Part shown: positions 1 through 64,000 of the stretch, piece after piece
Numbering within the stretch: the stretch's first letter is position 1
Layout of the letters: each line of letters starts with the position of its first letter
Virus record (IMG/VR): IMGVR_UViG_3300006737_000020
Span: 39,224 to 103,223 of that record
DNA: 64,000 bases
Strand: one strand, 5' to 3'
From: a virus
The notes under the pieces: model-generated
What the model saw: only the letters and a program-made list of their open reading frames with translations
Told to the model about the DNA's origin: nothing
The model's database searches: none
Position numbers and translations under genes: made by a program

Positions 1-1
1 T

Positions 2-904
2 AAGATTATAATCACCTGTTTGTTCATCCATATAAGGAACTTTTTTCATTTTGTTCATTATTTGTTGCATATGTGAATCAACTTCATTTGGTGGTATATT
101 ACCTACATCAATTTTAAATATTCTTCTTTCTGGAGCTCTCATTATTCTATGTAACAACATTGCATCTTCCATAAGAGTTAATTGTTTGAATACTTTTCGT
201 GCACCTTCTAACATTGATTTACCATACGGTAAAAAGTTTGTATCTGACAATAATCTAAAATGTGCTACCTCAAATGGATCATATTCCATTTGTGAATTAC
301 CTCCTTGGCCAATATTACTCATTCCTTCATAATAAAATTTAACGGCATACGGATTTTTATCATCAAACTGCTCTTCACGTCTCATTTCATATGCAGACAT
401 TGGAACTACATTTACAATACCAATTTCTTCATCAATATCTAAATGTAAATAAAAGTCACCATATTTACATGCATTTCTAATCCAAGGCCATAAGTTATAT
501 TCTACATTTAATACATCATAAAATAAATTTCTTAATATTTTTCGTATATTATCATCAGATGATTTAATTGTTAAAGTATCACCATCAGCATCCTTCACTG
601 TACTTTCATCTGCATATATATCTAATGCTGAAGATATAATTGGGTCCATATCCATACCTTCATAATCTGTATATAATTCTACTCTATTTTGATGATAATT
701 TGCTGTATTATTATATGTGCTCCATCCTGGGTTTTTTGTATGAATTCCTGAAAACCGATCAATGTATTTTGTCTGTCTCATGTTACCCATTGATTGTAAC
801 TTATTTGAATCTACAACTTGTAGTCTCTTTTTACCAATTCTACGAACTATTACATTCGTTGAAAAAAGTCTTCTAAGTCTAGATCTTAATGATTTGTTTG
901 CCAT
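2..904 (-). CDS. Portal protein, T4 gp20-like (runs off the window edge)
   Basis: Not in the ORF track. Manual translation from ATG 904: MANKSLRSRLRRLFSTN...YEGMDMDPIISSALDIYADEST...LPYGKSMLEGARKVFKQLTLMEDAMLLHRIMRAPERRIFKIDVGN. These are gp20-family motifs, and the gene follows the terminase. Confidence 0.93.
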   Translation of the reverse strand, partial: MANKSLRSRLRRLFSTNVIVRRIGKKRLQVVDSNKLQSMGNMRQTKYIDRFSGIHTKNPGWSTYNNTANYHQNRVELYTDYEGMDMDPIISSALDIYADESTVKDADGDTLTIKSSDDNIRKILRNLFYDVLNVEYNLWPWIRNACKYGDFYLHLDIDEEIGIVNVVPMSAYEMRREEQFDDKNPYAVKFYYEGMSNIGQGGNSQMEYDPFEVAHFRLLSDTNFLPYGKSMLEGARKVFKQLTLMEDAMLLHRIMRAPERRIFKIDVGNIPPNEVDSHMQQIMNKMKKVPYMDEQTGDYNL

Positions 905-920
905 AATTTTCTACTTTTAT

Positions 921-928
921 ATAAATAT
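921..928 (-). promoter_or_regulatory. Putative late promoter ATATTTAT (portal); one of 15 intergenic copies
   Basis: Other copies start at 3969, 6443, 16853, 22071, 24251, 26440, 38301, 42263, 46657, 49157, 54512, 55888, 57749 and 62495, each upstream of a minus-strand start codon. Confidence 0.7.
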
Positions 929-935
929 GATTGTA

Positions 936-2519
936 CTATAAAAGCCAGGTTAAATCGTCGTTGTCTTTATCTCCACTCTTCCAATCCCATCCTGAACCTT
1001 TTAAGTCTGTTTTTGTTGAATATACTCCTTCTGATGTCTTTCCTATACCGCCTAATGATTTTCTATTTAAATCCATACCTTGTTGATGAAGTCTTAATGC
1101 TGTATCTCTCATCCATAATCCTGTTGCAAATGACATTACTAAATCATCATTATAGCCCCTTGCAGCTTCTGCTCTATGCCCTAACCAAATAAATGTAAAT
1201 AATTCATCTACTAATCTTTTTGAATGAACCAATGGTGTTTTATCTCTAAAATATGTTTCTAATTTAGATATTACTAATGGACGAGTTCTTGATGTCATTG
1301 AAAATCCAGGAACTTTTTGTGATTTCTTTTTTAAATCATATCCTTTCTTCAAGTGTATTTCCTCATCTAAGTATCCATCTTGTTTATAAGAATAGTATAG
1401 ATTTTGGTATCCTTTGTCTAATGCTACCTGAATGGATGCCCATCCTATATTTGCATTTTCAATAACTAGTAATGCATTATTATATTCTGTTGCAACTGAT
1501 ATTAACATATTACCATATTCGGTAGTTCCTATTTTACCTCTATATTCTGCAACTTGTTTACATTGTTCTGTATCAAATACATGGAATGCAGAGTAATCAG
1601 TTGAATCTCCTCTTGCAACGTCAGCTACAACCATATATGATTTTGAATAATTTGGATATTCCCATATCCAATAATTTCCATCCATTCCTCGCTTTTCAAT
1701 TGGATCTTTAACATATGTTTCCTGATACCATTGTAGTATTTCTCCATCTACTACTGTATGTCCAGATGATATAAAATCACAGTCACATTCTTGAGCGGCC
1801 ATTTTCTCACCTAACAATTCTGTTTGTTTATCTCGCCAAGCTTGATCTCTATCTGGATGTACTGTCCAATGTAATGATATATTATTAAATTCTCCGCCTG
1901 CAGTTGCTTCTACCCATTGTTTATGAAACCAATTACCAACTCCATTAGGTGTAGATAATGCAATACAATCTCCACCAGTTGCTAATGTTTGTTGAGCGGC
2001 TGTCCATATATCATCAATTTTATCAATAAATGCTGCTTCATCAAATATCAATAATGATAATGCTTCAGATCTACCTGCATCACCTTTTGATGATATGGCC
2101 TTTATTTGCGACCCATTACTTAATCTTAATGAAAGTTTATTATCTTCAGCAACTGCCCCCTTTAACCATTTAGGTAAGTTTTCATGCATTACTCTAACCT
2201 TTGTTACAAGGTTCTTTGCAACATCTTGTTTAGTTGCAATTACTAGACAGTTAAAATCTGCCTTAAATAACATTTTCCATAATGCATATCCGGCTGTTAA
2301 AGTTGAAATTCCTAACTGTCTAGACTTAAGAATAATATTATATCTATTTTGAGATATCTGTGTTAATGATTCTTCTTGGAATGGATACAGATTAAAATAT
2401 ATTTTTCCTTGAGTAGGATGTTGAATTATACAGTATTTACGCATAAAGTGTATAGGATCTTGTACACACTTCTTATATTCATCGCGTATGATTTCTTTTA
2501 ATGTTTTCTTTACTGACAT
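936..2519 (-). CDS. terL: Terminase large subunit (T4 gp17-like)
   Basis: LYPFQ Q-motif, KSRQLGIST Walker A, LLIFDEAAF Walker B, STPNG coupling motif, nuclease acidic motifs VADVARG and NDDLVMS. Confidence 0.95.
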   Translation of the reverse strand: MSVKKTLKEIIRDEYKKCVQDPIHFMRKYCIIQHPTQGKIYFNLYPFQEESLTQISQNRYNIILKSRQLGISTLTAGYALWKMLFKADFNCLVIATKQDVAKNLVTKVRVMHENLPKWLKGAVAEDNKLSLRLSNGSQIKAISSKGDAGRSEALSLLIFDEAAFIDKIDDIWTAAQQTLATGGDCIALSTPNGVGNWFHKQWVEATAGGEFNNISLHWTVHPDRDQAWRDKQTELLGEKMAAQECDCDFISSGHTVVDGEILQWYQETYVKDPIEKRGMDGNYWIWEYPNYSKSYMVVADVARGDSTDYSAFHVFDTEQCKQVAEYRGKIGTTEYGNMLISVATEYNNALLVIENANIGWASIQVALDKGYQNLYYSYKQDGYLDEEIHLKKGYDLKKKSQKVPGFSMTSRTRPLVISKLETYFRDKTPLVHSKRLVDELFTFIWLGHRAEAARGYNDDLVMSFATGLWMRDTALRLHQQGMDLNRKSLGGIGKTSEGVYSTKTDLKGSGWDWKSGDKDNDDLTWLL

Positions 2520-2526
2520 AGTATTT

Positions 2527-2557
2527 TAATATAATAAATTATCTACAGAAAAACAAG
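2527..2557 (-). promoter_or_regulatory. Host-type promoter upstream of terminase
   Basis: CTTG-N20-TATATTA. Confidence 0.6.
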
Positions 2558-2568
2558 AAAAAGAATGA

Positions 2569-2967
2569 TTATTTTTTCTTTGTCTTTTCAAGTGATCTAC
2601 CACCAAAATAAGCACCAATTACTGTAATAAGTACTAATTGTAAAAGGTCCGTCCATTTATCTTCTACTACAAATTTAATTGTTCCTGCATCAATAAAAAT
2701 TAATAATACTGTACATACTACTAAAAATATTAATACTAATGGTCTTACATTTTTACTTAACCAAGAATCTGAATTCATATCAGCTGACCATCTGTCTGTG
2801 ATATTCTTTTCCATTGCCGCCTCATGGTTGGCAATTAATTCTTTCATTTTTCTTTTTGCTTCTAATTTTTCTTCTTTCGAGGTTGTTAGATTATCAAGTA
2901 CACCACCAACTGATTCTACTAGTTCTCCGGCTCCACCTGAAAATAATTTTCCTAATCCAAATCCCAT
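2569..2967 (-). CDS. Holin-like membrane protein (GTA 3TM holin family)
   Basis: SDSWLSKNVRP motif, two hydrophobic helices, YFGGRS and a basic C-terminus. Confidence 0.7.
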   Translation of the reverse strand: MGFGLGKLFSGGAGELVESVGGVLDNLTTSKEEKLEAKRKMKELIANHEAAMEKNITDRWSADMNSDSWLSKNVRPLVLIFLVVCTVLLIFIDAGTIKFVVEDKWTDLLQLVLITVIGAYFGGRSLEKTKKK

Positions 2968-2971
2968 AATG

Positions 2972-3619
2972 TTATTCTCCTTTTAATTCTGATAATATTT
3001 GTTCTTTATATTCTTTATATTTTTGCAATACAGTTTCTTTAAATTTTTCTTTACTCATTGCAGCATCAAACGTTTCAATATCTCCATCAGCATTTTGTAC
3101 TTGTCGAATAGCTTCTGTCATCATCTTTTCTAATCCTTTAACATCTTCATCAGCATCTTTAAAGAACGATTCAGCATTTTTTAACATTCTATCACGTTTG
3201 TAATTTTCCCATGCATCTTTATCATTCCTCAGGTTAGTTTCAAATTTAACAACACAATCAAAACATTGTTTATGTGTTATCCAAAACTTTTCATTTAATC
3301 GTTTTTCTGATGTATGAGTATTCTTTCCACAGTTTGGACAAGTATCTGGCATTTGAAATTGTTTTTGTACTTGTCTTACTAAATAACCATTTTCGGATTC
3401 ACGTGATTTAAATCCATTATTTTGAGTAACTCGAGTTCTATTTCCATTTGGATCTGTTTCAATCCAAATCTTAGGTTTTCCGTCTTCAAATTGTTCAATA
3501 ACATCTTCCTTTTTTATTTCAGATTTTGTATTTCCAAAATAATGAGACTTTCTTGTTTGTGATTTATGCGTTCCAGATAACATATCTTGGATCGCCTTCA
3601 CGTTCTTTAACTTACTCAT
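2972..3619 (-). CDS. Hypothetical protein with putative Zn finger
   Basis: CPNC...CFDC pairs; packed in the minus-strand operon. Confidence 0.6.
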   Translation of the reverse strand: MSKLKNVKAIQDMLSGTHKSQTRKSHYFGNTKSEIKKEDVIEQFEDGKPKIWIETDPNGNRTRVTQNNGFKSRESENGYLVRQVQKQFQMPDTCPNCGKNTHTSEKRLNEKFWITHKQCFDCVVKFETNLRNDKDAWENYKRDRMLKNAESFFKDADEDVKGLEKMMTEAIRQVQNADGDIETFDAAMSKEKFKETVLQKYKEYKEQILSELKGE

Positions 3620-3636
3620 ATAACCTTTTTTTTTAA

Positions 3637-3948
3637 TTAAACTTCTTGATCCCTACCAGATCTTTTTGCAGCTGCTTTCATCTTTACCAATTGACTTCTT
3701 AGTTGAGCCACTTTATTAATTGGTAAACCTACTTCATCTGCAAATCTTGCAATGGCTTGAGCTTTTTCAATATCTGTTTTCAACATATTTAAAAATCTAG
3801 ATAATCCTTTTCTTTCTAAATATTGAAAAATTCTAGACACTTTTTGTCTTTCAGATCCACCTAAACCAGAACCATACTTTGATGGAGCTTCTTTAAGTGT
3901 TCTACGAATTTCAGTTCTTATTGCTTTTCTTAAATTTTCTTCGTTCAT
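3637..3948 (-). CDS. Small basic protein with IRxE...LKE leader (putative head-internal protein)
   Basis: MNEENLRKAIRTEIRRTLKE leader; preceded by the ATATTTAT motif and AGGGA. Confidence 0.6.
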   Translation of the reverse strand: MNEENLRKAIRTEIRRTLKEAPSKYGSGLGGSERQKVSRIFQYLERKGLSRFLNMLKTDIEKAQAIARFADEVGLPINKVAQLRSQLVKMKAAAKRSGRDQEV

Positions 3949-3977
3949 GGTTATTCCCTATTTTTTATATAAATATG

Positions 3978-6437
3978 CTACTTATCGCCAAGTCCGCCTA
4001 TTCCTAACAATTGATTGATAGGAGCAAATAAACCTGTTAATTTATATGTTTTTCCTTTATATACAAATACTATACCCTCTGTTGGCACTAATTTTTCAAA
4101 TCCACCTAAATCTTCAATACGTTTTAATTCAAACTTTAATTTGTCAAGTGACGCTAAATCCTTAGATTTCTGTATGACTTTGATTTTTGCAGCTATCCGC
4201 CTTTTCATATCCTTTATTGCATCTGTAGGAACAATTGATAAATAATCTGATATATTATGTAGTATTTCAACTCCTAATTCTAAAAAGATTTTTTCAAAAT
4301 TATATACATTTTGTTTGTTTTGTTGTTTAAAATTTTGTTTATCAAATTCTTTAGCTTTTTGTAATATTTCTGGATCAGGTATATTTTTTGAATTCATTCT
4401 AAATGATTTATCAAAATATGCCCATCTTTTTAATAATCCTAATTTTATATCATCTGTTGCATTAGGTATTATTTGATTTATTCTTACTTCCCACCATTTT
4501 TGATGCCACATTTTTAATTCATCTGAATCCTTTAATTTGAATTGAGATTGTAAGGATGTTACTTGATCTATAAAATATTTTTCCTTTTCTTCAAAATCAG
4601 GTAATTGTTTTGTAGTTAGAATTTTAGGTGGAATTATTTCAAATCGCTTTTGTATATTTGCATTAACATTGGCTATTGTTTTTTGTAATAATGGTGCATA
4701 TTCAGGATATGAATCAACTTTAACTGCTAATTCTAAATCATATTCATCTACTCCATGAAATTGTATATATGCCTTTGGTCCATACATTATAACATTTTGA
4801 GTTCCTGGGTATATAATTTCCATGTTTAAAAATCTTGAACCGTTTTGAAATATTTCAAATAATTTATCTTTTGGTACTCTTAATAATGCGCGTTCTAAAT
4901 CTTCCATTGCAAATGTAAAAGCTTTTTCTATTTCACCTCTACCTGCAAATTTCATTCTAACAGCATCAATATCCATTGGATTCTTAATTGTAGTTTTGTT
5001 TCTTGCTGCTCCAAGTTTACCATCTTTAAAAGTAACTAATAAATTTTGTCCGTCTGTTTTTTCTTGAACTCCAGATTCAATATTTAATTTACCTTCTAAT
5101 GATAATCGTATCATTTGTTTCATATCCGCAAATGTAATATCTCTATCATCAAATGGATGATTCATGTGTCCGGCTGCTCCACCCTCTGTTAATAACTGTA
5201 ATGCAATTGATTCTCCTAATGATTTAGGTTTTGGTTCTTGTGGCATAATTCTAAATCTTGCTGCAGACCTACCATTAATTAATAAGTCTCCTTTATCATT
5301 AAAATTAATTGTTTTCACTACTACCTTTTTATTTTTAAATCTACCCATCATAATTGTATCGCCGATATTGATTGGTAAATTAATATCTTCTTTTAATGTA
5401 GTTGGCACTAATATCTCTCCTTTACTTGATTCAATAGAATCTTCTGCTCCTAAAAAATCTAAAAATTTATATCCTACAGATTGAGCAATATTTGAAATAT
5501 AACTCTTCCATTTTGAATACCCAGGCCTTCCTTTGTAATCTTTAATATAATCTGTACCAGAAAACTCTCCTCCCTTGACACCTGTTGGAAAGTATGATAC
5601 TGTCAATGGTGGTCCATCTGGAAAATTTGTATTATGAACTTCAATAGGATTATCCTTTACAATATAATTTATAACTTCATATCCTAAACGTTTTGCCATG
5701 GCATCTGTTTTCTTTCTATATGTATTCTGATTTCCATAAAAGTATCTTGGTCCATCATCTACATCAGCTTTACCTTGGCCTGTAACATTACTTCCTTCTT
5801 TAACTATAAATGATTCCATTATTGCAGAAAACTTTTTTCTTAATAACTGATATATTTTTGGATCATACCAGCCCATTATATTTTTAAATGTTTTCATGTC
5901 TGCGGTTGCCAATGCGGCTCTAATTGTTGTACCTGACATTTCACCAAATCCTGGTACTTTTAACTCTATATGCGGTGATATAACAACGTATCCATGTTTA
6001 TCATATCCTTTTAGATTTGATTTAGACTTTGCAAAATCCTGGAAATAACCAGGTGAACCATCTTTTTTTGTATATCTTAATCTTCCTGCATCTTTTTTTC
6101 CATATACAAATACCACTGCAGTAGTTTCAGGATTATATTTTTTTAATATATTTTCTGGAGCATAAACATTTTTTTCTTGAGAAACATTTGTTATTCCATG
6201 TTTTCTAATTACCTGAACCTTTTCTCGAAAGTTTAATGGAGATTTTGGCAATGCAACTTTATCTGATGTTGCAATATATGTATTTTGTTTTCCAAATTGT
6301 TTTGCTAACCAGTCATATACTTTTGCATGATGTTGACCCATTGGTTGAAATCTACCTGGATATATTGCCACTACGGTTTTAATCGGAGAATCCATTTCCG
6401 TTAATAAATTGTCTACTATTTGTTCACCTAAATTCAT
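3978..6437 (-). CDS. Multi-domain protein: N-terminal cytidylyltransferase-like domain, two small domains, C-terminal KxDG ligase-like nucleotidyltransferase domain (DUF6267-like)
   Basis: YPGRFQPMGQHH and MSGTTIR (HIGH-superfamily motifs); GGAAGHMNHPFD, EKTDGQNL, EGIVF, YKLTG (ligase-superfamily-like motifs). Confidence 0.7.
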   Translation of the reverse strand: MNLGEQIVDNLLTEMDSPIKTVVAIYPGRFQPMGQHHAKVYDWLAKQFGKQNTYIATSDKVALPKSPLNFREKVQVIRKHGITNVSQEKNVYAPENILKKYNPETTAVVFVYGKKDAGRLRYTKKDGSPGYFQDFAKSKSNLKGYDKHGYVVISPHIELKVPGFGEMSGTTIRAALATADMKTFKNIMGWYDPKIYQLLRKKFSAIMESFIVKEGSNVTGQGKADVDDGPRYFYGNQNTYRKKTDAMAKRLGYEVINYIVKDNPIEVHNTNFPDGPPLTVSYFPTGVKGGEFSGTDYIKDYKGRPGYSKWKSYISNIAQSVGYKFLDFLGAEDSIESSKGEILVPTTLKEDINLPINIGDTIMMGRFKNKKVVVKTINFNDKGDLLINGRSAARFRIMPQEPKPKSLGESIALQLLTEGGAAGHMNHPFDDRDITFADMKQMIRLSLEGKLNIESGVQEKTDGQNLLVTFKDGKLGAARNKTTIKNPMDIDAVRMKFAGRGEIEKAFTFAMEDLERALLRVPKDKLFEIFQNGSRFLNMEIIYPGTQNVIMYGPKAYIQFHGVDEYDLELAVKVDSYPEYAPLLQKTIANVNANIQKRFEIIPPKILTTKQLPDFEEKEKYFIDQVTSLQSQFKLKDSDELKMWHQKWWEVRINQIIPNATDDIKLGLLKRWAYFDKSFRMNSKNIPDPEILQKAKEFDKQNFKQQNKQNVYNFEKIFLELGVEILHNISDYLSIVPTDAIKDMKRRIAAKIKVIQKSKDLASLDKLKFELKRIEDLGGFEKLVPTEGIVFVYKGKTYKLTGLFAPINQLLGIGGLGDK

Positions 6438-6455
6438 TTTATATAAATATATAGA

Positions 6456-7847
6456 TTATGCGTTCTCTAATGATATTATTCTAGTTTTCAAGTCTTCTAT
6501 AATATCTTGTTGTTCTTTTATGGCCTCTGATAATATTGGGATCAAAGCAGAATAATTTATACTCTGTTTATTAGATATTATCGGATTTCCCATTTCTTCT
6601 GGTAATGCATTTCCATGTTGATCATGAGAACTTGTAAGATTACCGACCCACCAAGTTGTACCATCTTCTAAAAGACTTCCAGATTTATACAGTTTTACTT
6701 CTGTTGCTGTATTTACCACTCCTGGTAGTATAGGTTCTACTTCATCTGCTATATATCCATAACTTGCACTAACAGGTTTATTATATTTTATCCAATCAAA
6801 TGAAACTGCTTTTAATTGTTTTACAATAGATATTGCATCCATCGCAGAACCAGTTAAATATTTTATATTTGTTTTTAGTCTTCTATCAGAAGAACTATAT
6901 GAACCATGAATAGCAAAATCACCATCATTATCCATATTCCATCCTTCCCAGTCTGAACCATCATAATTTAACCATCTAGATTTTTGAGTATCTGTATTAT
7001 AACCATAAATAGCATATTGAGTGCTAATAGCATCTTCATCATATATTTTCCACCAAGCAGTATGTTCAGCTCTTACTTCAGTAGCTGCATAAGTTTCGTT
7101 ACCAGGTAATCCACCTGAGTCATCAGTTGTTTCAATTAATATCTTTGTTGCTCCAGTATCTTGGAAACCATCTGTTCCACCAGCGCCTGTACTTATATAC
7201 AATTTACCTTTAATTGCTAGATCTCCATCAGCTGACATTTGGCCAACCATTGTATCTCCATTTTCATATTGTCCTATTGTTACACTGCCATCATAATGAT
7301 TCCACTTACCATCTCTTCGAATTACTCTAACAGTATTATCTGTATTAGTATCATCATCCCAATCTTGTAATTGAAGAGATTTAATCTCTCGCAATTCACA
7401 ATCATTAAAATCGATATTATCATGAACACCAGCTGTACCAATAATATTATCTACTCTTAATGTATTATGAATCATTACGTCTTCATTTGAAGTATCAATA
7501 GTTAAAGCTAAGGTTGATCCTATATTAGAACTGTTTCCAATTGAAAATCTATTGGATTGGTCATTATCAGATCCTACTGACCAATATGCACTATCTGTTC
7601 TAAAACAAATTCCTGCGTCACCTGCTCCTGTGTTCCAACAAAATATAGTAGGTCCGTATTGAGTAGTACCGTTATTTGATTTAACCGTAAGTTGTGCATT
7701 ACTGGTGCCTTCTATATCTTCTATATGAACTTGGTTATGAAAATAATTCACATCTCCTACATTATCGGAAGATTCTAGTAACACAGGTGATCCTGCCGAG
7801 GCGGCGAATTTATATCTGTGTCCTGCTGTCATTGTTACTGTTGCCAT
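6456..7847 (-). CDS. Tail fibre/spike with C-terminal intramolecular chaperone (Peptidase S74)
   Basis: SSDRRLKTNI...YGYIADEV...INYSALIPILSEAIKEQQ followed by a coiled coil. Confidence 0.85.
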   Translation of the reverse strand: MATVTMTAGHRYKFAASAGSPVLLESSDNVGDVNYFHNQVHIEDIEGTSNAQLTVKSNNGTTQYGPTIFCWNTGAGDAGICFRTDSAYWSVGSDNDQSNRFSIGNSSNIGSTLALTIDTSNEDVMIHNTLRVDNIIGTAGVHDNIDFNDCELREIKSLQLQDWDDDTNTDNTVRVIRRDGKWNHYDGSVTIGQYENGDTMVGQMSADGDLAIKGKLYISTGAGGTDGFQDTGATKILIETTDDSGGLPGNETYAATEVRAEHTAWWKIYDEDAISTQYAIYGYNTDTQKSRWLNYDGSDWEGWNMDNDGDFAIHGSYSSSDRRLKTNIKYLTGSAMDAISIVKQLKAVSFDWIKYNKPVSASYGYIADEVEPILPGVVNTATEVKLYKSGSLLEDGTTWWVGNLTSSHDQHGNALPEEMGNPIISNKQSINYSALIPILSEAIKEQQDIIEDLKTRIISLENA

Positions 7848-7861
7848 TTTATTCTCCTATT

Positions 7862-10800
7862 CTAATCTCGTAAAGCGTTCATTTGTTGCATTGATGTACT
7901 AATACCATCATCAAATCCAGTTATAGCTACTATAACATCTATTAATATTTGCGATTCAACTTCGGTGCCATCATCAACTAAATCAAATCCTTTTATTAAT
8001 CCTGGGTCATGATCTAAAATCATATGCATAACTCTATCTCCTCCTTGTGATCCATCAAATACTAAATTAACTCCACCTGTAACAGCCCTTGTATAATCAG
8101 ACACGTTACCATTTGTCACTGTCACAACTTTGGTTGCAAAATTGGTTGCTACTGCAGAACCTGATAACAACATGCTTGATGCAGTTATTTGTCCATTTGC
8201 TTTCAAGAATGTTTGTCCTCCATCTCCTGAATTACTTGTAAGTTGTGTGCTATCAAATTGCCATCCTGCTATTTGATTGTCATCTGAACCTGCTGTTTCT
8301 CCTAGATGGAATATTGTCCCGCCGGCTCCATTACTTGTTTTTCCTTCAATACCCCATGTATCAACATCATGGTCTTGATACATTCTAACATAGTTGGAAG
8401 TACCTACTCCCGTTCCATCAGATGAAATTCTAATTTCTGTTTGTCCTGAATCTGCAGAACTTTGTCCCATCCATATCATTCCGCCTGCAGAGTCATACTT
8501 TATATAATTATTTGCAATCAACCAACCACCTATTTCACCTGCTGATGATGTGATAGCTCCACCTTTATCAACTTTGAAATTACCAGTATCTATTATATAA
8601 TGGCCTGCAGAATTAATAGTTAAGTTTGTTGCGGCCAAATCAAATGTTTCTGCTTTCATTGTTAATGCAGTTCCATCTTTCTTAAGATAATTATTTGCAT
8701 CTCCATATGCAAGGAAGTCACCAGTACCATCCATGTATATACCAGCATTTGTTCCTGCCACAGATGTGTTTGGAGTTGAACCTAATGCAATCTTACCTGA
8801 ATTGGTTCCACTATCTAATATCATAGTTGATGTTGCAAGATCAAATGTATTAGCTTTAATTTCAACTGATGTACCAGATGCATCAAATTTTACAAAGTTA
8901 GTTGAATTACCATATGCAAGGAAACTACCATCTCCGTCCATATAAATACCTTTATTGGTTCCGGCTACAGATGCATTTGGTGTAACACCTAATGTTAAAA
9001 TACCACTACCACTCAAGATGGCATTACCACCTTTTATTTTATCAGTTGATATTGTCCAACCACCTACAGTTCCATCATGAATAGATGGTTCTTTGTATGC
9101 ATATACTCGATCAACAATTAATGGATCTCCAGCTGCTATATCAGTCCAATTTAAAACAATTAATGAAGCCCATTTAGCTGTGCTAGTTGGTCTATATATA
9201 AATTCATAATCTGTAAATGAAGTTGCAACAGGTCCATTTTCAACACTTGTTCCAGCTATTCTTTCAAATTGGAATGAACCACTTGAATTTTGAGTTCCTT
9301 GCGTCACTTGCCTTGTAGCTTCTTGTACGCCAGCTTCTGAGATACTAGCATTATAAGATACATGAGTATCTCCAGAATCTAACTCAGAATCATATTCTTG
9401 CATTCTAATATAAAGTCCGGATGAATCAACTACTTCTCCTCGAAGCCTTACTTGTACTCGATATTCAGATCCAACTGATACATGAAAGGCTGGCCAGCCA
9501 GCGCCAATATGGGCATCACTATCATTAACAATTACTAGTTGTTGACTTGCTGCTAAACTTCCAGAAAAACTAATATTGGTTGCGGTTGCACCACCATACA
9601 CGGCTTTTACTCCGGCTGGTCTTCCATCAGGCGCAGCTAATTCAAAATTAGGATTATAAATTAAAGAACTTCCTTGAGTGGTTGAACCTGTCTGATTCAA
9701 TGTATTGGCTTCTGTTAAATCTGAAGTTCCAATAGTTACTGTTCCTGCAAATCCTGCATTACCTGTTGCTGTATCAACATAGAATTGTTTTGTATGAATT
9801 CCATCTGCACCAATGGTTATATCTGCATTGTTTGCGGCAAATCCAGAAGTGTCTTTTGTTCCAGAATATATTGCATCTTCTTCAATTGTAAAGCCTGCTA
9901 TTAATCCACCAGATGCTGATATTCCTCCTGATACAATTAAATCTGTTCCGTCAAATTCTAATGATGGATTTGTATCTCCACCCATTTTAAATGTGCCATC
10001 ATTAAGATTAAACTCAGATCCTACTTGGCCACCATCGGTCCAATTATTAGATTGCACTTTACCAGTTTTAACCATATCACCAGTTATTTTGGTAATACCT
10101 TGTTGATATGATTCTTGGTCTAAATCTTTCTTAAGTAGGAAGTCTAAACAACGTTCCAATGGTGTTTCTTTAATATAATTATATCTTGTAGTTGATATAA
10201 TTATTCTACCTCCTCTTGGATTAGTACCATAAAATGCTAAATAGGCTGCAGTTGTATTTGTAGCTATATTACCAGTATCTGATATTGTAGGTATCGAACC
10301 AGATATTGCAATTGGTGCATATGTAGAACCTCCTCCATCTGAATAAACTGTTATTGGAATATTACCTGTATCAGCAGGAGCCGAATCTGACCATACCGAC
10401 CAACCTTGACCGATTGGATCTGTTTCTTGCAATCCAGATCCTGTTGCTATATGACCGTTTTCATATGGATTTGATGCAACACCACTAGTATGCTGTTTAA
10501 TAGGATAATCAGTACCACCTGATCCGGTTACATCTGCACCTGCCATATTATTCGCTTGTACAAATACAGACTGTCCTTCATCAAATAGATTCATAACCAT
10601 CTGTTCTTTTTCTACATTCCATACTTCACCTGAAAATACATATAAATCATATCCTTGATCGTAACCTAAAATATCCGAAGGCGTAGTTGAACCTGTAGTT
10701 GTATTTTCAAAGTAATTTGTATATCCTAATGAACTTGAAATAACTCTACTACCTGGTGTAGGATCTGCTGAAGCTGATTCTATTAATGCAATTCTATAAT

Positions 10801-13800
10801 CTGCCTTTGTTTTATTTGGCATATAAAATGATTCAGAATTTTGTACTTGAATATTTCCTATTATTTGTAATGATGCATCAGCTGCGCTCCACATCAATGA
10901 ACCAGTACTATCTCCTCCTAAATAGAAGTTACCAGCACTATCCATATAAGTTGCAAAACCACCATTATAATATCCCATGTATTGAGATGTTAAATTTAAT
11001 CCTTCAGCTGCTGTATTTGTTGTCAATGTGAATCCATCTCCTCCAAATGCATAATTGGATGGATTATGTAATGATGTAGTAGCTGCGTTAGTTGTATAAG
11101 GTCCTAACATTGAACTGGTTGCTGTTTCTTCTATGAATCCTCCAATCAATAATGTAGTACCGTCCCAAGATAATTTTGGATTGCTAGAACCTCCTAACTT
11201 GAATGTTCCATTATCTAAACTAAATTCAGAACCAACTGATGGGCCCCAATTATTTGATCTTAAATGTCCTGATGTTATAGAATCTCCTTCAATGATTGTT
11301 CTACCAACACCTGCATTAGGACTTAAATATAATGCTTGAACTTCTTCATCAGTTAATGAACCAGTATAAATTCTAAAGTCATCTATTTCACCTTTAAAAT
11401 TATATGCATATTGTGCTCCTTGGTATCCTCCGATGTTAAGATCTGCTCCTACAGCTGGTCCCATTGTTGGATTTCTATATTTTGCCCAACCTTTCCATTG
11501 ACCATTAATATATAAACTTGCAGTCAATGTTAATGTATCATTTACAACAGCAAAGTGAGTCCATAATCCATCATATTCTTGCCAAGTAACATCTGGTCCT
11601 CCTGGATATTCTTGGAAAGGATTATTGTCACCATCACCTGTATTCCATAATATTTTAGTGCCATTAAACCAAAGATCTAATTGAGCATTATTACCAGCAC
11701 CACCAACACCAGCTACTAATGCTCCTCCTCCGTGAGGATTTGTAAATGAAGTATCTGCATCAACTGAAAATGACATTTGAGAAGTATCTGATTTGTCTAT
11801 CTTTAGCCAATGTGCAAATGTATGGTTATCATATAATTGTATTGGATTCAATGTTAACTTACCAGTTTTATCAGTTACACCTGGAAATACTGCAGAACCA
11901 CCTATTTTGGCACTTGAAGAATTGCATGTAACGGCCGTACCGGCGTCTATCTGAATGGTTCCATTTTCATGTTGTCTAAATCCTGACACATCTTGTAATA
12001 AACTACTTGAACCAAAAGATCCAGTTGATATAAATCCATCAAATGGTAAATGTAAAATTAATCCTTCACTTGGAGGAGCGGTTGGTAATGAACTTACTTC
12101 AATCTTTCCTTTGAAATATCCATTGGTTGTATAAATACCATGACCAGTTACTCCATCACTAAATGAACTATCTGTTATTCCTGATAAATCTCCTACTTGT
12201 GCTGCAAGATTCAAATCATATAATCCTGAACCTGTTCTTTCTACAATTTGCATATATGGTGTAAATGGGTCATTTGGATTGGCATTTAATCTAATATATC
12301 CAGTATTAATTTTACCTGTTGATACAATTACCTGAGAACCTGTATATGATTGTGCAGCAAATGGAGAATCTCCTAATGAACCTGATGGTCCATGAGTAGG
12401 AGAACCATCATAACTTATACTCCTAGTTACAAATAAGAAGCCACCAAAGTCAGTATCGCTTGATGCATCAAATCTAGAAGCTGATTGAACTCTTACGTAC
12501 TCTGTAGTAAATCCAGTTGATGATACTTTTTTAAGTGATAATATTTCTCCATATGTAAATCCAGATACATTTGCAATTGACATTGTTGTATCTGTTGCAT
12601 CATGAAAGGCTCCTGGATGTAATGCTGATCCTGTTAACACTGATGAGTTTGCAACATATAATTGTCCACCAACCGCATTAACTGTTTCTTTTTCAAATAC
12701 TGCAGTAGATAATGTTCCTCTTATTCTTGCATTCTCTACTTCTAGGAATCCTCCTGACACCGCAGTTAATCTAAATCCTGAACCTGCTAAGTTTGAAACA
12801 AATCCATCTGATTCAATAGTTCCTTCTTTTCTGATGATCATATTACCACCAGTTAATTTTTCATTATCAAATGCCCAACCAGCAATTTGATTATCTTCTT
12901 CTCCTGATTCTACATTGGCTCCTAAAGCAAATAATATATTGCCTCCAGATTTGCCCATCAATCCCCAATTATCACTTGCAGCAAAATGTGTTCTTACAAA
13001 ATCATCTGCAGATTTTCTAACAAGTAATTCAGGAGTAGCTCCTCCTTCAAGGAATGCATTTGATGATGATAACATATCACCGTTTATATTCCAACCTGCA
13101 ATATCTCCTCCATCAAATAATACCTGTGATCCAGTTATTCTACCATCAGATCTTAATATCAAGTCTTCATTTAATGATTTAATTACATCTGTTTGTACTT
13201 CAAATCCACCAATACTTGCAGATACAAATTTGGCTAAACCTTGAGATGTAATAGATGCAGATGCATTTGATAATGTTGATGGCGATCCTCCAATTGAAGC
13301 AGGAGTTTGAATATTATCAGCTGTAATTGTTCCTTGTACTGTTAATGTACTTCCTAAAAATTGTAAGAAGTTACCAGCTGCTTTATCACCTAATAATATA
13401 TCAGAACCTGTAATTGTTCCATCAGCTGATACTTTAAATGCTGAAGAAGATATAAATGATACTGGATCTGCTGTATCTAATGATGCTGATATTCTCCATC
13501 TATTAGATCTATATAAAGAACCACTTATAAAATTAATTCCAGCTATTTGATTTTCTGATCCTAATTCAAATATTTTTTCTGTTCCTACTGTTCCTAATAG
13601 TCCCCAATCAGTTGCACTATTATAAAACATATTTACTGTATTATTTGTATCAGATTGTACTTTTACAAACGGTGTATTATCTCCTTGCAATACAATATAA
13701 TCACTTGTAGATTTTAAATTTGTTCCATCTATTGTCCATCCAGCTACCACTCCTCCATCAAATTGTACATCAGATCCTGTTACTTCACCTGAGTGTTTTA

Positions 13801-16800
13801 CTTTAAATGTACTTGAACTAATAAAATATGTTTGAGTAGAATCATTTAATTCTACCCCTGAGGTTTCTAAACTATGGTCTCCTAATGTAAATCCTCCTAT
13901 CAATCCTGCACTTGCAGATACTCTACCATCTGAATCTACTTGGAAACCTGAAGATGAAATATGATATGGTCCATCTGCATCTAATATAACTGAATTATTA
14001 CTTGATGATAATGTAGTTGTTCCTATACCCCAACCACCAATAGTTCCTCCTGCTTCTGCGGTGATTGTTCCTTGCATGATAACATCACCTTGTCTATCTA
14101 AATGGAAATTAGATGATGTAATTTCTATTGCTCCATTTGCACCAGATATAAACGAATCATCACCTCCTAGGAAGAATGAATCAGTACGTATTTCTAAACC
14201 AGCTGGTTTTCCAGAAATTGATCCTGATGTTGCAAATCTGAAGAAACTTGATGAGTCTTGTACAAGTTCTAATCCTACACCACCATAGCCATCTGGGGAG
14301 TCAGGTAAAACAGATGCACTATAAAATAAGAATCCTGATCCTTTACCTGCAGATGCAGATGTAAATCCTTGATAACCTATAGACCTAATAAATGCTGAAC
14401 TAACACCTGCAAGTTCTATACCAGATCCTACTGTATTACCAATTGTTATTGAACCTGTTATAAGTCCGCTATCACCTTCAAAATAATTGTTATCGCCATC
14501 AAATATAGCTCCTTGGGCATAAGTTTCAGTTTGTGCAGGAGCTCCTAAATAATCTACATATTGGAATCGGAATGCCATTGGTGCATTCATTGCATCAGTT
14601 GGTATTCGAATATTCAATGTATGGAAGTTAGGAGAAAATCCTGTATCTAGATTTGCCGTTAAAGATATATTTGTAATAAACCAACTTCCTTTTCTAATTA
14701 CAAATATTGGTGTAAATGTTTCTGTATATTCAGGTACAAATTCTACTCTATTAAATACTGCTGCTCCTCCTGCTACTGATTCAAGAGTTCCTAAATAATT
14801 TCCATATTGTGAATCTGTAAATGGACCTGTTAATCCTCCACCTATCTGTGATTGCTGGATACCTCCATTATATGTTCTTGCATCACTTATTGATGAACCT
14901 GACATATATACATCTATCCTTGCATCTGTAGGAGATACATTTTGAGCATTCATTGAACCTGTATTAATTGCCTTTGCAAAAAACTGAAATGCATATTCTG
15001 AATTTGCAAAACATATTGGTCTAAATTCTTTTTTCAATTGCATTTTAACACCTGTATTTTGTGTTAATGGATCAGTTGATTTTATTTGTATAGATTCATT
15101 TAAAGTATCCATATCAAATTTTCCTTCACCACCAGTGAATTCATAATACAATCCAATATGGTTTTGATCTGCAATTTGTCCTATTTTAGTTTCTGTTAAT
15201 CCTAATGTTACATCAGCTGAAGTAGATCCTGTATCGACCATCACTTCTTGTAATTCTAATATTGATGTTCCAGTATCTATAAAGTCTCCTGGAGCTCCCA
15301 TCATTTTATAAGAAGTTTTAACTCCCATTACATCACCAGTTGCTGGTTCTATATTTGATAATTTAATATGAGCAAATGACATTGAATTTTCTGTCTCAGC
15401 TGTCATTTGTGGAACCCAGAAGCTCATTGTCACAGTTGATGGATTAAAGTCAATTATATGTTCTCCATCTTGAGGTTTACTAACTCTTCCAACTGAGAAA
15501 TCAAATGCCGGAGATAATTTAGCTGTGGTTGAATTTTCTATATCTACAATTGTTGCAACATATGTACAATCTATTGTTTTTGATCCTCCTCCTTCACTTA
15601 CATGTTCACTTGCTGCTGATACATGGACTGCCTCTCCTGCTGAATTTAACCATGTATCATTTGGAACGGTAGCTACTGGTCTATTAATTATTACTGTTGC
15701 ACCTAAATGTAAACTACCTGTTAATGGTAGTCCTACAAATGTTGCTGTTGTGGTATCAGGTGGATTATATACAACGGTTTGGATTGATGTAACTTCATTT
15801 TGAGGAGCTGCCATCAAATCAGCCGCGGCCTTAGTTGGTGGTGGTAATGCTGTTAATGTAGTTCCACCAGGTCCTTGATTACCAACATTTCCAAGTGCAT
15901 TATTTATAACCTGTGCCGGATCGGCTATCTGTAACTGTGTCTTTGTTTGTGCTGCAGTTAAATTATTTATTGTACCTGCAACTGCTGGTGAATTGGCTAA
16001 TGTAGATGGCATTGCAGATGCTACCTTTGATTTTCCCATTGCTTTTGCAATTGTCTTACCAGAAAATTGTGCTTCTTGTACCATCACCATATTTGCATTT
16101 GCTTGTGCCTGTGCTGCAAATGCAGGCCAAACAGCTGTTACTACTTGGTTTGCAATTCCTGCTGCAGTAGGTACAGATATATTTGTAGTTATAGTTGAAT
16201 ATCCTCCTGCAGGTCCCGTTCCTGAAACTGACATACCTGTTGCAACAGATCCTGATACTTGTTTAAAGAATGTTGGCAGATCAGTTATCTGGGCAAATGT
16301 TTTTACTTGTTCTGAAATAGCTACTTTAGGTTGTTGTAAAAATATTATTTCTGAACCATTTCTTCTATTTGGTGCAATTCTTGTTGTACGTTTCCATAAT
16401 ACATTTGGTAAATTTTTATATAAGTCTGAATTTTGATCTGAACTATATCTATACCTCTGTCCTGATTCCGGATCAAGCTGCATACGACCAGCTAAATAAA
16501 ATGTACATCTTCCTTCTGGTGTATCTGGATATACCCATACGGCTAATACCCTTACACCATCTTTTTCCATATATGGAAGTACATCATAATAAACTGGATC
16601 GCCATTATAATCTAATATTTCTACATATATATTAGAATCATCTACTAGTGAGTCAGGATCACCACGAAACTTAAACACATTTTTACCTGCTGTTAATGTT
16701 TCTGGAAATTCTACTACTTCGAAAAAGTCTTTGGATAATGGATCACGATCAACTACGTCATACCGTAACTGTTCATTATCTTTTAATCCTATATAAGAGG

Positions 16801-16819
16801 CTTCTCTTCTTATCGGCAT
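7862..16819 (-). CDS. Giant (2985 aa) tail fibre / baseplate-attached receptor-binding protein with LamG-like and carbohydrate-binding-like inserts
   Basis: G/S/T-rich beta repeats (IGGW/IAGF); LamG motif WTHFAVV...LYING...FKGEIDDFRIY; internal repeats. Confidence 0.8.
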   Translation of the reverse strand: MPIRREASYIGLKDNEQLRYDVVDRDPLSKDFFEVVEFPETLTAGKNVFKFRGDPDSLVDDSNIYVEILDYNGDPVYYDVLPYMEKDGVRVLAVWVYPDTPEGRCTFYLAGRMQLDPESGQRYRYSSDQNSDLYKNLPNVLWKRTTRIAPNRRNGSEIIFLQQPKVAISEQVKTFAQITDLPTFFKQVSGSVATGMSVSGTGPAGGYSTITTNISVPTAAGIANQVVTAVWPAFAAQAQANANMVMVQEAQFSGKTIAKAMGKSKVASAMPSTLANSPAVAGTINNLTAAQTKTQLQIADPAQVINNALGNVGNQGPGGTTLTALPPPTKAAADLMAAPQNEVTSIQTVVYNPPDTTTATFVGLPLTGSLHLGATVIINRPVATVPNDTWLNSAGEAVHVSAASEHVSEGGGSKTIDCTYVATIVDIENSTTAKLSPAFDFSVGRVSKPQDGEHIIDFNPSTVTMSFWVPQMTAETENSMSFAHIKLSNIEPATGDVMGVKTSYKMMGAPGDFIDTGTSILELQEVMVDTGSTSADVTLGLTETKIGQIADQNHIGLYYEFTGGEGKFDMDTLNESIQIKSTDPLTQNTGVKMQLKKEFRPICFANSEYAFQFFAKAINTGSMNAQNVSPTDARIDVYMSGSSISDARTYNGGIQQSQIGGGLTGPFTDSQYGNYLGTLESVAGGAAVFNRVEFVPEYTETFTPIFVIRKGSWFITNISLTANLDTGFSPNFHTLNIRIPTDAMNAPMAFRFQYVDYLGAPAQTETYAQGAIFDGDNNYFEGDSGLITGSITIGNTVGSGIELAGVSSAFIRSIGYQGFTSASAGKGSGFLFYSASVLPDSPDGYGGVGLELVQDSSSFFRFATSGSISGKPAGLEIRTDSFFLGGDDSFISGANGAIEITSSNFHLDRQGDVIMQGTITAEAGGTIGGWGIGTTTLSSSNNSVILDADGPYHISSSGFQVDSDGRVSASAGLIGGFTLGDHSLETSGVELNDSTQTYFISSSTFKVKHSGEVTGSDVQFDGGVVAGWTIDGTNLKSTSDYIVLQGDNTPFVKVQSDTNNTVNMFYNSATDWGLLGTVGTEKIFELGSENQIAGINFISGSLYRSNRWRISASLDTADPVSFISSSAFKVSADGTITGSDILLGDKAAGNFLQFLGSTLTVQGTITADNIQTPASIGGSPSTLSNASASITSQGLAKFVSASIGGFEVQTDVIKSLNEDLILRSDGRITGSQVLFDGGDIAGWNINGDMLSSSNAFLEGGATPELLVRKSADDFVRTHFAASDNWGLMGKSGGNILFALGANVESGEEDNQIAGWAFDNEKLTGGNMIIRKEGTIESDGFVSNLAGSGFRLTAVSGGFLEVENARIRGTLSTAVFEKETVNAVGGQLYVANSSVLTGSALHPGAFHDATDTTMSIANVSGFTYGEILSLKKVSSTGFTTEYVRVQSASRFDASSDTDFGGFLFVTRSISYDGSPTHGPSGSLGDSPFAAQSYTGSQVIVSTGKINTGYIRLNANPNDPFTPYMQIVERTGSGLYDLNLAAQVGDLSGITDSSFSDGVTGHGIYTTNGYFKGKIEVSSLPTAPPSEGLILHLPFDGFISTGSFGSSSLLQDVSGFRQHENGTIQIDAGTAVTCNSSSAKIGGSAVFPGVTDKTGKLTLNPIQLYDNHTFAHWLKIDKSDTSQMSFSVDADTSFTNPHGGGALVAGVGGAGNNAQLDLWFNGTKILWNTGDGDNNPFQEYPGGPDVTWQEYDGLWTHFAVVNDTLTLTASLYINGQWKGWAKYRNPTMGPAVGADLNIGGYQGAQYAYNFKGEIDDFRIYTGSLTDEEVQALYLSPNAGVGRTIIEGDSITSGHLRSNNWGPSVGSEFSLDNGTFKLGGSSNPKLSWDGTTLLIGGFIEETATSSMLGPYTTNAATTSLHNPSNYAFGGDGFTLTTNTAAEGLNLTSQYMGYYNGGFATYMDSAGNFYLGGDSTGSLMWSAADASLQIIGNIQVQNSESFYMPNKTKADYRIALIESASADPTPGSRVISSSLGYTNYFENTTTGSTTPSDILGYDQGYDLYVFSGEVWNVEKEQMVMNLFDEGQSVFVQANNMAGADVTGSGGTDYPIKQHTSGVASNPYENGHIATGSGLQETDPIGQGWSVWSDSAPADTGNIPITVYSDGGGSTYAPIAISGSIPTISDTGNIATNTTAAYLAFYGTNPRGGRIIISTTRYNYIKETPLERCLDFLLKKDLDQESYQQGITKITGDMVKTGKVQSNNWTDGGQVGSEFNLNDGTFKMGGDTNPSLEFDGTDLIVSGGISASGGLIAGFTIEEDAIYSGTKDTSGFAANNADITIGADGIHTKQFYVDTATGNAGFAGTVTIGTSDLTEANTLNQTGSTTQGSSLIYNPNFELAAPDGRPAGVKAVYGGATATNISFSGSLAASQQLVIVNDSDAHIGAGWPAFHVSVGSEYRVQVRLRGEVVDSSGLYIRMQEYDSELDSGDTHVSYNASISEAGVQEATRQVTQGTQNSSGSFQFERIAGTSVENGPVATSFTDYEFIYRPTSTAKWASLIVLNWTDIAAGDPLIVDRVYAYKEPSIHDGTVGGWTISTDKIKGGNAILSGSGILTLGVTPNASVAGTNKGIYMDGDGSFLAYGNSTNFVKFDASGTSVEIKANTFDLATSTMILDSGTNSGKIALGSTPNTSVAGTNAGIYMDGTGDFLAYGDANNYLKKDGTALTMKAETFDLAATNLTINSAGHYIIDTGNFKVDKGGAITSSAGEIGGWLIANNYIKYDSAGGMIWMGQSSADSGQTEIRISSDGTGVGTSNYVRMYQDHDVDTWGIEGKTSNGAGGTIFHLGETAGSDDNQIAGWQFDSTQLTSNSGDGGQTFLKANGQITASSMLLSGSAVATNFATKVVTVTNGNVSDYTRAVTGGVNLVFDGSQGGDRVMHMILDHDPGLIKGFDLVDDGTEVESQILIDVIVAITGFDDGISTSMQQMNALRD
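8607..8992 (-). repeat. Degenerate tandem duplication (69 aa, 207-nt period) in the giant tail fibre
   Basis: LGVTPNASVAGTNKGIYMDGDGSFLAYG...TFDLA versus LGSTPNTSVAGTNAGIYMDGTGDFLAYG...TFDLA. Confidence 0.85.
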
Positions 16820-16869
16820 ATATGTTCCCTAGTTTTACCTTAAATATTTATTATAAATATGGTAAAACA

Positions 16870-19800
16870 TTAATTATAGGAAATATTTGAGTAGCCGTTT
16901 GTCTTTTTAATTTCAATTAATTTATCTACTATGTCTCGCATTGCATCTATATGAGAAATACACATAATAAATCCAAACTGTGATTTTAAATAATCAAATA
17001 ACATATACATTGAATTAAGATTGTCTGAATCTAATACTCCAAAACCTTCATCAATTGCAAGAAAATTTGGCCTAGGAAGATTTGATACATTTATTAGAGA
17101 AGTTCTAATAGCTAATGATGAAATAAATTTCTCCATACCAGATGTTAATTCTAATGGCCAGTAATTATCATCATCATATACAATAAATGCATTTATATTT
17201 TTGCCATCTGTATGTAATATAATTGTAAATTCAACAATTTGATTTAAGATATTATTTATTTCAGCTTCTATTTGTGGAAGTGCTCTAGTTATTAAATGAT
17301 AAGGAACTCCATTACGCTGAACTGCTTTTTGATAATATTCATATCCTTGATATTGTTGTTCTAATGATTTTAATCTATTAATACCATCAATTGCATCTTG
17401 TCTAGACTTTTCAGCCATTTTTAATTTACCTGAAAGAGATAATAGTTTAGTATGTAATTGTCCTAATTCTGAACTTACTGTTGTTATTTCTTCTCTAATT
17501 TCAGATATTTCAGAATTTTTAGTTTTATTAAATTCAATATTATCTTTTTGTTTTTGAGATTTTGTTAATTGTTTTTTCTTATCACGTATATCATTATTTA
17601 TAGATTCAATATCCCATTTACACTTTTCTAATTCATGTTTATATGCAATTAATGTTCCATTATTTATTCCTAATGAATGTTTTAAATCAGCTAAAACTTT
17701 TAATTTTTCTTTTGGTTTATCTTCATGTTCTATTTTTGCAATACCATCTTCATGATGTTTAATATCAAATTCTAAAACTTGTTCTTCATCAATTAATTTA
17801 GGCAATAAGTCTGCAACTTGTTGAGTTTCTTTTAACCATGGATTAGCCATACAATAACTACAATCTTCATCCCATTCATGTTTGTCTAATTTTGAAACCA
17901 TTTTTTGAGCATGTTGTATTTTTAATTGTTTTAATTTAAGATCGTTATTTAATTTAATAACAGTATCATTATAATCTTTTAATTCTACTAATGCATCTTT
18001 TAAAGATTGTTCATCAATCTTATTTATTTTTTGGGTTATTTCTTTTATTAATTTTTGTTGAGACTTAATTAAATCTTTTTGATGTTCTCGGTCTAATTTT
18101 AAATTTCCAATTCTATCAGATAATTGAGTAATTTCATATTTAATATCATCTGGTGAATCTAATGTATCATCAACTTTTTTTAATTCTTTTGTTAACGAAA
18201 AAATGATATCATTGAGATTTGTTTTCATTTCTTCATGTTCTGTCTTGTCAACTTTCATTTGTTCATATGATCCGGTATATTGAGATATAATTTCCCTAGC
18301 AGTTGATAAATCAGTTGAAAAATCTTTTCTTTTGTATTCTCTTATTAATGCAGCTGTTTCTCTAATATCTTCATGGCCTACCAAATATTGTTGTTCAAAA
18401 ATATCAATATCTAAAAACTGTGATAATAAATCTTTTCGTTCTCTTTGAGTTTTATCAATAAAGCCTGTATTATTATTTTGTAATGATAATGCTGTTAATA
18501 CAAAGTCTTCATATGATCCAAGATATTGTCTTATACTTTTATTTGTAGAATCTCTTTGGTCTCCATTTAATGATTCTTCATTTCCGTCTTTATCAACTCT
18601 CCAAAAATTTACATCTACTTTTACATGACCACGATTATTCTTTTTTCCTGTCCTTTCAATAAAGTATATATATTTTCCTAATTCAAATTCAAACTTACAA
18701 TGGAATCTAGATTTTTTATTATTTAATACATGAGCAGCTTTTTTTGTACGACTACATCTATCAAAACAAGTAAATGCTAATGCATCTAATAATGTTGATT
18801 TACCAGATGCATTTGGTGCAAATAATCCATATGTTCCATTCATATTTGAAAAATCAATTTCATTATCTTCACCATAACTAAACATGTTTGAAAATTCAAA
18901 TTTCTTAGGTTGCCAAGTAATATTTCTTGTTAATGTATTAGTTGGTAATTTTGAATGAACGGTTCTATTTATATGTCTAACTGTATCTAGCAATTCATCA
19001 TCAAGCGCAAATTCATCTGTTAGATATTCTGTAATAACATTGTTTTGCCATTCTACATCTCGCACATTTCCAAAATTAATTTTATTTTTTGAATCTGTTG
19101 TATTTAATGCATTTATTTTTTGAATTGAAATATCTTGGACTTTATATTTAGATCGAATATCTGCAATTATTTGTTTTAAGGTTCCAGAATCTGTATCTTT
19201 TACTTTTAATCTCAATCTTGGTTTTTTAGGTACTCTTGAGTCTGGATTGATAATTTTGCCATTATCAATTTCGTATGTATAATAACCATAATCATTTTCA
19301 ATTTCAACAAATTCAGATTTTTTAGTTTTTAAATCCCAAATCATTATTCCATGACCTAAAGATTCTCCATGATTTTGTTGAATTAAAGAACCAGCATATG
19401 CAATTGTTTTCTTATCATCTAAATATTGTGGTTTATGGATATCACCTAATAATACCAAATCATGTCCTATAAACATATCTGTTGTAACATGAGTATTACT
19501 TAATGTAAATCCAGCATCTGTTGATGCGTTATGTACCGAACCATGATGTAATGCTATCTTAAAATTACCTTCAAAATCAGATGCTTTTATATATTTTGCA
19601 GGCTTTTCATCCACCGCCATTACGTTAAAGTGTACACCTTGGATATCATATACATCGTTGTCTTTAAGATAGTGTAAGTTCTTATGATTGATGGCTTTAA
19701 CAATAGGACTTAAGGCATCCAGTCTATAATTGTTATTTAGGTTACAATCATGATTTCCTAAAATTACTATGGTAGGTAATAAATCTGCTAAATTAGAAAA

Positions 19801-20001
19801 GAATTCAGATGTTAAATCAATTAACTCTGGTGACATATCTGTTTTTGCGTGTACAATATCTCCAGCAATATAAATAATATCATTTTCTTGTTTTGTCTTT
19901 TTTATATAAGAATATAATCGTTTAAATACTTGTCTATATTCTTTATGACGTTTAACATTTCTTATATGTACATCTGCTATGTGATATATTCTATTTATCA
20001 T
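16870..20001 (-). CDS. Fused SbcD/Mre11 nuclease + SbcC/Rad50 ATPase (T4 gp47+gp46-like)
   Basis: ADVH, AGD, GNHD, GDIH metallophosphoesterase motifs; APNASGKST Walker A; CSYC zinc hook; TSGME signature; IDEGFGVLD Walker B. Start placed at ATG 20001, which overlaps the primase TGA (ATGA). Confidence 0.92.
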   Translation of the reverse strand: MINRIYHIADVHIRNVKRHKEYRQVFKRLYSYIKKTKQENDIIYIAGDIVHAKTDMSPELIDLTSEFFSNLADLLPTIVILGNHDCNLNNNYRLDALSPIVKAINHKNLHYLKDNDVYDIQGVHFNVMAVDEKPAKYIKASDFEGNFKIALHHGSVHNASTDAGFTLSNTHVTTDMFIGHDLVLLGDIHKPQYLDDKKTIAYAGSLIQQNHGESLGHGIMIWDLKTKKSEFVEIENDYGYYTYEIDNGKIINPDSRVPKKPRLRLKVKDTDSGTLKQIIADIRSKYKVQDISIQKINALNTTDSKNKINFGNVRDVEWQNNVITEYLTDEFALDDELLDTVRHINRTVHSKLPTNTLTRNITWQPKKFEFSNMFSYGEDNEIDFSNMNGTYGLFAPNASGKSTLLDALAFTCFDRCSRTKKAAHVLNNKKSRFHCKFEFELGKYIYFIERTGKKNNRGHVKVDVNFWRVDKDGNEESLNGDQRDSTNKSIRQYLGSYEDFVLTALSLQNNNTGFIDKTQRERKDLLSQFLDIDIFEQQYLVGHEDIRETAALIREYKRKDFSTDLSTAREIISQYTGSYEQMKVDKTEHEEMKTNLNDIIFSLTKELKKVDDTLDSPDDIKYEITQLSDRIGNLKLDREHQKDLIKSQQKLIKEITQKINKIDEQSLKDALVELKDYNDTVIKLNNDLKLKQLKIQHAQKMVSKLDKHEWDEDCSYCMANPWLKETQQVADLLPKLIDEEQVLEFDIKHHEDGIAKIEHEDKPKEKLKVLADLKHSLGINNGTLIAYKHELEKCKWDIESINNDIRDKKKQLTKSQKQKDNIEFNKTKNSEISEIREEITTVSSELGQLHTKLLSLSGKLKMAEKSRQDAIDGINRLKSLEQQYQGYEYYQKAVQRNGVPYHLITRALPQIEAEINNILNQIVEFTIILHTDGKNINAFIVYDDDNYWPLELTSGMEKFISSLAIRTSLINVSNLPRPNFLAIDEGFGVLDSDNLNSMYMLFDYLKSQFGFIMCISHIDAMRDIVDKLIEIKKTNGYSNISYN

Positions 20002-20921
20002 ATTCCCATTATCCTTTGCTCTATTAGCCAACTAGAAGTAAGTTTTTCTGTTCCAGCTAATATGTTATTAATTTTTCCAAAACCTACTTCACTTGGATCT
20101 TTTTCTTTTAAGTCTACAAAATATACATCTACTCCATTTGCCATAAAATATTCAGCCGTTTCAATAGCTTGTTTTCTTGCATCCTGGTCAAGACATATAT
20201 AAATTATTTTTACATTATTTTCTATAATACGATGTTTAAGTTGATCTGGTATTGTTTTACCAAATAATGGAATTGCATTCCTTCTTATTGCAATTGCATC
20301 AAAAGCTCCTTCAACTAAACATACTGGATAATTCCAGTTAATATGTAACTCAAATCCTACAATATCTTTTGATACCTGTGGATTTTTATGTTTAAAATTA
20401 TCATCTTCATAGTAAGCTCTTCCAACAAAGTAATTTAATACTCCATTTGCATCATAACTAGGAATAATAACCTTTCCTGAATATTGTCCAGTTTCGCAAT
20501 ATCCTATTCTATATTTAAGAATATCATGAATAGTAATACCTCGTTTTTTAAGATAATAAACCGCATTTCTATATTCTGGTGATAATGTGTTTATTTTCCA
20601 TAATGGCTTGAACTCGGGTGGTAATTCTACTGCCTTTGTATTTGTAGTAGTTATTTTAGGTCTATATTCTGTTTCTTCAATATATTCAAATAATTTAGAT
20701 ATTTTAAATCGTTCAACTTTTAACTTTTTAAATAATGTAATTATTTTACGGCCTGCCGCATTACATACCCAGCAATGCCAGTGTTGAGAAAGGATGTTAA
20801 CTTCTAACTTCTTTTTGTTATGATGGCAAAAAGGACAGTGAAAAGCTACATTGCCTTTATTAGTAGATCTACCCTTTCCAAGTACAGATTCTATTAATGT
20901 TAGTAATTTAAAATTCGTCAT
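19998..20921 (-). CDS. DNA primase (Zn finger + Toprim)
   Basis: CPFC...HCWVC zinc finger, VEGAFDAI and LDQD Toprim motifs. Confidence 0.88.
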   Translation of the reverse strand: MTNFKLLTLIESVLGKGRSTNKGNVAFHCPFCHHNKKKLEVNILSQHWHCWVCNAAGRKIITLFKKLKVERFKISKLFEYIEETEYRPKITTTNTKAVELPPEFKPLWKINTLSPEYRNAVYYLKKRGITIHDILKYRIGYCETGQYSGKVIIPSYDANGVLNYFVGRAYYEDDNFKHKNPQVSKDIVGFELHINWNYPVCLVEGAFDAIAIRRNAIPLFGKTIPDQLKHRIIENNVKIIYICLDQDARKQAIETAEYFMANGVDVYFVDLKEKDPSEVGFGKINNILAGTEKLTSSWLIEQRIMGI

Positions 20922-20927
20922 GTATAC

Positions 20928-20958
20928 TAATATAAAGAAAACTTTTCAAATAACCAAA
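20928..20958 (-). promoter_or_regulatory. Host-type promoter upstream of primase
   Basis: TTTG-N20-TATATTA. Confidence 0.7.
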
Positions 20959-21369
20959 TTATTTTTCAGAAAACCATGAAGTTGGAATTGTTTTTTCTGC
21001 CCATGGAATTCCATGCTTATCACACCACATTCCATATGTAGTTGGTGAACCTTTTCTAATTTTTGTTTTACCAGACATGAATACTATCCTTATATCTAAC
21101 TCAGGATGTTGTTTTTTAATAAGTAAGTGTTTTTTACGGTCTTCTGCTACCCACCTTCCTTTTGTTTCAACTAGTATTCCATTTGGTAATGTAAAATCAA
21201 TTGTATAAGTATGTTTAGTTTCTGGTTTGATATATGGTATTACTGTTGTTTCATATTCAAACTTAATTTTGTTTTCTTTTAACTGATCTGATACTTTATG
21301 TTCGAATCCAGATCTATAACCATGTTTAATTGCATTTCTACGTAATTTACTTTTACTTCTCCAAGCCAT
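20959..21369 (-). CDS. T7 endonuclease I-like Holliday junction resolvase
   Basis: YRSGFE...YTIDFTLPNGILVETKGRW...LDIRIVF...TTYGMWC. Confidence 0.88.
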   Translation of the reverse strand: MAWRSKSKLRRNAIKHGYRSGFEHKVSDQLKENKIKFEYETTVIPYIKPETKHTYTIDFTLPNGILVETKGRWVAEDRKKHLLIKKQHPELDIRIVFMSGKTKIRKGSPTTYGMWCDKHGIPWAEKTIPTSWFSEK

Positions 21370-21370
21370 A

Positions 21371-22039
21371 TTAATGATAACCGTTTAATAATTCTAACAA
21401 ATCATCTATTGCACTATGTCTATGTGAATCTTCTAATACACATTTAAATACATAAGCTGAATTTGTTAGTTTAGCCATATCGTGGTAAGCTGAATAATTT
21501 TTATCTTTTAGATCGATTTGGTAAGAATCTCCACAAAATAACATTTTGGAATCTTTACCTAATCTACCAATTGCCATCGCCAATTGTGATCTTGTTAAAT
21601 TTTGAAACTCATCTACAATTACAATTGAATTATCAAAAGTTCTACCTCTAAAGTGAGCTAATGATACTAATTCAATTTGTTCAGACTTTTCCATTTTTTC
21701 TAATATAGGTGGTTTATTATAAACCTTTCTCATATTACTTCTAATTGGTACTAACCATGGTTCCATTTTTTCTCTTTCAGATCCAGGTAAGAATCCATTA
21801 TCTTCTGTAGAAATAGTTGGTCTTGTAATTATTATTTTATTATATTGTTTTTTAAAAAATTGATCCAATGCTACTTGCACTGCTAATAGTGTTTTACCAC
21901 TACCAGCTTTACCTACAATAAAATTATAAGGATGTTTTAGAATTTGTGTTTTTGCTTTCTTTTGTTCTGGTGATAAAGAAATAGAAAACCTTATAGCCCC
22001 TTTTGGCGGACTCTTAACCATATTATCTTTTACTGCCAT
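21371..22039 (-). CDS. phoH: PhoH-like ATPase
   Basis: GKAGSGKT, ITRP, GFLPG, RGRTF, DEFQN, GRLG, GDSYQID motifs. Confidence 0.92.
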   Translation of the reverse strand: MAVKDNMVKSPPKGAIRFSISLSPEQKKAKTQILKHPYNFIVGKAGSGKTLLAVQVALDQFFKKQYNKIIITRPTISTEDNGFLPGSEREKMEPWLVPIRSNMRKVYNKPPILEKMEKSEQIELVSLAHFRGRTFDNSIVIVDEFQNLTRSQLAMAIGRLGKDSKMLFCGDSYQIDLKDKNYSAYHDMAKLTNSAYVFKCVLEDSHRHSAIDDLLELLNGYH

Positions 22040-22078
22040 TCTCGTGACTCCTTTTATTAACCTATTTAATATAAATAT

Positions 22079-24214
22079 CTAGTAATCCCATTTAATTAGG
22101 AAATTCATATCAACATCATCTCGTTTTTGTACTGGTCTAGCCAATTTTGCTACAGCTAATAACTGTGCATTGTCGTCGTACAATCCAATTGTTGTTATAT
22201 ATGGTTTCCAGGCACTACTTGTAAATTGATTTTGTATCAATTCACTTTTTGGTTTACGTAATGTTGGATTCATACTAACATTACATTCTCCCATTGGAAC
22301 TTTACATAGTATTTCATTTTCATAAATAGTTCTAGACGATTTATGTTCTATATCAAAACCTTCTTGTAATGCATAATGATATTTTGGTAATGGTGATGAA
22401 ACTACTATTTGTCCTGATCTGTAAAATACATTACCTGCAACATTTGTTTGGTATGCACTACTACTCATCCAATGATTATTTGCTAATGACTCTGCAGATG
22501 CAGAATGTAAATATGTATTGAAAATTCTTATTTCATCAATACTTCCTGATAAGGATGCATTACAATCCTCATCTAATGCTCCAAACATTAAATGTGATGG
22601 ATTCATTAAATTATCATCAGCTGTATGGAATTTATCTGTAACTCCACTTTCCCATACACCATTAACAAACATTGCAAGATCTGATCCTGATTTGCTACAC
22701 ATTACATGATACCAAGTATCATTAGACGATGTAACACATGTACTTGAAGTTACTTCCAATGTATCAATTCCATTACTTCTACTAAACAATATTTTTCCGG
22801 CCGGATATGTTGGATGATTTTTATTTGTAACACTTATATCATATGGAAATCTAGTACGATGTATATTTGTATTTCTATAAAATGTTTTTCTATTTGATTT
22901 TCTATTTACTCTTACTAATTCTTGTTCAACACCTCGCTTTGTAATTATACAATTTGAACCAGATGTACGATATGCTGTTGATCCTGTATCTGATTGAGTT
23001 GGTGGTAATTTACACCAAAATGATATTGCAAAGTCTTGGTCTTGTCTAAAATTAAACTTATTATTATTTGGAGTAATTATATATGCTTTTGAACCTGAAT
23101 CAAATGCGGCTGCAATTCCTGAATTAGGAAAATTAATTCTAGATAAATGTACGTTATCTATAGTACCTGCTGCATTACCTACTGGTGTTATATAAAGGTG
23201 GCTGGCATATGGTAAAGTACTTTTTATAACAAATTGATGAACACCTACTGTAGTGAAGGTGTCAGAAAAATTAGTTCCTTGACCGACAGAAACTTTGTAT
23301 CCTGTTCCTGAAGTTAATGATTTTATTTCAAGTGATCCAGAATAAGTAATACCTGATCCACTATGCTGATGTCCATCAGGTACGGAGCCATAATTGAGGT
23401 TACCATTTGAAGATCCATCACTTGCTGCAACTCCACTTCCTATCGTCCAGTTAGAGTTTTTATTCCAATTGGTATCAGATGCAAAAGTAGGATTTGGTAC
23501 TATTTCTGATCCTAATGTGATTCCACCTAAACCTGTTGTTTTAATACCTGGTTCATATCTTACTAAATGTGCTGTTGATACAATATCCTTATTGATACGA
23601 TTGGTATTCTGAATATGTTTATATGTTTTTCCTCTGGTATGAACTCCTAGACGACCAAAGTTTAATTCAAAATGACGAAACTCATCATTGAATCCCCAAT
23701 ATGCAATAGACTTTGATTGAGATATAAAACTACCAGTATTTATTGTATGGTCACGTAAATTTCCATATTTATCATCATATAAATCTACTAATTGATAATC
23801 ATCAGATCCTGTAAAAGATACATGCACTGATGTTTTCTTAATATTTTCTCCATGTTTAACATATGGTATTGCTACTACACTACATGAATAAAATAAATTC
23901 TTTTCTGTATATCTTGGATTATAATGTTCCATAGTATGCATAGGAACATTTTTTGTTTCTGGTCTATAAAATAAATGGTCTATTGCTTTCCAAGTAGGAG
24001 TTTGATATGTTCCGTCTGGATTTCTTGCATTATCAGCATCTAGATTTGATGCACTAATTGGTGTAGTCTGTACATTATGTATTCCATGTCGAACTACATA
24101 TCCATCAGTTAGATATGATGTTTCATCTGTTTTAAATATTGTATTTGCTTCAAACGGTGTAATTGATACATCATCTTTATTAATTGGTCTGAAGACTACT
24201 GCTCTTGAAGCCAT
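22079..24214 (-). CDS. Virion structural protein with LamG-like domain
   Basis: WYHVMC...MFVNG...GSIDEIRIF; C-terminal YITTIGLYDD...LLAVAKL shared with the adjacent gene. Confidence 0.7.
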   Translation of the reverse strand: MASRAVVFRPINKDDVSITPFEANTIFKTDETSYLTDGYVVRHGIHNVQTTPISASNLDADNARNPDGTYQTPTWKAIDHLFYRPETKNVPMHTMEHYNPRYTEKNLFYSCSVVAIPYVKHGENIKKTSVHVSFTGSDDYQLVDLYDDKYGNLRDHTINTGSFISQSKSIAYWGFNDEFRHFELNFGRLGVHTRGKTYKHIQNTNRINKDIVSTAHLVRYEPGIKTTGLGGITLGSEIVPNPTFASDTNWNKNSNWTIGSGVAASDGSSNGNLNYGSVPDGHQHSGSGITYSGSLEIKSLTSGTGYKVSVGQGTNFSDTFTTVGVHQFVIKSTLPYASHLYITPVGNAAGTIDNVHLSRINFPNSGIAAAFDSGSKAYIITPNNNKFNFRQDQDFAISFWCKLPPTQSDTGSTAYRTSGSNCIITKRGVEQELVRVNRKSNRKTFYRNTNIHRTRFPYDISVTNKNHPTYPAGKILFSRSNGIDTLEVTSSTCVTSSNDTWYHVMCSKSGSDLAMFVNGVWESGVTDKFHTADDNLMNPSHLMFGALDEDCNASLSGSIDEIRIFNTYLHSASAESLANNHWMSSSAYQTNVAGNVFYRSGQIVVSSPLPKYHYALQEGFDIEHKSSRTIYENEILCKVPMGECNVSMNPTLRKPKSELIQNQFTSSAWKPYITTIGLYDDNAQLLAVAKLARPVQKRDDVDMNFLIKWDY

Positions 24215-24237
24215 TTATATTCCCTTTATAGTAAAAA

Positions 24238-24265
24238 CTCTCTTATACTTATAAATATAAGAGAG
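24238..24265 (-). terminator. Terminator-like hairpin overlapping a late-promoter motif
   Basis: CTCTCTTATA-N8-TATAAGAGAG followed by TTTTT on the minus strand. Confidence 0.65.
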
Positions 24266-24300
24266 CTTTAAATATGATGAATTATAACGATTAGAATCTA

Positions 24301-25716
24301 TTAGAAGTCTAATTTTACTTTAATTAATGCCTCTCTTGTAAATGATTTCAATAAAGGCTTACTTAATTTTGCAACTGCTAATAATTCTCTTCTATCATTA
24401 TACATACCTACTGTAGTAATATAAACTTTAGGATCTCCAATAAATGATGATTGAGCAAATCTACCATTTGAACCGGTAACAAATGTTGGATTATTTGTAA
24501 AATTATATTCCGCATTTGTTGCTCTAACAAAATAATGAGTTGATGTTACTTTTTCAGATGACCTTGCTTGTATTCCTAATTTATCACCAGATGCATCAGA
24601 TAGATATGCTCCTGAATGCGATATTGATGTAAATAATTTAAATGCATTATTACCTGCTATTTCTGAACCTGTTACAGTATTAAATCCTCCTGACACGTTT
24701 AATACATCTGCATTAAGTATTATAATTCCTAAATCTGGATATAATAAACCATAATGGTAAGGTGTTACTGAATTATAAACTCCTTGTTCAATTGATCCAG
24801 ATACCATATTATATCTTCTTCCAAAATGTCCTCTTCTAACTGATATTGCAGAAGTTATTTTTGAATCATCAGTAATACGTAAAACATGATTATTTTCAGG
24901 ACTACTATCACCAAATGAAGGTTTTACATTTGAACCTGTATGTGTATTGTTATTTCCTGTTGCTCCATAAACCGAACCAGATAAGTGAGATAAGTTAAGT
25001 TCTATATTTCCTTCATCTAATCTTTCTCTCATCAATGCACGGTTAAAGTTCATTACATATATAGAATCTGAATCAACGCCGTTAAATGTAAACTTAGTAT
25101 CATCTGGTTCTAAACATAATAATCTATATTGAGAATAAATTGCTCTTGATGGTGTATCATTTACTTGGCCACCTTCATCTGCAGAACCAGAACCTAATCT
25201 ATGTCCATATGCAATACTCATTAATGCAGAACCTGTTGCATCATATGATGAATTTGCAGTTCTATTATCTCCGTTCCATATTTCGTAATAATATCTTTTT
25301 TGAGTTGCAGATAATAAAGATGATGTATAAAAATCTAATTGATTACCAACATTTGGTGGAAATAATCCTCTTGTTACAACCTCTTGCTGATTTGGGATAA
25401 CATCAGTATCAAGATCGAACTCAGTAAATATTCTTCCATTCCTTGCTGCTAATCTTGCACGCTCTCTTTGTGCAATTAATTGATTTGCAATCTGTCTTGC
25501 TCTTCTTTCAATTTCAATATTTCTTATACGAGCTTGGTTCGCAATATCTCTAACAGTATCTTGTTGGAGAACTGGTGATTCTGCTCTTGGTCTAGGTCTT
25601 GGTCTTGCCATATTTCGCATTGGACCTCTTGATCTAAACCTACCTGCAAATCTTCCTCTTGATGCTGCCATGGATGAACCATTATATCCTGACTTATTTC
25701 TTTTTATTGATGCCAT
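24301..25716 (-). CDS. Virion (baseplate/tail) structural protein with Arg-rich N-terminus
   Basis: C-terminal YITTVGMYND...LLAVAKLSKP; located in the baseplate cluster. Confidence 0.65.
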   Translation of the reverse strand: MASIKRNKSGYNGSSMAASRGRFAGRFRSRGPMRNMARPRPRPRAESPVLQQDTVRDIANQARIRNIEIERRARQIANQLIAQRERARLAARNGRIFTEFDLDTDVIPNQQEVVTRGLFPPNVGNQLDFYTSSLLSATQKRYYYEIWNGDNRTANSSYDATGSALMSIAYGHRLGSGSADEGGQVNDTPSRAIYSQYRLLCLEPDDTKFTFNGVDSDSIYVMNFNRALMRERLDEGNIELNLSHLSGSVYGATGNNNTHTGSNVKPSFGDSSPENNHVLRITDDSKITSAISVRRGHFGRRYNMVSGSIEQGVYNSVTPYHYGLLYPDLGIIILNADVLNVSGGFNTVTGSEIAGNNAFKLFTSISHSGAYLSDASGDKLGIQARSSEKVTSTHYFVRATNAEYNFTNNPTFVTGSNGRFAQSSFIGDPKVYITTVGMYNDRRELLAVAKLSKPLLKSFTREALIKVKLDF

Positions 25717-25741
25717 ATTATTTTATCCCTTATTTATAATC

Positions 25742-26416
25742 TTACATAGCTTGTAAAGCTACTCCTGGTGTCGTTTCTAATTCTTGTTTTTCTACTGTTA
25801 AGTTAATTGTTACACTTCCACCAGTTTCATTACCTACAACTGTAATAGTTGCTGTCTTATCTTCTACTGGTTGAGCTTTTGCAATTACTTCAAATGACAA
25901 TCCTTGTACAGTTACTGTTTGTGCCGCTTCATTATCACCAATAAATGCAGGAACCGTAGCACCTCTTCCTGCTCTACCTGTTCCTCTTGTTACTCTTAAA
26001 TAAGCTGCATCTGAATCAGATAATACTGCAGTATAACCAAATGTTTGGTTACCTCTATTGAAGTTTCTAGTATATGGTCTAATTGAAGCTGTACCACCAC
26101 TCGATAATGTAATGTTCTTGTTTTGTACGGAAATCACTGGAATTCTAGTTGACCTAGATGGAAGTGTTACAAGTTTATATTTCATCATTTGAGTTTCGTC
26201 TGGTAATGCTTCGATTACCGGCATGTTCTCAATTACTACTCCATAGAATGAAGTTCCTAATGGATGATCATTATTCCATAAATCGTAATCTACCTCATCA
26301 TCTGCTAAAGCGTATTGTGTTATTTTGAATTCATCTCTACCCCTTGCCAACAATTGTCTTCCCTTCTTGGTCAGGATAGCATCTACTGTAATTGAACTAT
26401 TATCTAAATATCCCAT
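25742..26416 (-). CDS. Virion (baseplate/tail-collar-like) structural protein
   Basis: AILTKKGRQLLA...ITQYALADD resembles the start of tail-collar fibre domains; late motif upstream. Confidence 0.6.
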   Translation of the reverse strand: MGYLDNSSITVDAILTKKGRQLLARGRDEFKITQYALADDEVDYDLWNNDHPLGTSFYGVVIENMPVIEALPDETQMMKYKLVTLPSRSTRIPVISVQNKNITLSSGGTASIRPYTRNFNRGNQTFGYTAVLSDSDAAYLRVTRGTGRAGRGATVPAFIGDNEAAQTVTVQGLSFEVIAKAQPVEDKTATITVVGNETGGSVTINLTVEKQELETTPGVALQAM

Positions 26417-26471
26417 AGTGTTTCCCTTTTTATTTTTAAATAAATATGTTTATCATAGAAAAGTATACCAT

Positions 26472-29400
26472 TTATCTAACATCTAAATTACCTCCAGATG
26501 GTAAATCTTTCTTATATACTAAACTATATCTGTTTCTTAATGTTATTTTTACTACTTCTTCCCCATCTGTTGTCTGATTTGAGAATTCATTTATCCCTGG
26601 TGCCGTTAATTTTGATCCTTCATAATATGATGAATCTAATGCATCATCTCTATAATCTGCTGGTTGTAATGAATGGCTGGTAGAAAATGTTCCTAGATCT
26701 GTAAATGTACCATATCCATTACTTCGTCTTGCTCTAGTCATATATATTCTACCTTTTCTACCTCTTTCATCTCCCCAATCTCTATTTGCTTGCATATCTG
26801 GATATTTGTTTAATGTTTTAACTTCTTGGGCTGATAAACAATAATCATCAAATATCTGAAGCTGTGCCATTGATCCTGAATATGCATATGTATTTGCTGA
26901 TGATTTATATCCCATACCAATATGTCTAATTCTCCATCTTCCTAAACCTACATCACCAGTTACATCTTTGGTAACTGTGTTTTGCAATCTTCCGTTTAAG
27001 TAAAACTTCATAGTTGCATTTTCTGGATCTGTACCGTCATATGTATATGCTAGATGATTTGTATCTCTTGCAGCATCATTTGTTACTGGCCAGGCTTGTC
27101 CTCCGTCCCATCTTGAGTTCCATTCAGCTGTTTGGAAGCCTGATCCTAATGTACCCCAATAAGTTGCATCTTCAGATCTTGCAACCAAATTACCATAATT
27201 ATTAATCCAGAATCCAGGATTTGTTGCATCTCCTCTACCAAGAAATGCAATATCCCCTTCACCTGATCCAGAAGCAGGTTTCAATATTACTGATATACTA
27301 AACTTTCCTGTGTTATCAGATTTTGGAAGCATTATATCATCTGTTAATTTGATTCTAGTACCTCCTCTATTATGTGTCGCAGATAACTGTGGTCCTTGAA
27401 GATCAAATAACATGGCTTGGCCGGTCCAATTATTATGAGTTATCGTTTCAAATCTAGCAGTTGATGCAGCTTTCTGAGTTGCAGTTCCTGAAGTATTTAC
27501 TGATTCAAATCCGGAGCCTGATGAATGGTTATAAGTTGGTCTAGAATCTAACATTCTTGAACCATTAAAGTTATCCAATCTAAAGTGATGTGATGCAGCA
27601 TTTTCAGGTCCATAATAAAATACCTTTTTACTAAACATCGGAGATTTACGTTGTTCCATTACTACAGAGCCGGTTGGTGACCATTCTAATTCATGTCTTG
27701 ACTGCGTTATCCAACCACCATTTGTTGTATCATATCTTACGCCTATATACCTATATGTTGCTCCAGGATATCCATCTCCTATTCTAAATAAATCTATTCC
27801 TGGATCTGTGTAATCATCTCCGTCAACTGATCCGGTTGCTATTTTATATACTCCTAAATTAGTTCCATTAATAACATCATTTACTGTAACAATTGATCTT
27901 GTCAATGAACCTGATAAATTAGAATGAACAGGAACTTCAAAATTTAAAGAACCTGTATAATGCATTGGCTCACCTTCCATTGTTTGTATATCTGAAATAG
28001 ATGCAGTATAATGCATTGGTTCAGCTTCTAAAGGTTCTAATGCATCTACAGATGCTGTTAATGGTAATATGTCCATGATTGGATCAGGGAAAGGATCTGG
28101 TATAAAATCTTCATAATGCAGTTCTTCTCTTGAAGGTTCTGCCTCTACCATTACTTTAGACCTTTCTAGCACACTTGGTTCAACTATCAGCCCTAAATCT
28201 GCATTTGTCCTAACTGGTATTAACTGTTTTAGTTGCGAGAAGAATGAAAAATCAAATAATGCAAATATTCTTATATATGCATTTATATCATTATCATTTT
28301 CATATTTTCTCCAATATCTATGAGCAAATGTTTTTAGTTTTGGATACAATTCTTTGTATTGATCTTCTGCAGAACCAAAGAAATCATCTAATGCAACGTT
28401 ACCTATTTGATTGAAAATATCTTTGTTTATCATATCCTGAGGAGAGAAATATATTCCTAGTTTAGCAGAATCATTTGATACTGTATCATACTGACTTATT
28501 TCTCCTCTAGTTTCTCTATTCAATGGATGAACTAATTTATTATCTTCAATTCTTATTTTTTCTGATTTTAAATTCTTTCCTCCAATACTTGGTCCATGAA
28601 TATAATATGTTTCTTCTACTCGCTCATAATGATCATTATTAACAGTATCCCATGGTGTTTGGAAATTACTTGCGGTTGCCCATGATGTTGTTCCATCATT
28701 TACTGGATCAGAAAAGTCTTGAATAGCTTGATTTGGATGTGATGATGAAATATAAATTGTCGCTGCATGATTATATCCTTTTTGATTTGTTCCAAAAGTA
28801 TAATGCCTTACCAATGTATCAAATGATGAAGTTGCGCTAATTGATGATACATATGATTTTGGATTCAATGTATGTTTATCAAATGCATTTTGACCTATAT
28901 TTTCTAACCATTCGCGATATTCTTGGAATGAACCTGTAAATGTTCCTATTCCTGCAGGATCAGATGCACCACCTGATGTTGATCCATTTCCAATTGCATG
29001 ATTTAAGTATTGATTTACTTTGAAGGTATTTCCACCAGTTGATCCAGTTTGGCCTCCTAGATATCCAGCTGTTGCTCCTGTTGCTGTACTCCATGCATTG
29101 TTATGTGCATTATAAGTTGGAGTAACAGATAAACTTGCTGAATGGATTAATTTTCCTTTAACATAATCTGAAGCTTGTTGTACCTGTACATGGTAAGTGA
29201 CATTGGTACTAGCAGCTATATTATATATTCCTGAGTCAGATCCGGTTGCTTCCCAATAATATCTCAAGTTCCAAAAATTACCATCATATAATGGAGCCCA
29301 ATCTGATGATGCTGTCATTGGTGTTGTTGATCCAGCACCTTGTCCATGCACATAATGCACTCTACCATAATTTGCACTACCTGAATATGAACCTGTATAT

Positions 29401-32273
29401 TCAATTGCAATATGTGATATAGGCACTGGTATGGCACCTACAAGACCTGCAGAGTAAATTATCATACTTGCTGTTATTGCTGGTTTGAATCTCCACTCTC
29501 TTGTTTGATCAGGTATTGTATCTCCTGCAGATAAATACTCTCTTTGGAATCCCCAATCATATAAATCTGTTTTATAATGATCATGAGTAAATTCTACATA
29601 TGAACCAGATTGTATTTGCAATGCATATGAGAATTGATCATATATTCCTGCTGGTTCAGATTTTGGCATTTTAGGTCCACCATATTCTCTAATAGATAAT
29701 AAAGATTCTGGAATACCGTAACATGATAATAAAGCTTTAACTGATCTAGATGTTCCTTTTGTTTTTAATAGGTGAGGTAAATTATTAACTACTCTTCTCC
29801 ATACCTGCTTTGTTAAATCTTCTTTTGGAGTTGCAAATGATACGGCTGATGATTGAGTTATATATTGTGATTTATTTGTATATAAATCTGATATTTCTGC
29901 ATCTGTTAATGTTCTGTTATATATTCTAAACTCATCTAATGAACCAGTAAAGTTACTATAAGGAACTCCTGTATTATTAGTATCTCTTGCACCAAGAATT
30001 GGTTTTGGATAATCACCTGTTGATTCAGGTCCTATATCATGAGATCCACTAACTGAAATATCTGTGCCTTCTACAAATGTTCCATTAAGGTATGCAGATG
30101 CACTTTCTTGTCTATTAACATTAAATACTATGTGATGCCAGCCATTTGATACACCCCCAGTTGATGTTCCTTCTAATGACGTTGTATCAAGATATGATGA
30201 TGAAAATATCTTTGTAGTATGTTTATCAAGAGTAACTGTATGTTCTCCATGAGAGCCTGAATAGTTTTGTACCCATCTCAGCGTTCCATATGGAGCATTT
30301 GCATAAATTCCCCATCCTGCATCATTTCCAGATCCTGATAATGCGCTAAATACATATCCGGTTGCATTTGTAAGGTCTGCATCTTTTATCCAGAATGATA
30401 CTGCATAATCATCTGTTCCATAGTCATATGGTTTATTATATTTTAGATAATTTGTTCCATCAAATTTTCCGCCCCAACCATGTGCGCCTTCTTCAAATAT
30501 TGGTTTATCAAATGCTTCTAATGCTTGATCTTTTACTATACCATAATCTATAAAATTTTGTCTTGCAAAGTCAGGCCTTCCTTCATCAAATGGAACATAT
30601 AATATTAAATTATCATCTATTCTTCTATCATTGATATTTCCAAATGATCCTAATTCATCTGTACCTAATAAGTATTCAAATAAACGTTCATGTTGATTTC
30701 CGTTTTCTAAATGCCAACCAAATGATTTTGCAGTTTCATATAATAAGTCTTTTGATAAACCATGTCTATGATGTTCATCTCTATTGTATACATCCGTTTG
30801 ATGTTTAACATATGAATACATAATATCATAATGATGGCCAATCATATGTACAAATGTTTCAAACTCAGAATTATTATTATCTTCTCTAATATGCTCTGGT
30901 ACTGTTTTTACTAATGCATGATCGTTATGGAAATCCCATAATGAAGCAGATGCTTCTAATGCATTATACCATACTTCTGCTTGAGATGATGTTGAATGAC
31001 ATAATGTCCATTGGTTAGCTGTAAATTGTTTATCTGAAGTTGTTACTCCGTATCCTTCTTTTGGCCATGGCTCAACAACAAACGTTTCATGTCCAATATT
31101 GGAACCTGAGGTTGCATTTGTATAAATACTTCCTGTATTATATTGATAAAGATATTTTTCAAAACCATCAAAACCGCCTAAAATATTATCTTTATATTTT
31201 TCGTATAAAGATTTATTTGCATTTACTTCGTTAGATTCTGATACTGAATTTAATGTTTTAACTTGATCATCATAGTATTCAACTAATTCTATTTTATGTT
31301 TAAAGTTTGCAACTCTTTCTTTAGCTGATGAGTAATGAACAAAGTTTTGGAATCCAGAATAATCAATTCCTAACTCTACTCCTTGTAAAGATCCAGAAAA
31401 CATTTTATCTATAATTTGCTGTGAAGTCGATGTCGCAGATCCTAATAAATCGTTCCAGTTTTGGAAATTTGTTTCGTTAATTTTTGACCATTTTGCATCC
31501 ACTTCAAAATTTGGACCTCTCATTGCATTGGTTGGAGATTCAATTGGCTTTCTGTAAAGTACTACATTATCTGTATATGGTTGTCTTACTTGTTGAACTA
31601 TCCATAGTCGTTGTTTTTCTTTGTAATTTTCCTGTAATGGTTGATATAACTTAATATATAATTCTCTAGAATCACTTAACCATCTATAATTTACAAATTG
31701 TGCTAATCTATTTCTACCAAAATTCAAGAATAATAAGTTCATAAACCCATTATCACCACATAACTCATTTCTTCTTGTATGGAACATTGATAACTGTTCT
31801 GATGTTGTTAAATCAGATATATCTAATGTTTTAATGGCCTTTTTCTTTTGTTTTATATTTTCGTCACCAATATATACTTTTAATTCTGTACGATCTGCAG
31901 ATATTTCTTTTATGTATAATGATGGATTTGCATCATCACCTACAATTGGTCTAAAAAAGTTAAGAACAAATTTATATGTTCCTTGCTTGATTCCTAAGTC
32001 ATCAAAGTTTTTATATAAATCAAATTGAACAAGACTGTCTTCAGTATTAAATGCTTTCCAGTGATCAGCTGTATGTTCACTTGTGATATAATTACTCATC
32101 ATATCATAAACATGTAACTCTACTGTTTCATCTAAAGCAGGATCATCAAATTTACGTATTTCAACTACTTCACTTGCAATTACTTCTTGGTCATCAGCTG
32201 TGAGTTGTAATGCATCAATTGGTTTATTTGATGCTTTTATGTTTTCACTATTTAGATATTGTTCTATTGCCAT
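26472..32273 (-). CDS. Large baseplate wedge-like protein with LamG-like domains
   Basis: KTKGTSRSVKALL resembles the KGT motif of P2 gpI / T4 gp7-type wedges; LamG motifs (WHHIVF...FTGSLDEFRIY). Confidence 0.7.
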   Translation of the reverse strand: MAIEQYLNSENIKASNKPIDALQLTADDQEVIASEVVEIRKFDDPALDETVELHVYDMMSNYITSEHTADHWKAFNTEDSLVQFDLYKNFDDLGIKQGTYKFVLNFFRPIVGDDANPSLYIKEISADRTELKVYIGDENIKQKKKAIKTLDISDLTTSEQLSMFHTRRNELCGDNGFMNLLFLNFGRNRLAQFVNYRWLSDSRELYIKLYQPLQENYKEKQRLWIVQQVRQPYTDNVVLYRKPIESPTNAMRGPNFEVDAKWSKINETNFQNWNDLLGSATSTSQQIIDKMFSGSLQGVELGIDYSGFQNFVHYSSAKERVANFKHKIELVEYYDDQVKTLNSVSESNEVNANKSLYEKYKDNILGGFDGFEKYLYQYNTGSIYTNATSGSNIGHETFVVEPWPKEGYGVTTSDKQFTANQWTLCHSTSSQAEVWYNALEASASLWDFHNDHALVKTVPEHIREDNNNSEFETFVHMIGHHYDIMYSYVKHQTDVYNRDEHHRHGLSKDLLYETAKSFGWHLENGNQHERLFEYLLGTDELGSFGNINDRRIDDNLILYVPFDEGRPDFARQNFIDYGIVKDQALEAFDKPIFEEGAHGWGGKFDGTNYLKYNKPYDYGTDDYAVSFWIKDADLTNATGYVFSALSGSGNDAGWGIYANAPYGTLRWVQNYSGSHGEHTVTLDKHTTKIFSSSYLDTTSLEGTSTGGVSNGWHHIVFNVNRQESASAYLNGTFVEGTDISVSGSHDIGPESTGDYPKPILGARDTNNTGVPYSNFTGSLDEFRIYNRTLTDAEISDLYTNKSQYITQSSAVSFATPKEDLTKQVWRRVVNNLPHLLKTKGTSRSVKALLSCYGIPESLLSIREYGGPKMPKSEPAGIYDQFSYALQIQSGSYVEFTHDHYKTDLYDWGFQREYLSAGDTIPDQTREWRFKPAITASMIIYSAGLVGAIPVPISHIAIEYTGSYSGSANYGRVHYVHGQGAGSTTPMTASSDWAPLYDGNFWNLRYYWEATGSDSGIYNIAASTNVTYHVQVQQASDYVKGKLIHSASLSVTPTYNAHNNAWSTATGATAGYLGGQTGSTGGNTFKVNQYLNHAIGNGSTSGGASDPAGIGTFTGSFQEYREWLENIGQNAFDKHTLNPKSYVSSISATSSFDTLVRHYTFGTNQKGYNHAATIYISSSHPNQAIQDFSDPVNDGTTSWATASNFQTPWDTVNNDHYERVEETYYIHGPSIGGKNLKSEKIRIEDNKLVHPLNRETRGEISQYDTVSNDSAKLGIYFSPQDMINKDIFNQIGNVALDDFFGSAEDQYKELYPKLKTFAHRYWRKYENDNDINAYIRIFALFDFSFFSQLKQLIPVRTNADLGLIVEPSVLERSKVMVEAEPSREELHYEDFIPDPFPDPIMDILPLTASVDALEPLEAEPMHYTASISDIQTMEGEPMHYTGSLNFEVPVHSNLSGSLTRSIVTVNDVINGTNLGVYKIATGSVDGDDYTDPGIDLFRIGDGYPGATYRYIGVRYDTTNGGWITQSRHELEWSPTGSVVMEQRKSPMFSKKVFYYGPENAASHHFRLDNFNGSRMLDSRPTYNHSSGSGFESVNTSGTATQKAASTARFETITHNNWTGQAMLFDLQGPQLSATHNRGGTRIKLTDDIMLPKSDNTGKFSISVILKPASGSGEGDIAFLGRGDATNPGFWINNYGNLVARSEDATYWGTLGSGFQTAEWNSRWDGGQAWPVTNDAARDTNHLAYTYDGTDPENATMKFYLNGRLQNTVTKDVTGDVGLGRWRIRHIGMGYKSSANTYAYSGSMAQLQIFDDYCLSAQEVKTLNKYPDMQANRDWGDERGRKGRIYMTRARRSNGYGTFTDLGTFSTSHSLQPADYRDDALDSSYYEGSKLTAPGINEFSNQTTDGEEVVKITLRNRYSLVYKKDLPSGGNLDVR
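27955..28028 (-). repeat. 51-nt period tandem repeat (E.EPMHYT.S) in the baseplate wedge-like gene
   Basis: gtataatgcattggctcaccttc versus gtataatgcattggttcagcttc. Confidence 0.8.
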
Positions 32274-32281
32274 TAGTCTTT

Positions 32282-34159
32282 CTATCCTTCAAATAATTTG
32301 TTATATGGTGCTAAATGTGATTTTCTATAGAAACTATCCTCAGCTATATATTTTTTATACCTATCTCTAGTTAACTCTGCACCTCCAGCTCTTAATCCTC
32401 TTGTTCCGCCATTATGTTCATAAACTTCAATTGTATCATAATCATCATTGTCCCCTCTACCAAAATTGATTCTATAATCATCACCTATTATCCATTTTTC
32501 TCTACCAGGTGAAAAGAATGGTGAATCAGGAATTCCTGTTCTGAGCCTAACCTTTATCCCTTTTGGAATAAAAATAGAAGTTAAAGAATTTTCTGTCCAG
32601 TTACTTAACCTAATATGACCAGCCGCCCGTGCATAGTGACTATGGGTACTATTACCATGCCTATGCGATCTTCTAGCATTTGCATGATATTTCTTACCAA
32701 CCTCAAGTTCATAATTCCAACCAGCTCCGTCACTATGTTGAGATATTTTTACTCGTTCTGATCCGTCTAGCGTTGCTTTAGTTACCATCGAAGATGCAGG
32801 ATATCCTAAATATCTTATCTGGCTCCAATCCATTGCTGTATATGTTCTATTATGATATTCATCGTAATTATTCTCTGCTGTGTTTGCTTCAACAGATGAT
32901 GGTAATTTTTTTACTGTTGCGTAAAAAGCAAGTCCACCAGTATACTTTCTCACCTCTCCTCTACATACCATAAAGTAACCACCTTTTAGACCTCCAGTAT
33001 ATCCTCTAATAAGTTCACCTTCCCATTGTTTAGTTGTAAACTCATTTCCAGTAGGAGTATATATTTGAGAACGTTTAGCAGGCTTTTGTGTTTCTTCTGG
33101 ATGGTATTCTGTCCATCTAGATGACATGTCTGGTAAAAATGCTTTATCATAATCACTTAAATCATCATCATCAAAACCAGCTGGTCTTATAAGATCTCCT
33201 TTTTCAAATGTTACTCTACCATCTCCTAAATTAAGATCAACCTCATTAGTATTATATTGACAACCATCTTTTTCAGCTGGGCCCCATTCTACATCATCTA
33301 AATCGTTACTTACTACTAATCGCTCTATTGCTGTAGTTTCTGTTGTGATTTCAGCTTTTGGTACTATATCTATATCATCATATGTCATGTCTCGATCTTT
33401 CATGAACACTTCTAAATTTCTACCTTCTCTTGTATTTGTTAATCCTTTAACTGGTGGTGGATTGACACCTCCATCAAAATGATGTACAGGTGATCCTCCA
33501 ATTGAATTATCATCTCCTTGAGTAGAACCATTATTACATCTATATCGTACACCTTTCCAAACAATAAATATCATTCCTGCAACTCCTGTTAAGTCTCCTG
33601 CAGAATTAAATTCTGTTTTCAATTCAAATTTATCACCAAATTGTTCGGTTGCTGTTGGCGGATCTTCTACTTCTTCTTCGTCGGTTTCATTATCTCTAGA
33701 ATCAACAAAACGAGTCTCAACTTCAATTTGTGGTTCAGATGGGTTATCTAAAACATTTATTGTAACTTCTTCAGGTAAATCAGTTTGTTCAAATCCTTTA
33801 AGATAACTATTAAAAGTTGTATCTACAGCTTCCATAAATGATTCTATATCATATTTTACAGATTGTAATGGTATTTTAATTGGAAAGTTTTCATTAGGAG
33901 TAGCTTCTTTATATTCAATAACACCACGAGGAGTACGTAAAGGTCTTTGTTCTACTAATCTAATATCTTCATTATCCTTTGCAATCGTACCATCTGGTTT
34001 TATAAGGTCTCCTTGATTTTGAATAGTAGGAGTTTGGCCTATCAATCTATCTAAACCATTAACTTTTTTATTTAATCGTTTTAATATATGATCATCAGTA
34101 GCTTGCTGAACATCTACTGCAGACTTTCCTCCAACATTATGTGCTTGATAGTCTTCCAT
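32282..34159 (-). CDS. Putative structural protein; C-terminus resembles a beta/gamma-crystallin motif
   Basis: NSLTSIFIPKGIKVRL...DNDDYDTIEV; located in the baseplate operon. Confidence 0.5.
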   Translation of the reverse strand: MEDYQAHNVGGKSAVDVQQATDDHILKRLNKKVNGLDRLIGQTPTIQNQGDLIKPDGTIAKDNEDIRLVEQRPLRTPRGVIEYKEATPNENFPIKIPLQSVKYDIESFMEAVDTTFNSYLKGFEQTDLPEEVTINVLDNPSEPQIEVETRFVDSRDNETDEEEVEDPPTATEQFGDKFELKTEFNSAGDLTGVAGMIFIVWKGVRYRCNNGSTQGDDNSIGGSPVHHFDGGVNPPPVKGLTNTREGRNLEVFMKDRDMTYDDIDIVPKAEITTETTAIERLVVSNDLDDVEWGPAEKDGCQYNTNEVDLNLGDGRVTFEKGDLIRPAGFDDDDLSDYDKAFLPDMSSRWTEYHPEETQKPAKRSQIYTPTGNEFTTKQWEGELIRGYTGGLKGGYFMVCRGEVRKYTGGLAFYATVKKLPSSVEANTAENNYDEYHNRTYTAMDWSQIRYLGYPASSMVTKATLDGSERVKISQHSDGAGWNYELEVGKKYHANARRSHRHGNSTHSHYARAAGHIRLSNWTENSLTSIFIPKGIKVRLRTGIPDSPFFSPGREKWIIGDDYRINFGRGDNDDYDTIEVYEHNGGTRGLRAGGAELTRDRYKKYIAEDSFYRKSHLAPYNKLFEG

Positions 34160-34160
34160 T

Positions 34161-35297
34161 TTATCTTACCACTTTGAAATAATAACCATTATCAAAATAT
34201 TTAATTGTTCCATCTGGATATTTTGATTTGATTTTAAATTTATAATATCGTTCGGGTGCTAATGAATTCATCCAATAAGTAAAATAACTTCCGTTTGAAT
34301 CAACACTTAATTTTGTATATGTATCATCATAATCTAATATAATCTCATCTGTATTTGCATCATATACCGCATATGAACTTGTATAACTTAATCTTTGTGT
34401 TTCATTTAAGTAGAATGATGATGTTGTATATGTCTTAGTTGGATATTTTGATCTAGTTCCGACTCTAAATGTTACTCTACTTCCTTCAGGATATTTTTCT
34501 TCTATATTTTTAAAGAATGCAATTGGTCCTCCGTTATTAGTTTGATGAACTTCAGTTAAAGTAGCATCTGTCACGGTATGATCTCTCCAAACCACTTCTA
34601 ATTTTGGTGCATATATTGTATGAGTATCTTTTGCAAAATATTTTATATTAAGAGAATCACTATTACTTGATTCGGCTGAATATGATTGTTTTAATATTAA
34701 TCCATAATTTGGTATAGTTCCATCTAACCATTTATTAACAATGGTAGTAATATCCATTCTAACATCTGCAGATTCATATGCGAATGATTGAGATGCTTCA
34801 TATCCAGAACCTGTTATCCAAGTTCCTCCTCCTAATGGTTCTTGTATTCCTAATTGATGTGCACTATGAGCAGATCCTGTGTTCCATCTTGTTGCAGAAT
34901 CATAATCATCAGAATAATACCATGAAGATCCGTTACGAGTTTCAGGTATATCTGCATAATTTCCGTTTCCATTATTCCAGGATTCAGAAACTGGATATGC
35001 ATACAATGTAAAATCTATTGGCATATCAGATGCATAAATACTTTTCATGTTTAAATAAAACTTACGAAGCGTACTTCCTACAGTTCCATCAACTATAGAT
35101 TGAGATAATGCAGTAAATTCTGGTCCTGAAAAATCTAATAATATACGACTATTATATGTTCCAATTTGAAATAAGTCATCTAATCGAGAACCAGAAGTTG
35201 TTTTTATTAACTCAAGTATCTGATCAATTCCAGTATTCTTACTTGGAAATTTTTCATATAATGTTGTATCTTTATTGGCATATATTTGATATTGCAT
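34161..35297 (-). CDS. Structural protein with DNRLRE-like beta-sandwich domain
   Basis: KDTTLYE...SRILLDF...VSESW...DITTIVNKWLDGTIPNYGLILK...PKLEV. Confidence 0.6.
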   Translation of the reverse strand: MQYQIYANKDTTLYEKFPSKNTGIDQILELIKTTSGSRLDDLFQIGTYNSRILLDFSGPEFTALSQSIVDGTVGSTLRKFYLNMKSIYASDMPIDFTLYAYPVSESWNNGNGNYADIPETRNGSSWYYSDDYDSATRWNTGSAHSAHQLGIQEPLGGGTWITGSGYEASQSFAYESADVRMDITTIVNKWLDGTIPNYGLILKQSYSAESSNSDSLNIKYFAKDTHTIYAPKLEVVWRDHTVTDATLTEVHQTNNGGPIAFFKNIEEKYPEGSRVTFRVGTRSKYPTKTYTTSSFYLNETQRLSYTSSYAVYDANTDEIILDYDDTYTKLSVDSNGSYFTYWMNSLAPERYYKFKIKSKYPDGTIKYFDNGYYFKVVR

Positions 35298-35309
35298 ATT
35301 CTATTTCCC

Positions 35310-37190
35310 TTATATTCCTACAATTCTACCTTTGATATCTGAATTAGGATATCTAATTTCAAATATACATGGATCTAATGATGGATAAATTATATTATTT
35401 AATGTTGCAGCTTTGATATCATATACATTTCCTGAATATCCTGAGTTTAAATCATATAGATTTTTTATCGTTACATCTGCAACCGTTTGTACTCCTTCGA
35501 CATTATCTAACTTTGTATAAACATCGGAAATTACAATAGGTGCATTAATCTGCATATTATCTACATGTAATAATTCTTTAAGTTTATTTACACATCTTAA
35601 TACTACTTCAGAACCATTAAAGGTTGGTTTTGGTATTACTTCAAAATCAATACCTAAATTAACAATAAAACAATTCTTAATATTAATTGCATCCGTCATT
35701 AATCTAAACTGTGATATATATGTTTTAAGATTTTGTTTAATAGCAGGATTCAGAGCTACCAATTGTTTGGTAGAATTATATCCCATTGCATATATGTTCA
35801 TTGCTAATGGATTAGGTATTTTAGCTTCAGGATCTGTTGAATCTACTTGTTCATCTTGAATAATATATGCTTTAGCTACATGTCCAAATTTTGGTGGCAT
35901 GGTATAACATCTTAAGATATAATCTTCTTTTGTTACTGCTCTATTTTGTGCTGCAAATACACTTAATGCTTTTTGTCTTGTAGTTTCTACTGACTCTGCA
36001 GAAGCTCCTCCTCTAGAAGGTAATGGATTATTTACTGCTACCGATCCTTTTGCTTGATTTAATATTGATGTATCTAAATTTTGGATTGAATTTGCATAAG
36101 ATGCAAATGAAACTTCTTGTATTGAATTAGCCGGTACATTATCTGAAAGTCCTTTACCTCTTGAGTAACGAACTGTTAAGGTAGTTTGTGAAGGTGCTTG
36201 TCCATATGTACTTGAATATAAAAAGTTTGCAGGATCAATTGATACATCAACTTCTCTATTTAATCCTTTTATTCCTAATCCAACATTTTCTGGATTTGGT
36301 ATTAAATCTCTATCATGTTCTTCAGATATACCTGCACCAAATTGAATTTCTAATTGTTTATCTGCTCTAAATCTTGTTACAAATCTTTTAGCTGTTCGTC
36401 TTAATTTTAAGATATATGGTACACTACTATTATAAGAACTTAGTTCTGGATCTATCATTGGTGTATTTCTAATACCTTCTTGAATTGTATCCTGAGCTAA
36501 ATACGGAACCTCATACCACTTATTACCTTGTTCATCAATAATATCAACTACATCAATTATATCTGTATCTTTCAATACTATCTTATCATATATTTTAGGT
36601 TCTTGAAATCTGAAATCTTCTTGTGTTATTCCTCCTGATACAGCTGCAACTTTTTTCTTGATTAAGAAATATGTTGGTGTTCCAGTTGCTTCATCAATTT
36701 GATATACAGTTACTGTTCTAGGATTAGTTGCTGAACCTGTTGCGCCAAAATCTACTGGATCAACTGATCTAAATTCAACACCTGTATTTGATTTTGCAAT
36801 CATTCCTGCTTCAATATTTAATGCATATCTCCAATCTGGTTTTGCATTAACACCTGTACCAGTTGCTGGCACTGTTTGATATACATCCAATTCTACTAAT
36901 GATGATATCATATTTTTTGTTTTATATCCTAATGCCGCTGCAATAGAATTAATATTTGCTCTTTCTTCTGCATATCCCAGTAATGATTCTTTAAGATTAC
37001 TATCTGAATAATATGATAATACATCGCCTATATAAGCCGACATTTCCATGAACATCATTCCTGGTGATGATTCATTAAAATCATTATAAGTATTTGGAAA
37101 ATAATTTTTTGCGAAGTTAACTAAATTTTGTCTAAATTCACCAAAATCCCTACTTAAATATTTTATATCTTTTTTAACTAATTCTGCCAT
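35310..37190 (-). CDS. Baseplate wedge subunit (T4 gp6 / BaseplateJ-like)
   Basis: RDF...YNDFNESSPGMMFMEM, IQFGAG, QNRAVTKEDY motifs; directly downstream of the gp25-like gene. Confidence 0.88.
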   Translation of the reverse strand: MAELVKKDIKYLSRDFGEFRQNLVNFAKNYFPNTYNDFNESSPGMMFMEMSAYIGDVLSYYSDSNLKESLLGYAEERANINSIAAALGYKTKNMISSLVELDVYQTVPATGTGVNAKPDWRYALNIEAGMIAKSNTGVEFRSVDPVDFGATGSATNPRTVTVYQIDEATGTPTYFLIKKKVAAVSGGITQEDFRFQEPKIYDKIVLKDTDIIDVVDIIDEQGNKWYEVPYLAQDTIQEGIRNTPMIDPELSSYNSSVPYILKLRRTAKRFVTRFRADKQLEIQFGAGISEEHDRDLIPNPENVGLGIKGLNREVDVSIDPANFLYSSTYGQAPSQTTLTVRYSRGKGLSDNVPANSIQEVSFASYANSIQNLDTSILNQAKGSVAVNNPLPSRGGASAESVETTRQKALSVFAAQNRAVTKEDYILRCYTMPPKFGHVAKAYIIQDEQVDSTDPEAKIPNPLAMNIYAMGYNSTKQLVALNPAIKQNLKTYISQFRLMTDAINIKNCFIVNLGIDFEVIPKPTFNGSEVVLRCVNKLKELLHVDNMQINAPIVISDVYTKLDNVEGVQTVADVTIKNLYDLNSGYSGNVYDIKAATLNNIIYPSLDPCIFEIRYPNSDIKGRIVGI

Positions 37191-37201
37191 TGGTTATTCC
37201 C

Positions 37202-37804
37202 TTAATATGATGCCATTGATCCTGCGTCAACTGTTGTAGTACTTTCACCGTTACTCACTAATGTTATCTCTTGGTTTGCTCCTTGTTCGGTCACTCTAAA
37301 TGTAAGTTTAATAAATAAATAATTTGTAAGATGGTTTTTATCATCTCGGTTATCTATATTAATATTTTTGATAATAATATAAGGTAACCAAAATTTTATA
37401 GCATCTTGTATTTCTTTATTTAAACTAATTATTAGTTCTGGTGTATTTGGTTCAAATACTCTATCTTTAATTCTTACTCCAAACTTTGGTTGCATATATC
37501 TCTCACCTGGATATGTTAATAACAGGTTTTTAAGATTTGTTAATGCTTGCTGTTCTGTTGTATATGATAACGGAAATTTACCAGCTAATTTTTCTGCTAA
37601 TTCATTTGCACCAGTTGAACCAGATACTTCTCCATATGCTAAATTTGGTTTTGATGTTACGCCAGCAGCTGCTCCATTAAACGGAAGCATTACTCCAATA
37701 GCCTTGTCAGCTTCCATATCATTAACATTGTAACGATATATCGGTCGACCACCACCTTTTAAGTAAGCTGATTCTTTTTTGCTTTTGAAGTATTTATCTG
37801 CCAC
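37202..37804 (-). CDS. Baseplate wedge subunit, T4 gp25-like
   Basis: NLKNLLLTYPGERYMQPKFG...FEP...AIKFWLPYI. Confidence 0.88.
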   Translation of the reverse strand: MADKYFKSKKESAYLKGGGRPIYRYNVNDMEADKAIGVMLPFNGAAAGVTSKPNLAYGEVSGSTGANELAEKLAGKFPLSYTTEQQALTNLKNLLLTYPGERYMQPKFGVRIKDRVFEPNTPELIISLNKEIQDAIKFWLPYIIIKNINIDNRDDKNHLTNYLFIKLTFRVTEQGANQEITLVSNGESTTTVDAGSMASY

Positions 37805-38277
37805 TATCTAGTTCCCATTTTACCATTTTTCTTATCTATTGCTTTAATGATTCCACTATAATCTTTCATTAACGCATCTTGCACAGCTTGTAATTCTGGG
37901 GTCTTTGGTTTTACAGATTCTCCATCTATACCTGTCATTACTTGATTTGGTCTTGCCATAGTAGATGTTCTTGTTGGACCCATTTGTGGATAATCTTCCA
38001 TCATACTAACTGGTGGTCCATCTACCATTGATGCAAAATCACCTGTTTGTGCTGTCTCATTTAATAAATCATTTAACATTGAATTTTTTGTAAATTTCTT
38101 TTTTCTTGCAATAGGCCTCCTTGGCATAGGATTTTCTGCAATTTCTGATAAATTCATACCATGTTCAATAACTTGATTAGTGTTAACCTGTTGTTCATTG
38201 ATAGCCTGTTTAACAGCTTTACCAACTTCTTCTCTTATAACTTTTCTTAAAATTTTAACGAAACTCTTCGTATCCAT
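37804..38277 (-). CDS. Hypothetical protein with VIREEV...INE leader
   Basis: Start moved to ATG 38277 (GGAG and late motif upstream); ILRKVIREEVGKAVKQAINE. Confidence 0.6.
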   Translation of the reverse strand: MDTKSFVKILRKVIREEVGKAVKQAINEQQVNTNQVIEHGMNLSEIAENPMPRRPIARKKKFTKNSMLNDLLNETAQTGDFASMVDGPPVSMMEDYPQMGPTRTSTMARPNQVMTGIDGESVKPKTPELQAVQDALMKDYSGIIKAIDKKNGKMGTR

Positions 38278-38333
38278 AGTCTTCTCCAATTTATTTTAAT
38301 ATAAATATGAAGATACTAGAATTATGGTGGTTG

Positions 38334-39614
38334 TTATAAAGTATAATTCTGATCGCTTTTTATATAGTTCCAAACAAAATCTGTCTTTAATGTATCTAAA
38401 ATTGCAGCGTTAATTGCTGGACCTGTTGGACCTCCAGAATTTGTATATGTTAACATTTGAATCTTATCTATTAATTCAACACACCAATCATGCATTTGTT
38501 GGCCAAGTATTAATGGTTCGACTGAATCTAATCCTAAATGAATTTCTGGTGCATTTACTGTGAAATGGCCTGCCCCTCCTACATCTATTCCTACCGCTTC
38601 AGTTGCTGATAATCCTATTTTTGTTCCTGCAGATAATAAAATTACATCTTGTCGTGCATTAAATACTAATCTATCTGATGTAATAATAACTTGAGGGCTT
38701 TCATAATCTGCACAGCCTGCAACTGGAGATGGTGTTGGTGTACCTTGATCTTTTTGTTTTGATTCTGGTGTACCAGCTGGATCATCCATTACTCCTATTT
38801 CTTCTAAATCTTCGTCTAGGTCTCCAGGTGCATCTCCTAAATCTCCTCCTTGAGGTCCAAACATGTCTATTAAATCAGCACCAAAATTTATTAAAGCTAA
38901 TATACCTGCCGCAATTGCTGCTGTATTAAATGCATCTTGGTTGGATTCTACTACATTATCAGCAGGTATAATTTCTTTTAGTTCTTCAAATGCATTTAAA
39001 GAAGCTTCTCCTGATGGTGTTGTTGGATCATAGTTATTTGGGTTCATTGCCAACGTAATATTTGATGCTATATCTTCTGGAATCTTTAATGGAGGATATA
39101 ATATTGGATCTGACATTATTACATTTGTAAGTTCTGTATCAGTAAAGTCTATTGCATTTGCTCCTTCACCAATTGCATATATGGCATTTAAATATTGTTT
39201 TCCATCTGGGGTTGTACAACATCCACATAAATCAATATGTTTTGCGTAACTTAGTCCTTGCTCTCTAAATACATCTTTTGCATTAGATGAACATTGTTCT
39301 AAACTCCATCTATGGTTTGCTGCTACAACAATAACCCAGTCATCTTGTGGTATATGGCCTTCTTGGATAGATTGCTTAATCAAGTCATATGCATAATGTT
39401 GTCCTACAAATCCAGGATCATCTGAATATTCTATTGCTGCAGTTGATGTAGGTGGTATTACCCATAATATTCCACGCACATCTCGTTTCATATCTCCTGG
39501 AAAAATGTATACATTTTCCATTCCCCATATTTCACCTTCGTATATAGTTTCGGTTCTATCTACTACATGTCCTTTTGGTACTTTTAAATTTTCGTAAGAT
39601 TCTCTTTTTGCCAT
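38334..39614 (-). CDS. Putative baseplate spike C-terminal part (gp5-like beta region) with an unknown N-terminal domain
   Basis: QVIITSDRLVFNAR...IHLG...EPLILG...GGPTGPAIN; position upstream of gp25 and gp6. Confidence 0.55.
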   Translation of the reverse strand: MAKRESYENLKVPKGHVVDRTETIYEGEIWGMENVYIFPGDMKRDVRGILWVIPPTSTAAIEYSDDPGFVGQHYAYDLIKQSIQEGHIPQDDWVIVVAANHRWSLEQCSSNAKDVFREQGLSYAKHIDLCGCCTTPDGKQYLNAIYAIGEGANAIDFTDTELTNVIMSDPILYPPLKIPEDIASNITLAMNPNNYDPTTPSGEASLNAFEELKEIIPADNVVESNQDAFNTAAIAAGILALINFGADLIDMFGPQGGDLGDAPGDLDEDLEEIGVMDDPAGTPESKQKDQGTPTPSPVAGCADYESPQVIITSDRLVFNARQDVILLSAGTKIGLSATEAVGIDVGGAGHFTVNAPEIHLGLDSVEPLILGQQMHDWCVELIDKIQMLTYTNSGGPTGPAINAAILDTLKTDFVWNYIKSDQNYTL

Positions 39615-39627
39615 AATTTTTTTCCGT

Positions 39628-41871
39628 TTAACTTTGTCCTGGCCAAGGTCCTAACTTTCCTTGTTCAAATGCTGCATCTAATCCATGCCATGAATTACTT
39701 GATTTACCTGCTCTTAATTTTGAAAACGGTCCTTTGCTTGCAAGTGCAGTGTTATATTCAAAATGCCATTCTTCTGTTGTCACAGTTCTTACAAATCCAT
39801 ATTTATATGAATTAGCTACCAACCATGCATAAACTCCTTTTGTATTAGTAGTACTAGTTTTTGATCGACTACCATCTTTATTTACTAGATATCGTTTATA
39901 ATCTAAATCAATTGCAGTACCACTTTGGTGTCTACTATAACCTGGTATTGCTACGTAACATGAAAATTTAGTTGAACTTGCTGTCCATAACGGACTTGAT
40001 CTATCTTTTTTATTGGCTTCTGTTTTCCAACCTTTATTAATTGCATTTGCATATCTACAATTTACTTGTCCTGATGCTAATTTCTTTCCTGTTCTTGGAT
40101 GATTGATTTGCCAAAGACCTCTGAAGCTACTATTTAATTTTATTTCTACTCCATCAGCTTTTGCTGCCTTAAATAATGTAAGCACTTTGCCACACATTTT
40201 TTCTAATACAGGTTGTCCTTGTATTAATCGTATTCTATCTGTACCAACAACTCGCCCTCTAGTTGGTGATCCTCTTTCAGTATCAAAATATTCATATTCA
40301 CCATCTAATAATTCTAAATCTTCTACATCATCTGGAATTGGTTCTAATGGTTCTGCAGGAAATATTGGTGCACTAATACCATTACAATCTTTAGATGGAA
40401 TAGCATATCCATTAGAACTATAATGGGCTTCATCTGATGAATTACTAAATGGCTGTTCAATTGCATCATATTGGTTGTGTGCTAATGAAACTGCAATTTT
40501 TTGTCCTGAACACATATAGATTGAAGCTTTGTCTCCATTAATATCTTCGATGATATATTCATTTCTAGAATTTTTCTGAGAAGGTGCTTGCCCTGCTCTT
40601 AATATATTAATTGGAGCTCCTGGACCTGCTTGCCCCTCGCCCCATGATGGCATTTTTATATATCGTTCTGGTTCTTTTGGATTAACTGTTGATCCAAATC
40701 GTATAGAATTTCCAAAACGACCTTGTATTAAAATATCACCTTCATATGGCTGTAAATTATTTAGTTCTGTTTGTTCTACAAAATCATTACCTGGAGCTGG
40801 ATTAGTTTTATTATCTGATGTATTAGGGTTTGGTCCTGCGGTAGGATTAGAATCTTTAGGATTAGGAGAATAGTTTTGATCAACTTCAGGTTTACGTTCT
40901 GTTGGTTCTTTAAATTGTTCTACAAATTTAGATGATTCTTCTTTTGTATAAAAACTATTATTTTCATATCCTCTATCTAATTCATGTAATTCTGCAATTG
41001 ATTTATATGTTCCACCTTTACCAACTGGCATATTATTAAATTCGTAATTATCAGCTGTTAATGTTGATAATTCTAAATATCCTGTTACAGTGTTATATCC
41101 AAATTTTTCTTCAGATTCTTTGAATTCTCCGGTATACCCTTCTCGTACCAATCTCTCTTTATACTCTTCAATTTTATTTTCTCTATCCTTTAAACCTTCT
41201 GGAGTTTTTCGAGTATCACCAGATTCCATTGCTTGTTGATATTGAAGAACTGCTTCTTCTAATTTTTGGAATTTTGAAATCATCTTACTAGATAATTGAT
41301 CGGTAGTTGGTGGCTCTTCTGCTGGAACACCTTCTTTTGCATCTTGCTTTTTATTTGATGTAGTAGGATTACCAGCTTCTGCATTTGCATATGCATCTAC
41401 TTTATTAGTCTTATTACCATCTTGTAATACTCTAGTTGGACTTTTTACTCCTTTTGCATTTGAAGCAGGATTCAAATTTGTATGAATACTTCCTCCTAAT
41501 GATACTGGAGCAAGATAATACCAATCTAAATCATACTGCATTCCTGCAGCTTTTTTACCTGTTGCGCCATCTGGAGAGGCTGCTCCCATTTCAGGTCCAG
41601 GTCCTTGGAAGCATACAACATGTTCTCCTACTAGAGGTATACGAGTTGTATTAATATCAGCTGGATATGCTGTAACTTGTTTACCTGGTCCAGAACCAGC
41701 TCCTGCTTGGTTTCCTTGTAATTGAATTGTTACTTCACCACGAACATTATCCATAGCTTCATCACCAGAACCACCTTGCTTCTTTTTTGATTCCGATGCT
41801 GTTGTATTTTTAAATGCATGAGTTATGTCAACTACTTCTCCATATGCCCATGTTAATCCTGCTTGACTCAT
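39628..41871 (-). CDS. Baseplate hub/spike N-terminal part fused to an M15B (VanY-like) peptidoglycan peptidase
   Basis: PLVGEHV OB-fold-like motif; LQPYEGDILIQGRFGNSIRFGST; SSFR...SRHQSGTAID...YGF...EEWHFEY Zn-peptidase motifs. Confidence 0.75.
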   Translation of the reverse strand: MSQAGLTWAYGEVVDITHAFKNTTASESKKKQGGSGDEAMDNVRGEVTIQLQGNQAGAGSGPGKQVTAYPADINTTRIPLVGEHVVCFQGPGPEMGAASPDGATGKKAAGMQYDLDWYYLAPVSLGGSIHTNLNPASNAKGVKSPTRVLQDGNKTNKVDAYANAEAGNPTTSNKKQDAKEGVPAEEPPTTDQLSSKMISKFQKLEEAVLQYQQAMESGDTRKTPEGLKDRENKIEEYKERLVREGYTGEFKESEEKFGYNTVTGYLELSTLTADNYEFNNMPVGKGGTYKSIAELHELDRGYENNSFYTKEESSKFVEQFKEPTERKPEVDQNYSPNPKDSNPTAGPNPNTSDNKTNPAPGNDFVEQTELNNLQPYEGDILIQGRFGNSIRFGSTVNPKEPERYIKMPSWGEGQAGPGAPINILRAGQAPSQKNSRNEYIIEDINGDKASIYMCSGQKIAVSLAHNQYDAIEQPFSNSSDEAHYSSNGYAIPSKDCNGISAPIFPAEPLEPIPDDVEDLELLDGEYEYFDTERGSPTRGRVVGTDRIRLIQGQPVLEKMCGKVLTLFKAAKADGVEIKLNSSFRGLWQINHPRTGKKLASGQVNCRYANAINKGWKTEANKKDRSSPLWTASSTKFSCYVAIPGYSRHQSGTAIDLDYKRYLVNKDGSRSKTSTTNTKGVYAWLVANSYKYGFVRTVTTEEWHFEYNTALASKGPFSKLRAGKSSNSWHGLDAAFEQGKLGPWPGQS

Positions 41872-42245
41872 TTAGAATCTCCTAAATCAATTTCATCTTG
41901 TTGTTGTTGGATTGCATCTAATTCTTCCTGAGCTGTTTGTAATAATCTTTGTTTTTCTTCTTCAGACATTCCAAATTCATCTCCACCTTCCTTATTTCCA
42001 CTTCCAACTAATCGTTGAACAACTGCAGCTAATTTAACTAGATGTTCATCATTCTTAACGGATACATCTAGGTATTCTTTTATTAATGGAACTATCACAG
42101 TTGCATCACCTATATTTTTAATTAAAGGTTGTAGCTCTTGAATCAATGTATTAATTTGTCTATCTTTCTTTTTAGAATTATGATAGATATCTTTCATTAA
42201 ATCAGAAAATGTAGTTCCTTTGAATAATTCAAATTCATCATGCAT
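41868..42245 (-). CDS. Hypothetical helical protein
   Basis: Clean ORF with late motif and AGGGA upstream; overlaps the next start (ATGA). Confidence 0.6.
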   Translation of the reverse strand: MHDEFELFKGTTFSDLMKDIYHNSKKKDRQINTLIQELQPLIKNIGDATVIVPLIKEYLDVSVKNDEHLVKLAAVVQRLVGSGNKEGGDEFGMSEEEKQRLLQTAQEELDAIQQQQDEIDLGDSK

Positions 42246-42276
42246 AGTTTATTCCCTTTAAAATAAATATGTACAA

Positions 42277-43080
42277 CTATGATTTATGGGTGCCAATATA
42301 CCCTCTATGTGAATAATTTTCATACATAGAAGCATAATGTCTTTTCATTATATTAACTACTTTGGTAATGTTTTGTGTTTTAAGACCTGTCCTTTCTCTT
42401 ATAAGAATATAAAGAGCTTTCTTATTGAAATTTTCTATATTATCTCTAATTCGAAATAATTCTAATAATGTATCGGCTACAATAATATCTCGTTTGTTTG
42501 AAAATATAGTATTTAAATTTGTTGTATAATAATCTACAAATTGGTTTGTAAAATCTTTTAGGCCTTCTTGGTAATCATTATATGATGCCTCACCTCCAAG
42601 ATCTCTACTATCATCTATTACTGTTAAATCTGTCCTTGCTTTCATTTTTGCATAATTTGCATTATTTGCAATAATAAGATAATTTTTTGCTACAATACTA
42701 AAATATGAAAATGCTTTACCTTTTCCTAAAACATACTTATGTATTTTTTCATTTAAGAATGCAACTGTTTCACATTTAACATCTATATAAGGTACATCAA
42801 AATAATAAAACTTAAAAGTATGTATAATATTTTCAGCTAGTTTATCAAATGCATAATGTATATGTTCTCTGTAAACTTTATTACGTTTTAATTCATCATC
42901 TTCACTATTATATGCAACTATTGCATGATCGGTTATATATGTAAAATATTGTTTTTTAGTTGGCTTTCGGCCTCGTTTCTTTTTCTTTGGAAGTAATGCT
43001 TCTTCTTCAATACGAGCCTTATCTTCTTCTAACCAGATATAAAATTTGTCTACTGCTGATAGTTCTGTTTGTTCATTCAT
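42277..43080 (-). CDS. Phage sigma factor, T4 gp55-like
   Basis: KQYFT...KLAENII...KAFSYFSIVAKNYLI resembles sigma region 2 of the gp55 family. Confidence 0.7.
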   Translation of the reverse strand: MNEQTELSAVDKFYIWLEEDKARIEEEALLPKKKKRGRKPTKKQYFTYITDHAIVAYNSEDDELKRNKVYREHIHYAFDKLAENIIHTFKFYYFDVPYIDVKCETVAFLNEKIHKYVLGKGKAFSYFSIVAKNYLIIANNANYAKMKARTDLTVIDDSRDLGGEASYNDYQEGLKDFTNQFVDYYTTNLNTIFSNKRDIIVADTLLELFRIRDNIENFNKKALYILIRERTGLKTQNITKVVNIMKRHYASMYENYSHRGYIGTHKS

Positions 43081-43367
43081 TAGTTAACTCCACGATTTAG
43101 GTCTTCCATTACTTCTTTGATTAACTTAAAGGAAGTGCCTACTTCGTCTGATGCTTCAAATGCTCCTTGTCTATCAGCATTTCTTATTTCAGAGTTGGCT
43201 TCATTAATTTTTGTTTTTAATCCATCAAAAAAGTTATAGTAATCTAGATTTGATTTTTCTAGATCCTCAATATAATCTGATTGATCTTCTTGTTTTTTTA
43301 ATTGGTTTATATTAACAAATAGTGATATTGTTAATGCAACCGCTAATATTATTATTGTTGTTATCAT
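43080..43367 (-). CDS. Small protein with N-terminal TM anchor and coiled coil
   Basis: MITTIIILAVALTISLFV hydrophobic N-terminus. Confidence 0.6.
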   Translation of the reverse strand: MITTIIILAVALTISLFVNINQLKKQEDQSDYIEDLEKSNLDYYNFFDGLKTKINEANSEIRNADRQGAFEASDEVGTSFKLIKEVMEDLNRGVN

Positions 43368-44167
43368 TTATTATCTCCGAATAAGTCATCAAACATTTTC
43401 ATTGCTGCTCCAGCTTCTCCTTTTGCTGCAATGTTACCTAATTTTTTAAAATTGGCCTTTTTATTGTTTTTATTAAATCCTGCAAGTGAAGCTTTTTTAG
43501 CAGTTGTTTGAGATGATTTTGTCTTTGCCCACATCTCATATTCTATTCTTGCTGCCATACAATCTGCTTGATGCATTACAAAACCTAAGTTAGTTTTTAA
43601 TTTTGAATCTGCTGTTCTAGACATGAAATAAGGTTTATTATGTTCATCATATAATCCATCAGTTAATTTAATACCTAACATTTCATTCCAAGTGATCTCA
43701 ATACCATAATGCTGCAATAACCAAATAGATAGGTCGTTTACAAGGGTAAATTGGTTGTTAGGATTAACCTTATACATCCTTCCCATATTTTTTCTATGCC
43801 ATTCAGAATCATTAGGAATATATGTTTCATTACCTTCTCCAGGAAATCCCATTTTACCAATATCATGATTTAATGCTGTAAAGATTAATTCTTCTTTTGT
43901 ATAGCCAGACATATCCGCTCCCATTTTAGTCCATAATGCATGAACCTCTTTTGCACATTTAATTACTCGCAATACATGATCTACATATCCGCCTTCAATT
44001 GCATTATGATAATGGTCAATACTTGAAGCTGGTTGCATTGACATTCTATCTTCTAAGTCTGTATACATTGCTAAAAGTTTTTCTTTTCTTTCACCTTTAA
44101 AGTTATCTTCGATAACCTTAATTAAGGACTCCCAATTTTCTACTATTTGTTCTGCTGTTAATTTCAT
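43364..44167 (-). CDS. HD-domain phosphohydrolase (YhaM-like)
   Basis: PASS..HYH...GGYVDHVLRV...HDIGK...HQAD. Confidence 0.8.
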   Translation of the reverse strand: MKLTAEQIVENWESLIKVIEDNFKGERKEKLLAMYTDLEDRMSMQPASSIDHYHNAIEGGYVDHVLRVIKCAKEVHALWTKMGADMSGYTKEELIFTALNHDIGKMGFPGEGNETYIPNDSEWHRKNMGRMYKVNPNNQFTLVNDLSIWLLQHYGIEITWNEMLGIKLTDGLYDEHNKPYFMSRTADSKLKTNLGFVMHQADCMAARIEYEMWAKTKSSQTTAKKASLAGFNKNNKKANFKKLGNIAAKGEAGAAMKMFDDLFGDNK

Positions 44168-44171
44168 ATCT

Positions 44172-44813
44172 TTAAATTATTTGGTCAATTACGCCTAAGT
44201 CTAATGCTTGGCCTGAAGTTAAATACATATCCGTTCTCATTTGATCTTTCCACCATGCTGCATCTTTTTTTGTTTTATCTGCTAACAAATCATATATATC
44301 TTGTTCAACTTGTTTAACAAAATCTACAGTTGCTGTTACGTCTGTCAACTTACCTGATATCATTGAAGATGCTTGATGAAACATTATGGTTGAGTTTTTA
44401 CTAACCATTCTCATTCCTGTACCACATGTTAATATAACAGATGCGGCTGAAAAGGCTTTGCCTCTGCATATAGTATTTACTTTTACATCTAATGATTTTA
44501 AGTAATCAATAATTCCCATCATTTCATGAATATCTCCTCCTGGACTATTTATCATTAAATTAACTGGGGCATTTGGATCTCCTTTATATGCTGGTGTTTG
44601 TCTATATTTTAATATACGCCTAACACGAATCATCAAATCAAATAAAGAATGACTTTCTATTTCATCATTAAGATAAATGACAGAATCATCTAATTCAATT
44701 TGATTAGCTAATATATCATTCAATTCTTGGTATGGTGATACCTCTTGAGTTGGCTGAATTAATTCTTCTTGTTGTTTTGGTTTGATTGGTCGCTCGTTAT
44801 ATAAATCACTCAT
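44172..44813 (-). CDS. clpP: ClpP-like protease
   Basis: INSPGG, AFSAAS (catalytic Ser), IMFHQ, DMYL...A..LGVID. Confidence 0.85.
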   Translation of the reverse strand: MSDLYNERPIKPKQQEELIQPTQEVSPYQELNDILANQIELDDSVIYLNDEIESHSLFDLMIRVRRILKYRQTPAYKGDPNAPVNLMINSPGGDIHEMMGIIDYLKSLDVKVNTICRGKAFSAASVILTCGTGMRMVSKNSTIMFHQASSMISGKLTDVTATVDFVKQVEQDIYDLLADKTKKDAAWWKDQMRTDMYLTSGQALDLGVIDQII

Positions 44814-44820
44814 AATACTT

Positions 44821-44851
44821 TAATATAATAAATTATTCTCGTAAAAACAAA
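44821..44851 (-). promoter_or_regulatory. Host-type promoter upstream of the clpP-HD-sigma operon
   Basis: TTTG-N20-TATATTA. Confidence 0.7.
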
Positions 44852-44852
44852 T

Positions 44853-45377
44853 TTAATAAAGCTTTTTTAACTGACGTTCTAACTTCCTCATTTTAACAGC
44901 ATTGGCTCTGATATCCTTTTTATACTTGGCTGTTTTAATATTGCCTCTGACCATATTCATTTGTTCCAGGACTTTGGTACGTAATGTTTCTTTTTCACGC
45001 TTGGTAAGTTTTTTCTTTTCTGGTTTTGCTTTTGTAGGTTCTAATGTACCTTTGAGTTTAGGTTGTTCTACTCCTTTATGAAATACATTACCTTCTTTAT
45101 CAACAAATTCTTTCATGAACTGCCAGCCTCTTAATCTACCAGATGATTTATATCCTCCTCTAATATCTGGAGGTCCTACTGTTTTATTAACACATTTATA
45201 ACATAATACTGCAGTTGCTCCTTCTCCTACTTCTGACCATTCATTACATCTAGGATGTTTAGCTAAGATTTGCCAACCCCAATATGATTTATCTTCAATG
45301 CTGTTTCTGCATATCATATAAGTTGTTCTACCTTTCTTTTTTGTTTTAAATTTTGTAACTTGTTTCTTTTTTGCCAT
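44853..45377 (-). CDS. Basic hypothetical protein
   Basis: Clean ORF, Lys-rich, four Cys in the N-terminal half. Confidence 0.6.
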   Translation of the reverse strand: MAKKKQVTKFKTKKKGRTTYMICRNSIEDKSYWGWQILAKHPRCNEWSEVGEGATAVLCYKCVNKTVGPPDIRGGYKSSGRLRGWQFMKEFVDKEGNVFHKGVEQPKLKGTLEPTKAKPEKKKLTKREKETLRTKVLEQMNMVRGNIKTAKYKKDIRANAVKMRKLERQLKKLY

Positions 45378-45378
45378 A

Positions 45379-46407
45379 TTATAAATTTTTAGGTTGTTTA
45401 GGTATTCTTCCTCCTCCAGCTGTCATTCCTTGATCAGATTGTTCTTGGTAGATATCTTCTTTTTTTATTTGAAGAACTTTATGTCCTCCGGTACTATCTA
45501 TCTGTATTACCTTTTCTGTTACAGATGGTGTTTCTTCAGGTTCCTTAGGTTCTTCAGGTTCTTTAGGAATAATAGGTTTAGGTGAAGGAACTTTTATTTT
45601 TTCTTCTGGTTTTATTTGAGCAAATGCAAAATTAGCTGCTACTACCATTGCAATTGCTAATGGATCAAATACAAATACAATTAATAATAAAAACCAATTA
45701 ACTACTTGTCCCATATCTTTACCAGTTGTTTCTGCAAGATATTTAAGTGGTCCTAATTCTCTTTGTTCTTCATTACCAATTTCTAACTCTAATAGTTCTG
45801 TATCAATTCTCATTACAGAATCCATTACAGCTTCCAATCTTACATTAATAGTATCTCTATCTGCAATAGTACTTTTTAATTCTGATTGTAATGCTCTTCT
45901 TGTCGAACTAGAAGTTGTTGTTATAACTTTTTCAGCTTCAGCATCATAATATGATACCTGGGCAGGATTTGAGAGCGATGTTCTTAAATCAGAAATAGTT
46001 GTATTTAATTGTGTCTTTTCTAAATTAAGATCTGTTTTTTGTTCTTCGAATCTATTTTGTTTAGTCTGTAATACAATTAATGATTTATCTAGAAATTCTG
46101 ACTTAGTTGCTGTTTCTTGATAAGCTCCAGATAAGAATCCATATATACCACCAGATGTTATTATCATCAAAACAAATACTGCTATAGATAAATAAGCTCG
46201 TAACCATTTGTTTATTGTACCCCAATATTGATATAATAAAGAAGCGGTTATTAATTTTGCAAATTCTAACGATCCGGCCATTATAATAACTTGTAGACTA
46301 GCTCCTGCAAACAATTTACTTAGTCCAAAAACTGAATAAAATGCTGCAGAACCGGAGACGGCTAGTGCCGCAAGTCCTATTAAAAATGGAAAGAATCGTT
46401 TTTTCAT
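45379..46407 (-). CDS. Membrane protein (3 N-terminal TMs, coiled coil, C-terminal TM)
   Basis: Hydrophobic segments at both ends of a heptad region; LLIVFVFDPLAI. Confidence 0.65.
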   Translation of the reverse strand: MKKRFFPFLIGLAALAVSGSAAFYSVFGLSKLFAGASLQVIIMAGSLEFAKLITASLLYQYWGTINKWLRAYLSIAVFVLMIITSGGIYGFLSGAYQETATKSEFLDKSLIVLQTKQNRFEEQKTDLNLEKTQLNTTISDLRTSLSNPAQVSYYDAEAEKVITTTSSSTRRALQSELKSTIADRDTINVRLEAVMDSVMRIDTELLELEIGNEEQRELGPLKYLAETTGKDMGQVVNWFLLLIVFVFDPLAIAMVVAANFAFAQIKPEEKIKVPSPKPIIPKEPEEPKEPEETPSVTEKVIQIDSTGGHKVLQIKKEDIYQEQSDQGMTAGGGRIPKQPKNL

Positions 46408-46408
46408 T

Positions 46409-46588
46409 TTAGTTTTGTATATTATCTTGAGCGTATTTTATTTTGTCACGTATAACTTTAAATCTACGTTGTGCTTCAGATGGATCAATTTTCATTCCGC
46501 GTCTAATTACATCTTGTAAGATTTGTATCATATTATCAGCTTCATCCAATTGGATCTTCACTTGTGGTGCATTTTTTACTGTACTCAT
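46409..46588 (-). CDS. Small hypothetical protein (59 aa; not in the ORF track)
   Basis: MSTVKNAPQVKIQLDEADNM...YAQDNIQN; AAGGAGA upstream; fills the gap exactly. Confidence 0.7.
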   Translation of the reverse strand: MSTVKNAPQVKIQLDEADNMIQILQDVIRRGMKIDPSEAQRRFKVIRDKIKYAQDNIQN

Positions 46589-46702
46589 AACTTTTCTCCT
46601 TTTTTTAGGTGGTTTGACTATGCTTATGCATAATTATTTTTAAATTATTATTTATTATAAATATATATTATTAATATTATTAATAGATTAATATATTATA
46701 TT

Positions 46703-47674
46703 TTAACTAACTCCGGCCAATATTGGCCTATTTTTTTGTCTATATAAACTTCTATGTTCTAAAACTGCCAATTCTTTGGCTTTTGCTTCAACTACTATAT
46801 CTAAATCTAATCCATATGTTCTAATCTCATCGCGGATATAATCTGAATGTGCTTGTTTTCTAATCTTATCATCTTGGTATTCACGAGCTCTACTTTCCGA
46901 ATAATGACAACATTGTCTAACATCTTCTGGCCATGTACTAGCTGCTAACCGTAAAGCTTCTTCTTCTGATAACTCATCTGGATGGAATGTATGATGATGA
47001 TAATCAAATGTAATTGGAATTCCAATTTCTTTATAGAAATAATCATATATCATTTTTGTTGACCACATACTAGCCTTATCATCATTTTCTAAAACTAATC
47101 TAGACTTAAGATTGTCTGATAATCTATGCCACGTCTTAATCCATCGTTCGGCCGTTGATTTATGGTCACCATATGCACCTCCTACATGAATATTTATTTT
47201 ATTTTCAAAAGAAGGTTTATAACCCATTAGGTCAAACATTTCTGAATGACGTTCTAAACCTATAATAGATTTTTCTACAACATCTGGTCTTGGAGAACCT
47301 AATACATGGAATGGTCCTGGATGTGTAGTTAACCTCATATTATGTTTACGAGCATATTCGCCGGCTTCATATAATCTATCAGAGATTTCTTTGATTTGAG
47401 GTAATTGATTTAGTTCATAATGATCATGCCATGGAAATAATTCAGAACCTATTCTAAACAATGTTATATCATGTTCAATATTCCATTGTAAATAGTGTAA
47501 TAAATCAGTTGCATTCTTTAAGGCACGTTCACCTATTAGTTCATAATTACGATCGGGATACCACGTTGCTTTTCGTGCCGTCCTAGAAGTAGTTACTCTA
47601 CCTCCTGCTTTTTTAGGTCTATTCGTTAATGTCATATTAACGCAAGCATAACCTAGTCTTACCTTTTTATTCAT
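46703..47674 (-). CDS. uvsE: UV-damage endonuclease (UvsE/UVDE)
   Basis: RLGYAC, FRIGSELFP, RLTTHPG, IHVGG, LENDD, FDYHHH, HYSE, AHSD, EAKAKE motifs. Confidence 0.93.
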   Translation of the reverse strand: MNKKVRLGYACVNMTLTNRPKKAGGRVTTSRTARKATWYPDRNYELIGERALKNATDLLHYLQWNIEHDITLFRIGSELFPWHDHYELNQLPQIKEISDRLYEAGEYARKHNMRLTTHPGPFHVLGSPRPDVVEKSIIGLERHSEMFDLMGYKPSFENKINIHVGGAYGDHKSTAERWIKTWHRLSDNLKSRLVLENDDKASMWSTKMIYDYFYKEIGIPITFDYHHHTFHPDELSEEEALRLAASTWPEDVRQCCHYSESRAREYQDDKIRKQAHSDYIRDEIRTYGLDLDIVVEAKAKELAVLEHRSLYRQKNRPILAGVS

Positions 47675-47677
47675 ATT

Positions 47678-47709
47678 TAAATATAAGAAAAATTTTTCAA
47701 TTATCCAAG
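47678..47709 (-). promoter_or_regulatory. Host-type promoter upstream of uvsE
   Basis: CTTG-N20-TATATTTA. Confidence 0.68.
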
Positions 47710-47910
47710 TGATTCTTCAGAAATGATTTCTGCATCTTGGAGAGTTTCACAACAATATAACCAACCTTCTTTCTTTAATAAGATATCAGTCATGGTCCAT
47801 TGTTTCATAATATTGGTATCAAAATTTGGGTTTAAACGATCTAATCTAAAGGCTCGTTTTACCATAAGTTTCTTACCATTGAAATCTATATAATGTCCTA
47901 CTTGTAGCAT
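47701..47910 (-). CDS. Hypothetical protein
   Basis: Fills the gap between hsp20 and uvsE. Confidence 0.55.
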   Translation of the reverse strand: MLQVGHYIDFNGKKLMVKRAFRLDRLNPNFDTNIMKQWTMTDILLKKEGWLYCCETLQDAEIISEESLG

Positions 47911-47948
47911 ATGTTATTAGTTCTTATAACCAGGTTTAAACCGGCCAA

Positions 47949-48448
47949 TTGCGGGTTGGCATAATTATTTACTTAATTGTAACTGATTTTGGTTTTTGAT
48001 CTTCAGCAAGCGGTGCATAAAGATGTAGTAAACCGTTTTGTAATTTAGCTTCTAGGTTACCTAATTCGAACCTTCTACTAATTCTCCATCCAAAGTTAAA
48101 TGATCGCTTTGCAATATTTCTTTGAATGTATTCTGCATCATTAGAGCCTTTATCTTTCTTATACTCTACTCGCAGGATATCTCCCTCTATAGTAAGATCA
48201 ATATCTTTTTTTGTAAGTCCAACACATGCAATATCAATATTAAGACCATCTTTGGCCTCATATATATCTACTGGATGGTTAACTCTGATTTGGTTGAACG
48301 GAGCAAATTCTTCCTCCGATTTGAAAAAATCCCTAAACAGGATGTCGAATGGCGATGTGCCAAAATGTGTTAATTGTGTCATAATAAATCTCCTTAAATA
48401 ATTTTATTTTTGTTAAACAATGTTTTAACATAACCAGCCAACCCGCAA
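47949..48448. repeat. 12-bp perfect inverted repeat bracketing hsp20
   Basis: TTGCGGGTTGGC (47949-47960) and GCCAACCCGCAA (48437-48448). Confidence 0.85.
47969..48382 (-). CDS. Small heat-shock protein (Hsp20 / alpha-crystallin)
   Basis: PVDIYE...GLTKKDI...YIQRNIAKRSF...AKLQNGLL; AAGGAGA RBS. Confidence 0.92.
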   Translation of the reverse strand: MTQLTHFGTSPFDILFRDFFKSEEEFAPFNQIRVNHPVDIYEAKDGLNIDIACVGLTKKDIDLTIEGDILRVEYKKDKGSNDAEYIQRNIAKRSFNFGWRISRRFELGNLEAKLQNGLLHLYAPLAEDQKPKSVTIK

Positions 48449-48475
48449 AGTATTGTCCGATTATTAATATATATG

Positions 48476-48961
48476 TTAGCTAAGACAAATTGGCGGTACT
48501 TGGCCAACTATATCATAGCACCTGTAATATCTATACTTATCAATTCCAGGAATTTTTTTTGCATGTGTATTTTTTACAATAACATGTCCATCCATAAAGA
48601 GTTTTAAAACTACTTTACGAATCCATGCTAAACTATTCGAATTCAAATGAACCGAATTATTAATTAGCAATATATTTAATTTATTCTTATTCCAAGTTTG
48701 TTCTTCATAGAATGTATCTTGAAACAATGCATTAATGATTTCTTTTGATTCTTTGGTTCCACGTGTAGGTTCTTGATCTAATTCAAAGTCTGCTTCAAAT
48801 TCAATTTCATCTGCATCTTCTTGAAATATTGTGAGTCTAGACATTGCAGTATCTATACCATATGAAATTGTATCTGATAAGAAAGCTATTTTATCTTTCT
48901 TTTTCAGGCTTAGAAATATATCAAATTCTTGTTCATCTATATGTATACTATCTATTTGCAT
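48476..48961 (-). CDS. Hypothetical protein
   Basis: Start placed at ATG 48961; tight packing. Confidence 0.55.
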   Translation of the reverse strand: MQIDSIHIDEQEFDIFLSLKKKDKIAFLSDTISYGIDTAMSRLTIFQEDADEIEFEADFELDQEPTRGTKESKEIINALFQDTFYEEQTWNKNKLNILLINNSVHLNSNSLAWIRKVVLKLFMDGHVIVKNTHAKKIPGIDKYRYYRCYDIVGQVPPICLS

Positions 48962-49151
48962 ATAACAATCCTTTATTTGTAGTTCCACTTCCTATTTCTT
49001 TTACAATAAATAGATTACGAAATTGTTCTAAAGTCAATTGTTTAACACCTGCAAAGTATGCTTCTGCTTGATTAATAGATGGCATGTCACATACGTTGAT
49101 ATGTTGATTTGACTCATTACTATTCTTTGTATATAATCCAAATTTGCTCAT
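48948..49151 (-). CDS. Hypothetical protein
   Basis: ATATTTAT motif 5 nt before the ATG. Confidence 0.6.
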   Translation of the reverse strand: MSKFGLYTKNSNESNQHINVCDMPSINQAEAYFAGVKQLTLEQFRNLFIVKEIGSGTTNKGLLYANR

Positions 49152-49163
49152 TTTATATAAATA

Positions 49164-49403
49164 TCAATTTTTGTTACCTTTTAATAAAGAAGCTTCAGAA
49201 ATTACTTCAGAAATTCTATTAAAGCCTCTTATTTTATCTACTTCTAATATATTTAATAACGTATGAACGGTTTCTGATAACTCTCCTGACAATATTATGG
49301 CATCAACTCCTTTTTGATACCAATCGATAACAGCTTGACATCCATTATTTCTATAGATGTCAATTATCTGCTCGTCATCAATATACCGTTTATGAAATCC
49401 CAT
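49164..49403 (-). CDS. Hypothetical protein
   Basis: Translationally coupled ORF. Confidence 0.55.
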   Translation of the reverse strand: MGFHKRYIDDEQIIDIYRNNGCQAVIDWYQKGVDAIILSGELSETVHTLLNILEVDKIRGFNRISEVISEASLLKGNKN

Positions 49404-49681
49404 TACCTATTCTGTGGTTGTCCCCATTTACCCATACGATATGCTTTTTCAGCAACATCCATTGCTGCACTACATGTACGCATCAATTGATTAAGTTCAG
49501 AATATGTCACATCAAATGACCTTCCTCCTATTTCTATTTTACCAATAACTGGTTTCATTTTTGCATATTTAAAATCTGTAGCGTTAACGCTTTCTTTTAA
49601 TTCAAAGTCAATTGTTGACCAAAGTTTTCCAAGGTGGCGAGTCTTCTTTTTATCATGCGCCGAAGTTAAGTTTATACTCAT
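49403..49681 (-). CDS. Hypothetical protein
   Basis: Translationally coupled ORF. Confidence 0.55.
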   Translation of the reverse strand: MSINLTSAHDKKKTRHLGKLWSTIDFELKESVNATDFKYAKMKPVIGKIEIGGRSFDVTYSELNQLMRTCSAAMDVAEKAYRMGKWGQPQNR

Positions 49682-49687
49682 CTTATA

Positions 49688-50521
49688 TTATTTAAAAATT
49701 GTTAATGTAAATATTGAATCTGCAACACTATGATCTAGTCTTACATTTCCTCCTAATTGTCCATACTCATTTAAAGCCCAATCTAGAACTTCAACTGGAT
49801 CATATACCATGTATGATTCATCATAATCTTCTGATGTATTCATACTTAATAATGAGATTACTATTCCTGTATCAGCTAATTCCATCATCTTTGTAACAGT
49901 ATTTTTTAATGCATCCATAATGTCAAAGTCTTCTTTAACTGGTTCGTACATTATAGATAATCCTCCAATATTAATTACCCAATCAGATGCAAAGTTTCCA
50001 TCTAATTTAAATAAATTACTAGCAGTAAATGTTGCGCCTGGGCTCATTTCTTTTGCTGTTTGTATTAATATCTTGTTCATATCAATACCATGATATTTAA
50101 TATCTGCTTGATATAATTCTTGTACGTGTCTTAAAAAGTCACCTCTACCACAACCAATATCAAGAATTGATTCTTGTGTACAATCAAAATTAGAAGCAAT
50201 AAAATCATACATAACTTCTTGTTCTTCTAATGATCTATAACCTACTACTTGAGGATCTGATTTAAGATAATTATCATCTAGGTCAGCAAATCCTTCTGGA
50301 GTTAATGGTTGACCATCAATTGAATCTAAATCAATTGGTTCTTCTTGAACTGGTTCACTTTTAGGTTCTGGAACTGCATCTATATTATCAGCAGCTGCTT
50401 CTGACTCTTCTCGAGCCTTTACTTGTTCTTCAAATACCTCTTGGGTACTTACTTCTTCACGGCCATCAAAGTTTTCATCTAATGCTCCGTCATATCCTTC
50501 TGGATTTCTATTTTCCATCAT
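49688..50521 (-). CDS. Class I SAM-dependent methyltransferase with an acidic N-terminal extension
   Basis: ILDIGCGRGD motif I, YHGID motif II. Confidence 0.82.
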   Translation of the reverse strand: MMENRNPEGYDGALDENFDGREEVSTQEVFEEQVKAREESEAAADNIDAVPEPKSEPVQEEPIDLDSIDGQPLTPEGFADLDDNYLKSDPQVVGYRSLEEQEVMYDFIASNFDCTQESILDIGCGRGDFLRHVQELYQADIKYHGIDMNKILIQTAKEMSPGATFTASNLFKLDGNFASDWVINIGGLSIMYEPVKEDFDIMDALKNTVTKMMELADTGIVISLLSMNTSEDYDESYMVYDPVEVLDWALNEYGQLGGNVRLDHSVADSIFTLTIFK

Positions 50522-50525
50522 AATA

Positions 50526-50816
50526 TTATTTACGTTTATGTCGAGCTCCTCGACGTTTATTAATTCTATTTATCTTACTCTCAATGTCAGATAAATCCAT
50601 CCGCATAGGATGTGTTCTATTAAATTGCTGTTTTGTTCTACATGCTAATGCAGCATATTCCCAAGCCTTCTCCACATCATGTGTTTCAGGTAAATAGAAT
50701 TCTTCTGCTAAGTATGTATCACCGACCATTACACGTACACCTGTTTCGGTATACGTTAATGATGCATCTGGATGTCTTTTTAAGACCTTTCTCTGAAATT
50801 TATTTGTTACTTTCAT
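50526..50816 (-). CDS. Hypothetical protein
   Basis: Start placed at ATG 50816, just after the upstream stop. Confidence 0.55.
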   Translation of the reverse strand: MKVTNKFQRKVLKRHPDASLTYTETGVRVMVGDTYLAEEFYLPETHDVEKAWEYAALACRTKQQFNRTHPMRMDLSDIESKINRINKRRGARHKRK

Positions 50817-50817
50817 A

Positions 50818-51258
50818 TTAAAACGATCTTGGTCCTTGAGTTGGAAATACAAAGTCATTATACTTTTCAAAATGTCCTAGAGTAGATGACTCACTTGACA
50901 TTTCTTCTCCATCAGCTCTCAATTTTGTTCCTGCAATATAATTACCTCTTGTATGACCATGTTTCTTATGAATAAACATATTATTAGTTCCTCCATTTTC
51001 AATCCATGCATTTGTAATACTAGATATAATTGATTGTCTAGATTTAGGTTCATCAACTGATGTATATATTAATCCTGAACCTGCTTCCGTTCTTATATCA
51101 TAAGATCTTTTACTATTTAATTTCTTACCAGCTACATGCACATTTGTAATAAGTCCAACTTGAAGTTTTGAATTTTGTCCATCCCAATCTTTAGTTTGAA
51201 CTATTACCTTATCACCTATCTGATACTTTGGTACTGCTACTTTACTTTTTCTTGCCAT
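50818..51258 (-). CDS. Hypothetical protein (SH3/KOW-like start)
   Basis: KYQIGDKVIV; A-rich leader. Confidence 0.55.
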   Translation of the reverse strand: MARKSKVAVPKYQIGDKVIVQTKDWDGQNSKLQVGLITNVHVAGKKLNSKRSYDIRTEAGSGLIYTSVDEPKSRQSIISSITNAWIENGGTNNMFIHKKHGHTRGNYIAGTKLRADGEEMSSESSTLGHFEKYNDFVFPTQGPRSF

Positions 51259-51290
51259 TTTTTAATTTTTAATTTTTAATTTATTATTTT

Positions 51291-51494
51291 TTAATTATTT
51301 TCGATTACCTTAATAATCTTAGAATTAGATACTGCTTTAACTTCAAAGTCAATTCCTGAACCTTCAAAGTCTTTTGTTACCATTGCTTCCGCATGGGTTA
51401 CAGAATTTGCATTTACTAAATACATTTCTGTTACTCTTTTTACTCCTTTCGATGAATCTACTGCGATTCTAACCTTAGCTGTATAATATGCCAT
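51291..51494 (-). CDS. DUF4494-like protein (Bacteroidota family)
   Basis: KRVTEMYLVNANSVTHAEA...FEVKAVSNSKI pattern. Confidence 0.65.
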   Translation of the reverse strand: MAYYTAKVRIAVDSSKGVKRVTEMYLVNANSVTHAEAMVTKDFEGSGIDFEVKAVSNSKIIKVIENN

Positions 51495-51576
51495 TTCTTA
51501 ATTTTTTTTTATGATTAATAATATATAAATATAAAAACTTTTTCTCGTAAGTCCTAATACTTTTCATGAAAAGTTT

Positions 51577-52056
51577 TTAAAAGTTTCCTGGTGCTACTTG
51601 CATACATGTTAAACCTATCTCTCTCCACATCTTAACTACTTTATCTCTATCATCAAATACTGCTACTACTTCTACTTCGTCCATATCTTCAGGATTAACA
51701 AATACTTCTTCAAACCAACCTAATTTTAATTTTTCGTCAGGCATAAATTTGAATGGATGTTTAATAGGACGCATTTTTAATATATCATATTCAACTTCAT
51801 ATTCTTTTAACCAGTCTTTAGTAATTTGTTCTGATGATGCACTTCTACCTGAAAATATTGCTATTTTATATCCAAAAGCTTTTAGCGCTTGAGCCATCAT
51901 AATTACTGGTTGATTTGGTTCATCAGACGCAACAAGTTTATCTGAAAAAAATATATCCCAATCCATTTTACCAGACTTAGATGCTAATTTTCTACGTACT
52001 TCGATGTTGGCTAACGTGCCATCTAAATCGAATATTACCCATTTATCTTTACTCAT
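51577..52056 (-). CDS. HAD-family phosphatase (T4 PseT phosphatase domain-like)
   Basis: FDLDGT, FSGR, LKMR, FDDR..V..MWR..GL.C.QV. Confidence 0.88.
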   Translation of the reverse strand: MSKDKWVIFDLDGTLANIEVRRKLASKSGKMDWDIFFSDKLVASDEPNQPVIMMAQALKAFGYKIAIFSGRSASSEQITKDWLKEYEVEYDILKMRPIKHPFKFMPDEKLKLGWFEEVFVNPEDMDEVEVVAVFDDRDKVVKMWREIGLTCMQVAPGNF

Positions 52057-52057
52057 A

Positions 52058-52345
52058 TTATATAGATTCGTTAGCCCATTCATTATCTAATGTTGCAGAA
52101 CAAGGTACTTCTATTCTAGGAGCATAATATGCAAACTTTGCTCTTCCAAGACCTTCACATTCTACTCTTTCAATAAGACCTTTCTTCATGCCTCTTCGTA
52201 ACATATCTGCATATTTCTTATTTGATTGCATTGAATTATTTCTATCATATCCAAATGCTGCTTTAAATATTTCTGTTTCGGTCATTGGCCCTACATTTTT
52301 TAAGGCATCTACCATTTCATGAACTGAATTTCTTTTTACTATCAT
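52058..52345 (-). CDS. Putative winged-helix DNA-binding protein
   Basis: GPMTETEI...LRRGMKKGLIERV...FAYY; first gene after a host-type promoter. Confidence 0.45.
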   Translation of the reverse strand: MIVKRNSVHEMVDALKNVGPMTETEIFKAAFGYDRNNSMQSNKKYADMLRRGMKKGLIERVECEGLGRAKFAYYAPRIEVPCSATLDNEWANESI

Positions 52346-52403
52346 TTTTTAATTTTTAATTTAGGTCTACTTCTGGCTAGACCTCTTACCTTTTTTATTT
52401 ATA

Positions 52404-52435
52404 TAAAGATAAGAAAAAAATCTCAATTAACCAAA
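52404..52435 (-). promoter_or_regulatory. Host-type promoter with extended upstream A-tract
   Basis: AAAAAAAGCTGGTAAAAGA-TTTG-N20-TATCTTTA. Confidence 0.72.
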
Positions 52436-52470
52436 TCTTTTACCAGCTTTTTTTGAAAAAGTTTATAGTA

Positions 52471-52498
52471 AGAAAGGTGCACAAAAGTGCACCTCTCT
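52471..52498 (-). terminator. Intrinsic terminator-like hairpin
   Basis: AGGTGCAC-N4-GTGCACCT followed by TTCTT on the minus strand, after gene 52522-52746. Confidence 0.7.
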
Positions 52499-52521
52499 AA
52501 TTATATAACAAATTAAACTAA

Positions 52522-52746
52522 TTATTTTTTAGTAAAAAATGATACTAAGATAACTAATACTACTAGTCCAACAAATCCACCTTGACCAATTGAATTGATT
52601 AAAGCTGTAAGATTTGCTACTACATCCATGTTAAATATAGCACCACCTGTTAATACATACCATAAGATTGATACAGGTATAACTGCCATCATGATAGATA
52701 ACAATCCACCGAAAAATCCGGTTACATACTTAATTACTGAATCCAT
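52522..52746 (-). CDS. Small two-TM membrane protein
   Basis: Two hydrophobic helices; GAGGA RBS. Confidence 0.7.
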   Translation of the reverse strand: MDSVIKYVTGFFGGLLSIMMAVIPVSILWYVLTGGAIFNMDVVANLTALINSIGQGGFVGLVVLVILVSFFTKK

Positions 52747-52791
52747 AATTTATCCTCTTTTTTATTTAATTGTTTTGTGGCAAAATTGCCT

Positions 52792-53289
52792 AATTAGAGA
52801 GCTCGTTTACTGTTACTTAATTAAAACTTAAACCCAAACCCTAATGTAAGGTTTGTAGTCTTAGTTCCTGTATTATAAACGATTTTAGGATCTACGTAAA
52901 TATTACTTCTTAAAGTAAATAATTTACCAGCTCCGATTGACATTCCTTCCGTAGAAAGACCGTCAGTTGCTAAATAAGCAAAATATCCTTTTACAAAATA
53001 TCTTGCATGGAAGTCTATATCCATATCTGCTGTTGAATCTACTTGGCTTACTGAAGCACCTACCATTAGGTTTTCCATTACACCATATCCAATTGTTGGA
53101 GATACTGACCATTCAGTCCAAGCTGTATTTGCTACATCACCTGTTCCTACGTACCAGTCTCCTGCTGTTTGAGCGTTAGCTGCGGTAAAACCGAAAACTA
53201 ATGCTAATGTTAAAATCAAATTTTTCATAAAATTTCTCCTTTGTTTTATTATGCCAATATTGGCTTTTTATGTAAGGAGCTCTCTAATT
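52792..53289. repeat. 13-bp perfect inverted repeat bracketing the beta-barrel gene
   Basis: AATTAGAGAGCTC (52792-52804) and GAGCTCTCTAATT (53277-53289). Confidence 0.85.
52821..53228 (-). CDS. Small outer-membrane beta-barrel protein
   Basis: Sec signal ending ANA-Q, alternating amphipathic strands, C-terminal LGFGFKF beta-signal. Confidence 0.8.
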   Translation of the reverse strand: MKNLILTLALVFGFTAANAQTAGDWYVGTGDVANTAWTEWSVSPTIGYGVMENLMVGASVSQVDSTADMDIDFHARYFVKGYFAYLATDGLSTEGMSIGAGKLFTLRSNIYVDPKIVYNTGTKTTNLTLGFGFKF

Positions 53290-53375
53290 TATGTACTCCA
53301 CGTGAGTAGAGTAAATTTCTCCTAAATCATAATACTATGTATAATATATAAAATATTATTCAAAGTACCAAATCT

Positions 53376-53675
53376 TTAGTCATCTTTTTTTACCTTAGTT
53401 GATGCTTCACCTTTTGCATCTTTTTTATAATCTATGTAAGCTCTTAAAACTTCGTTAGGTGTTATTTCCAATGCCGCAGCTAATTTCAATATCACCTGTG
53501 AAACCACTTTCCTTTTTTGGAAAGATCCTTTTGCACGTTTCCCTAGACTGGATAATACCATTGCTAGTCGTGTGTTGTCTGTAACCGTACCTCTTGAAAC
53601 TGCTCTTCCGGCAGCTTCGTTTTTTATTTTTTGTAATTCTTCTTTTACTAATTCTTTAATATATGATCGTTTCAT
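53376..53675 (-). CDS. Small basic protein with LVKEE...KNE leader
   Basis: MKRSYIKELVKEELQKIKNE. Confidence 0.6.
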   Translation of the reverse strand: MKRSYIKELVKEELQKIKNEAAGRAVSRGTVTDNTRLAMVLSSLGKRAKGSFQKRKVVSQVILKLAAALEITPNEVLRAYIDYKKDAKGEASTKVKKDD

Positions 53676-53680
53676 AATAA

Positions 53681-54076
53681 TTATTGTTTTGGAATTGGAA
53701 TTGACCTTCTACCACCTTTCAATCGTTTTGACTCTAATTGATTAGCTATATCTAATTCTGCTCCAATTAATTTATATAATATACCTGCGTCACTTATTAA
53801 ATCTTGTAATTGTTTATACGCTTGATAAGAATTAGGTCCACCTTTTGCTGCATCCTTTGCAGTAGCTAATGCTCCAGATAACCTATCTACCACCTGACCT
53901 CTAATAGACGATCGATTTAAAGTTGCAAATCCAGATACTTTTACCATTGGGTCGTTTGGGTCCATATCTTTAGGATCTGCTAGTGTTCCAAATTTATACG
54001 ATTCTTCTTTAATCAATTGATTAACTTCTTCTCGTATTATTTGTTTAATTCTATTCTTTAAATCTTTTCCGTCCAT
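53681..54076 (-). CDS. Small protein with IIREE...IKE leader
   Basis: LKNRIKQIIREEVNQLIKEE. Confidence 0.6.
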   Translation of the reverse strand: MDGKDLKNRIKQIIREEVNQLIKEESYKFGTLADPKDMDPNDPMVKVSGFATLNRSSIRGQVVDRLSGALATAKDAAKGGPNSYQAYKQLQDLISDAGILYKLIGAELDIANQLESKRLKGGRRSIPIPKQ

Positions 54077-54079
54077 TGT

Positions 54080-54292
54080 TTAATTCCAAAATATTAGTTT
54101 GCCTAAAATACCTAATACCGCGATCCATACAGACCATAATGCGCCATTAGCTTTTTTTCTAAAATCGGTGTTACGATTAACTCTAGATATAGTTCCATCA
54201 TCTGGATCTAATAATCTAATTTTAATTTCCTTTACATCTGCTTTAATTGATAAAAGTTCATCATGCAGTTGTTGATTTGTTAATCGTGCCAT
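54080..54292 (-). CDS. Small coiled-coil protein with C-terminal TM (holin/XhlA-like architecture)
   Basis: ALWSVWIAVLGILGKLIFW. Confidence 0.5.
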   Translation of the reverse strand: MARLTNQQLHDELLSIKADVKEIKIRLLDPDDGTISRVNRNTDFRKKANGALWSVWIAVLGILGKLIFWN

Positions 54293-54296
54293 ATTA

Positions 54297-54482
54297 TTAT
54301 GATCTTTTACTTTCTAATACTGATTGCTTTCTATAATCGGTTACTAATTTTTTTATTTCACCAATTGACTTTCTTGCTCTTGTTGCTGCTGCCTTATTAC
54401 CTTTATCGGTAAATTTTCTATGATTTTCTTGAAACTCTTCCCAAAGGTTATTCAATGTATCATATAACTGAGTTGTACTCAT
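54297..54482 (-). CDS. Histone H1-like protein (Hc1 family, Bacteroidota type)
   Basis: KGNKAAATRARKSIGEIKKL...YRKQS; AAGGAGA RBS; late motif upstream. Confidence 0.78.
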   Translation of the reverse strand: MSTTQLYDTLNNLWEEFQENHRKFTDKGNKAAATRARKSIGEIKKLVTDYRKQSVLESKRS

Positions 54483-54526
54483 AACGTTTCTCCTTTTAGT
54501 TATTCTTTAAAATAAATATGCTGAAG

Positions 54527-55138
54527 CTAGTAATTTCCATCATCTAAATCACCAAATTCTTCTTCATCCATATCTGTTGTATAATCAATCGCTGTAAATG
54601 GGTCTCTTCCCATATCACGAATTGCTTGAACATCTGTGATATCTAATTCTACCAATCTTCCATGTGGTCTATCTGAATGGAACTTTCCTATCATTGCACC
54701 ATATTTTGGGTGTAGATGATAATCTCCTATAAATTCTCTTCCATCTACAGTTGCATATTCACCACCTGCAGTATACATACCTTCTTGTAATCCTGGATCG
54801 TCATAATCTATATCATCATCTTCTCCAATAGCCTCTAATTCATCATCAACGTCTATTTCATCATCAGATACAAATACAGGTTCTTTATCCATTCCTATTT
54901 CATCTGTATCAAACGAATCTCGGTCTAAAGTACCATCTTCAGATTGTACAGTTTCAAATGCATCTTTAAAACTACGTTGCAAGTCTTGATCAGAATATAC
55001 TTCTGTTTGTTGGAATATTAAATTACCATCTAAGTATACTTCTCCTAGATCGTTTTCATCATCTATAACAAATTCTAAATCCCTTCCTTTATATAGGGTA
55101 TCATTTTCTCTATTTTGAAATTCATATCCGTATGCCAT
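54527..55138 (-). CDS. Acidic hypothetical protein (paralogous domain shared with 55142-55861)
   Basis: GRDLEF...VYLDGNLIF...LQRSFKDAFE. Confidence 0.6.
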   Translation of the reverse strand: MAYGYEFQNRENDTLYKGRDLEFVIDDENDLGEVYLDGNLIFQQTEVYSDQDLQRSFKDAFETVQSEDGTLDRDSFDTDEIGMDKEPVFVSDDEIDVDDELEAIGEDDDIDYDDPGLQEGMYTAGGEYATVDGREFIGDYHLHPKYGAMIGKFHSDRPHGRLVELDITDVQAIRDMGRDPFTAIDYTTDMDEEEFGDLDDGNY

Positions 55139-55141
55139 AAC

Positions 55142-55861
55142 TTACCTTTTATATCTTATATGTTTAGGAGTTACAATATATTCATGATAAAGATCTTCAT
55201 GGTCATCTACCACATCATCTAATTCTTCTTGAACCATATCAGTATAATGTTCTTGATAATCATCACTAAACTTACCAGGATATTCTTGTTTGAATCTAGC
55301 TTGATATTCACGTTCAAATCGTTCTGCATATTCCTCCTCCATTTGTTCTCTTAACTCATCTAATTCAGCATCAATCCTATCTTCTATAGCAGAATCCATA
55401 TCAGCTGTATCTCCAAACATCATTGGATCATCTTCATCTTCTGCTAATATATTTGCAACTTGCGATCCAGATAATTGTTCTACTTCAAATAGTTCCATAA
55501 AACGTTCTTGTAATTTACGTAATGATGCTCCACGTATTTGAGTTTCATATATAACATGACCATCTAATAAAACTTTTTCAGATTCACCTCTACCCATAAA
55601 TCCTCTATTAACATCAAAATCTAATACACGACCTAAAAATTGTTTTTCATGATCATCTCTATTAGTAATCATAACATATCCATTACCAGGAGGAATTCCT
55701 TTAACTGGAGGTCTTTTAAATGCAGATATTAAATTATCATATGCCGCATCAATAGGACCTGATGTTCCAGGTGAAGGTGGACGATTAACCGTTACTTTTG
55801 GTCTACGTCTTTTTCTCCTTCTTCTTGCTAAAAGTGCTGCACCTACTACTATTGGCCACAT
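55142..55861 (-). CDS. Hypothetical protein with hydrophobic/poly-Arg N-terminus and acidic C-terminus
   Basis: MWPIVVGAALLARRRRKRRRP; late motif and AGGAGA upstream. Confidence 0.65.
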   Translation of the reverse strand: MWPIVVGAALLARRRRKRRRPKVTVNRPPSPGTSGPIDAAYDNLISAFKRPPVKGIPPGNGYVMITNRDDHEKQFLGRVLDFDVNRGFMGRGESEKVLLDGHVIYETQIRGASLRKLQERFMELFEVEQLSGSQVANILAEDEDDPMMFGDTADMDSAIEDRIDAELDELREQMEEEYAERFEREYQARFKQEYPGKFSDDYQEHYTDMVQEELDDVVDDHEDLYHEYIVTPKHIRYKR

Positions 55862-55909
55862 ACTAAATCTCCTATTATTATTTTAATATAAATATGGAGA
55901 AGGAAGGAA

Positions 55910-56416
55910 TTAACTATTGGAATATGATGATAGTTTAGAGGAAATCCATCCAGCTAACCGTTTAATTACACCACGTTTATGGGTTTTAGTAACCATAGGC
56001 GTTGGTTTAACAGTTTTTGTAAACTCTGTTTTAGATTCTTCTAATTTTTCTAGAATTTTTTCTACTTTATCTTCTGGTAATGGTATTGGTTCTACAACTA
56101 CAGGTCGTTTTTTAGGTTTTCTAGGAGACATTTTTCTAGGAACAAAGTTTGATTTATCAGGTACGTCTTGTTCTTGTACAACAGCTGCTACTTCTACCTG
56201 TAAATAATCAAATTTATCAGTATTAATATTTTTTATCTCATAATCTTGATCTAAATGAGTTAAAATATCACCTATTTCAATATTTTGTTTATCTTCGTAG
56301 TCAATTGTACGTACGTTTCCATCTGTATCCAGTCCTACTTTAGCAAATTGTAATGTTTTCTTAAGATGAAATTCTGTTTCAGATATTTTTTTGAAGTTTC
56401 CTAGTATTGCTTTCAT
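55910..56416 (-). CDS. Hypothetical protein
   Basis: Clean ORF in the operon. Confidence 0.55.
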   Translation of the reverse strand: MKAILGNFKKISETEFHLKKTLQFAKVGLDTDGNVRTIDYEDKQNIEIGDILTHLDQDYEIKNINTDKFDYLQVEVAAVVQEQDVPDKSNFVPRKMSPRKPKKRPVVVEPIPLPEDKVEKILEKLEESKTEFTKTVKPTPMVTKTHKRGVIKRLAGWISSKLSSYSNS

Positions 56417-56591
56417 TTTTTTCTGTTTTTATAACTTTATCGTGAGCGTATCTCCACTTTTCACGAGTTTCTTTGTATCTATGTTCTTCTTGATGATTCA
56501 TTTTTTTCAATTGTGCATCAAATTCTTTTTTTAAACCTTTTGAATTTATTGATTCGGTGATTTCCCACCAAAAATCTTCCCAATGACCCAT
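56379..56591 (-). CDS. Hypothetical protein
   Basis: Trp-rich N-terminus; overlaps the next gene. Confidence 0.5.
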   Translation of the reverse strand: MGHWEDFWWEITESINSKGLKKEFDAQLKKMNHQEEHRYKETREKWRYAHDKVIKTEKNESNTRKLQKNI

Positions 56592-56612
56592 AATATTGAC
56601 CCTAATTTTATA

Positions 56613-56747
56613 TTATCTACCTTGACCTCTATATTTTTTCTTATAATGTCTAGAATTTTTACAGTTAGATGTTTTAGACTTGGAATGTACACCAGGTCTT
56701 TTCTTATGCTTCTTCTGAATATGAGTGAATGAATTTCTAACTGCCAT
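56613..56747 (-). CDS. 44-aa very basic peptide ending KKYRGQGR (not in the ORF track)
   Basis: MAVRNSFTHIQKKHKKRPGVHSKSKTSNCKNSRHYKKKYRGQGR; AAGGG upstream; fills the gap. Confidence 0.75.
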   Translation of the reverse strand: MAVRNSFTHIQKKHKKRPGVHSKSKTSNCKNSRHYKKKYRGQGR

Positions 56748-56764
56748 GATTATAACCCTTTATA

Positions 56765-57715
56765 TTAAAATCTATCAACTCCTTTACCTGTTTCAAATGC
56801 TTTTAATATTTGTTTAATATATCCTGCAGTCTCTTTTGATGCATCTTGGTTATAAGATCCATATCCTGATTCCTTTTCTCTTTCTGCAGCATTATCTTGT
56901 CTTATATATTCACCATAGTATCTCAATGATCTTGACATTGCAGATGTAACATCTTTCATTGCAACTTCATTCCCATTAATATGAGTTACTAATTCATCAT
57001 ATCTACCTACTTTAATTACCGCCATTCCTTCTGCAACTGCATCATTTGCAAACTTAACTATCTTAGCAACCATTGCATCTACATTATCTCTTGTTCCTAC
57101 TCTTGCATTTAGAATATCTTTATATCTTTTAAGATTTGCACGCCTCCATGATGGCGCATCTTTGAATTTATCTTTACCTAATTTTAATTCAGCTCTTTTA
57201 GCTTTCAATGCTTTAGTTCCACCTCTGAATGATTCAAAATCCATTACATAAATTTCATCAGCTATTTCTTTTAATTTTTTAAGTTGTAATGTTCCACGTT
57301 TACCATGTCCTGATGCATCACCGTATTTACTTACACCTTTTGGTCCAACTCCTTCACGGCCATCATATTGAACTTTACCCATTAATGTCACAGCCATAAC
57401 ACCTTCCGGTATAGTTGTATCCCAATATCTACCTCCACCATATGGATTTTGTTTTCTTTGTGTATTAACCCAGAATACCAATCCTGTCTTGATCATAGGA
57501 TCATTCATGTTAGTTGATTTATTTAATGTTCCTGCAGGAAGTTTATCCCATGCTATACTATGTGTATGTGCAAAACGCTTGAACCAGTTATTATATCTAC
57601 TTGCTTTGATACCACCCATCTTTGATACTTTTCTAATAATTGGGTCTGCAAATGCTTCATTAAGAATATTATAGTATTCTTCTTTTATTATTTCTTTTAA
57701 CTTTGATATCTTCAT
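56765..57715 (-). CDS. Putative head-internal protein with IIKEE...LNE leader
   Basis: MKISKLKEIIKEEYYNILNE|AF; late motif and AGGGA upstream. Confidence 0.65.
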   Translation of the reverse strand: MKISKLKEIIKEEYYNILNEAFADPIIRKVSKMGGIKASRYNNWFKRFAHTHSIAWDKLPAGTLNKSTNMNDPMIKTGLVFWVNTQRKQNPYGGGRYWDTTIPEGVMAVTLMGKVQYDGREGVGPKGVSKYGDASGHGKRGTLQLKKLKEIADEIYVMDFESFRGGTKALKAKRAELKLGKDKFKDAPSWRRANLKRYKDILNARVGTRDNVDAMVAKIVKFANDAVAEGMAVIKVGRYDELVTHINGNEVAMKDVTSAMSRSLRYYGEYIRQDNAAEREKESGYGSYNQDASKETAGYIKQILKAFETGKGVDRF

Positions 57716-57759
57716 AGTTGTTCCCTAATATTCTCTAATAATTTTATAATAAATATGCA

Positions 57760-58074
57760 CTAGTCCTTGATTTCACCTCGTAAGAATTTCTTTTGTTTAG
57801 CTATAGCTTTGTCTAAGTCTGCTTTCTGAATACTATCCTTCTCAATGACTTTAGGTTCTTTATGTCCTAAGTATTTTACTATATGCCATGGCTTATTTTT
57901 CTTTTGTTTTGCATCTAAATTTTTAAACCAGGTTACTCCAGGTAGTATTGTTCCTGATTTCATTCTTAATTTATACAGTTTACTCTTCTTGTCTGTGATT
58001 TCAATAACTTCACATTCACAACTTGACCCCAAGAAGACGGCCCCTACTATATCTCCAACTTTTAAATGTTTCAT
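57760..58074 (-). CDS. Hypothetical protein (SH3/Tudor-like start)
   Basis: MKHLKVGDIV; start placed at ATG 58074. Confidence 0.55.
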   Translation of the reverse strand: MKHLKVGDIVGAVFLGSSCECEVIEITDKKSKLYKLRMKSGTILPGVTWFKNLDAKQKKNKPWHIVKYLGHKEPKVIEKDSIQKADLDKAIAKQKKFLRGEIKD

Positions 58075-58075
58075 A

Positions 58076-58627
58076 TTACATTCTCCAATTTTTGAACGCA
58101 TGCAGAATTTCATCATCTACAGGTTCTGGTTTAACACTTTTTACTTGTGGTACAATTGTAGGATTAAACGTTTCAAATATTTCTAATGCTTGTCTACGTT
58201 GGCTTCCTGATATAATTTCTTCTTCACAAGCTTTTTCTATTTTCTTAATTGCATAATTTTTATCACAATCTAAAAAGTCCATTGCCTCTTCTAATACCTT
58301 TTCAAAATTAGCTTGACTATATTCAGGCATCTTTCTAGATACTCGAGTTTTCAATGATAAGGAAGAAGCTTTAGGACTTGGATCATTCTTACTTGCTCTA
58401 TATAACATAGAACCAAATCCTTGCCTACCTTTACTATCCAATCCTCTCAAGTATTCTTTTGTATCTTTATTTTTGATAACTTCTACTTCTGAATAAGTAG
58501 TTTTACCTGATATAATAGTTCTTACATAATTACGTTCTACAGAAGAACATTCAACACATTCACGAGTACCAGGTAAAGCTTTTATTCTTGCTTCTGGTAT
58601 TAGTTCGTTACATTTACAACAGTTCAT
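58076..58627 (-). CDS. Protein with N-terminal DksA/TraR-type C4 zinc finger
   Basis: CCKCNELIPEARIKALPGTRECVEC. Confidence 0.7.
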   Translation of the reverse strand: MNCCKCNELIPEARIKALPGTRECVECSSVERNYVRTIISGKTTYSEVEVIKNKDTKEYLRGLDSKGRQGFGSMLYRASKNDPSPKASSLSLKTRVSRKMPEYSQANFEKVLEEAMDFLDCDKNYAIKKIEKACEEEIISGSQRRQALEIFETFNPTIVPQVKSVKPEPVDDEILHAFKNWRM

Positions 58628-58641
58628 ACAATTAATTTTAG

Positions 58642-58715
58642 TGAACGCGGAAGGATTCGAACCTTCGACCGTTAGCTTAGAAGGCTAATGCTCTATCCAG
58701 CTGAGCTACGCGTCC
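58642..58715 (-). tRNA. tRNA-Arg(UCU), CCA not encoded
   Basis: GGACGCG/CGCGTTC acceptor stem, TAGCTCAGCTGGATAGAGC D-arm, TTAGC-CT-TCT-AA-GCTAA anticodon arm, GGTTCGAATCC T-arm. Confidence 0.95.
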
Positions 58716-58743
58716 ATATTAAGTTGTGCTATTCGCAGTTAAC

Positions 58744-58923
58744 TTACGACTTACAAAATGCTCCTATGAAGCATCCGGCAGCCATCGCACAACAACAACC
58801 AAAGAAACCCATTTCATTTAATGGATCTGCGAAGTCGATATATTCTAATATCTCTCCTGTACCTGTTATCCAGGCTAAATAAAGGCTTAAACATCCTCCT
58901 AAAAATAATAACAAATTTTTCAT
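58744..58923 (-). CDS. 59-aa Cys-rich two-TM membrane protein (not in the ORF track)
   Basis: MKNLLLFLGGCLSLYLAWITG...GFFGCCCAMAAGCFIGAFCKS; directly after a host-type promoter. Confidence 0.65.
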   Translation of the reverse strand: MKNLLLFLGGCLSLYLAWITGTGEILEYIDFADPLNEMGFFGCCCAMAAGCFIGAFCKS

Positions 58924-58947
58924 AATTTTTACTTTTTATTTATAATA

Positions 58948-58979
58948 TAAAGATAAGAAAAAAATCTCGTAATACCAAA
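58948..58979 (-). promoter_or_regulatory. Host-type promoter upstream of the small membrane gene and tRNA
   Basis: AAAAAAAGCATGAAAAAGA-TTTG-N20-TATCTTTA. Confidence 0.72.
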
Positions 58980-59002
58980 TCTTTTTCATGCTTTTTTTTT
59001 AA

Positions 59003-59491
59003 TTATATACTATCTTTCATTAATCGATCTACTACTTTATTAACAACTTTTACATGAGGATCATTAATTAGTTCTGTACCATAATCATGTTTGGCCCAAT
59101 CAAATCCAATCATCATATATTTTGTTCTAGGTAGAAGTCTTTCAAAACTACCGTAAGAATACTCTTCATGAATAGAATAGTTCTGCATCATATCTAACTC
59201 TCTTCTAAACTCTTTATCTACATCTCCAATAGTATAACCATCACCGTAACCAGAAAAGCAAACTAGTTTTTGAAGTTTAACAATATCAAAAGAAGAACAA
59301 ATTACAGTCCAATCATCATCCATACCTATATGACCTAGGTCATTAAGTAGAGCTTCCCATTTATTAAGAATATTAGTTTTCATTTCTTTAGCAACCATAT
59401 TATTATGGTCATACATTTCTTTACTATGTGGTTTGGTAATTTCGATTCCGTAAGCGAAGGTAGGTTCTTTTTTCTTTCTCATATTATTCAA
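59003..59491 (-). CDS. Hypothetical early protein
   Basis: Follows the host-type promoter at about 59525-59556; A-rich leader. Confidence 0.6.
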   Translation of the reverse strand: MNNMRKKKEPTFAYGIEITKPHSKEMYDHNNMVAKEMKTNILNKWEALLNDLGHIGMDDDWTVICSSFDIVKLQKLVCFSGYGDGYTIGDVDKEFRRELDMMQNYSIHEEYSYGSFERLLPRTKYMMIGFDWAKHDYGTELINDPHVKVVNKVVDRLMKDSI

Positions 59492-59684
59492 TTTTTAATT
59501 TTTAATTATTAATTTATATAATATAAATATAAGAAAAATATTTCAATTAAACAACCTTTTTGGCAGCTTTTTTTGAGAAAGTTATTAAGAGCCAGATTTC
59601 AAGTTTACACTGGTATTGTAAGATTTAATAATTAATTAATATTAAATTAATATACTTGAATAAGGTTTTTGCTATTTATATTAA

Positions 59685-59759
59685 ATGAAAGAAAGAATAG
59701 ACATAACACCTGCCATATACATTGGATTAATGATAGCTATATTTTTATTAGCTATTTAA
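59685..59759 (+). CDS. Putative 24-aa hydrophobic peptide
   Basis: MKERIDITPAIYIGLMIAIFLLAI; TATTTATA 4 nt upstream on the plus strand. Confidence 0.45.
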   Translation: MKERIDITPAIYIGLMIAIFLLAI

Positions 59760-59992
59760 TCTTCAAACTCTTCGGTGTAATACCATTCACCGGTTTTATC
59801 ACGCAATATAGATAATATATCAGAATGATTATATTGAGTTTTACCATTTAAAAAAGAAGGAGTATTACCGTTAAATTTTACTAATGCCTTAGTACCATCA
59901 ATATTATATCTTAAAGTACTACTAGAACTTTGTTCAACTTGATTAAAATCTATTGAACTAACATCGGTGCTATTTATTATTACGTATATCAT
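59756..59992 (-). CDS. Small phage protein coupled to the LamG gene
   Basis: YVII...IDF.QV...TLRY..DGTK..VKF.G.TPSFL; TAATG coupling. Confidence 0.6.
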   Translation of the reverse strand: MIYVIINSTDVSSIDFNQVEQSSSSTLRYNIDGTKALVKFNGNTPSFLNGKTQYNHSDILSILRDKTGEWYYTEEFED

Positions 59993-61476
59993 TATTCTTT
60001 ACTATATTCATCTAACGGACTTACTTTTTCAAATGATGCTCCATTTACTAATGCACCAGCTGTCCTGGTAATTTTATCAGTGGTACGAGTACTTTCTCCT
60101 TCTGATAACGGCCAATATGCAAGTAGTTCTGCACTTCCTGTTGATACATATCCTCCAGATCCTGAAATAATATCTGGTGGAAATCCATCATTAAACAATC
60201 CTTTGATATTAGATTCATCTAATGCTTTATACCATACTCCTACATTGTTTATTTGGCCATTGAAATAAGAATCTGCAGCTGTATTTGCTTTACCAAACTT
60301 ACCTATATAACTTTCTGTACCAGTATATGTTAAAGCACAATCCTCATCTCCACTAGCAATAGTTGTTACCGATTTTCCATTCATATATATTTTCCAATCT
60401 GCTCGACGATTAGATCCAAATACAAATGTACACATCAACCATTTATTTTCATACATTCTTTTAGGATCTACTGTATTAGATTGAACTACCGTTTTTCTAT
60501 GACTTGATGTTTGGCCGTATGATCCATTTCTTGCTCTACCATACATGTCCATTGCCAATCTAAAATCGGCTGATACTCTAGTAGCAATACCATAATACTT
60601 ATTATGAGTTCTTCCTATTGATAATATAGGATGTGCTGCAGAACCTGAATTTTCTATCTTTAGCCATGCATTAATAGTTAATCCATATCTTGCAATTTCT
60701 TCTTCTGTTTTATATAAGGTTCTAGAATGGTCTCCTAATGCAATATAATCATTAGTTCCATCAAATGCAACACTATAATCATTTGAATAATAACTTGCAG
60801 TTGTTTGTAAATCTAATGATTTCTTAAACATGTAATTTTGTACTTTTTTGTCTGGTAAAGCTTTAGATGCAGTTAGTACAGTTAATTTTTCAACATCTTC
60901 TAGATCTCTATACCATTGTCTCTTATAAGCACCAAACCATCTTTCTTGTGGAACATCTAATTCATCAGTAAATGATTCTGATATTATCCTAATAGGATTA
61001 CCTTTTCTATCCATACCTACTTTTAGGCCTTGGATGGTATCATCTTCTTTTTCTCTAAAGTTTTGTTTATACTTGGTCTTGAATTCTTCATACCTAGGTG
61101 ATTTACTAAATGAAGCTGTAGCTGCATCGTTTACAACTCTATAACAAAATTCAGTAGTAGCTCCATTTGATGAACTACACATTCTTTCAGATCTTAATCC
61201 ATACTTTAAACTTTCAGTAACTTCTCCTGCTTCCCAATCCAACATACCAGCTTCATATCGTTCTTTCTGGACTTCCTTAATACGTTCTTTTTTCTTCTTT
61301 AAAGTTTGGTCTGCATTTGATGCATCCTTTATTACAACAGTTCTATCGTCTTTAAAATGCTTATGTGTAATTTCAGATATATGTACTTCACCAACTAATG
61401 GTTCTCCACAACATTCACACATTTCTTCGATTATTTGCTGCTTGTTCGATCCTGACATTACTAGACGTAGTACCAT
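59992..61476 (-). CDS. Virion protein with C-terminal LamG-like domain
   Basis: SVAFDGTNDYI...IYMNG...YFNGQINNVGVW...LLAYWPLSEG. Confidence 0.75.
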   Translation of the reverse strand: MVLRLVMSGSNKQQIIEEMCECCGEPLVGEVHISEITHKHFKDDRTVVIKDASNADQTLKKKKERIKEVQKERYEAGMLDWEAGEVTESLKYGLRSERMCSSSNGATTEFCYRVVNDAATASFSKSPRYEEFKTKYKQNFREKEDDTIQGLKVGMDRKGNPIRIISESFTDELDVPQERWFGAYKRQWYRDLEDVEKLTVLTASKALPDKKVQNYMFKKSLDLQTTASYYSNDYSVAFDGTNDYIALGDHSRTLYKTEEEIARYGLTINAWLKIENSGSAAHPILSIGRTHNKYYGIATRVSADFRLAMDMYGRARNGSYGQTSSHRKTVVQSNTVDPKRMYENKWLMCTFVFGSNRRADWKIYMNGKSVTTIASGDEDCALTYTGTESYIGKFGKANTAADSYFNGQINNVGVWYKALDESNIKGLFNDGFPPDIISGSGGYVSTGSAELLAYWPLSEGESTRTTDKITRTAGALVNGASFEKVSPLDEYSKE

Positions 61477-61492
61477 AACTTATTACCTTTAA

Positions 61493-62041
61493 TTAAATAG
61501 CTGCAAATGCCTTTTGAAGGAAAGAACCTATTTCTTTAGTTTTAACGGCATTTAATGCACCTTTAAGAGTTGCCATCCCAGTACTACCTTTTGCAAATTT
61601 ATCAGCCATACCACCTACACCTTTATATAATAATACAGCAACTGTTAATGCATGTAATATTTCAGCTACCTTTTTTCTTGCAACTGCATCTTTCATTCCT
61701 GCCTTTTCTAATGGCCATTCAAAAGCTTTTATAATCCTCTTATGATTATTTTTACCCCATTGAATAAGTTTATCTCCAGACAATCGTTTTAGGCCTGGTA
61801 TTTTACTTATAAGGTTCATAAACTTTCCTAGTAGTTTTTGTATCTCACCAAATGATAAAGCAAAACCAGCCGCTGTTAAAACAATACCTTCTGTTTCAGG
61901 AGCATCTAGATCTGCTTGTTTGATATCCTTTTCAAAATCATCAAACATGTCATCTAATACTTCTTCTGATGCATCTGTTGTATTACCAAATACATCAGCT
62001 TCGGAAATTACCTCATTTAATAAGTCTTTTAATTTTACCAT
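61493..62041 (-). CDS. Putative head-internal/ejection protein with amphipathic helices
   Basis: MVKLKDLLNEVISE leader, acidic stretch, then hydrophobic helices. Confidence 0.55.
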   Translation of the reverse strand: MVKLKDLLNEVISEADVFGNTTDASEEVLDDMFDDFEKDIKQADLDAPETEGIVLTAAGFALSFGEIQKLLGKFMNLISKIPGLKRLSGDKLIQWGKNNHKRIIKAFEWPLEKAGMKDAVARKKVAEILHALTVAVLLYKGVGGMADKFAKGSTGMATLKGALNAVKTKEIGSFLQKAFAAI

Positions 62042-62475
62042 TTCCTACAGCTCCAATATCTTGCTTTAGTTCTTGGTCCTGGAGAATCACAATTATGTCT
62101 TGCTCTAAATGACTTTCTTGCTTTAGGATTATTCTTTCTTATACGCATAGTCTTTTCACCACCTTTACCTTTATGACCAAAATTCACTTTTTTAACATTA
62201 CCTGTTTTTGGATCTTTAACATATACCTTAAACTTTTTAACATCGCCTTGCATAGGTTTACCAAGTTTAACTTTACGACCTTGATATTCTGCTTCTTGAT
62301 ATAATATAGGTTCTGAAGATTCTACTATCTCCATACGTAATGATTCATTTCTATATATTACAGAATCATTAACTTTAACGCATTTGTCTTTGCCATCCTC
62401 CGTACCAGCATATCGGTATCCTTTCCAACATGCCTTTCCATCAGCGCCTTTTACTTTTTCAATAATGTATTTCAT
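62035..62475 (-). CDS. Two-module basic protein (CWKGY module + RKSFRARHNC...YWSC module)
   Basis: KACWKGYRYAG...KCVKV; KKFKVYVK...VNFG...SFRARHNC...KARYWSCRKW. Confidence 0.65.
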   Translation of the reverse strand: MKYIIEKVKGADGKACWKGYRYAGTEDGKDKCVKVNDSVIYRNESLRMEIVESSEPILYQEAEYQGRKVKLGKPMQGDVKKFKVYVKDPKTGNVKKVNFGHKGKGGEKTMRIRKNNPKARKSFRARHNCDSPGPRTKARYWSCRKW

Positions 62476-62591
62476 AGGTGTTCTCCAATTTAATATAAAT
62501 ATGCGGTTGGTCCGGTTAAGTGTGGTTTCCGGTTAGGTAAAGTGAGGTGGTTATAGTGAGGTTAAAAAGATGTAAAAAAGCAGCCAAAAGA

Positions 62592-62623
62592 TTTGGTAGA
62601 TTGAAAAATATTCCTTATCTTTA
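62592..62623 (+). promoter_or_regulatory. Bacteroidota sigma-A-type promoter (-33/-7)
   Basis: TTTG-N20-TATCTTTA, 22 nt upstream of the SWIM gene. Confidence 0.75.
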
Positions 62624-62645
62624 TATTATATAAAAAGATGAAAAT

Positions 62646-63032
62646 ATGGCCAAAGTACTAGTTAATGAATTCTTCGTGCATGGCATGAAGAAACCCAAAA
62701 GAACCTATGCAATTCATGGAGGTTTAATTCCACCATTTACAATGACCTACGGAAGCGCAAAGTATATAATGCCCGGATGGTATAAGATAGATGATACAGA
62801 AGAACTTCCCGATATAGAAGATATTGCATTTTATCCTTATAAGCCTAAAAAAGACAATAGCCTAGATAATATAAAGAGCAATGCTATATATAAGGTAATG
62901 TCTAGTAAAGGTGATAAGGAATACCAAGTCCAAATGAATACCTCTGGTAGCCTGGAATGCGAATGCCCTGGATATGGGTTTAGGAGAAGGTGCCGACATA
63001 TAGACCAGGTAGTAGCCGAATCCCTTATATAG
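62646..63032 (+). CDS. SWIM zinc-finger protein
   Basis: YQV...CECPGYGFRRRCRH (CxC...CxH); host-type promoter upstream on the plus strand. Confidence 0.78.
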   Translation: MAKVLVNEFFVHGMKKPKRTYAIHGGLIPPFTMTYGSAKYIMPGWYKIDDTEELPDIEDIAFYPYKPKKDNSLDNIKSNAIYKVMSSKGDKEYQVQMNTSGSLECECPGYGFRRRCRHIDQVVAESLI

Positions 63033-63179
63033 AAAAATTTTATTTTGCACTTTTCGCTTGCGCTCAGATTCTTGAGATGGTTGGGCTTTATAGGTATACA
63101 GCGCCTTGTGCTTGTATACGCAGTATATATTAGTATAATAGTTCTATATATAAAAATATTAAGTTCACTAGATAAAAAC

Positions 63180-63390
63180 ATATAACGACCCCCCAGAGCA
63201 TGGTATATACCTGGTATGTTACCGAAAACCCCTATATCCCCACCTTTTGAGGGGTATTATGGAGGTATTACGGGGTAGCTGAAGGTATGTGCCCTGCTTT
63301 AGGTTATATAGGGGTTATATGGACGGTATTAGCTGGTATGTGGATATATGGTGGATTATACCATTCTAATCGGTCTTGCGCTGTATATAT
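63180..63390. other. Non-coding G-skewed array of GGTAT/GGTTAT-like units (candidate origin or packaging site)
   Basis: No credible ORF; GG(T)TAT-like units at roughly 10-11 nt spacing; internal inverted repeats. Confidence 0.4.
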
Positions 63391-64000
63391 TGAATTGCGT
63401 TCTTATATAGTATATTGTACATATTATATTTAGTTTGCGTTATAGCATTCGCTAGCATCTGCTTCTTCTTGCTTCCGTTCAGATCGCAGCAACCTGGATA
63501 TATTTTTTTTATATATAGTCTATATTATAATATAAGGATAATAAGTCGTAAGTCCTAGTAAATCCAAAGAAAGTTATTAAAAGTTATTAAGAACAACGAC
63601 CTTGTGGTGTATAACTTAACCCATGCATGCACAAGGATAAGTATACTTGACTGTATAACTACTTGATAATAAATAGATTATATAGGTTGTAAGGTATTCT
63701 TCCTACCAGAGTGATAAACCCTTAACCCCGTTTACCTCAATCGTTGGTTTAGGTGGATACCAATCTTGGCTGAAAGACGTTCCTGAAATCGGAAAAAAGC
63801 TATAAAAAAATTTGGAATCTCGGAAGAAAGACGTATACCACTCTACACATTTGTCCTATACAATGCTCTGAGCTTGCTATAGCAATATTATCTATTCGTA
63901 AATATTTTTAAATTTTTTAATTGATTGGTATAGAGAACATTTAAAGAACTAACTAATATGATAAAAGGTAAGGCCAATTCAACTATTAGATAGGTTTATA

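Follow-up and report, generated by a model that had tools for sequence, protein, structure and literature searches.

The window, by which we mean the whole analysed stretch of 64,000 nucleotides, carries on its minus strand a succession of genes for tail fibre and baseplate proteins, several of them rich in the tripeptide [ST][GAS]S (Table 1), called the motif in the following. The motif-rich region reached past positions 6456-37804 to the gene at 59992-61476 within the window, and upstream on the same contig the motif was also present in the tail sheath, a gp13-like adaptor, a 228-aa protein and a 1400-aa repeat fibre. The 463-aa fibre was affiliated to PHROG tail fibre families and has a C-terminal S74 intramolecular chaperone domain (Pfam PF13884, E 8.7e-12; residues 320-378). 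An SSS at residues 318-320 lies at the N-terminal edge of this match, the place of the conserved autocleavage serine in the S74 family. The 2985-aa fibre had no Pfam or PHROG match; it contains about six motif pairs spaced 13 residues apart, I-SSS-xFxVxxxGx[IV]-[ST][GA]S, and 27 of its motifs were [ST]GS against 7.2 expected. Laminin_G_3 domains (Pfam) were detected in the 711-aa protein (E 7.8e-10) and in the 1933-aa protein (E 3.5e-18; 20 [ST]GS, 2.2 expected). The latter includes, at residues 1406-1454, a 17-residue repeat with one motif per unit (LTAS/YTAS/YTGS/LSGS). The 471-aa protein, with 7 [ST]GS against 0.6 expected, has more than 5500 metagenomic homologues; its AF2 model (mfb37d2dceaab, pLDDT 72) found no match with Foldseek in the PDB. 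Three [ST]GS against 0.5 expected were present in the 378-aa protein, and its orthologue in the related genome G008 had 8 motifs against 2.4 expected.

Table 1. Genes of the window and observed versus expected motif content of their products
Gene product	Position	Strand	Motif content
Large terminase	936..2519	-	0 (non-virion control)
S74 tail fibre, 463 aa	6456..7847	-	5 vs 1.8
Fibre, 2985 aa	7862..16819	-	50 vs 18.0 (z 8.2)
LamG baseplate/fibre protein, 711 aa	22079..24214	-	15 vs 3.0 (z 7.1)
Conserved baseplate-region protein, unknown family, 471 aa	24301..25716	-	8 vs 2.1 (z 4.2)
LamG-containing baseplate protein, 1933 aa	26472..32273	-	32 vs 6.2 (z 10.4)
Baseplate-region protein, 625 aa	32282..34159	-	0 vs 0.8 (internal negative control)
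Baseplate-region protein, 378 aa	34161..35297	-	5 vs 1.9
Wedge proteins, gp6-like (626 aa) and gp25-like (200 aa)	35310..37804	-	at expectation
494-aa protein, weak tail-terminator-like PHROG match	59992..61476	-	9 vs 1.6 (z 6.5)

Motif enrichment

Throughout the clade of the window phage, proteins of tail, baseplate and fibres that face outward had about 3-6 times as many motifs as expected. When all 8000 tripeptides were scanned without prior choice, TGS (37, 6.0 expected; p 1e-17) and SGS (35, 6.7 expected; p 1e-14) took the two top ranks. The order of the residues mattered: within the motif-rich set TGS occurred 46 times, but TSG 14, GTS 8, GST 14, STG 9 and SGT 13 times, and 48 SGS stood against 11 SSG and 10 GSS. 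After local shuffling in blocks of 10, 20 or 40 residues the large proteins still reached z scores of 6-11, and the codons at motif positions followed the overall usage, without a codon or DNA effect; thus the excess resides on the protein level. It is not explained by BLAST-detectable paralogy, as 183 motifs against 54.6 expected were left once similar segments had been removed. Short internal repeats hold part of the counts of the 1400-aa and the 2985-aa fibre, and these motifs are not independent because the consensus of the repeats includes the motif.

An earlier note on this DNA, made from the sequence by eye, had proposed the motif as a candidate sequon for virion glycosylation. Its hand counts (50, 32, 15, 9, 8, 5 and 5) were exact, and the peptides it quoted, YLTGSA, YKSGSL and NLTSSH as well as the tandem repeat, are present. 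The scarcity it had described for the control [ST][GAS]T in the 2985-aa fibre was confirmed with 14 occurrences against 16.6 expected, and the non-virion proteins were as poor in motifs as claimed, with none in the terminase and the 819-aa protein and one in the 1053-aa SbcC-like protein. Against shuffles, five motif proteins reached z scores of 4.2-10.4; the remaining 91 ORFs on the contig, together 22.8 kaa, had no motif excess. Tagging is restricted to virion proteins. The note had also seen the motif cross unrelated folds, which holds for non-homologous proteins such as those with LamG and S74 domains, but not for the gp6 and gp25 folds: the gp6-like protein (1 motif, 1.2 expected) and the gp25-like protein (1 motif, 0.3 expected) lacked enrichment and are thus not marked by the motif. 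They represent the untagged inner baseplate. Of the 27 sites in the sheath, the head protein and the adaptor, all but one were located outside the T4-homologous cores, an avoidance that was not significant after composition correction (p ~0.07).

Specificity, conservation and structural context of the sites

A specificity matrix was built over 295 kaa of clade proteins. Position 1 accepted S (6.4x) or T (5.5x), every other residue reaching at most 1.4x. Position 2 was graded from G (5.5-6.4x) over A (~3x) to S (~2.2x), while I, L, V and T reached no more than ~1x there, and position 3 was restricted to S. Pro, Asp, Glu, Arg and Lys were depleted at most flanking positions, and the flanks were usually hydrophobic. 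This graded preference is like an enzyme's. Order-dependent position requirements, independent of the fold, were found in non-homologous proteins.

Two modes of conservation were observed. In the slowly evolving 471-aa family, seven of the eight sites were near-invariant among 120 homologues, with a mean identity of 0.86 compared to 0.56 at other S/T/G positions and substitutions within the class; these sites appear to be under purifying selection. In the fast-evolving 711-aa protein, motif positions turn over while the density is kept: 51 homologues had 12.0 motifs per protein (range 6-16; 3.0 expected), spread over 93 alignment columns, and 58 % of the instances were in columns common to less than half of the sequences. 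Fibres without a homologue in the contig of the window were enriched as well, e.g., a 1044-aa protein of G008 with 46 motifs against 11.5 expected. Many sites are more invariant than typical glycosites, an observation that was counted against glycosylation and that a structural role would also fit.

The earlier note had proposed mapping the sites onto predicted structures; their structural contexts turned out to be mixed. The 23 sites mapped on AF2 models, including the 15 of the 711-aa protein in mixed contexts (model m34663be20b2b, pLDDT 78), lay where strands begin or end, at helix N-termini, in loops and in one hairpin. Judged by these models, the sites seem to share no single structural role.

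Distribution among phages

The enrichment was seen again in 88 further loci and six further genomes. Every one of the 88 related IMG/VR loci was enriched 4.5-10x, with 2077 [ST]GS pooled against 346 expected. The motif was also enriched in the cultured phages immuto and Mel-JY01, and four genomes found via a glycosyltransferase (GT) gene alone (G011-G014) showed 3.9-6.0x. No motif excess was seen in T4, RM378, LR756508 and P-SSM2, neither in homologous nor in analogous proteins. The motif is a lineage-specific tag of one large clade of aquatic T4-like phages. The host of immuto is Flavobacterium sp. LMO8; a clade member has also been reported on a cyanobacterium.

Glycosyltransferases of the relatives

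A syntenic core of three GT genes, coding for proteins predicted as soluble, namely a B736L-like GT4, a virus-only GT4-like protein of 419 aa and a small GT2, was present in all eight clade genomes of at least 86 % completeness (immuto, Mel-JY01, G005, G008 and G011-G014). The GT2 and 419-aa genes were absent from the three complete outgroups tested (T4, RM378, LR756508), and among 50,697 cultured phage records full-length matches to the 419-aa gene were confined to the clade. The closest solved relative of the clade GT4 was the chlorovirus GT B736L (PDB 3OY2, E 2.5e-10), matched by the C-terminal GT-B half only. The core sits inside a variable sugar island, which in G008 (147-163 kb) codes for four nucleotide-sugar enzymes and at least seven GTs. 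Pfam scans of island proteins gave only GT2, GT1/GT4, GT7-like and GT17-like families. In none of the G008 island proteins was a membrane segment predicted, all being predicted soluble; a flippase, polymerase or initiating transferase was not found, and a neighbouring protein with four transmembrane segments is a holin.

Glycosyltransferases and sugar-nucleotide enzymes elsewhere in the genome, which the earlier note had suggested searching for, thus exist in the relatives, but the 103-kb contig of the window (58 % complete) has no GT. It is collinear with G008 from 11.5 to ~95 kb and stops short of the region syntenic to the island, and because it ends there the core is not assignable to the window phage itself. 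The genome G003 (63 % complete) was motif-enriched with no GT core in its 110 kb, and its nuclease gene was not beside one. Since the association of motif and GTs compares one clade with outgroups, any clade-specific gene would show the same; the co-occurrence reflects essentially a single evolutionary event.

The virion DNA of immuto contains canonical dA, dC and dT together with fdPreQ1 and no glycosylated nucleoside (10.1101/2023.04.13.536721), hence DNA is unlikely to be the acceptor of the GTs. TET/JBP was not found in the clade genomes, a result of little weight since the control of that search was silent. A literature search retrieved no paper on the virion chemistry of immuto or Mel-JY01.

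Interpretation and alternative explanations

Selection on the motif across unrelated exposed virion proteins, as on a recognition site, is well supported. This part of the earlier interpretation stood, carried by specificity, site conservation, turnover at kept density and restriction to one clade; the part concerning the enzymes did not extend to the window phage. The tripeptide behaves as a tag read by an enzyme and is most plausibly a candidate sugar-attachment site. Circumstantial evidence points to an O-glycosylation site read by phage-encoded soluble GTs, to which we assign a probability of about 0.5. A soluble island with multiple GTs needs an acceptor, and DNA is apparently excluded in immuto. 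We infer the action of the GTs on the motif proteins, the modified residue and the presence of the core in the window phage. The sequence [S/T]-[G>A>S]-S, in hydrophobic flanks free of proline and charges, would tag fibres, outer baseplate, outer sheath domains and neck proteins. Soluble phage GTs would read it in the cytoplasm, the acceptor being probably the invariant third-position serine. The GT4, the 419-aa protein and the GT2 of the core may start the glycan, while the variable sugar-nucleotide genes and additional GTs around the core may build a lineage-specific outer glycan. The outcome would be a tail coated with sugars.

One alternative, possible but unlikely, is an element of structure or assembly peculiar to the lineage, such as a favoured strand end, helix cap or tight turn in its outer virion domains, free of covalent modification and with a GT island serving another purpose. 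Sites do lie at secondary-structure boundaries, many are near-invariant, and some overlay fold-determined glycines of the LamG domain; the motif belongs to the repeat consensus of the 1400-aa and 2985-aa fibres, and one site, vSGS, is conserved as far as RM378, which lacks the clade-specific 419-aa and GT2 genes. However, the contexts are heterogeneous, including hairpin, strand start and end, helix N-terminus and disordered loop. A glycine-dependent turn is incompatible with the gradient G>A>S, and the 5-6 fold distinction of S from T at position 3 is unpredicted by general structural propensities. The counterparts in the four phages outside the clade have no excess, and positions turn over at kept density. 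We consider doubtful a recognition tag for an activity other than a GT, i.e., phosphorylation, acylation, phosphoglycerol or similar modification, or the docking of a phage chaperone or assembly factor on outer virion proteins. The sequence evidence implies a probable reader or writer of the motif, not its identity, and the GT link is correlative and traces to one event; yet a non-systematic look identified no clade-specific kinase, acyltransferase or chaperone, the clade-specific enzymes detected to date are all GTs, and the soluble multi-GT island needs an acceptor, which DNA apparently is not in immuto.

The island might act on glycans of the host envelope or on the DNA of the phage, and occur together with the motif by a coincidence of clade ancestry. 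The usual interpretation of GT clusters and large GT islands in marine myoviruses is that they modify the host surface or DNA (PMC12801897), hypermodification of DNA with glycans is known for GT clusters of phages (10.1101/2023.12.21.572611), and P-SSM2, which reportedly has many GTs, shows no motif excess. Against this, the DNA of immuto lacks a glycosylated nucleoside, the island combines proteins predicted as soluble with no detected flippase, polymerase or initiating transferase, and the motif itself is left unexplained, which renders this explanation quite improbable. A statistical or compositional artefact has next to no probability and was refuted by the controls run. The motif was picked by eye, the fibres are rich in Ser, Thr and Gly and some counts fall within internal repeats, but the first and second rank among 8000 tripeptides involved no prior choice, the excess survived 10-residue shuffles, order permutations and removal of BLAST-similar segments, and it recurred in further loci and genomes. 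Fibres of T4 and P-SSM2, equally rich in these residues, have no motif excess.

Comparison with known systems

The motif is distinct, as the earlier note had stated, from two established sequons. The Bacteroidota sequon D-[S/T]-[A/I/L/V/M/T] is likewise a three-residue O-glycosylation sequon, in the phylum that includes Flavobacterium, host of one clade member. It was rejected, since Asp was at 0.3x at position -1 and the middle residue follows G>A>S instead of being aliphatic or Thr. Bacteroidota O-glycosylation takes place in the periplasm, where it modifies exported proteins; virion proteins stay in the cytoplasm. N-x-[ST] was rejected with N-G-S at 0.9x in the clade matrix; in the motif-rich set NGS (9) and NGT (6) were close to or below the non-motif orders of T, G and S. 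The GtfA/GtfB system for serine-rich repeats is defined by a DUF1975 insert in the GT4 and long S-x-S-x substrate repeats. It was rejected because Pfam scans of the GT4-like proteins showed only Glycos_transf_1, Glyco_trans_1_4 and GT4-conflict and the targets carry isolated tripeptides, without long Ser-x tracts.

Virion O-glycosylation by phage-encoded glycosyltransferases was reportedly described for mycobacteriophages by Freeman et al. in 2023 in Cell Host Microbe; to our knowledge, no short ordered sequon belongs to that system. According to PMC11652166, capsid and/or tail proteins of mycobacteriophages receive their O-glycans in the cytoplasm, either before assembly or while it proceeds, and the coat shields the virion surface; mycobacteriophage virion glycosylation is also cited in PMC11256854. 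Both cases have in common phage-encoded soluble GTs, here predicted and in relatives, but the mycobacteriophage type was shown experimentally for siphoviruses of Actinobacteria, whereas ours is a modification proposed from sequence for T4-like myoviruses of aquatic bacteria. The present case differs further in the sharp tripeptide with dozens of sites per protein, the far larger sugar island and the targeting of tail and baseplate more than capsid. Bacterial autotransporter heptosyltransferases (BAHT; TibC/TibA, Aah/AIDA-I) are cytoplasmic soluble GT-B enzymes that hyperglycosylate a beta-rich surface protein at many loop serines but spare its threonines; in the SASKVIQNSGGAVITNTSAAVSGTN peptide the acceptors are Ser-313 and Ser-322 (PMC4358343). 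The serine-only third position (T 1.0-1.2x) and the beta-rich outer virion proteins as putative targets are parallels, with clade sites in loops and strand ends of AF2 models. BAHT enzymes are, however, dodecamers that bind iron and serve one dedicated substrate without requiring a strict tripeptide, while the clade core is GT4-like plus GT2. In chloroviruses, the major capsid protein Vp54 is glycosylated at atypical sequons by cytoplasmic enzymes that the virus encodes. Chloroviruses resemble the clade in that they code for enzymes of sugar-nucleotide synthesis and for several soluble GTs, among them B736L, but their glycans are N-linked to Asn of a eukaryotic-virus capsid protein, whereas the candidate acceptor here is Ser/Thr on phage tail proteins.

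Motif excess in the virion proteins

The window, bases 39224-103223 of a single viral contig of 103,223 bp, derives from an uncultured T4-like myovirus; CheckV rated this contig 58 % complete. At a GC content of 31 %, all large ORFs of the window were on the minus strand. An earlier note had proposed, from hand counts, the ordered tripeptide [S/T]-[G/A/S]-S as a candidate sequon for modification (glycosylation) of the virion. Recounting gave exactly its numbers: 50, 32, 15, 9, 8, 5 and 5 motifs in seven proteins, at shuffle means of 18.0, 6.2, 3.0, 1.6, 2.1, 1.8 and 1.9 in the same order. The control [ST][GAS]T was at expectation, and the terminase and the 819-aa protein indeed lacked the motif, while the SbcC-like protein had one. 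No excess was seen in the remaining 91 ORFs of the contig (22.8 kaa). Since the motif had been picked by eye, all 8000 tripeptides were scanned in the seven proteins. TGS ranked first with 37 observed versus 6.0 expected (p 1.5e-17) and SGS second with 35 versus 6.7 (p 1.1e-14); SAS was enriched 3.1-fold, and TAS, TSS and SSS about 2.2-fold. The residue order mattered: TGS occurred 46 times and its five permutations 8-14 times each, SGS 48 times versus 10-11 in its other orders, and TGT 5 times. The shuffling proposed in the note was also confined to blocks of 10, 20 or 40 residues, and the excess persisted; together with the order permutations this ruled out local composition or low complexity as the cause. 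Codons at the three motif positions followed overall usage, thus the signal resides in the protein and a DNA-level motif was ruled out. The motif excess is confirmed, far beyond chance.

Positions of the features discussed in the window, its contig and related phage genomes
Feature	Length (aa)	Position	Strand	Remark
S74-chaperone tail fibre	463		minus
Laminin_G_3 protein	711	window 22079-24214	minus
Laminin_G_3 protein	1933		minus
Wedge protein, gp25-like			minus
Wedge protein, gp6-like			minus
Motif-carrying protein	494	window 59992-61476	minus
471-aa protein	471	window 24301-25716	minus
Fibre	2985	window 7862-16819	minus
Protein with N-terminal hydrophobic segment	342	window 45379-46407
1400-aa protein	1400	contig 25989-30191		neck gene region, upstream of window; no family match
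Sensor kinase	537	G008 143465-145078
Queuine tRNA-ribosyltransferase-like protein		G008 168424-169326		genome end
UDP-galactopyranose mutase-like protein (annotation)		RM378 32985-34136

The other large proteins in the range of the note had no Pfam or PHROG family; the 471-aa protein also had no match in a Foldseek fold search of the PDB. Motif-rich proteins were found in that range as claimed, the excess however extended further, to the 494-aa protein and upstream on the contig to the tail sheath (5 [ST]GS versus 0.7), a gp13-like adaptor, a 228-aa protein and the 1400-aa fibre. The gp6 and gp25 folds had been counted among the marked ones, but neither the gp6-like nor the gp25-like protein was enriched, nor was a 625-aa protein. 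G008, a complete genome of the clade (169,328 bp), has about ten motif-rich virion proteins. These are the sheath, the adaptor, several fibres, outer baseplate proteins and, with mild enrichment, the major head protein. Proteins of replication, packaging and the inner baseplate were at expectation. Two heavily tagged fibres of G008 (1044 aa, 46 versus 11.5; 841 aa) have no homologue in the contig of the window, thus the tag is also gained by sequences that are not related. Of 27 sites in sheath, head protein and adaptor, 26 lay outside the segments alignable to T4 gp18, gp23 and gp13, which we take to be the inner cores, the remainder being outer or insertion domains. These cores are low in S, T and G: one site was observed and 1.9 were expected by composition, and p was about 0.07 for an exclusion, were the cores equally enriched. 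After composition correction, an exclusion of the motif from the conserved cores is only suggestive. The 342-aa protein had four motifs versus 0.8 expected (z 3.7), including TTTSSST.

Paralogous decoration domains were rejected as the source of the excess. In a BLAST self-comparison of twelve motif-rich proteins only two short pairs were similar, covering almost none of the sequence, and outside the similar segments the full motif still occurred 183 times versus 54.6 and [ST]GS 93 times versus 20.0; this comparison missed short repeats, diverged in sequence, in both the 1400-aa and the 2985-aa fibre. The 1400-aa protein (47 motifs versus 13 expected) consists of tandem units of about 57-62 residues, every unit with HI-TAS-G-x-I-S-[AS]-S-G. 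In the 2985-aa fibre about six pairs of motifs are spaced by 13 residues, I-SSS-xFxVxxxGx[IV]-[ST][GA]S, which suggests a repeated beta-hairpin unit. Within these repeats the instances are not independent, and the tag is inseparable from the repeat consensus.

Clade distribution, specificity and conservation of the motif

Nine IMG/VR relatives with 43-95 % identity and then 80 more were sampled. All 88 loci counted were enriched in [ST]GS, 4.5- to 10-fold, with a pooled count of 2077 versus 346 (6.0-fold); the full motif was enriched 3.5-fold. In the two clade members in culture, Flavobacterium phage immuto and Microcystis phage Mel-JY01, SGS and TGS likewise ranked among the most enriched tripeptides of the baseplate and fibre regions. 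Four complete or near-complete genomes with divergent 471-family genes, located through a 419-aa glycosyltransferase-like gene, all had TGS and SGS as top two tripeptides (3.9- to 6.0-fold). No excess was observed in the baseplate and fibre proteins of T4 (7.2 kaa), in Rhodothermus phage RM378 or in LR756508, an uncultured phage of 484 kb, save two or three sites kept in its own homologue of the 471-aa protein; RM378 likewise encodes a distant homologue. In Prochlorococcus phage P-SSM2 (14.3 kaa, including the 5195-aa gp7) TGS occurred 8 times versus 11.7 and SGS 12 times versus 11.3. T4 and P-SSM2 rule out a general property of phage fibres and, with RM378 and LR756508, one of LamG-rich giant baseplate proteins or of phages reported to be rich in glycosyltransferase genes.

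A position matrix from 554 clade proteins (295 kaa) revealed a sharp, graded specificity. In x-G-S only S (6.4-fold) and T (5.5-fold) were raised, every other residue reaching at most 1.4-fold; the third position after [ST]-G was essentially S only, with T at 1.0- to 1.2-fold. At the central position the gradient G (5.5- to 6.4-fold), A (about 3-fold), S (about 2.2-fold), with C close to S, followed side-chain size. V, L, I or aromatic residues were favoured at -1 and V, L or A at +1, while Pro (0.1- to 0.3-fold) and charged residues were depleted. This matrix excludes the Bacteroidota sequon D-[ST]-[AILVMT] as well as N-x-[ST], from which the motif had already been set apart in the note.

The 471-aa family is very large and environmental (over 5500 metagenomic matches). 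Seven of the eight sites of the 471-aa protein were near-invariant across 120 homologues with identities down to 53 %, S176-G177-S178 being present in 120 of 120, and mean identity was 0.86 at motif positions versus 0.56 at other S, T and G. The rare substitutions stayed in class, T to S and G to S or A. Going outward from the clade, one site (vSGS) is kept in RM378 and a second back to LR756508, the rest only within the enriched clade. The 711-aa family evolves faster: its 51 homologues had 6-16 motifs each (mean 12.0 versus 3.0 expected), spread over 93 alignment columns, a number that alignment error may inflate, and 58 % of the instances were in columns common to less than half of the sequences. 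Density kept while positions move is nevertheless the pattern of a tag or shield and not of a fixed structural residue. The glycine of the LamG signature G-x-[IL]-D-E-I-R-I was motif-flanked in only 12 of 51 sequences of this family, thus the tag overlies a fold-determined residue in some lineages only. Mapping onto AlphaFold2 models (pLDDT 72 for the 471-aa and 78 for the 711-aa protein), as the note had advised, placed 23 sites at the ends or starts of strands, in one two-residue hairpin, at helix N-termini, in a helical turn, in low-confidence loops and, once, within a strand. Very few of them are explained by an ordinary beta-turn; a Gly-dependent turn would also not tolerate the series G, A, S. 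By these alignments and counts the motif has the behaviour of an enzyme-like tag that is under selection, specific to the lineage and placed on virion proteins facing outward. The 471-aa and 711-aa proteins have a common C-terminal module of about 90 residues (32 % identity, E 5e-9), the best-conserved part of both families: EYNF[ST]NNP..TGS..YITT[VI]GLYN..LLAVAKL..K[LI]D[FY].

Glycosyltransferase core and sugar island

The glycosyltransferases (GTs) and sugar-nucleotide enzymes that the note expected elsewhere in the genome were present in clade relatives, while the 58 %-complete contig of the window has none. This contig is collinear by gene order with G008 from 11.5 to about 95 kb, and the sugar island of G008 lies at 147-163 kb. 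It encodes a UDP-glucose/GDP-mannose dehydrogenase, an epimerase/dehydratase, an RmlD-like reductase, a DegT-type aminotransferase and at least seven GTs (three GT2, GT7-like, GT17-like, GT1/GT4 and the 419-aa protein). A syntenic core of a GT4 (about 496 aa), the 419-aa protein and a GT2 (about 216 aa) was found in G008, G005, immuto and Mel-JY01, adjoining a PD-(D/E)XK nuclease gene; core proteins were 35-74 % identical among the four genomes, and the sugar genes around them varied from genome to genome. The closest solved relative of the core GT4 was the chlorovirus GT B736L (3OY2, E 2.5e-10). The GT4 alone is also present in LR756508 and RM378; the GT2 is absent from both and from T4. The 419-aa protein was placed in virus-only RfaG/GT4-like clusters, with full-length matches among 50,697 cultured phage records in immuto and Mel-JY01 only. 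The best 80 matches of its family in IMG/VR were all at least 43 % identical and of the same broad clade, thus they offer no phylogenetically independent test. A GT of Arthrobacter phage KellEzio weakly resembles it (E 3e-4); no motif excess was seen there by simple ORF calling, which is unreliable on this high-GC genome.

Nine incomplete clade records had no GT core. About 90 kb separate the core from the structural genes in G008, so a partial contig anchored on the latter would rarely extend to the core. G006 (83 % complete, no core) was dismissed as an exception, its contig ending within the nuclease gene bordering the core (138927-140594). In G003 (63 % complete) a nuclease of 34 % identity precedes unrelated genes, and no core was present in 110 kb. 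Metagenomic contigs of the clade tend to end at the sugar island or short of it; hypervariability of the island within populations may interrupt the assembly. RM378 has a GT4 related to the core GT4, yet no motif excess; its mutase-like gene is about 2 kb from the 471-aa homologue.

Candidate acceptors of the glycosyltransferases

Phage GT clusters can serve the hypermodification of DNA (10.1101/2023.12.21.572611). In virion DNA of immuto, LC-UV-MS/MS revealed canonical dA, dC and dT and, as sole non-canonical nucleoside, fdPreQ1 replacing dG (10.1101/2023.04.13.536721). The genome end of G008 encodes a weak queuine tRNA-ribosyltransferase-like match (E 1e-3), which may be a DpdA-type enzyme as in immuto. 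A search of the clade genomes for TET/JBP enzymes found none, but control genomes were equally silent. For GTs of marine myoviruses, host envelope glycans are the usual guess (PMC12801897). None of the G008 island proteins had a predicted membrane segment, and the island encodes no flippase, polymerase or initiating transferase, although host flippases could be borrowed. A candidate GtrA-like flippase beside the island, a 4-TM protein, turned out to be the holin of the lysis cassette.

Virion proteins as acceptor are consistent with the motif, the GT and the DNA evidence. Putative phage-encoded O-glycosylation is the best-supported mechanism, with a probability of about 0.5; it builds on a correlation over essentially one evolutionary event, the elimination of DNA as acceptor in one cultured member and the absent membrane components. 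A purely structural role of the motif is regarded as unlikely, and another kind of reader or writer as less likely still. If O-glycosylation holds, a conserved trio of soluble phage GTs would write glycans onto the strict sequon phi-[S/T]-[G/A/S]-S-phi, the hypervariable island would then diversify the outer glycan between lineages, and the whole shield would be made by phage enzymes in the bacterial cytoplasm. The combined picture, in which the aquatic T4-like phages of an abundant clade with global distribution sugar-coat tail, baseplate, fibres and neck, with the trio writing the sequon and the island diversifying the glycan, is put forward tentatively, at slightly below even odds.

We know of no short sequon for virion O-glycosylation in mycobacteriophages. 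Glycosylated serines in the clade would, to our knowledge, be the first defined sequon of phage-encoded protein glycosylation. They would also provide first evidence of tail sugar-coating by T4-like phages of aquatic bacteria and a function for the large GT islands of marine myoviruses, which are mostly presumed to act on the host envelope or on DNA. There would be consequences for host recognition, particle stability, grazing and the evasion of antibodies or defence, and a compact tag-plus-enzyme pair might serve cytoplasmic glycoengineering. In mycobacteriophages, virion O-glycosylation by phage GTs is established (Freeman et al. 2023, as cited in PMC11652166 and PMC11256854). The nearest mechanistic analogue of a Ser-specific multi-site tag are the cytoplasmic, unrelated BAHT enzymes (TibC, Aah), which hyperglycosylate many Ser, not Thr, in loops of beta-rich autotransporters (PMC4358343). 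Glycan shields of eukaryotic viruses are analogous to the proposed sequon-directed shield, the latter however would be made wholly by phage enzymes. The claim is directly testable, since two clade members, immuto and Mel-JY01, are in culture; if their serines are unmodified, a sharp, clade-specific, order-dependent tripeptide still needs a structural explanation.

In G008 (IMG/VR 3300031857_000018) the 537-aa sensor kinase, with two N-terminal membrane segments, two PAS domains and a histidine-kinase ATPase domain, adjoins holin, peptidoglycan-binding protein and lysozyme; in a phage, a sensor kinase beside a lysis cassette is unusual.
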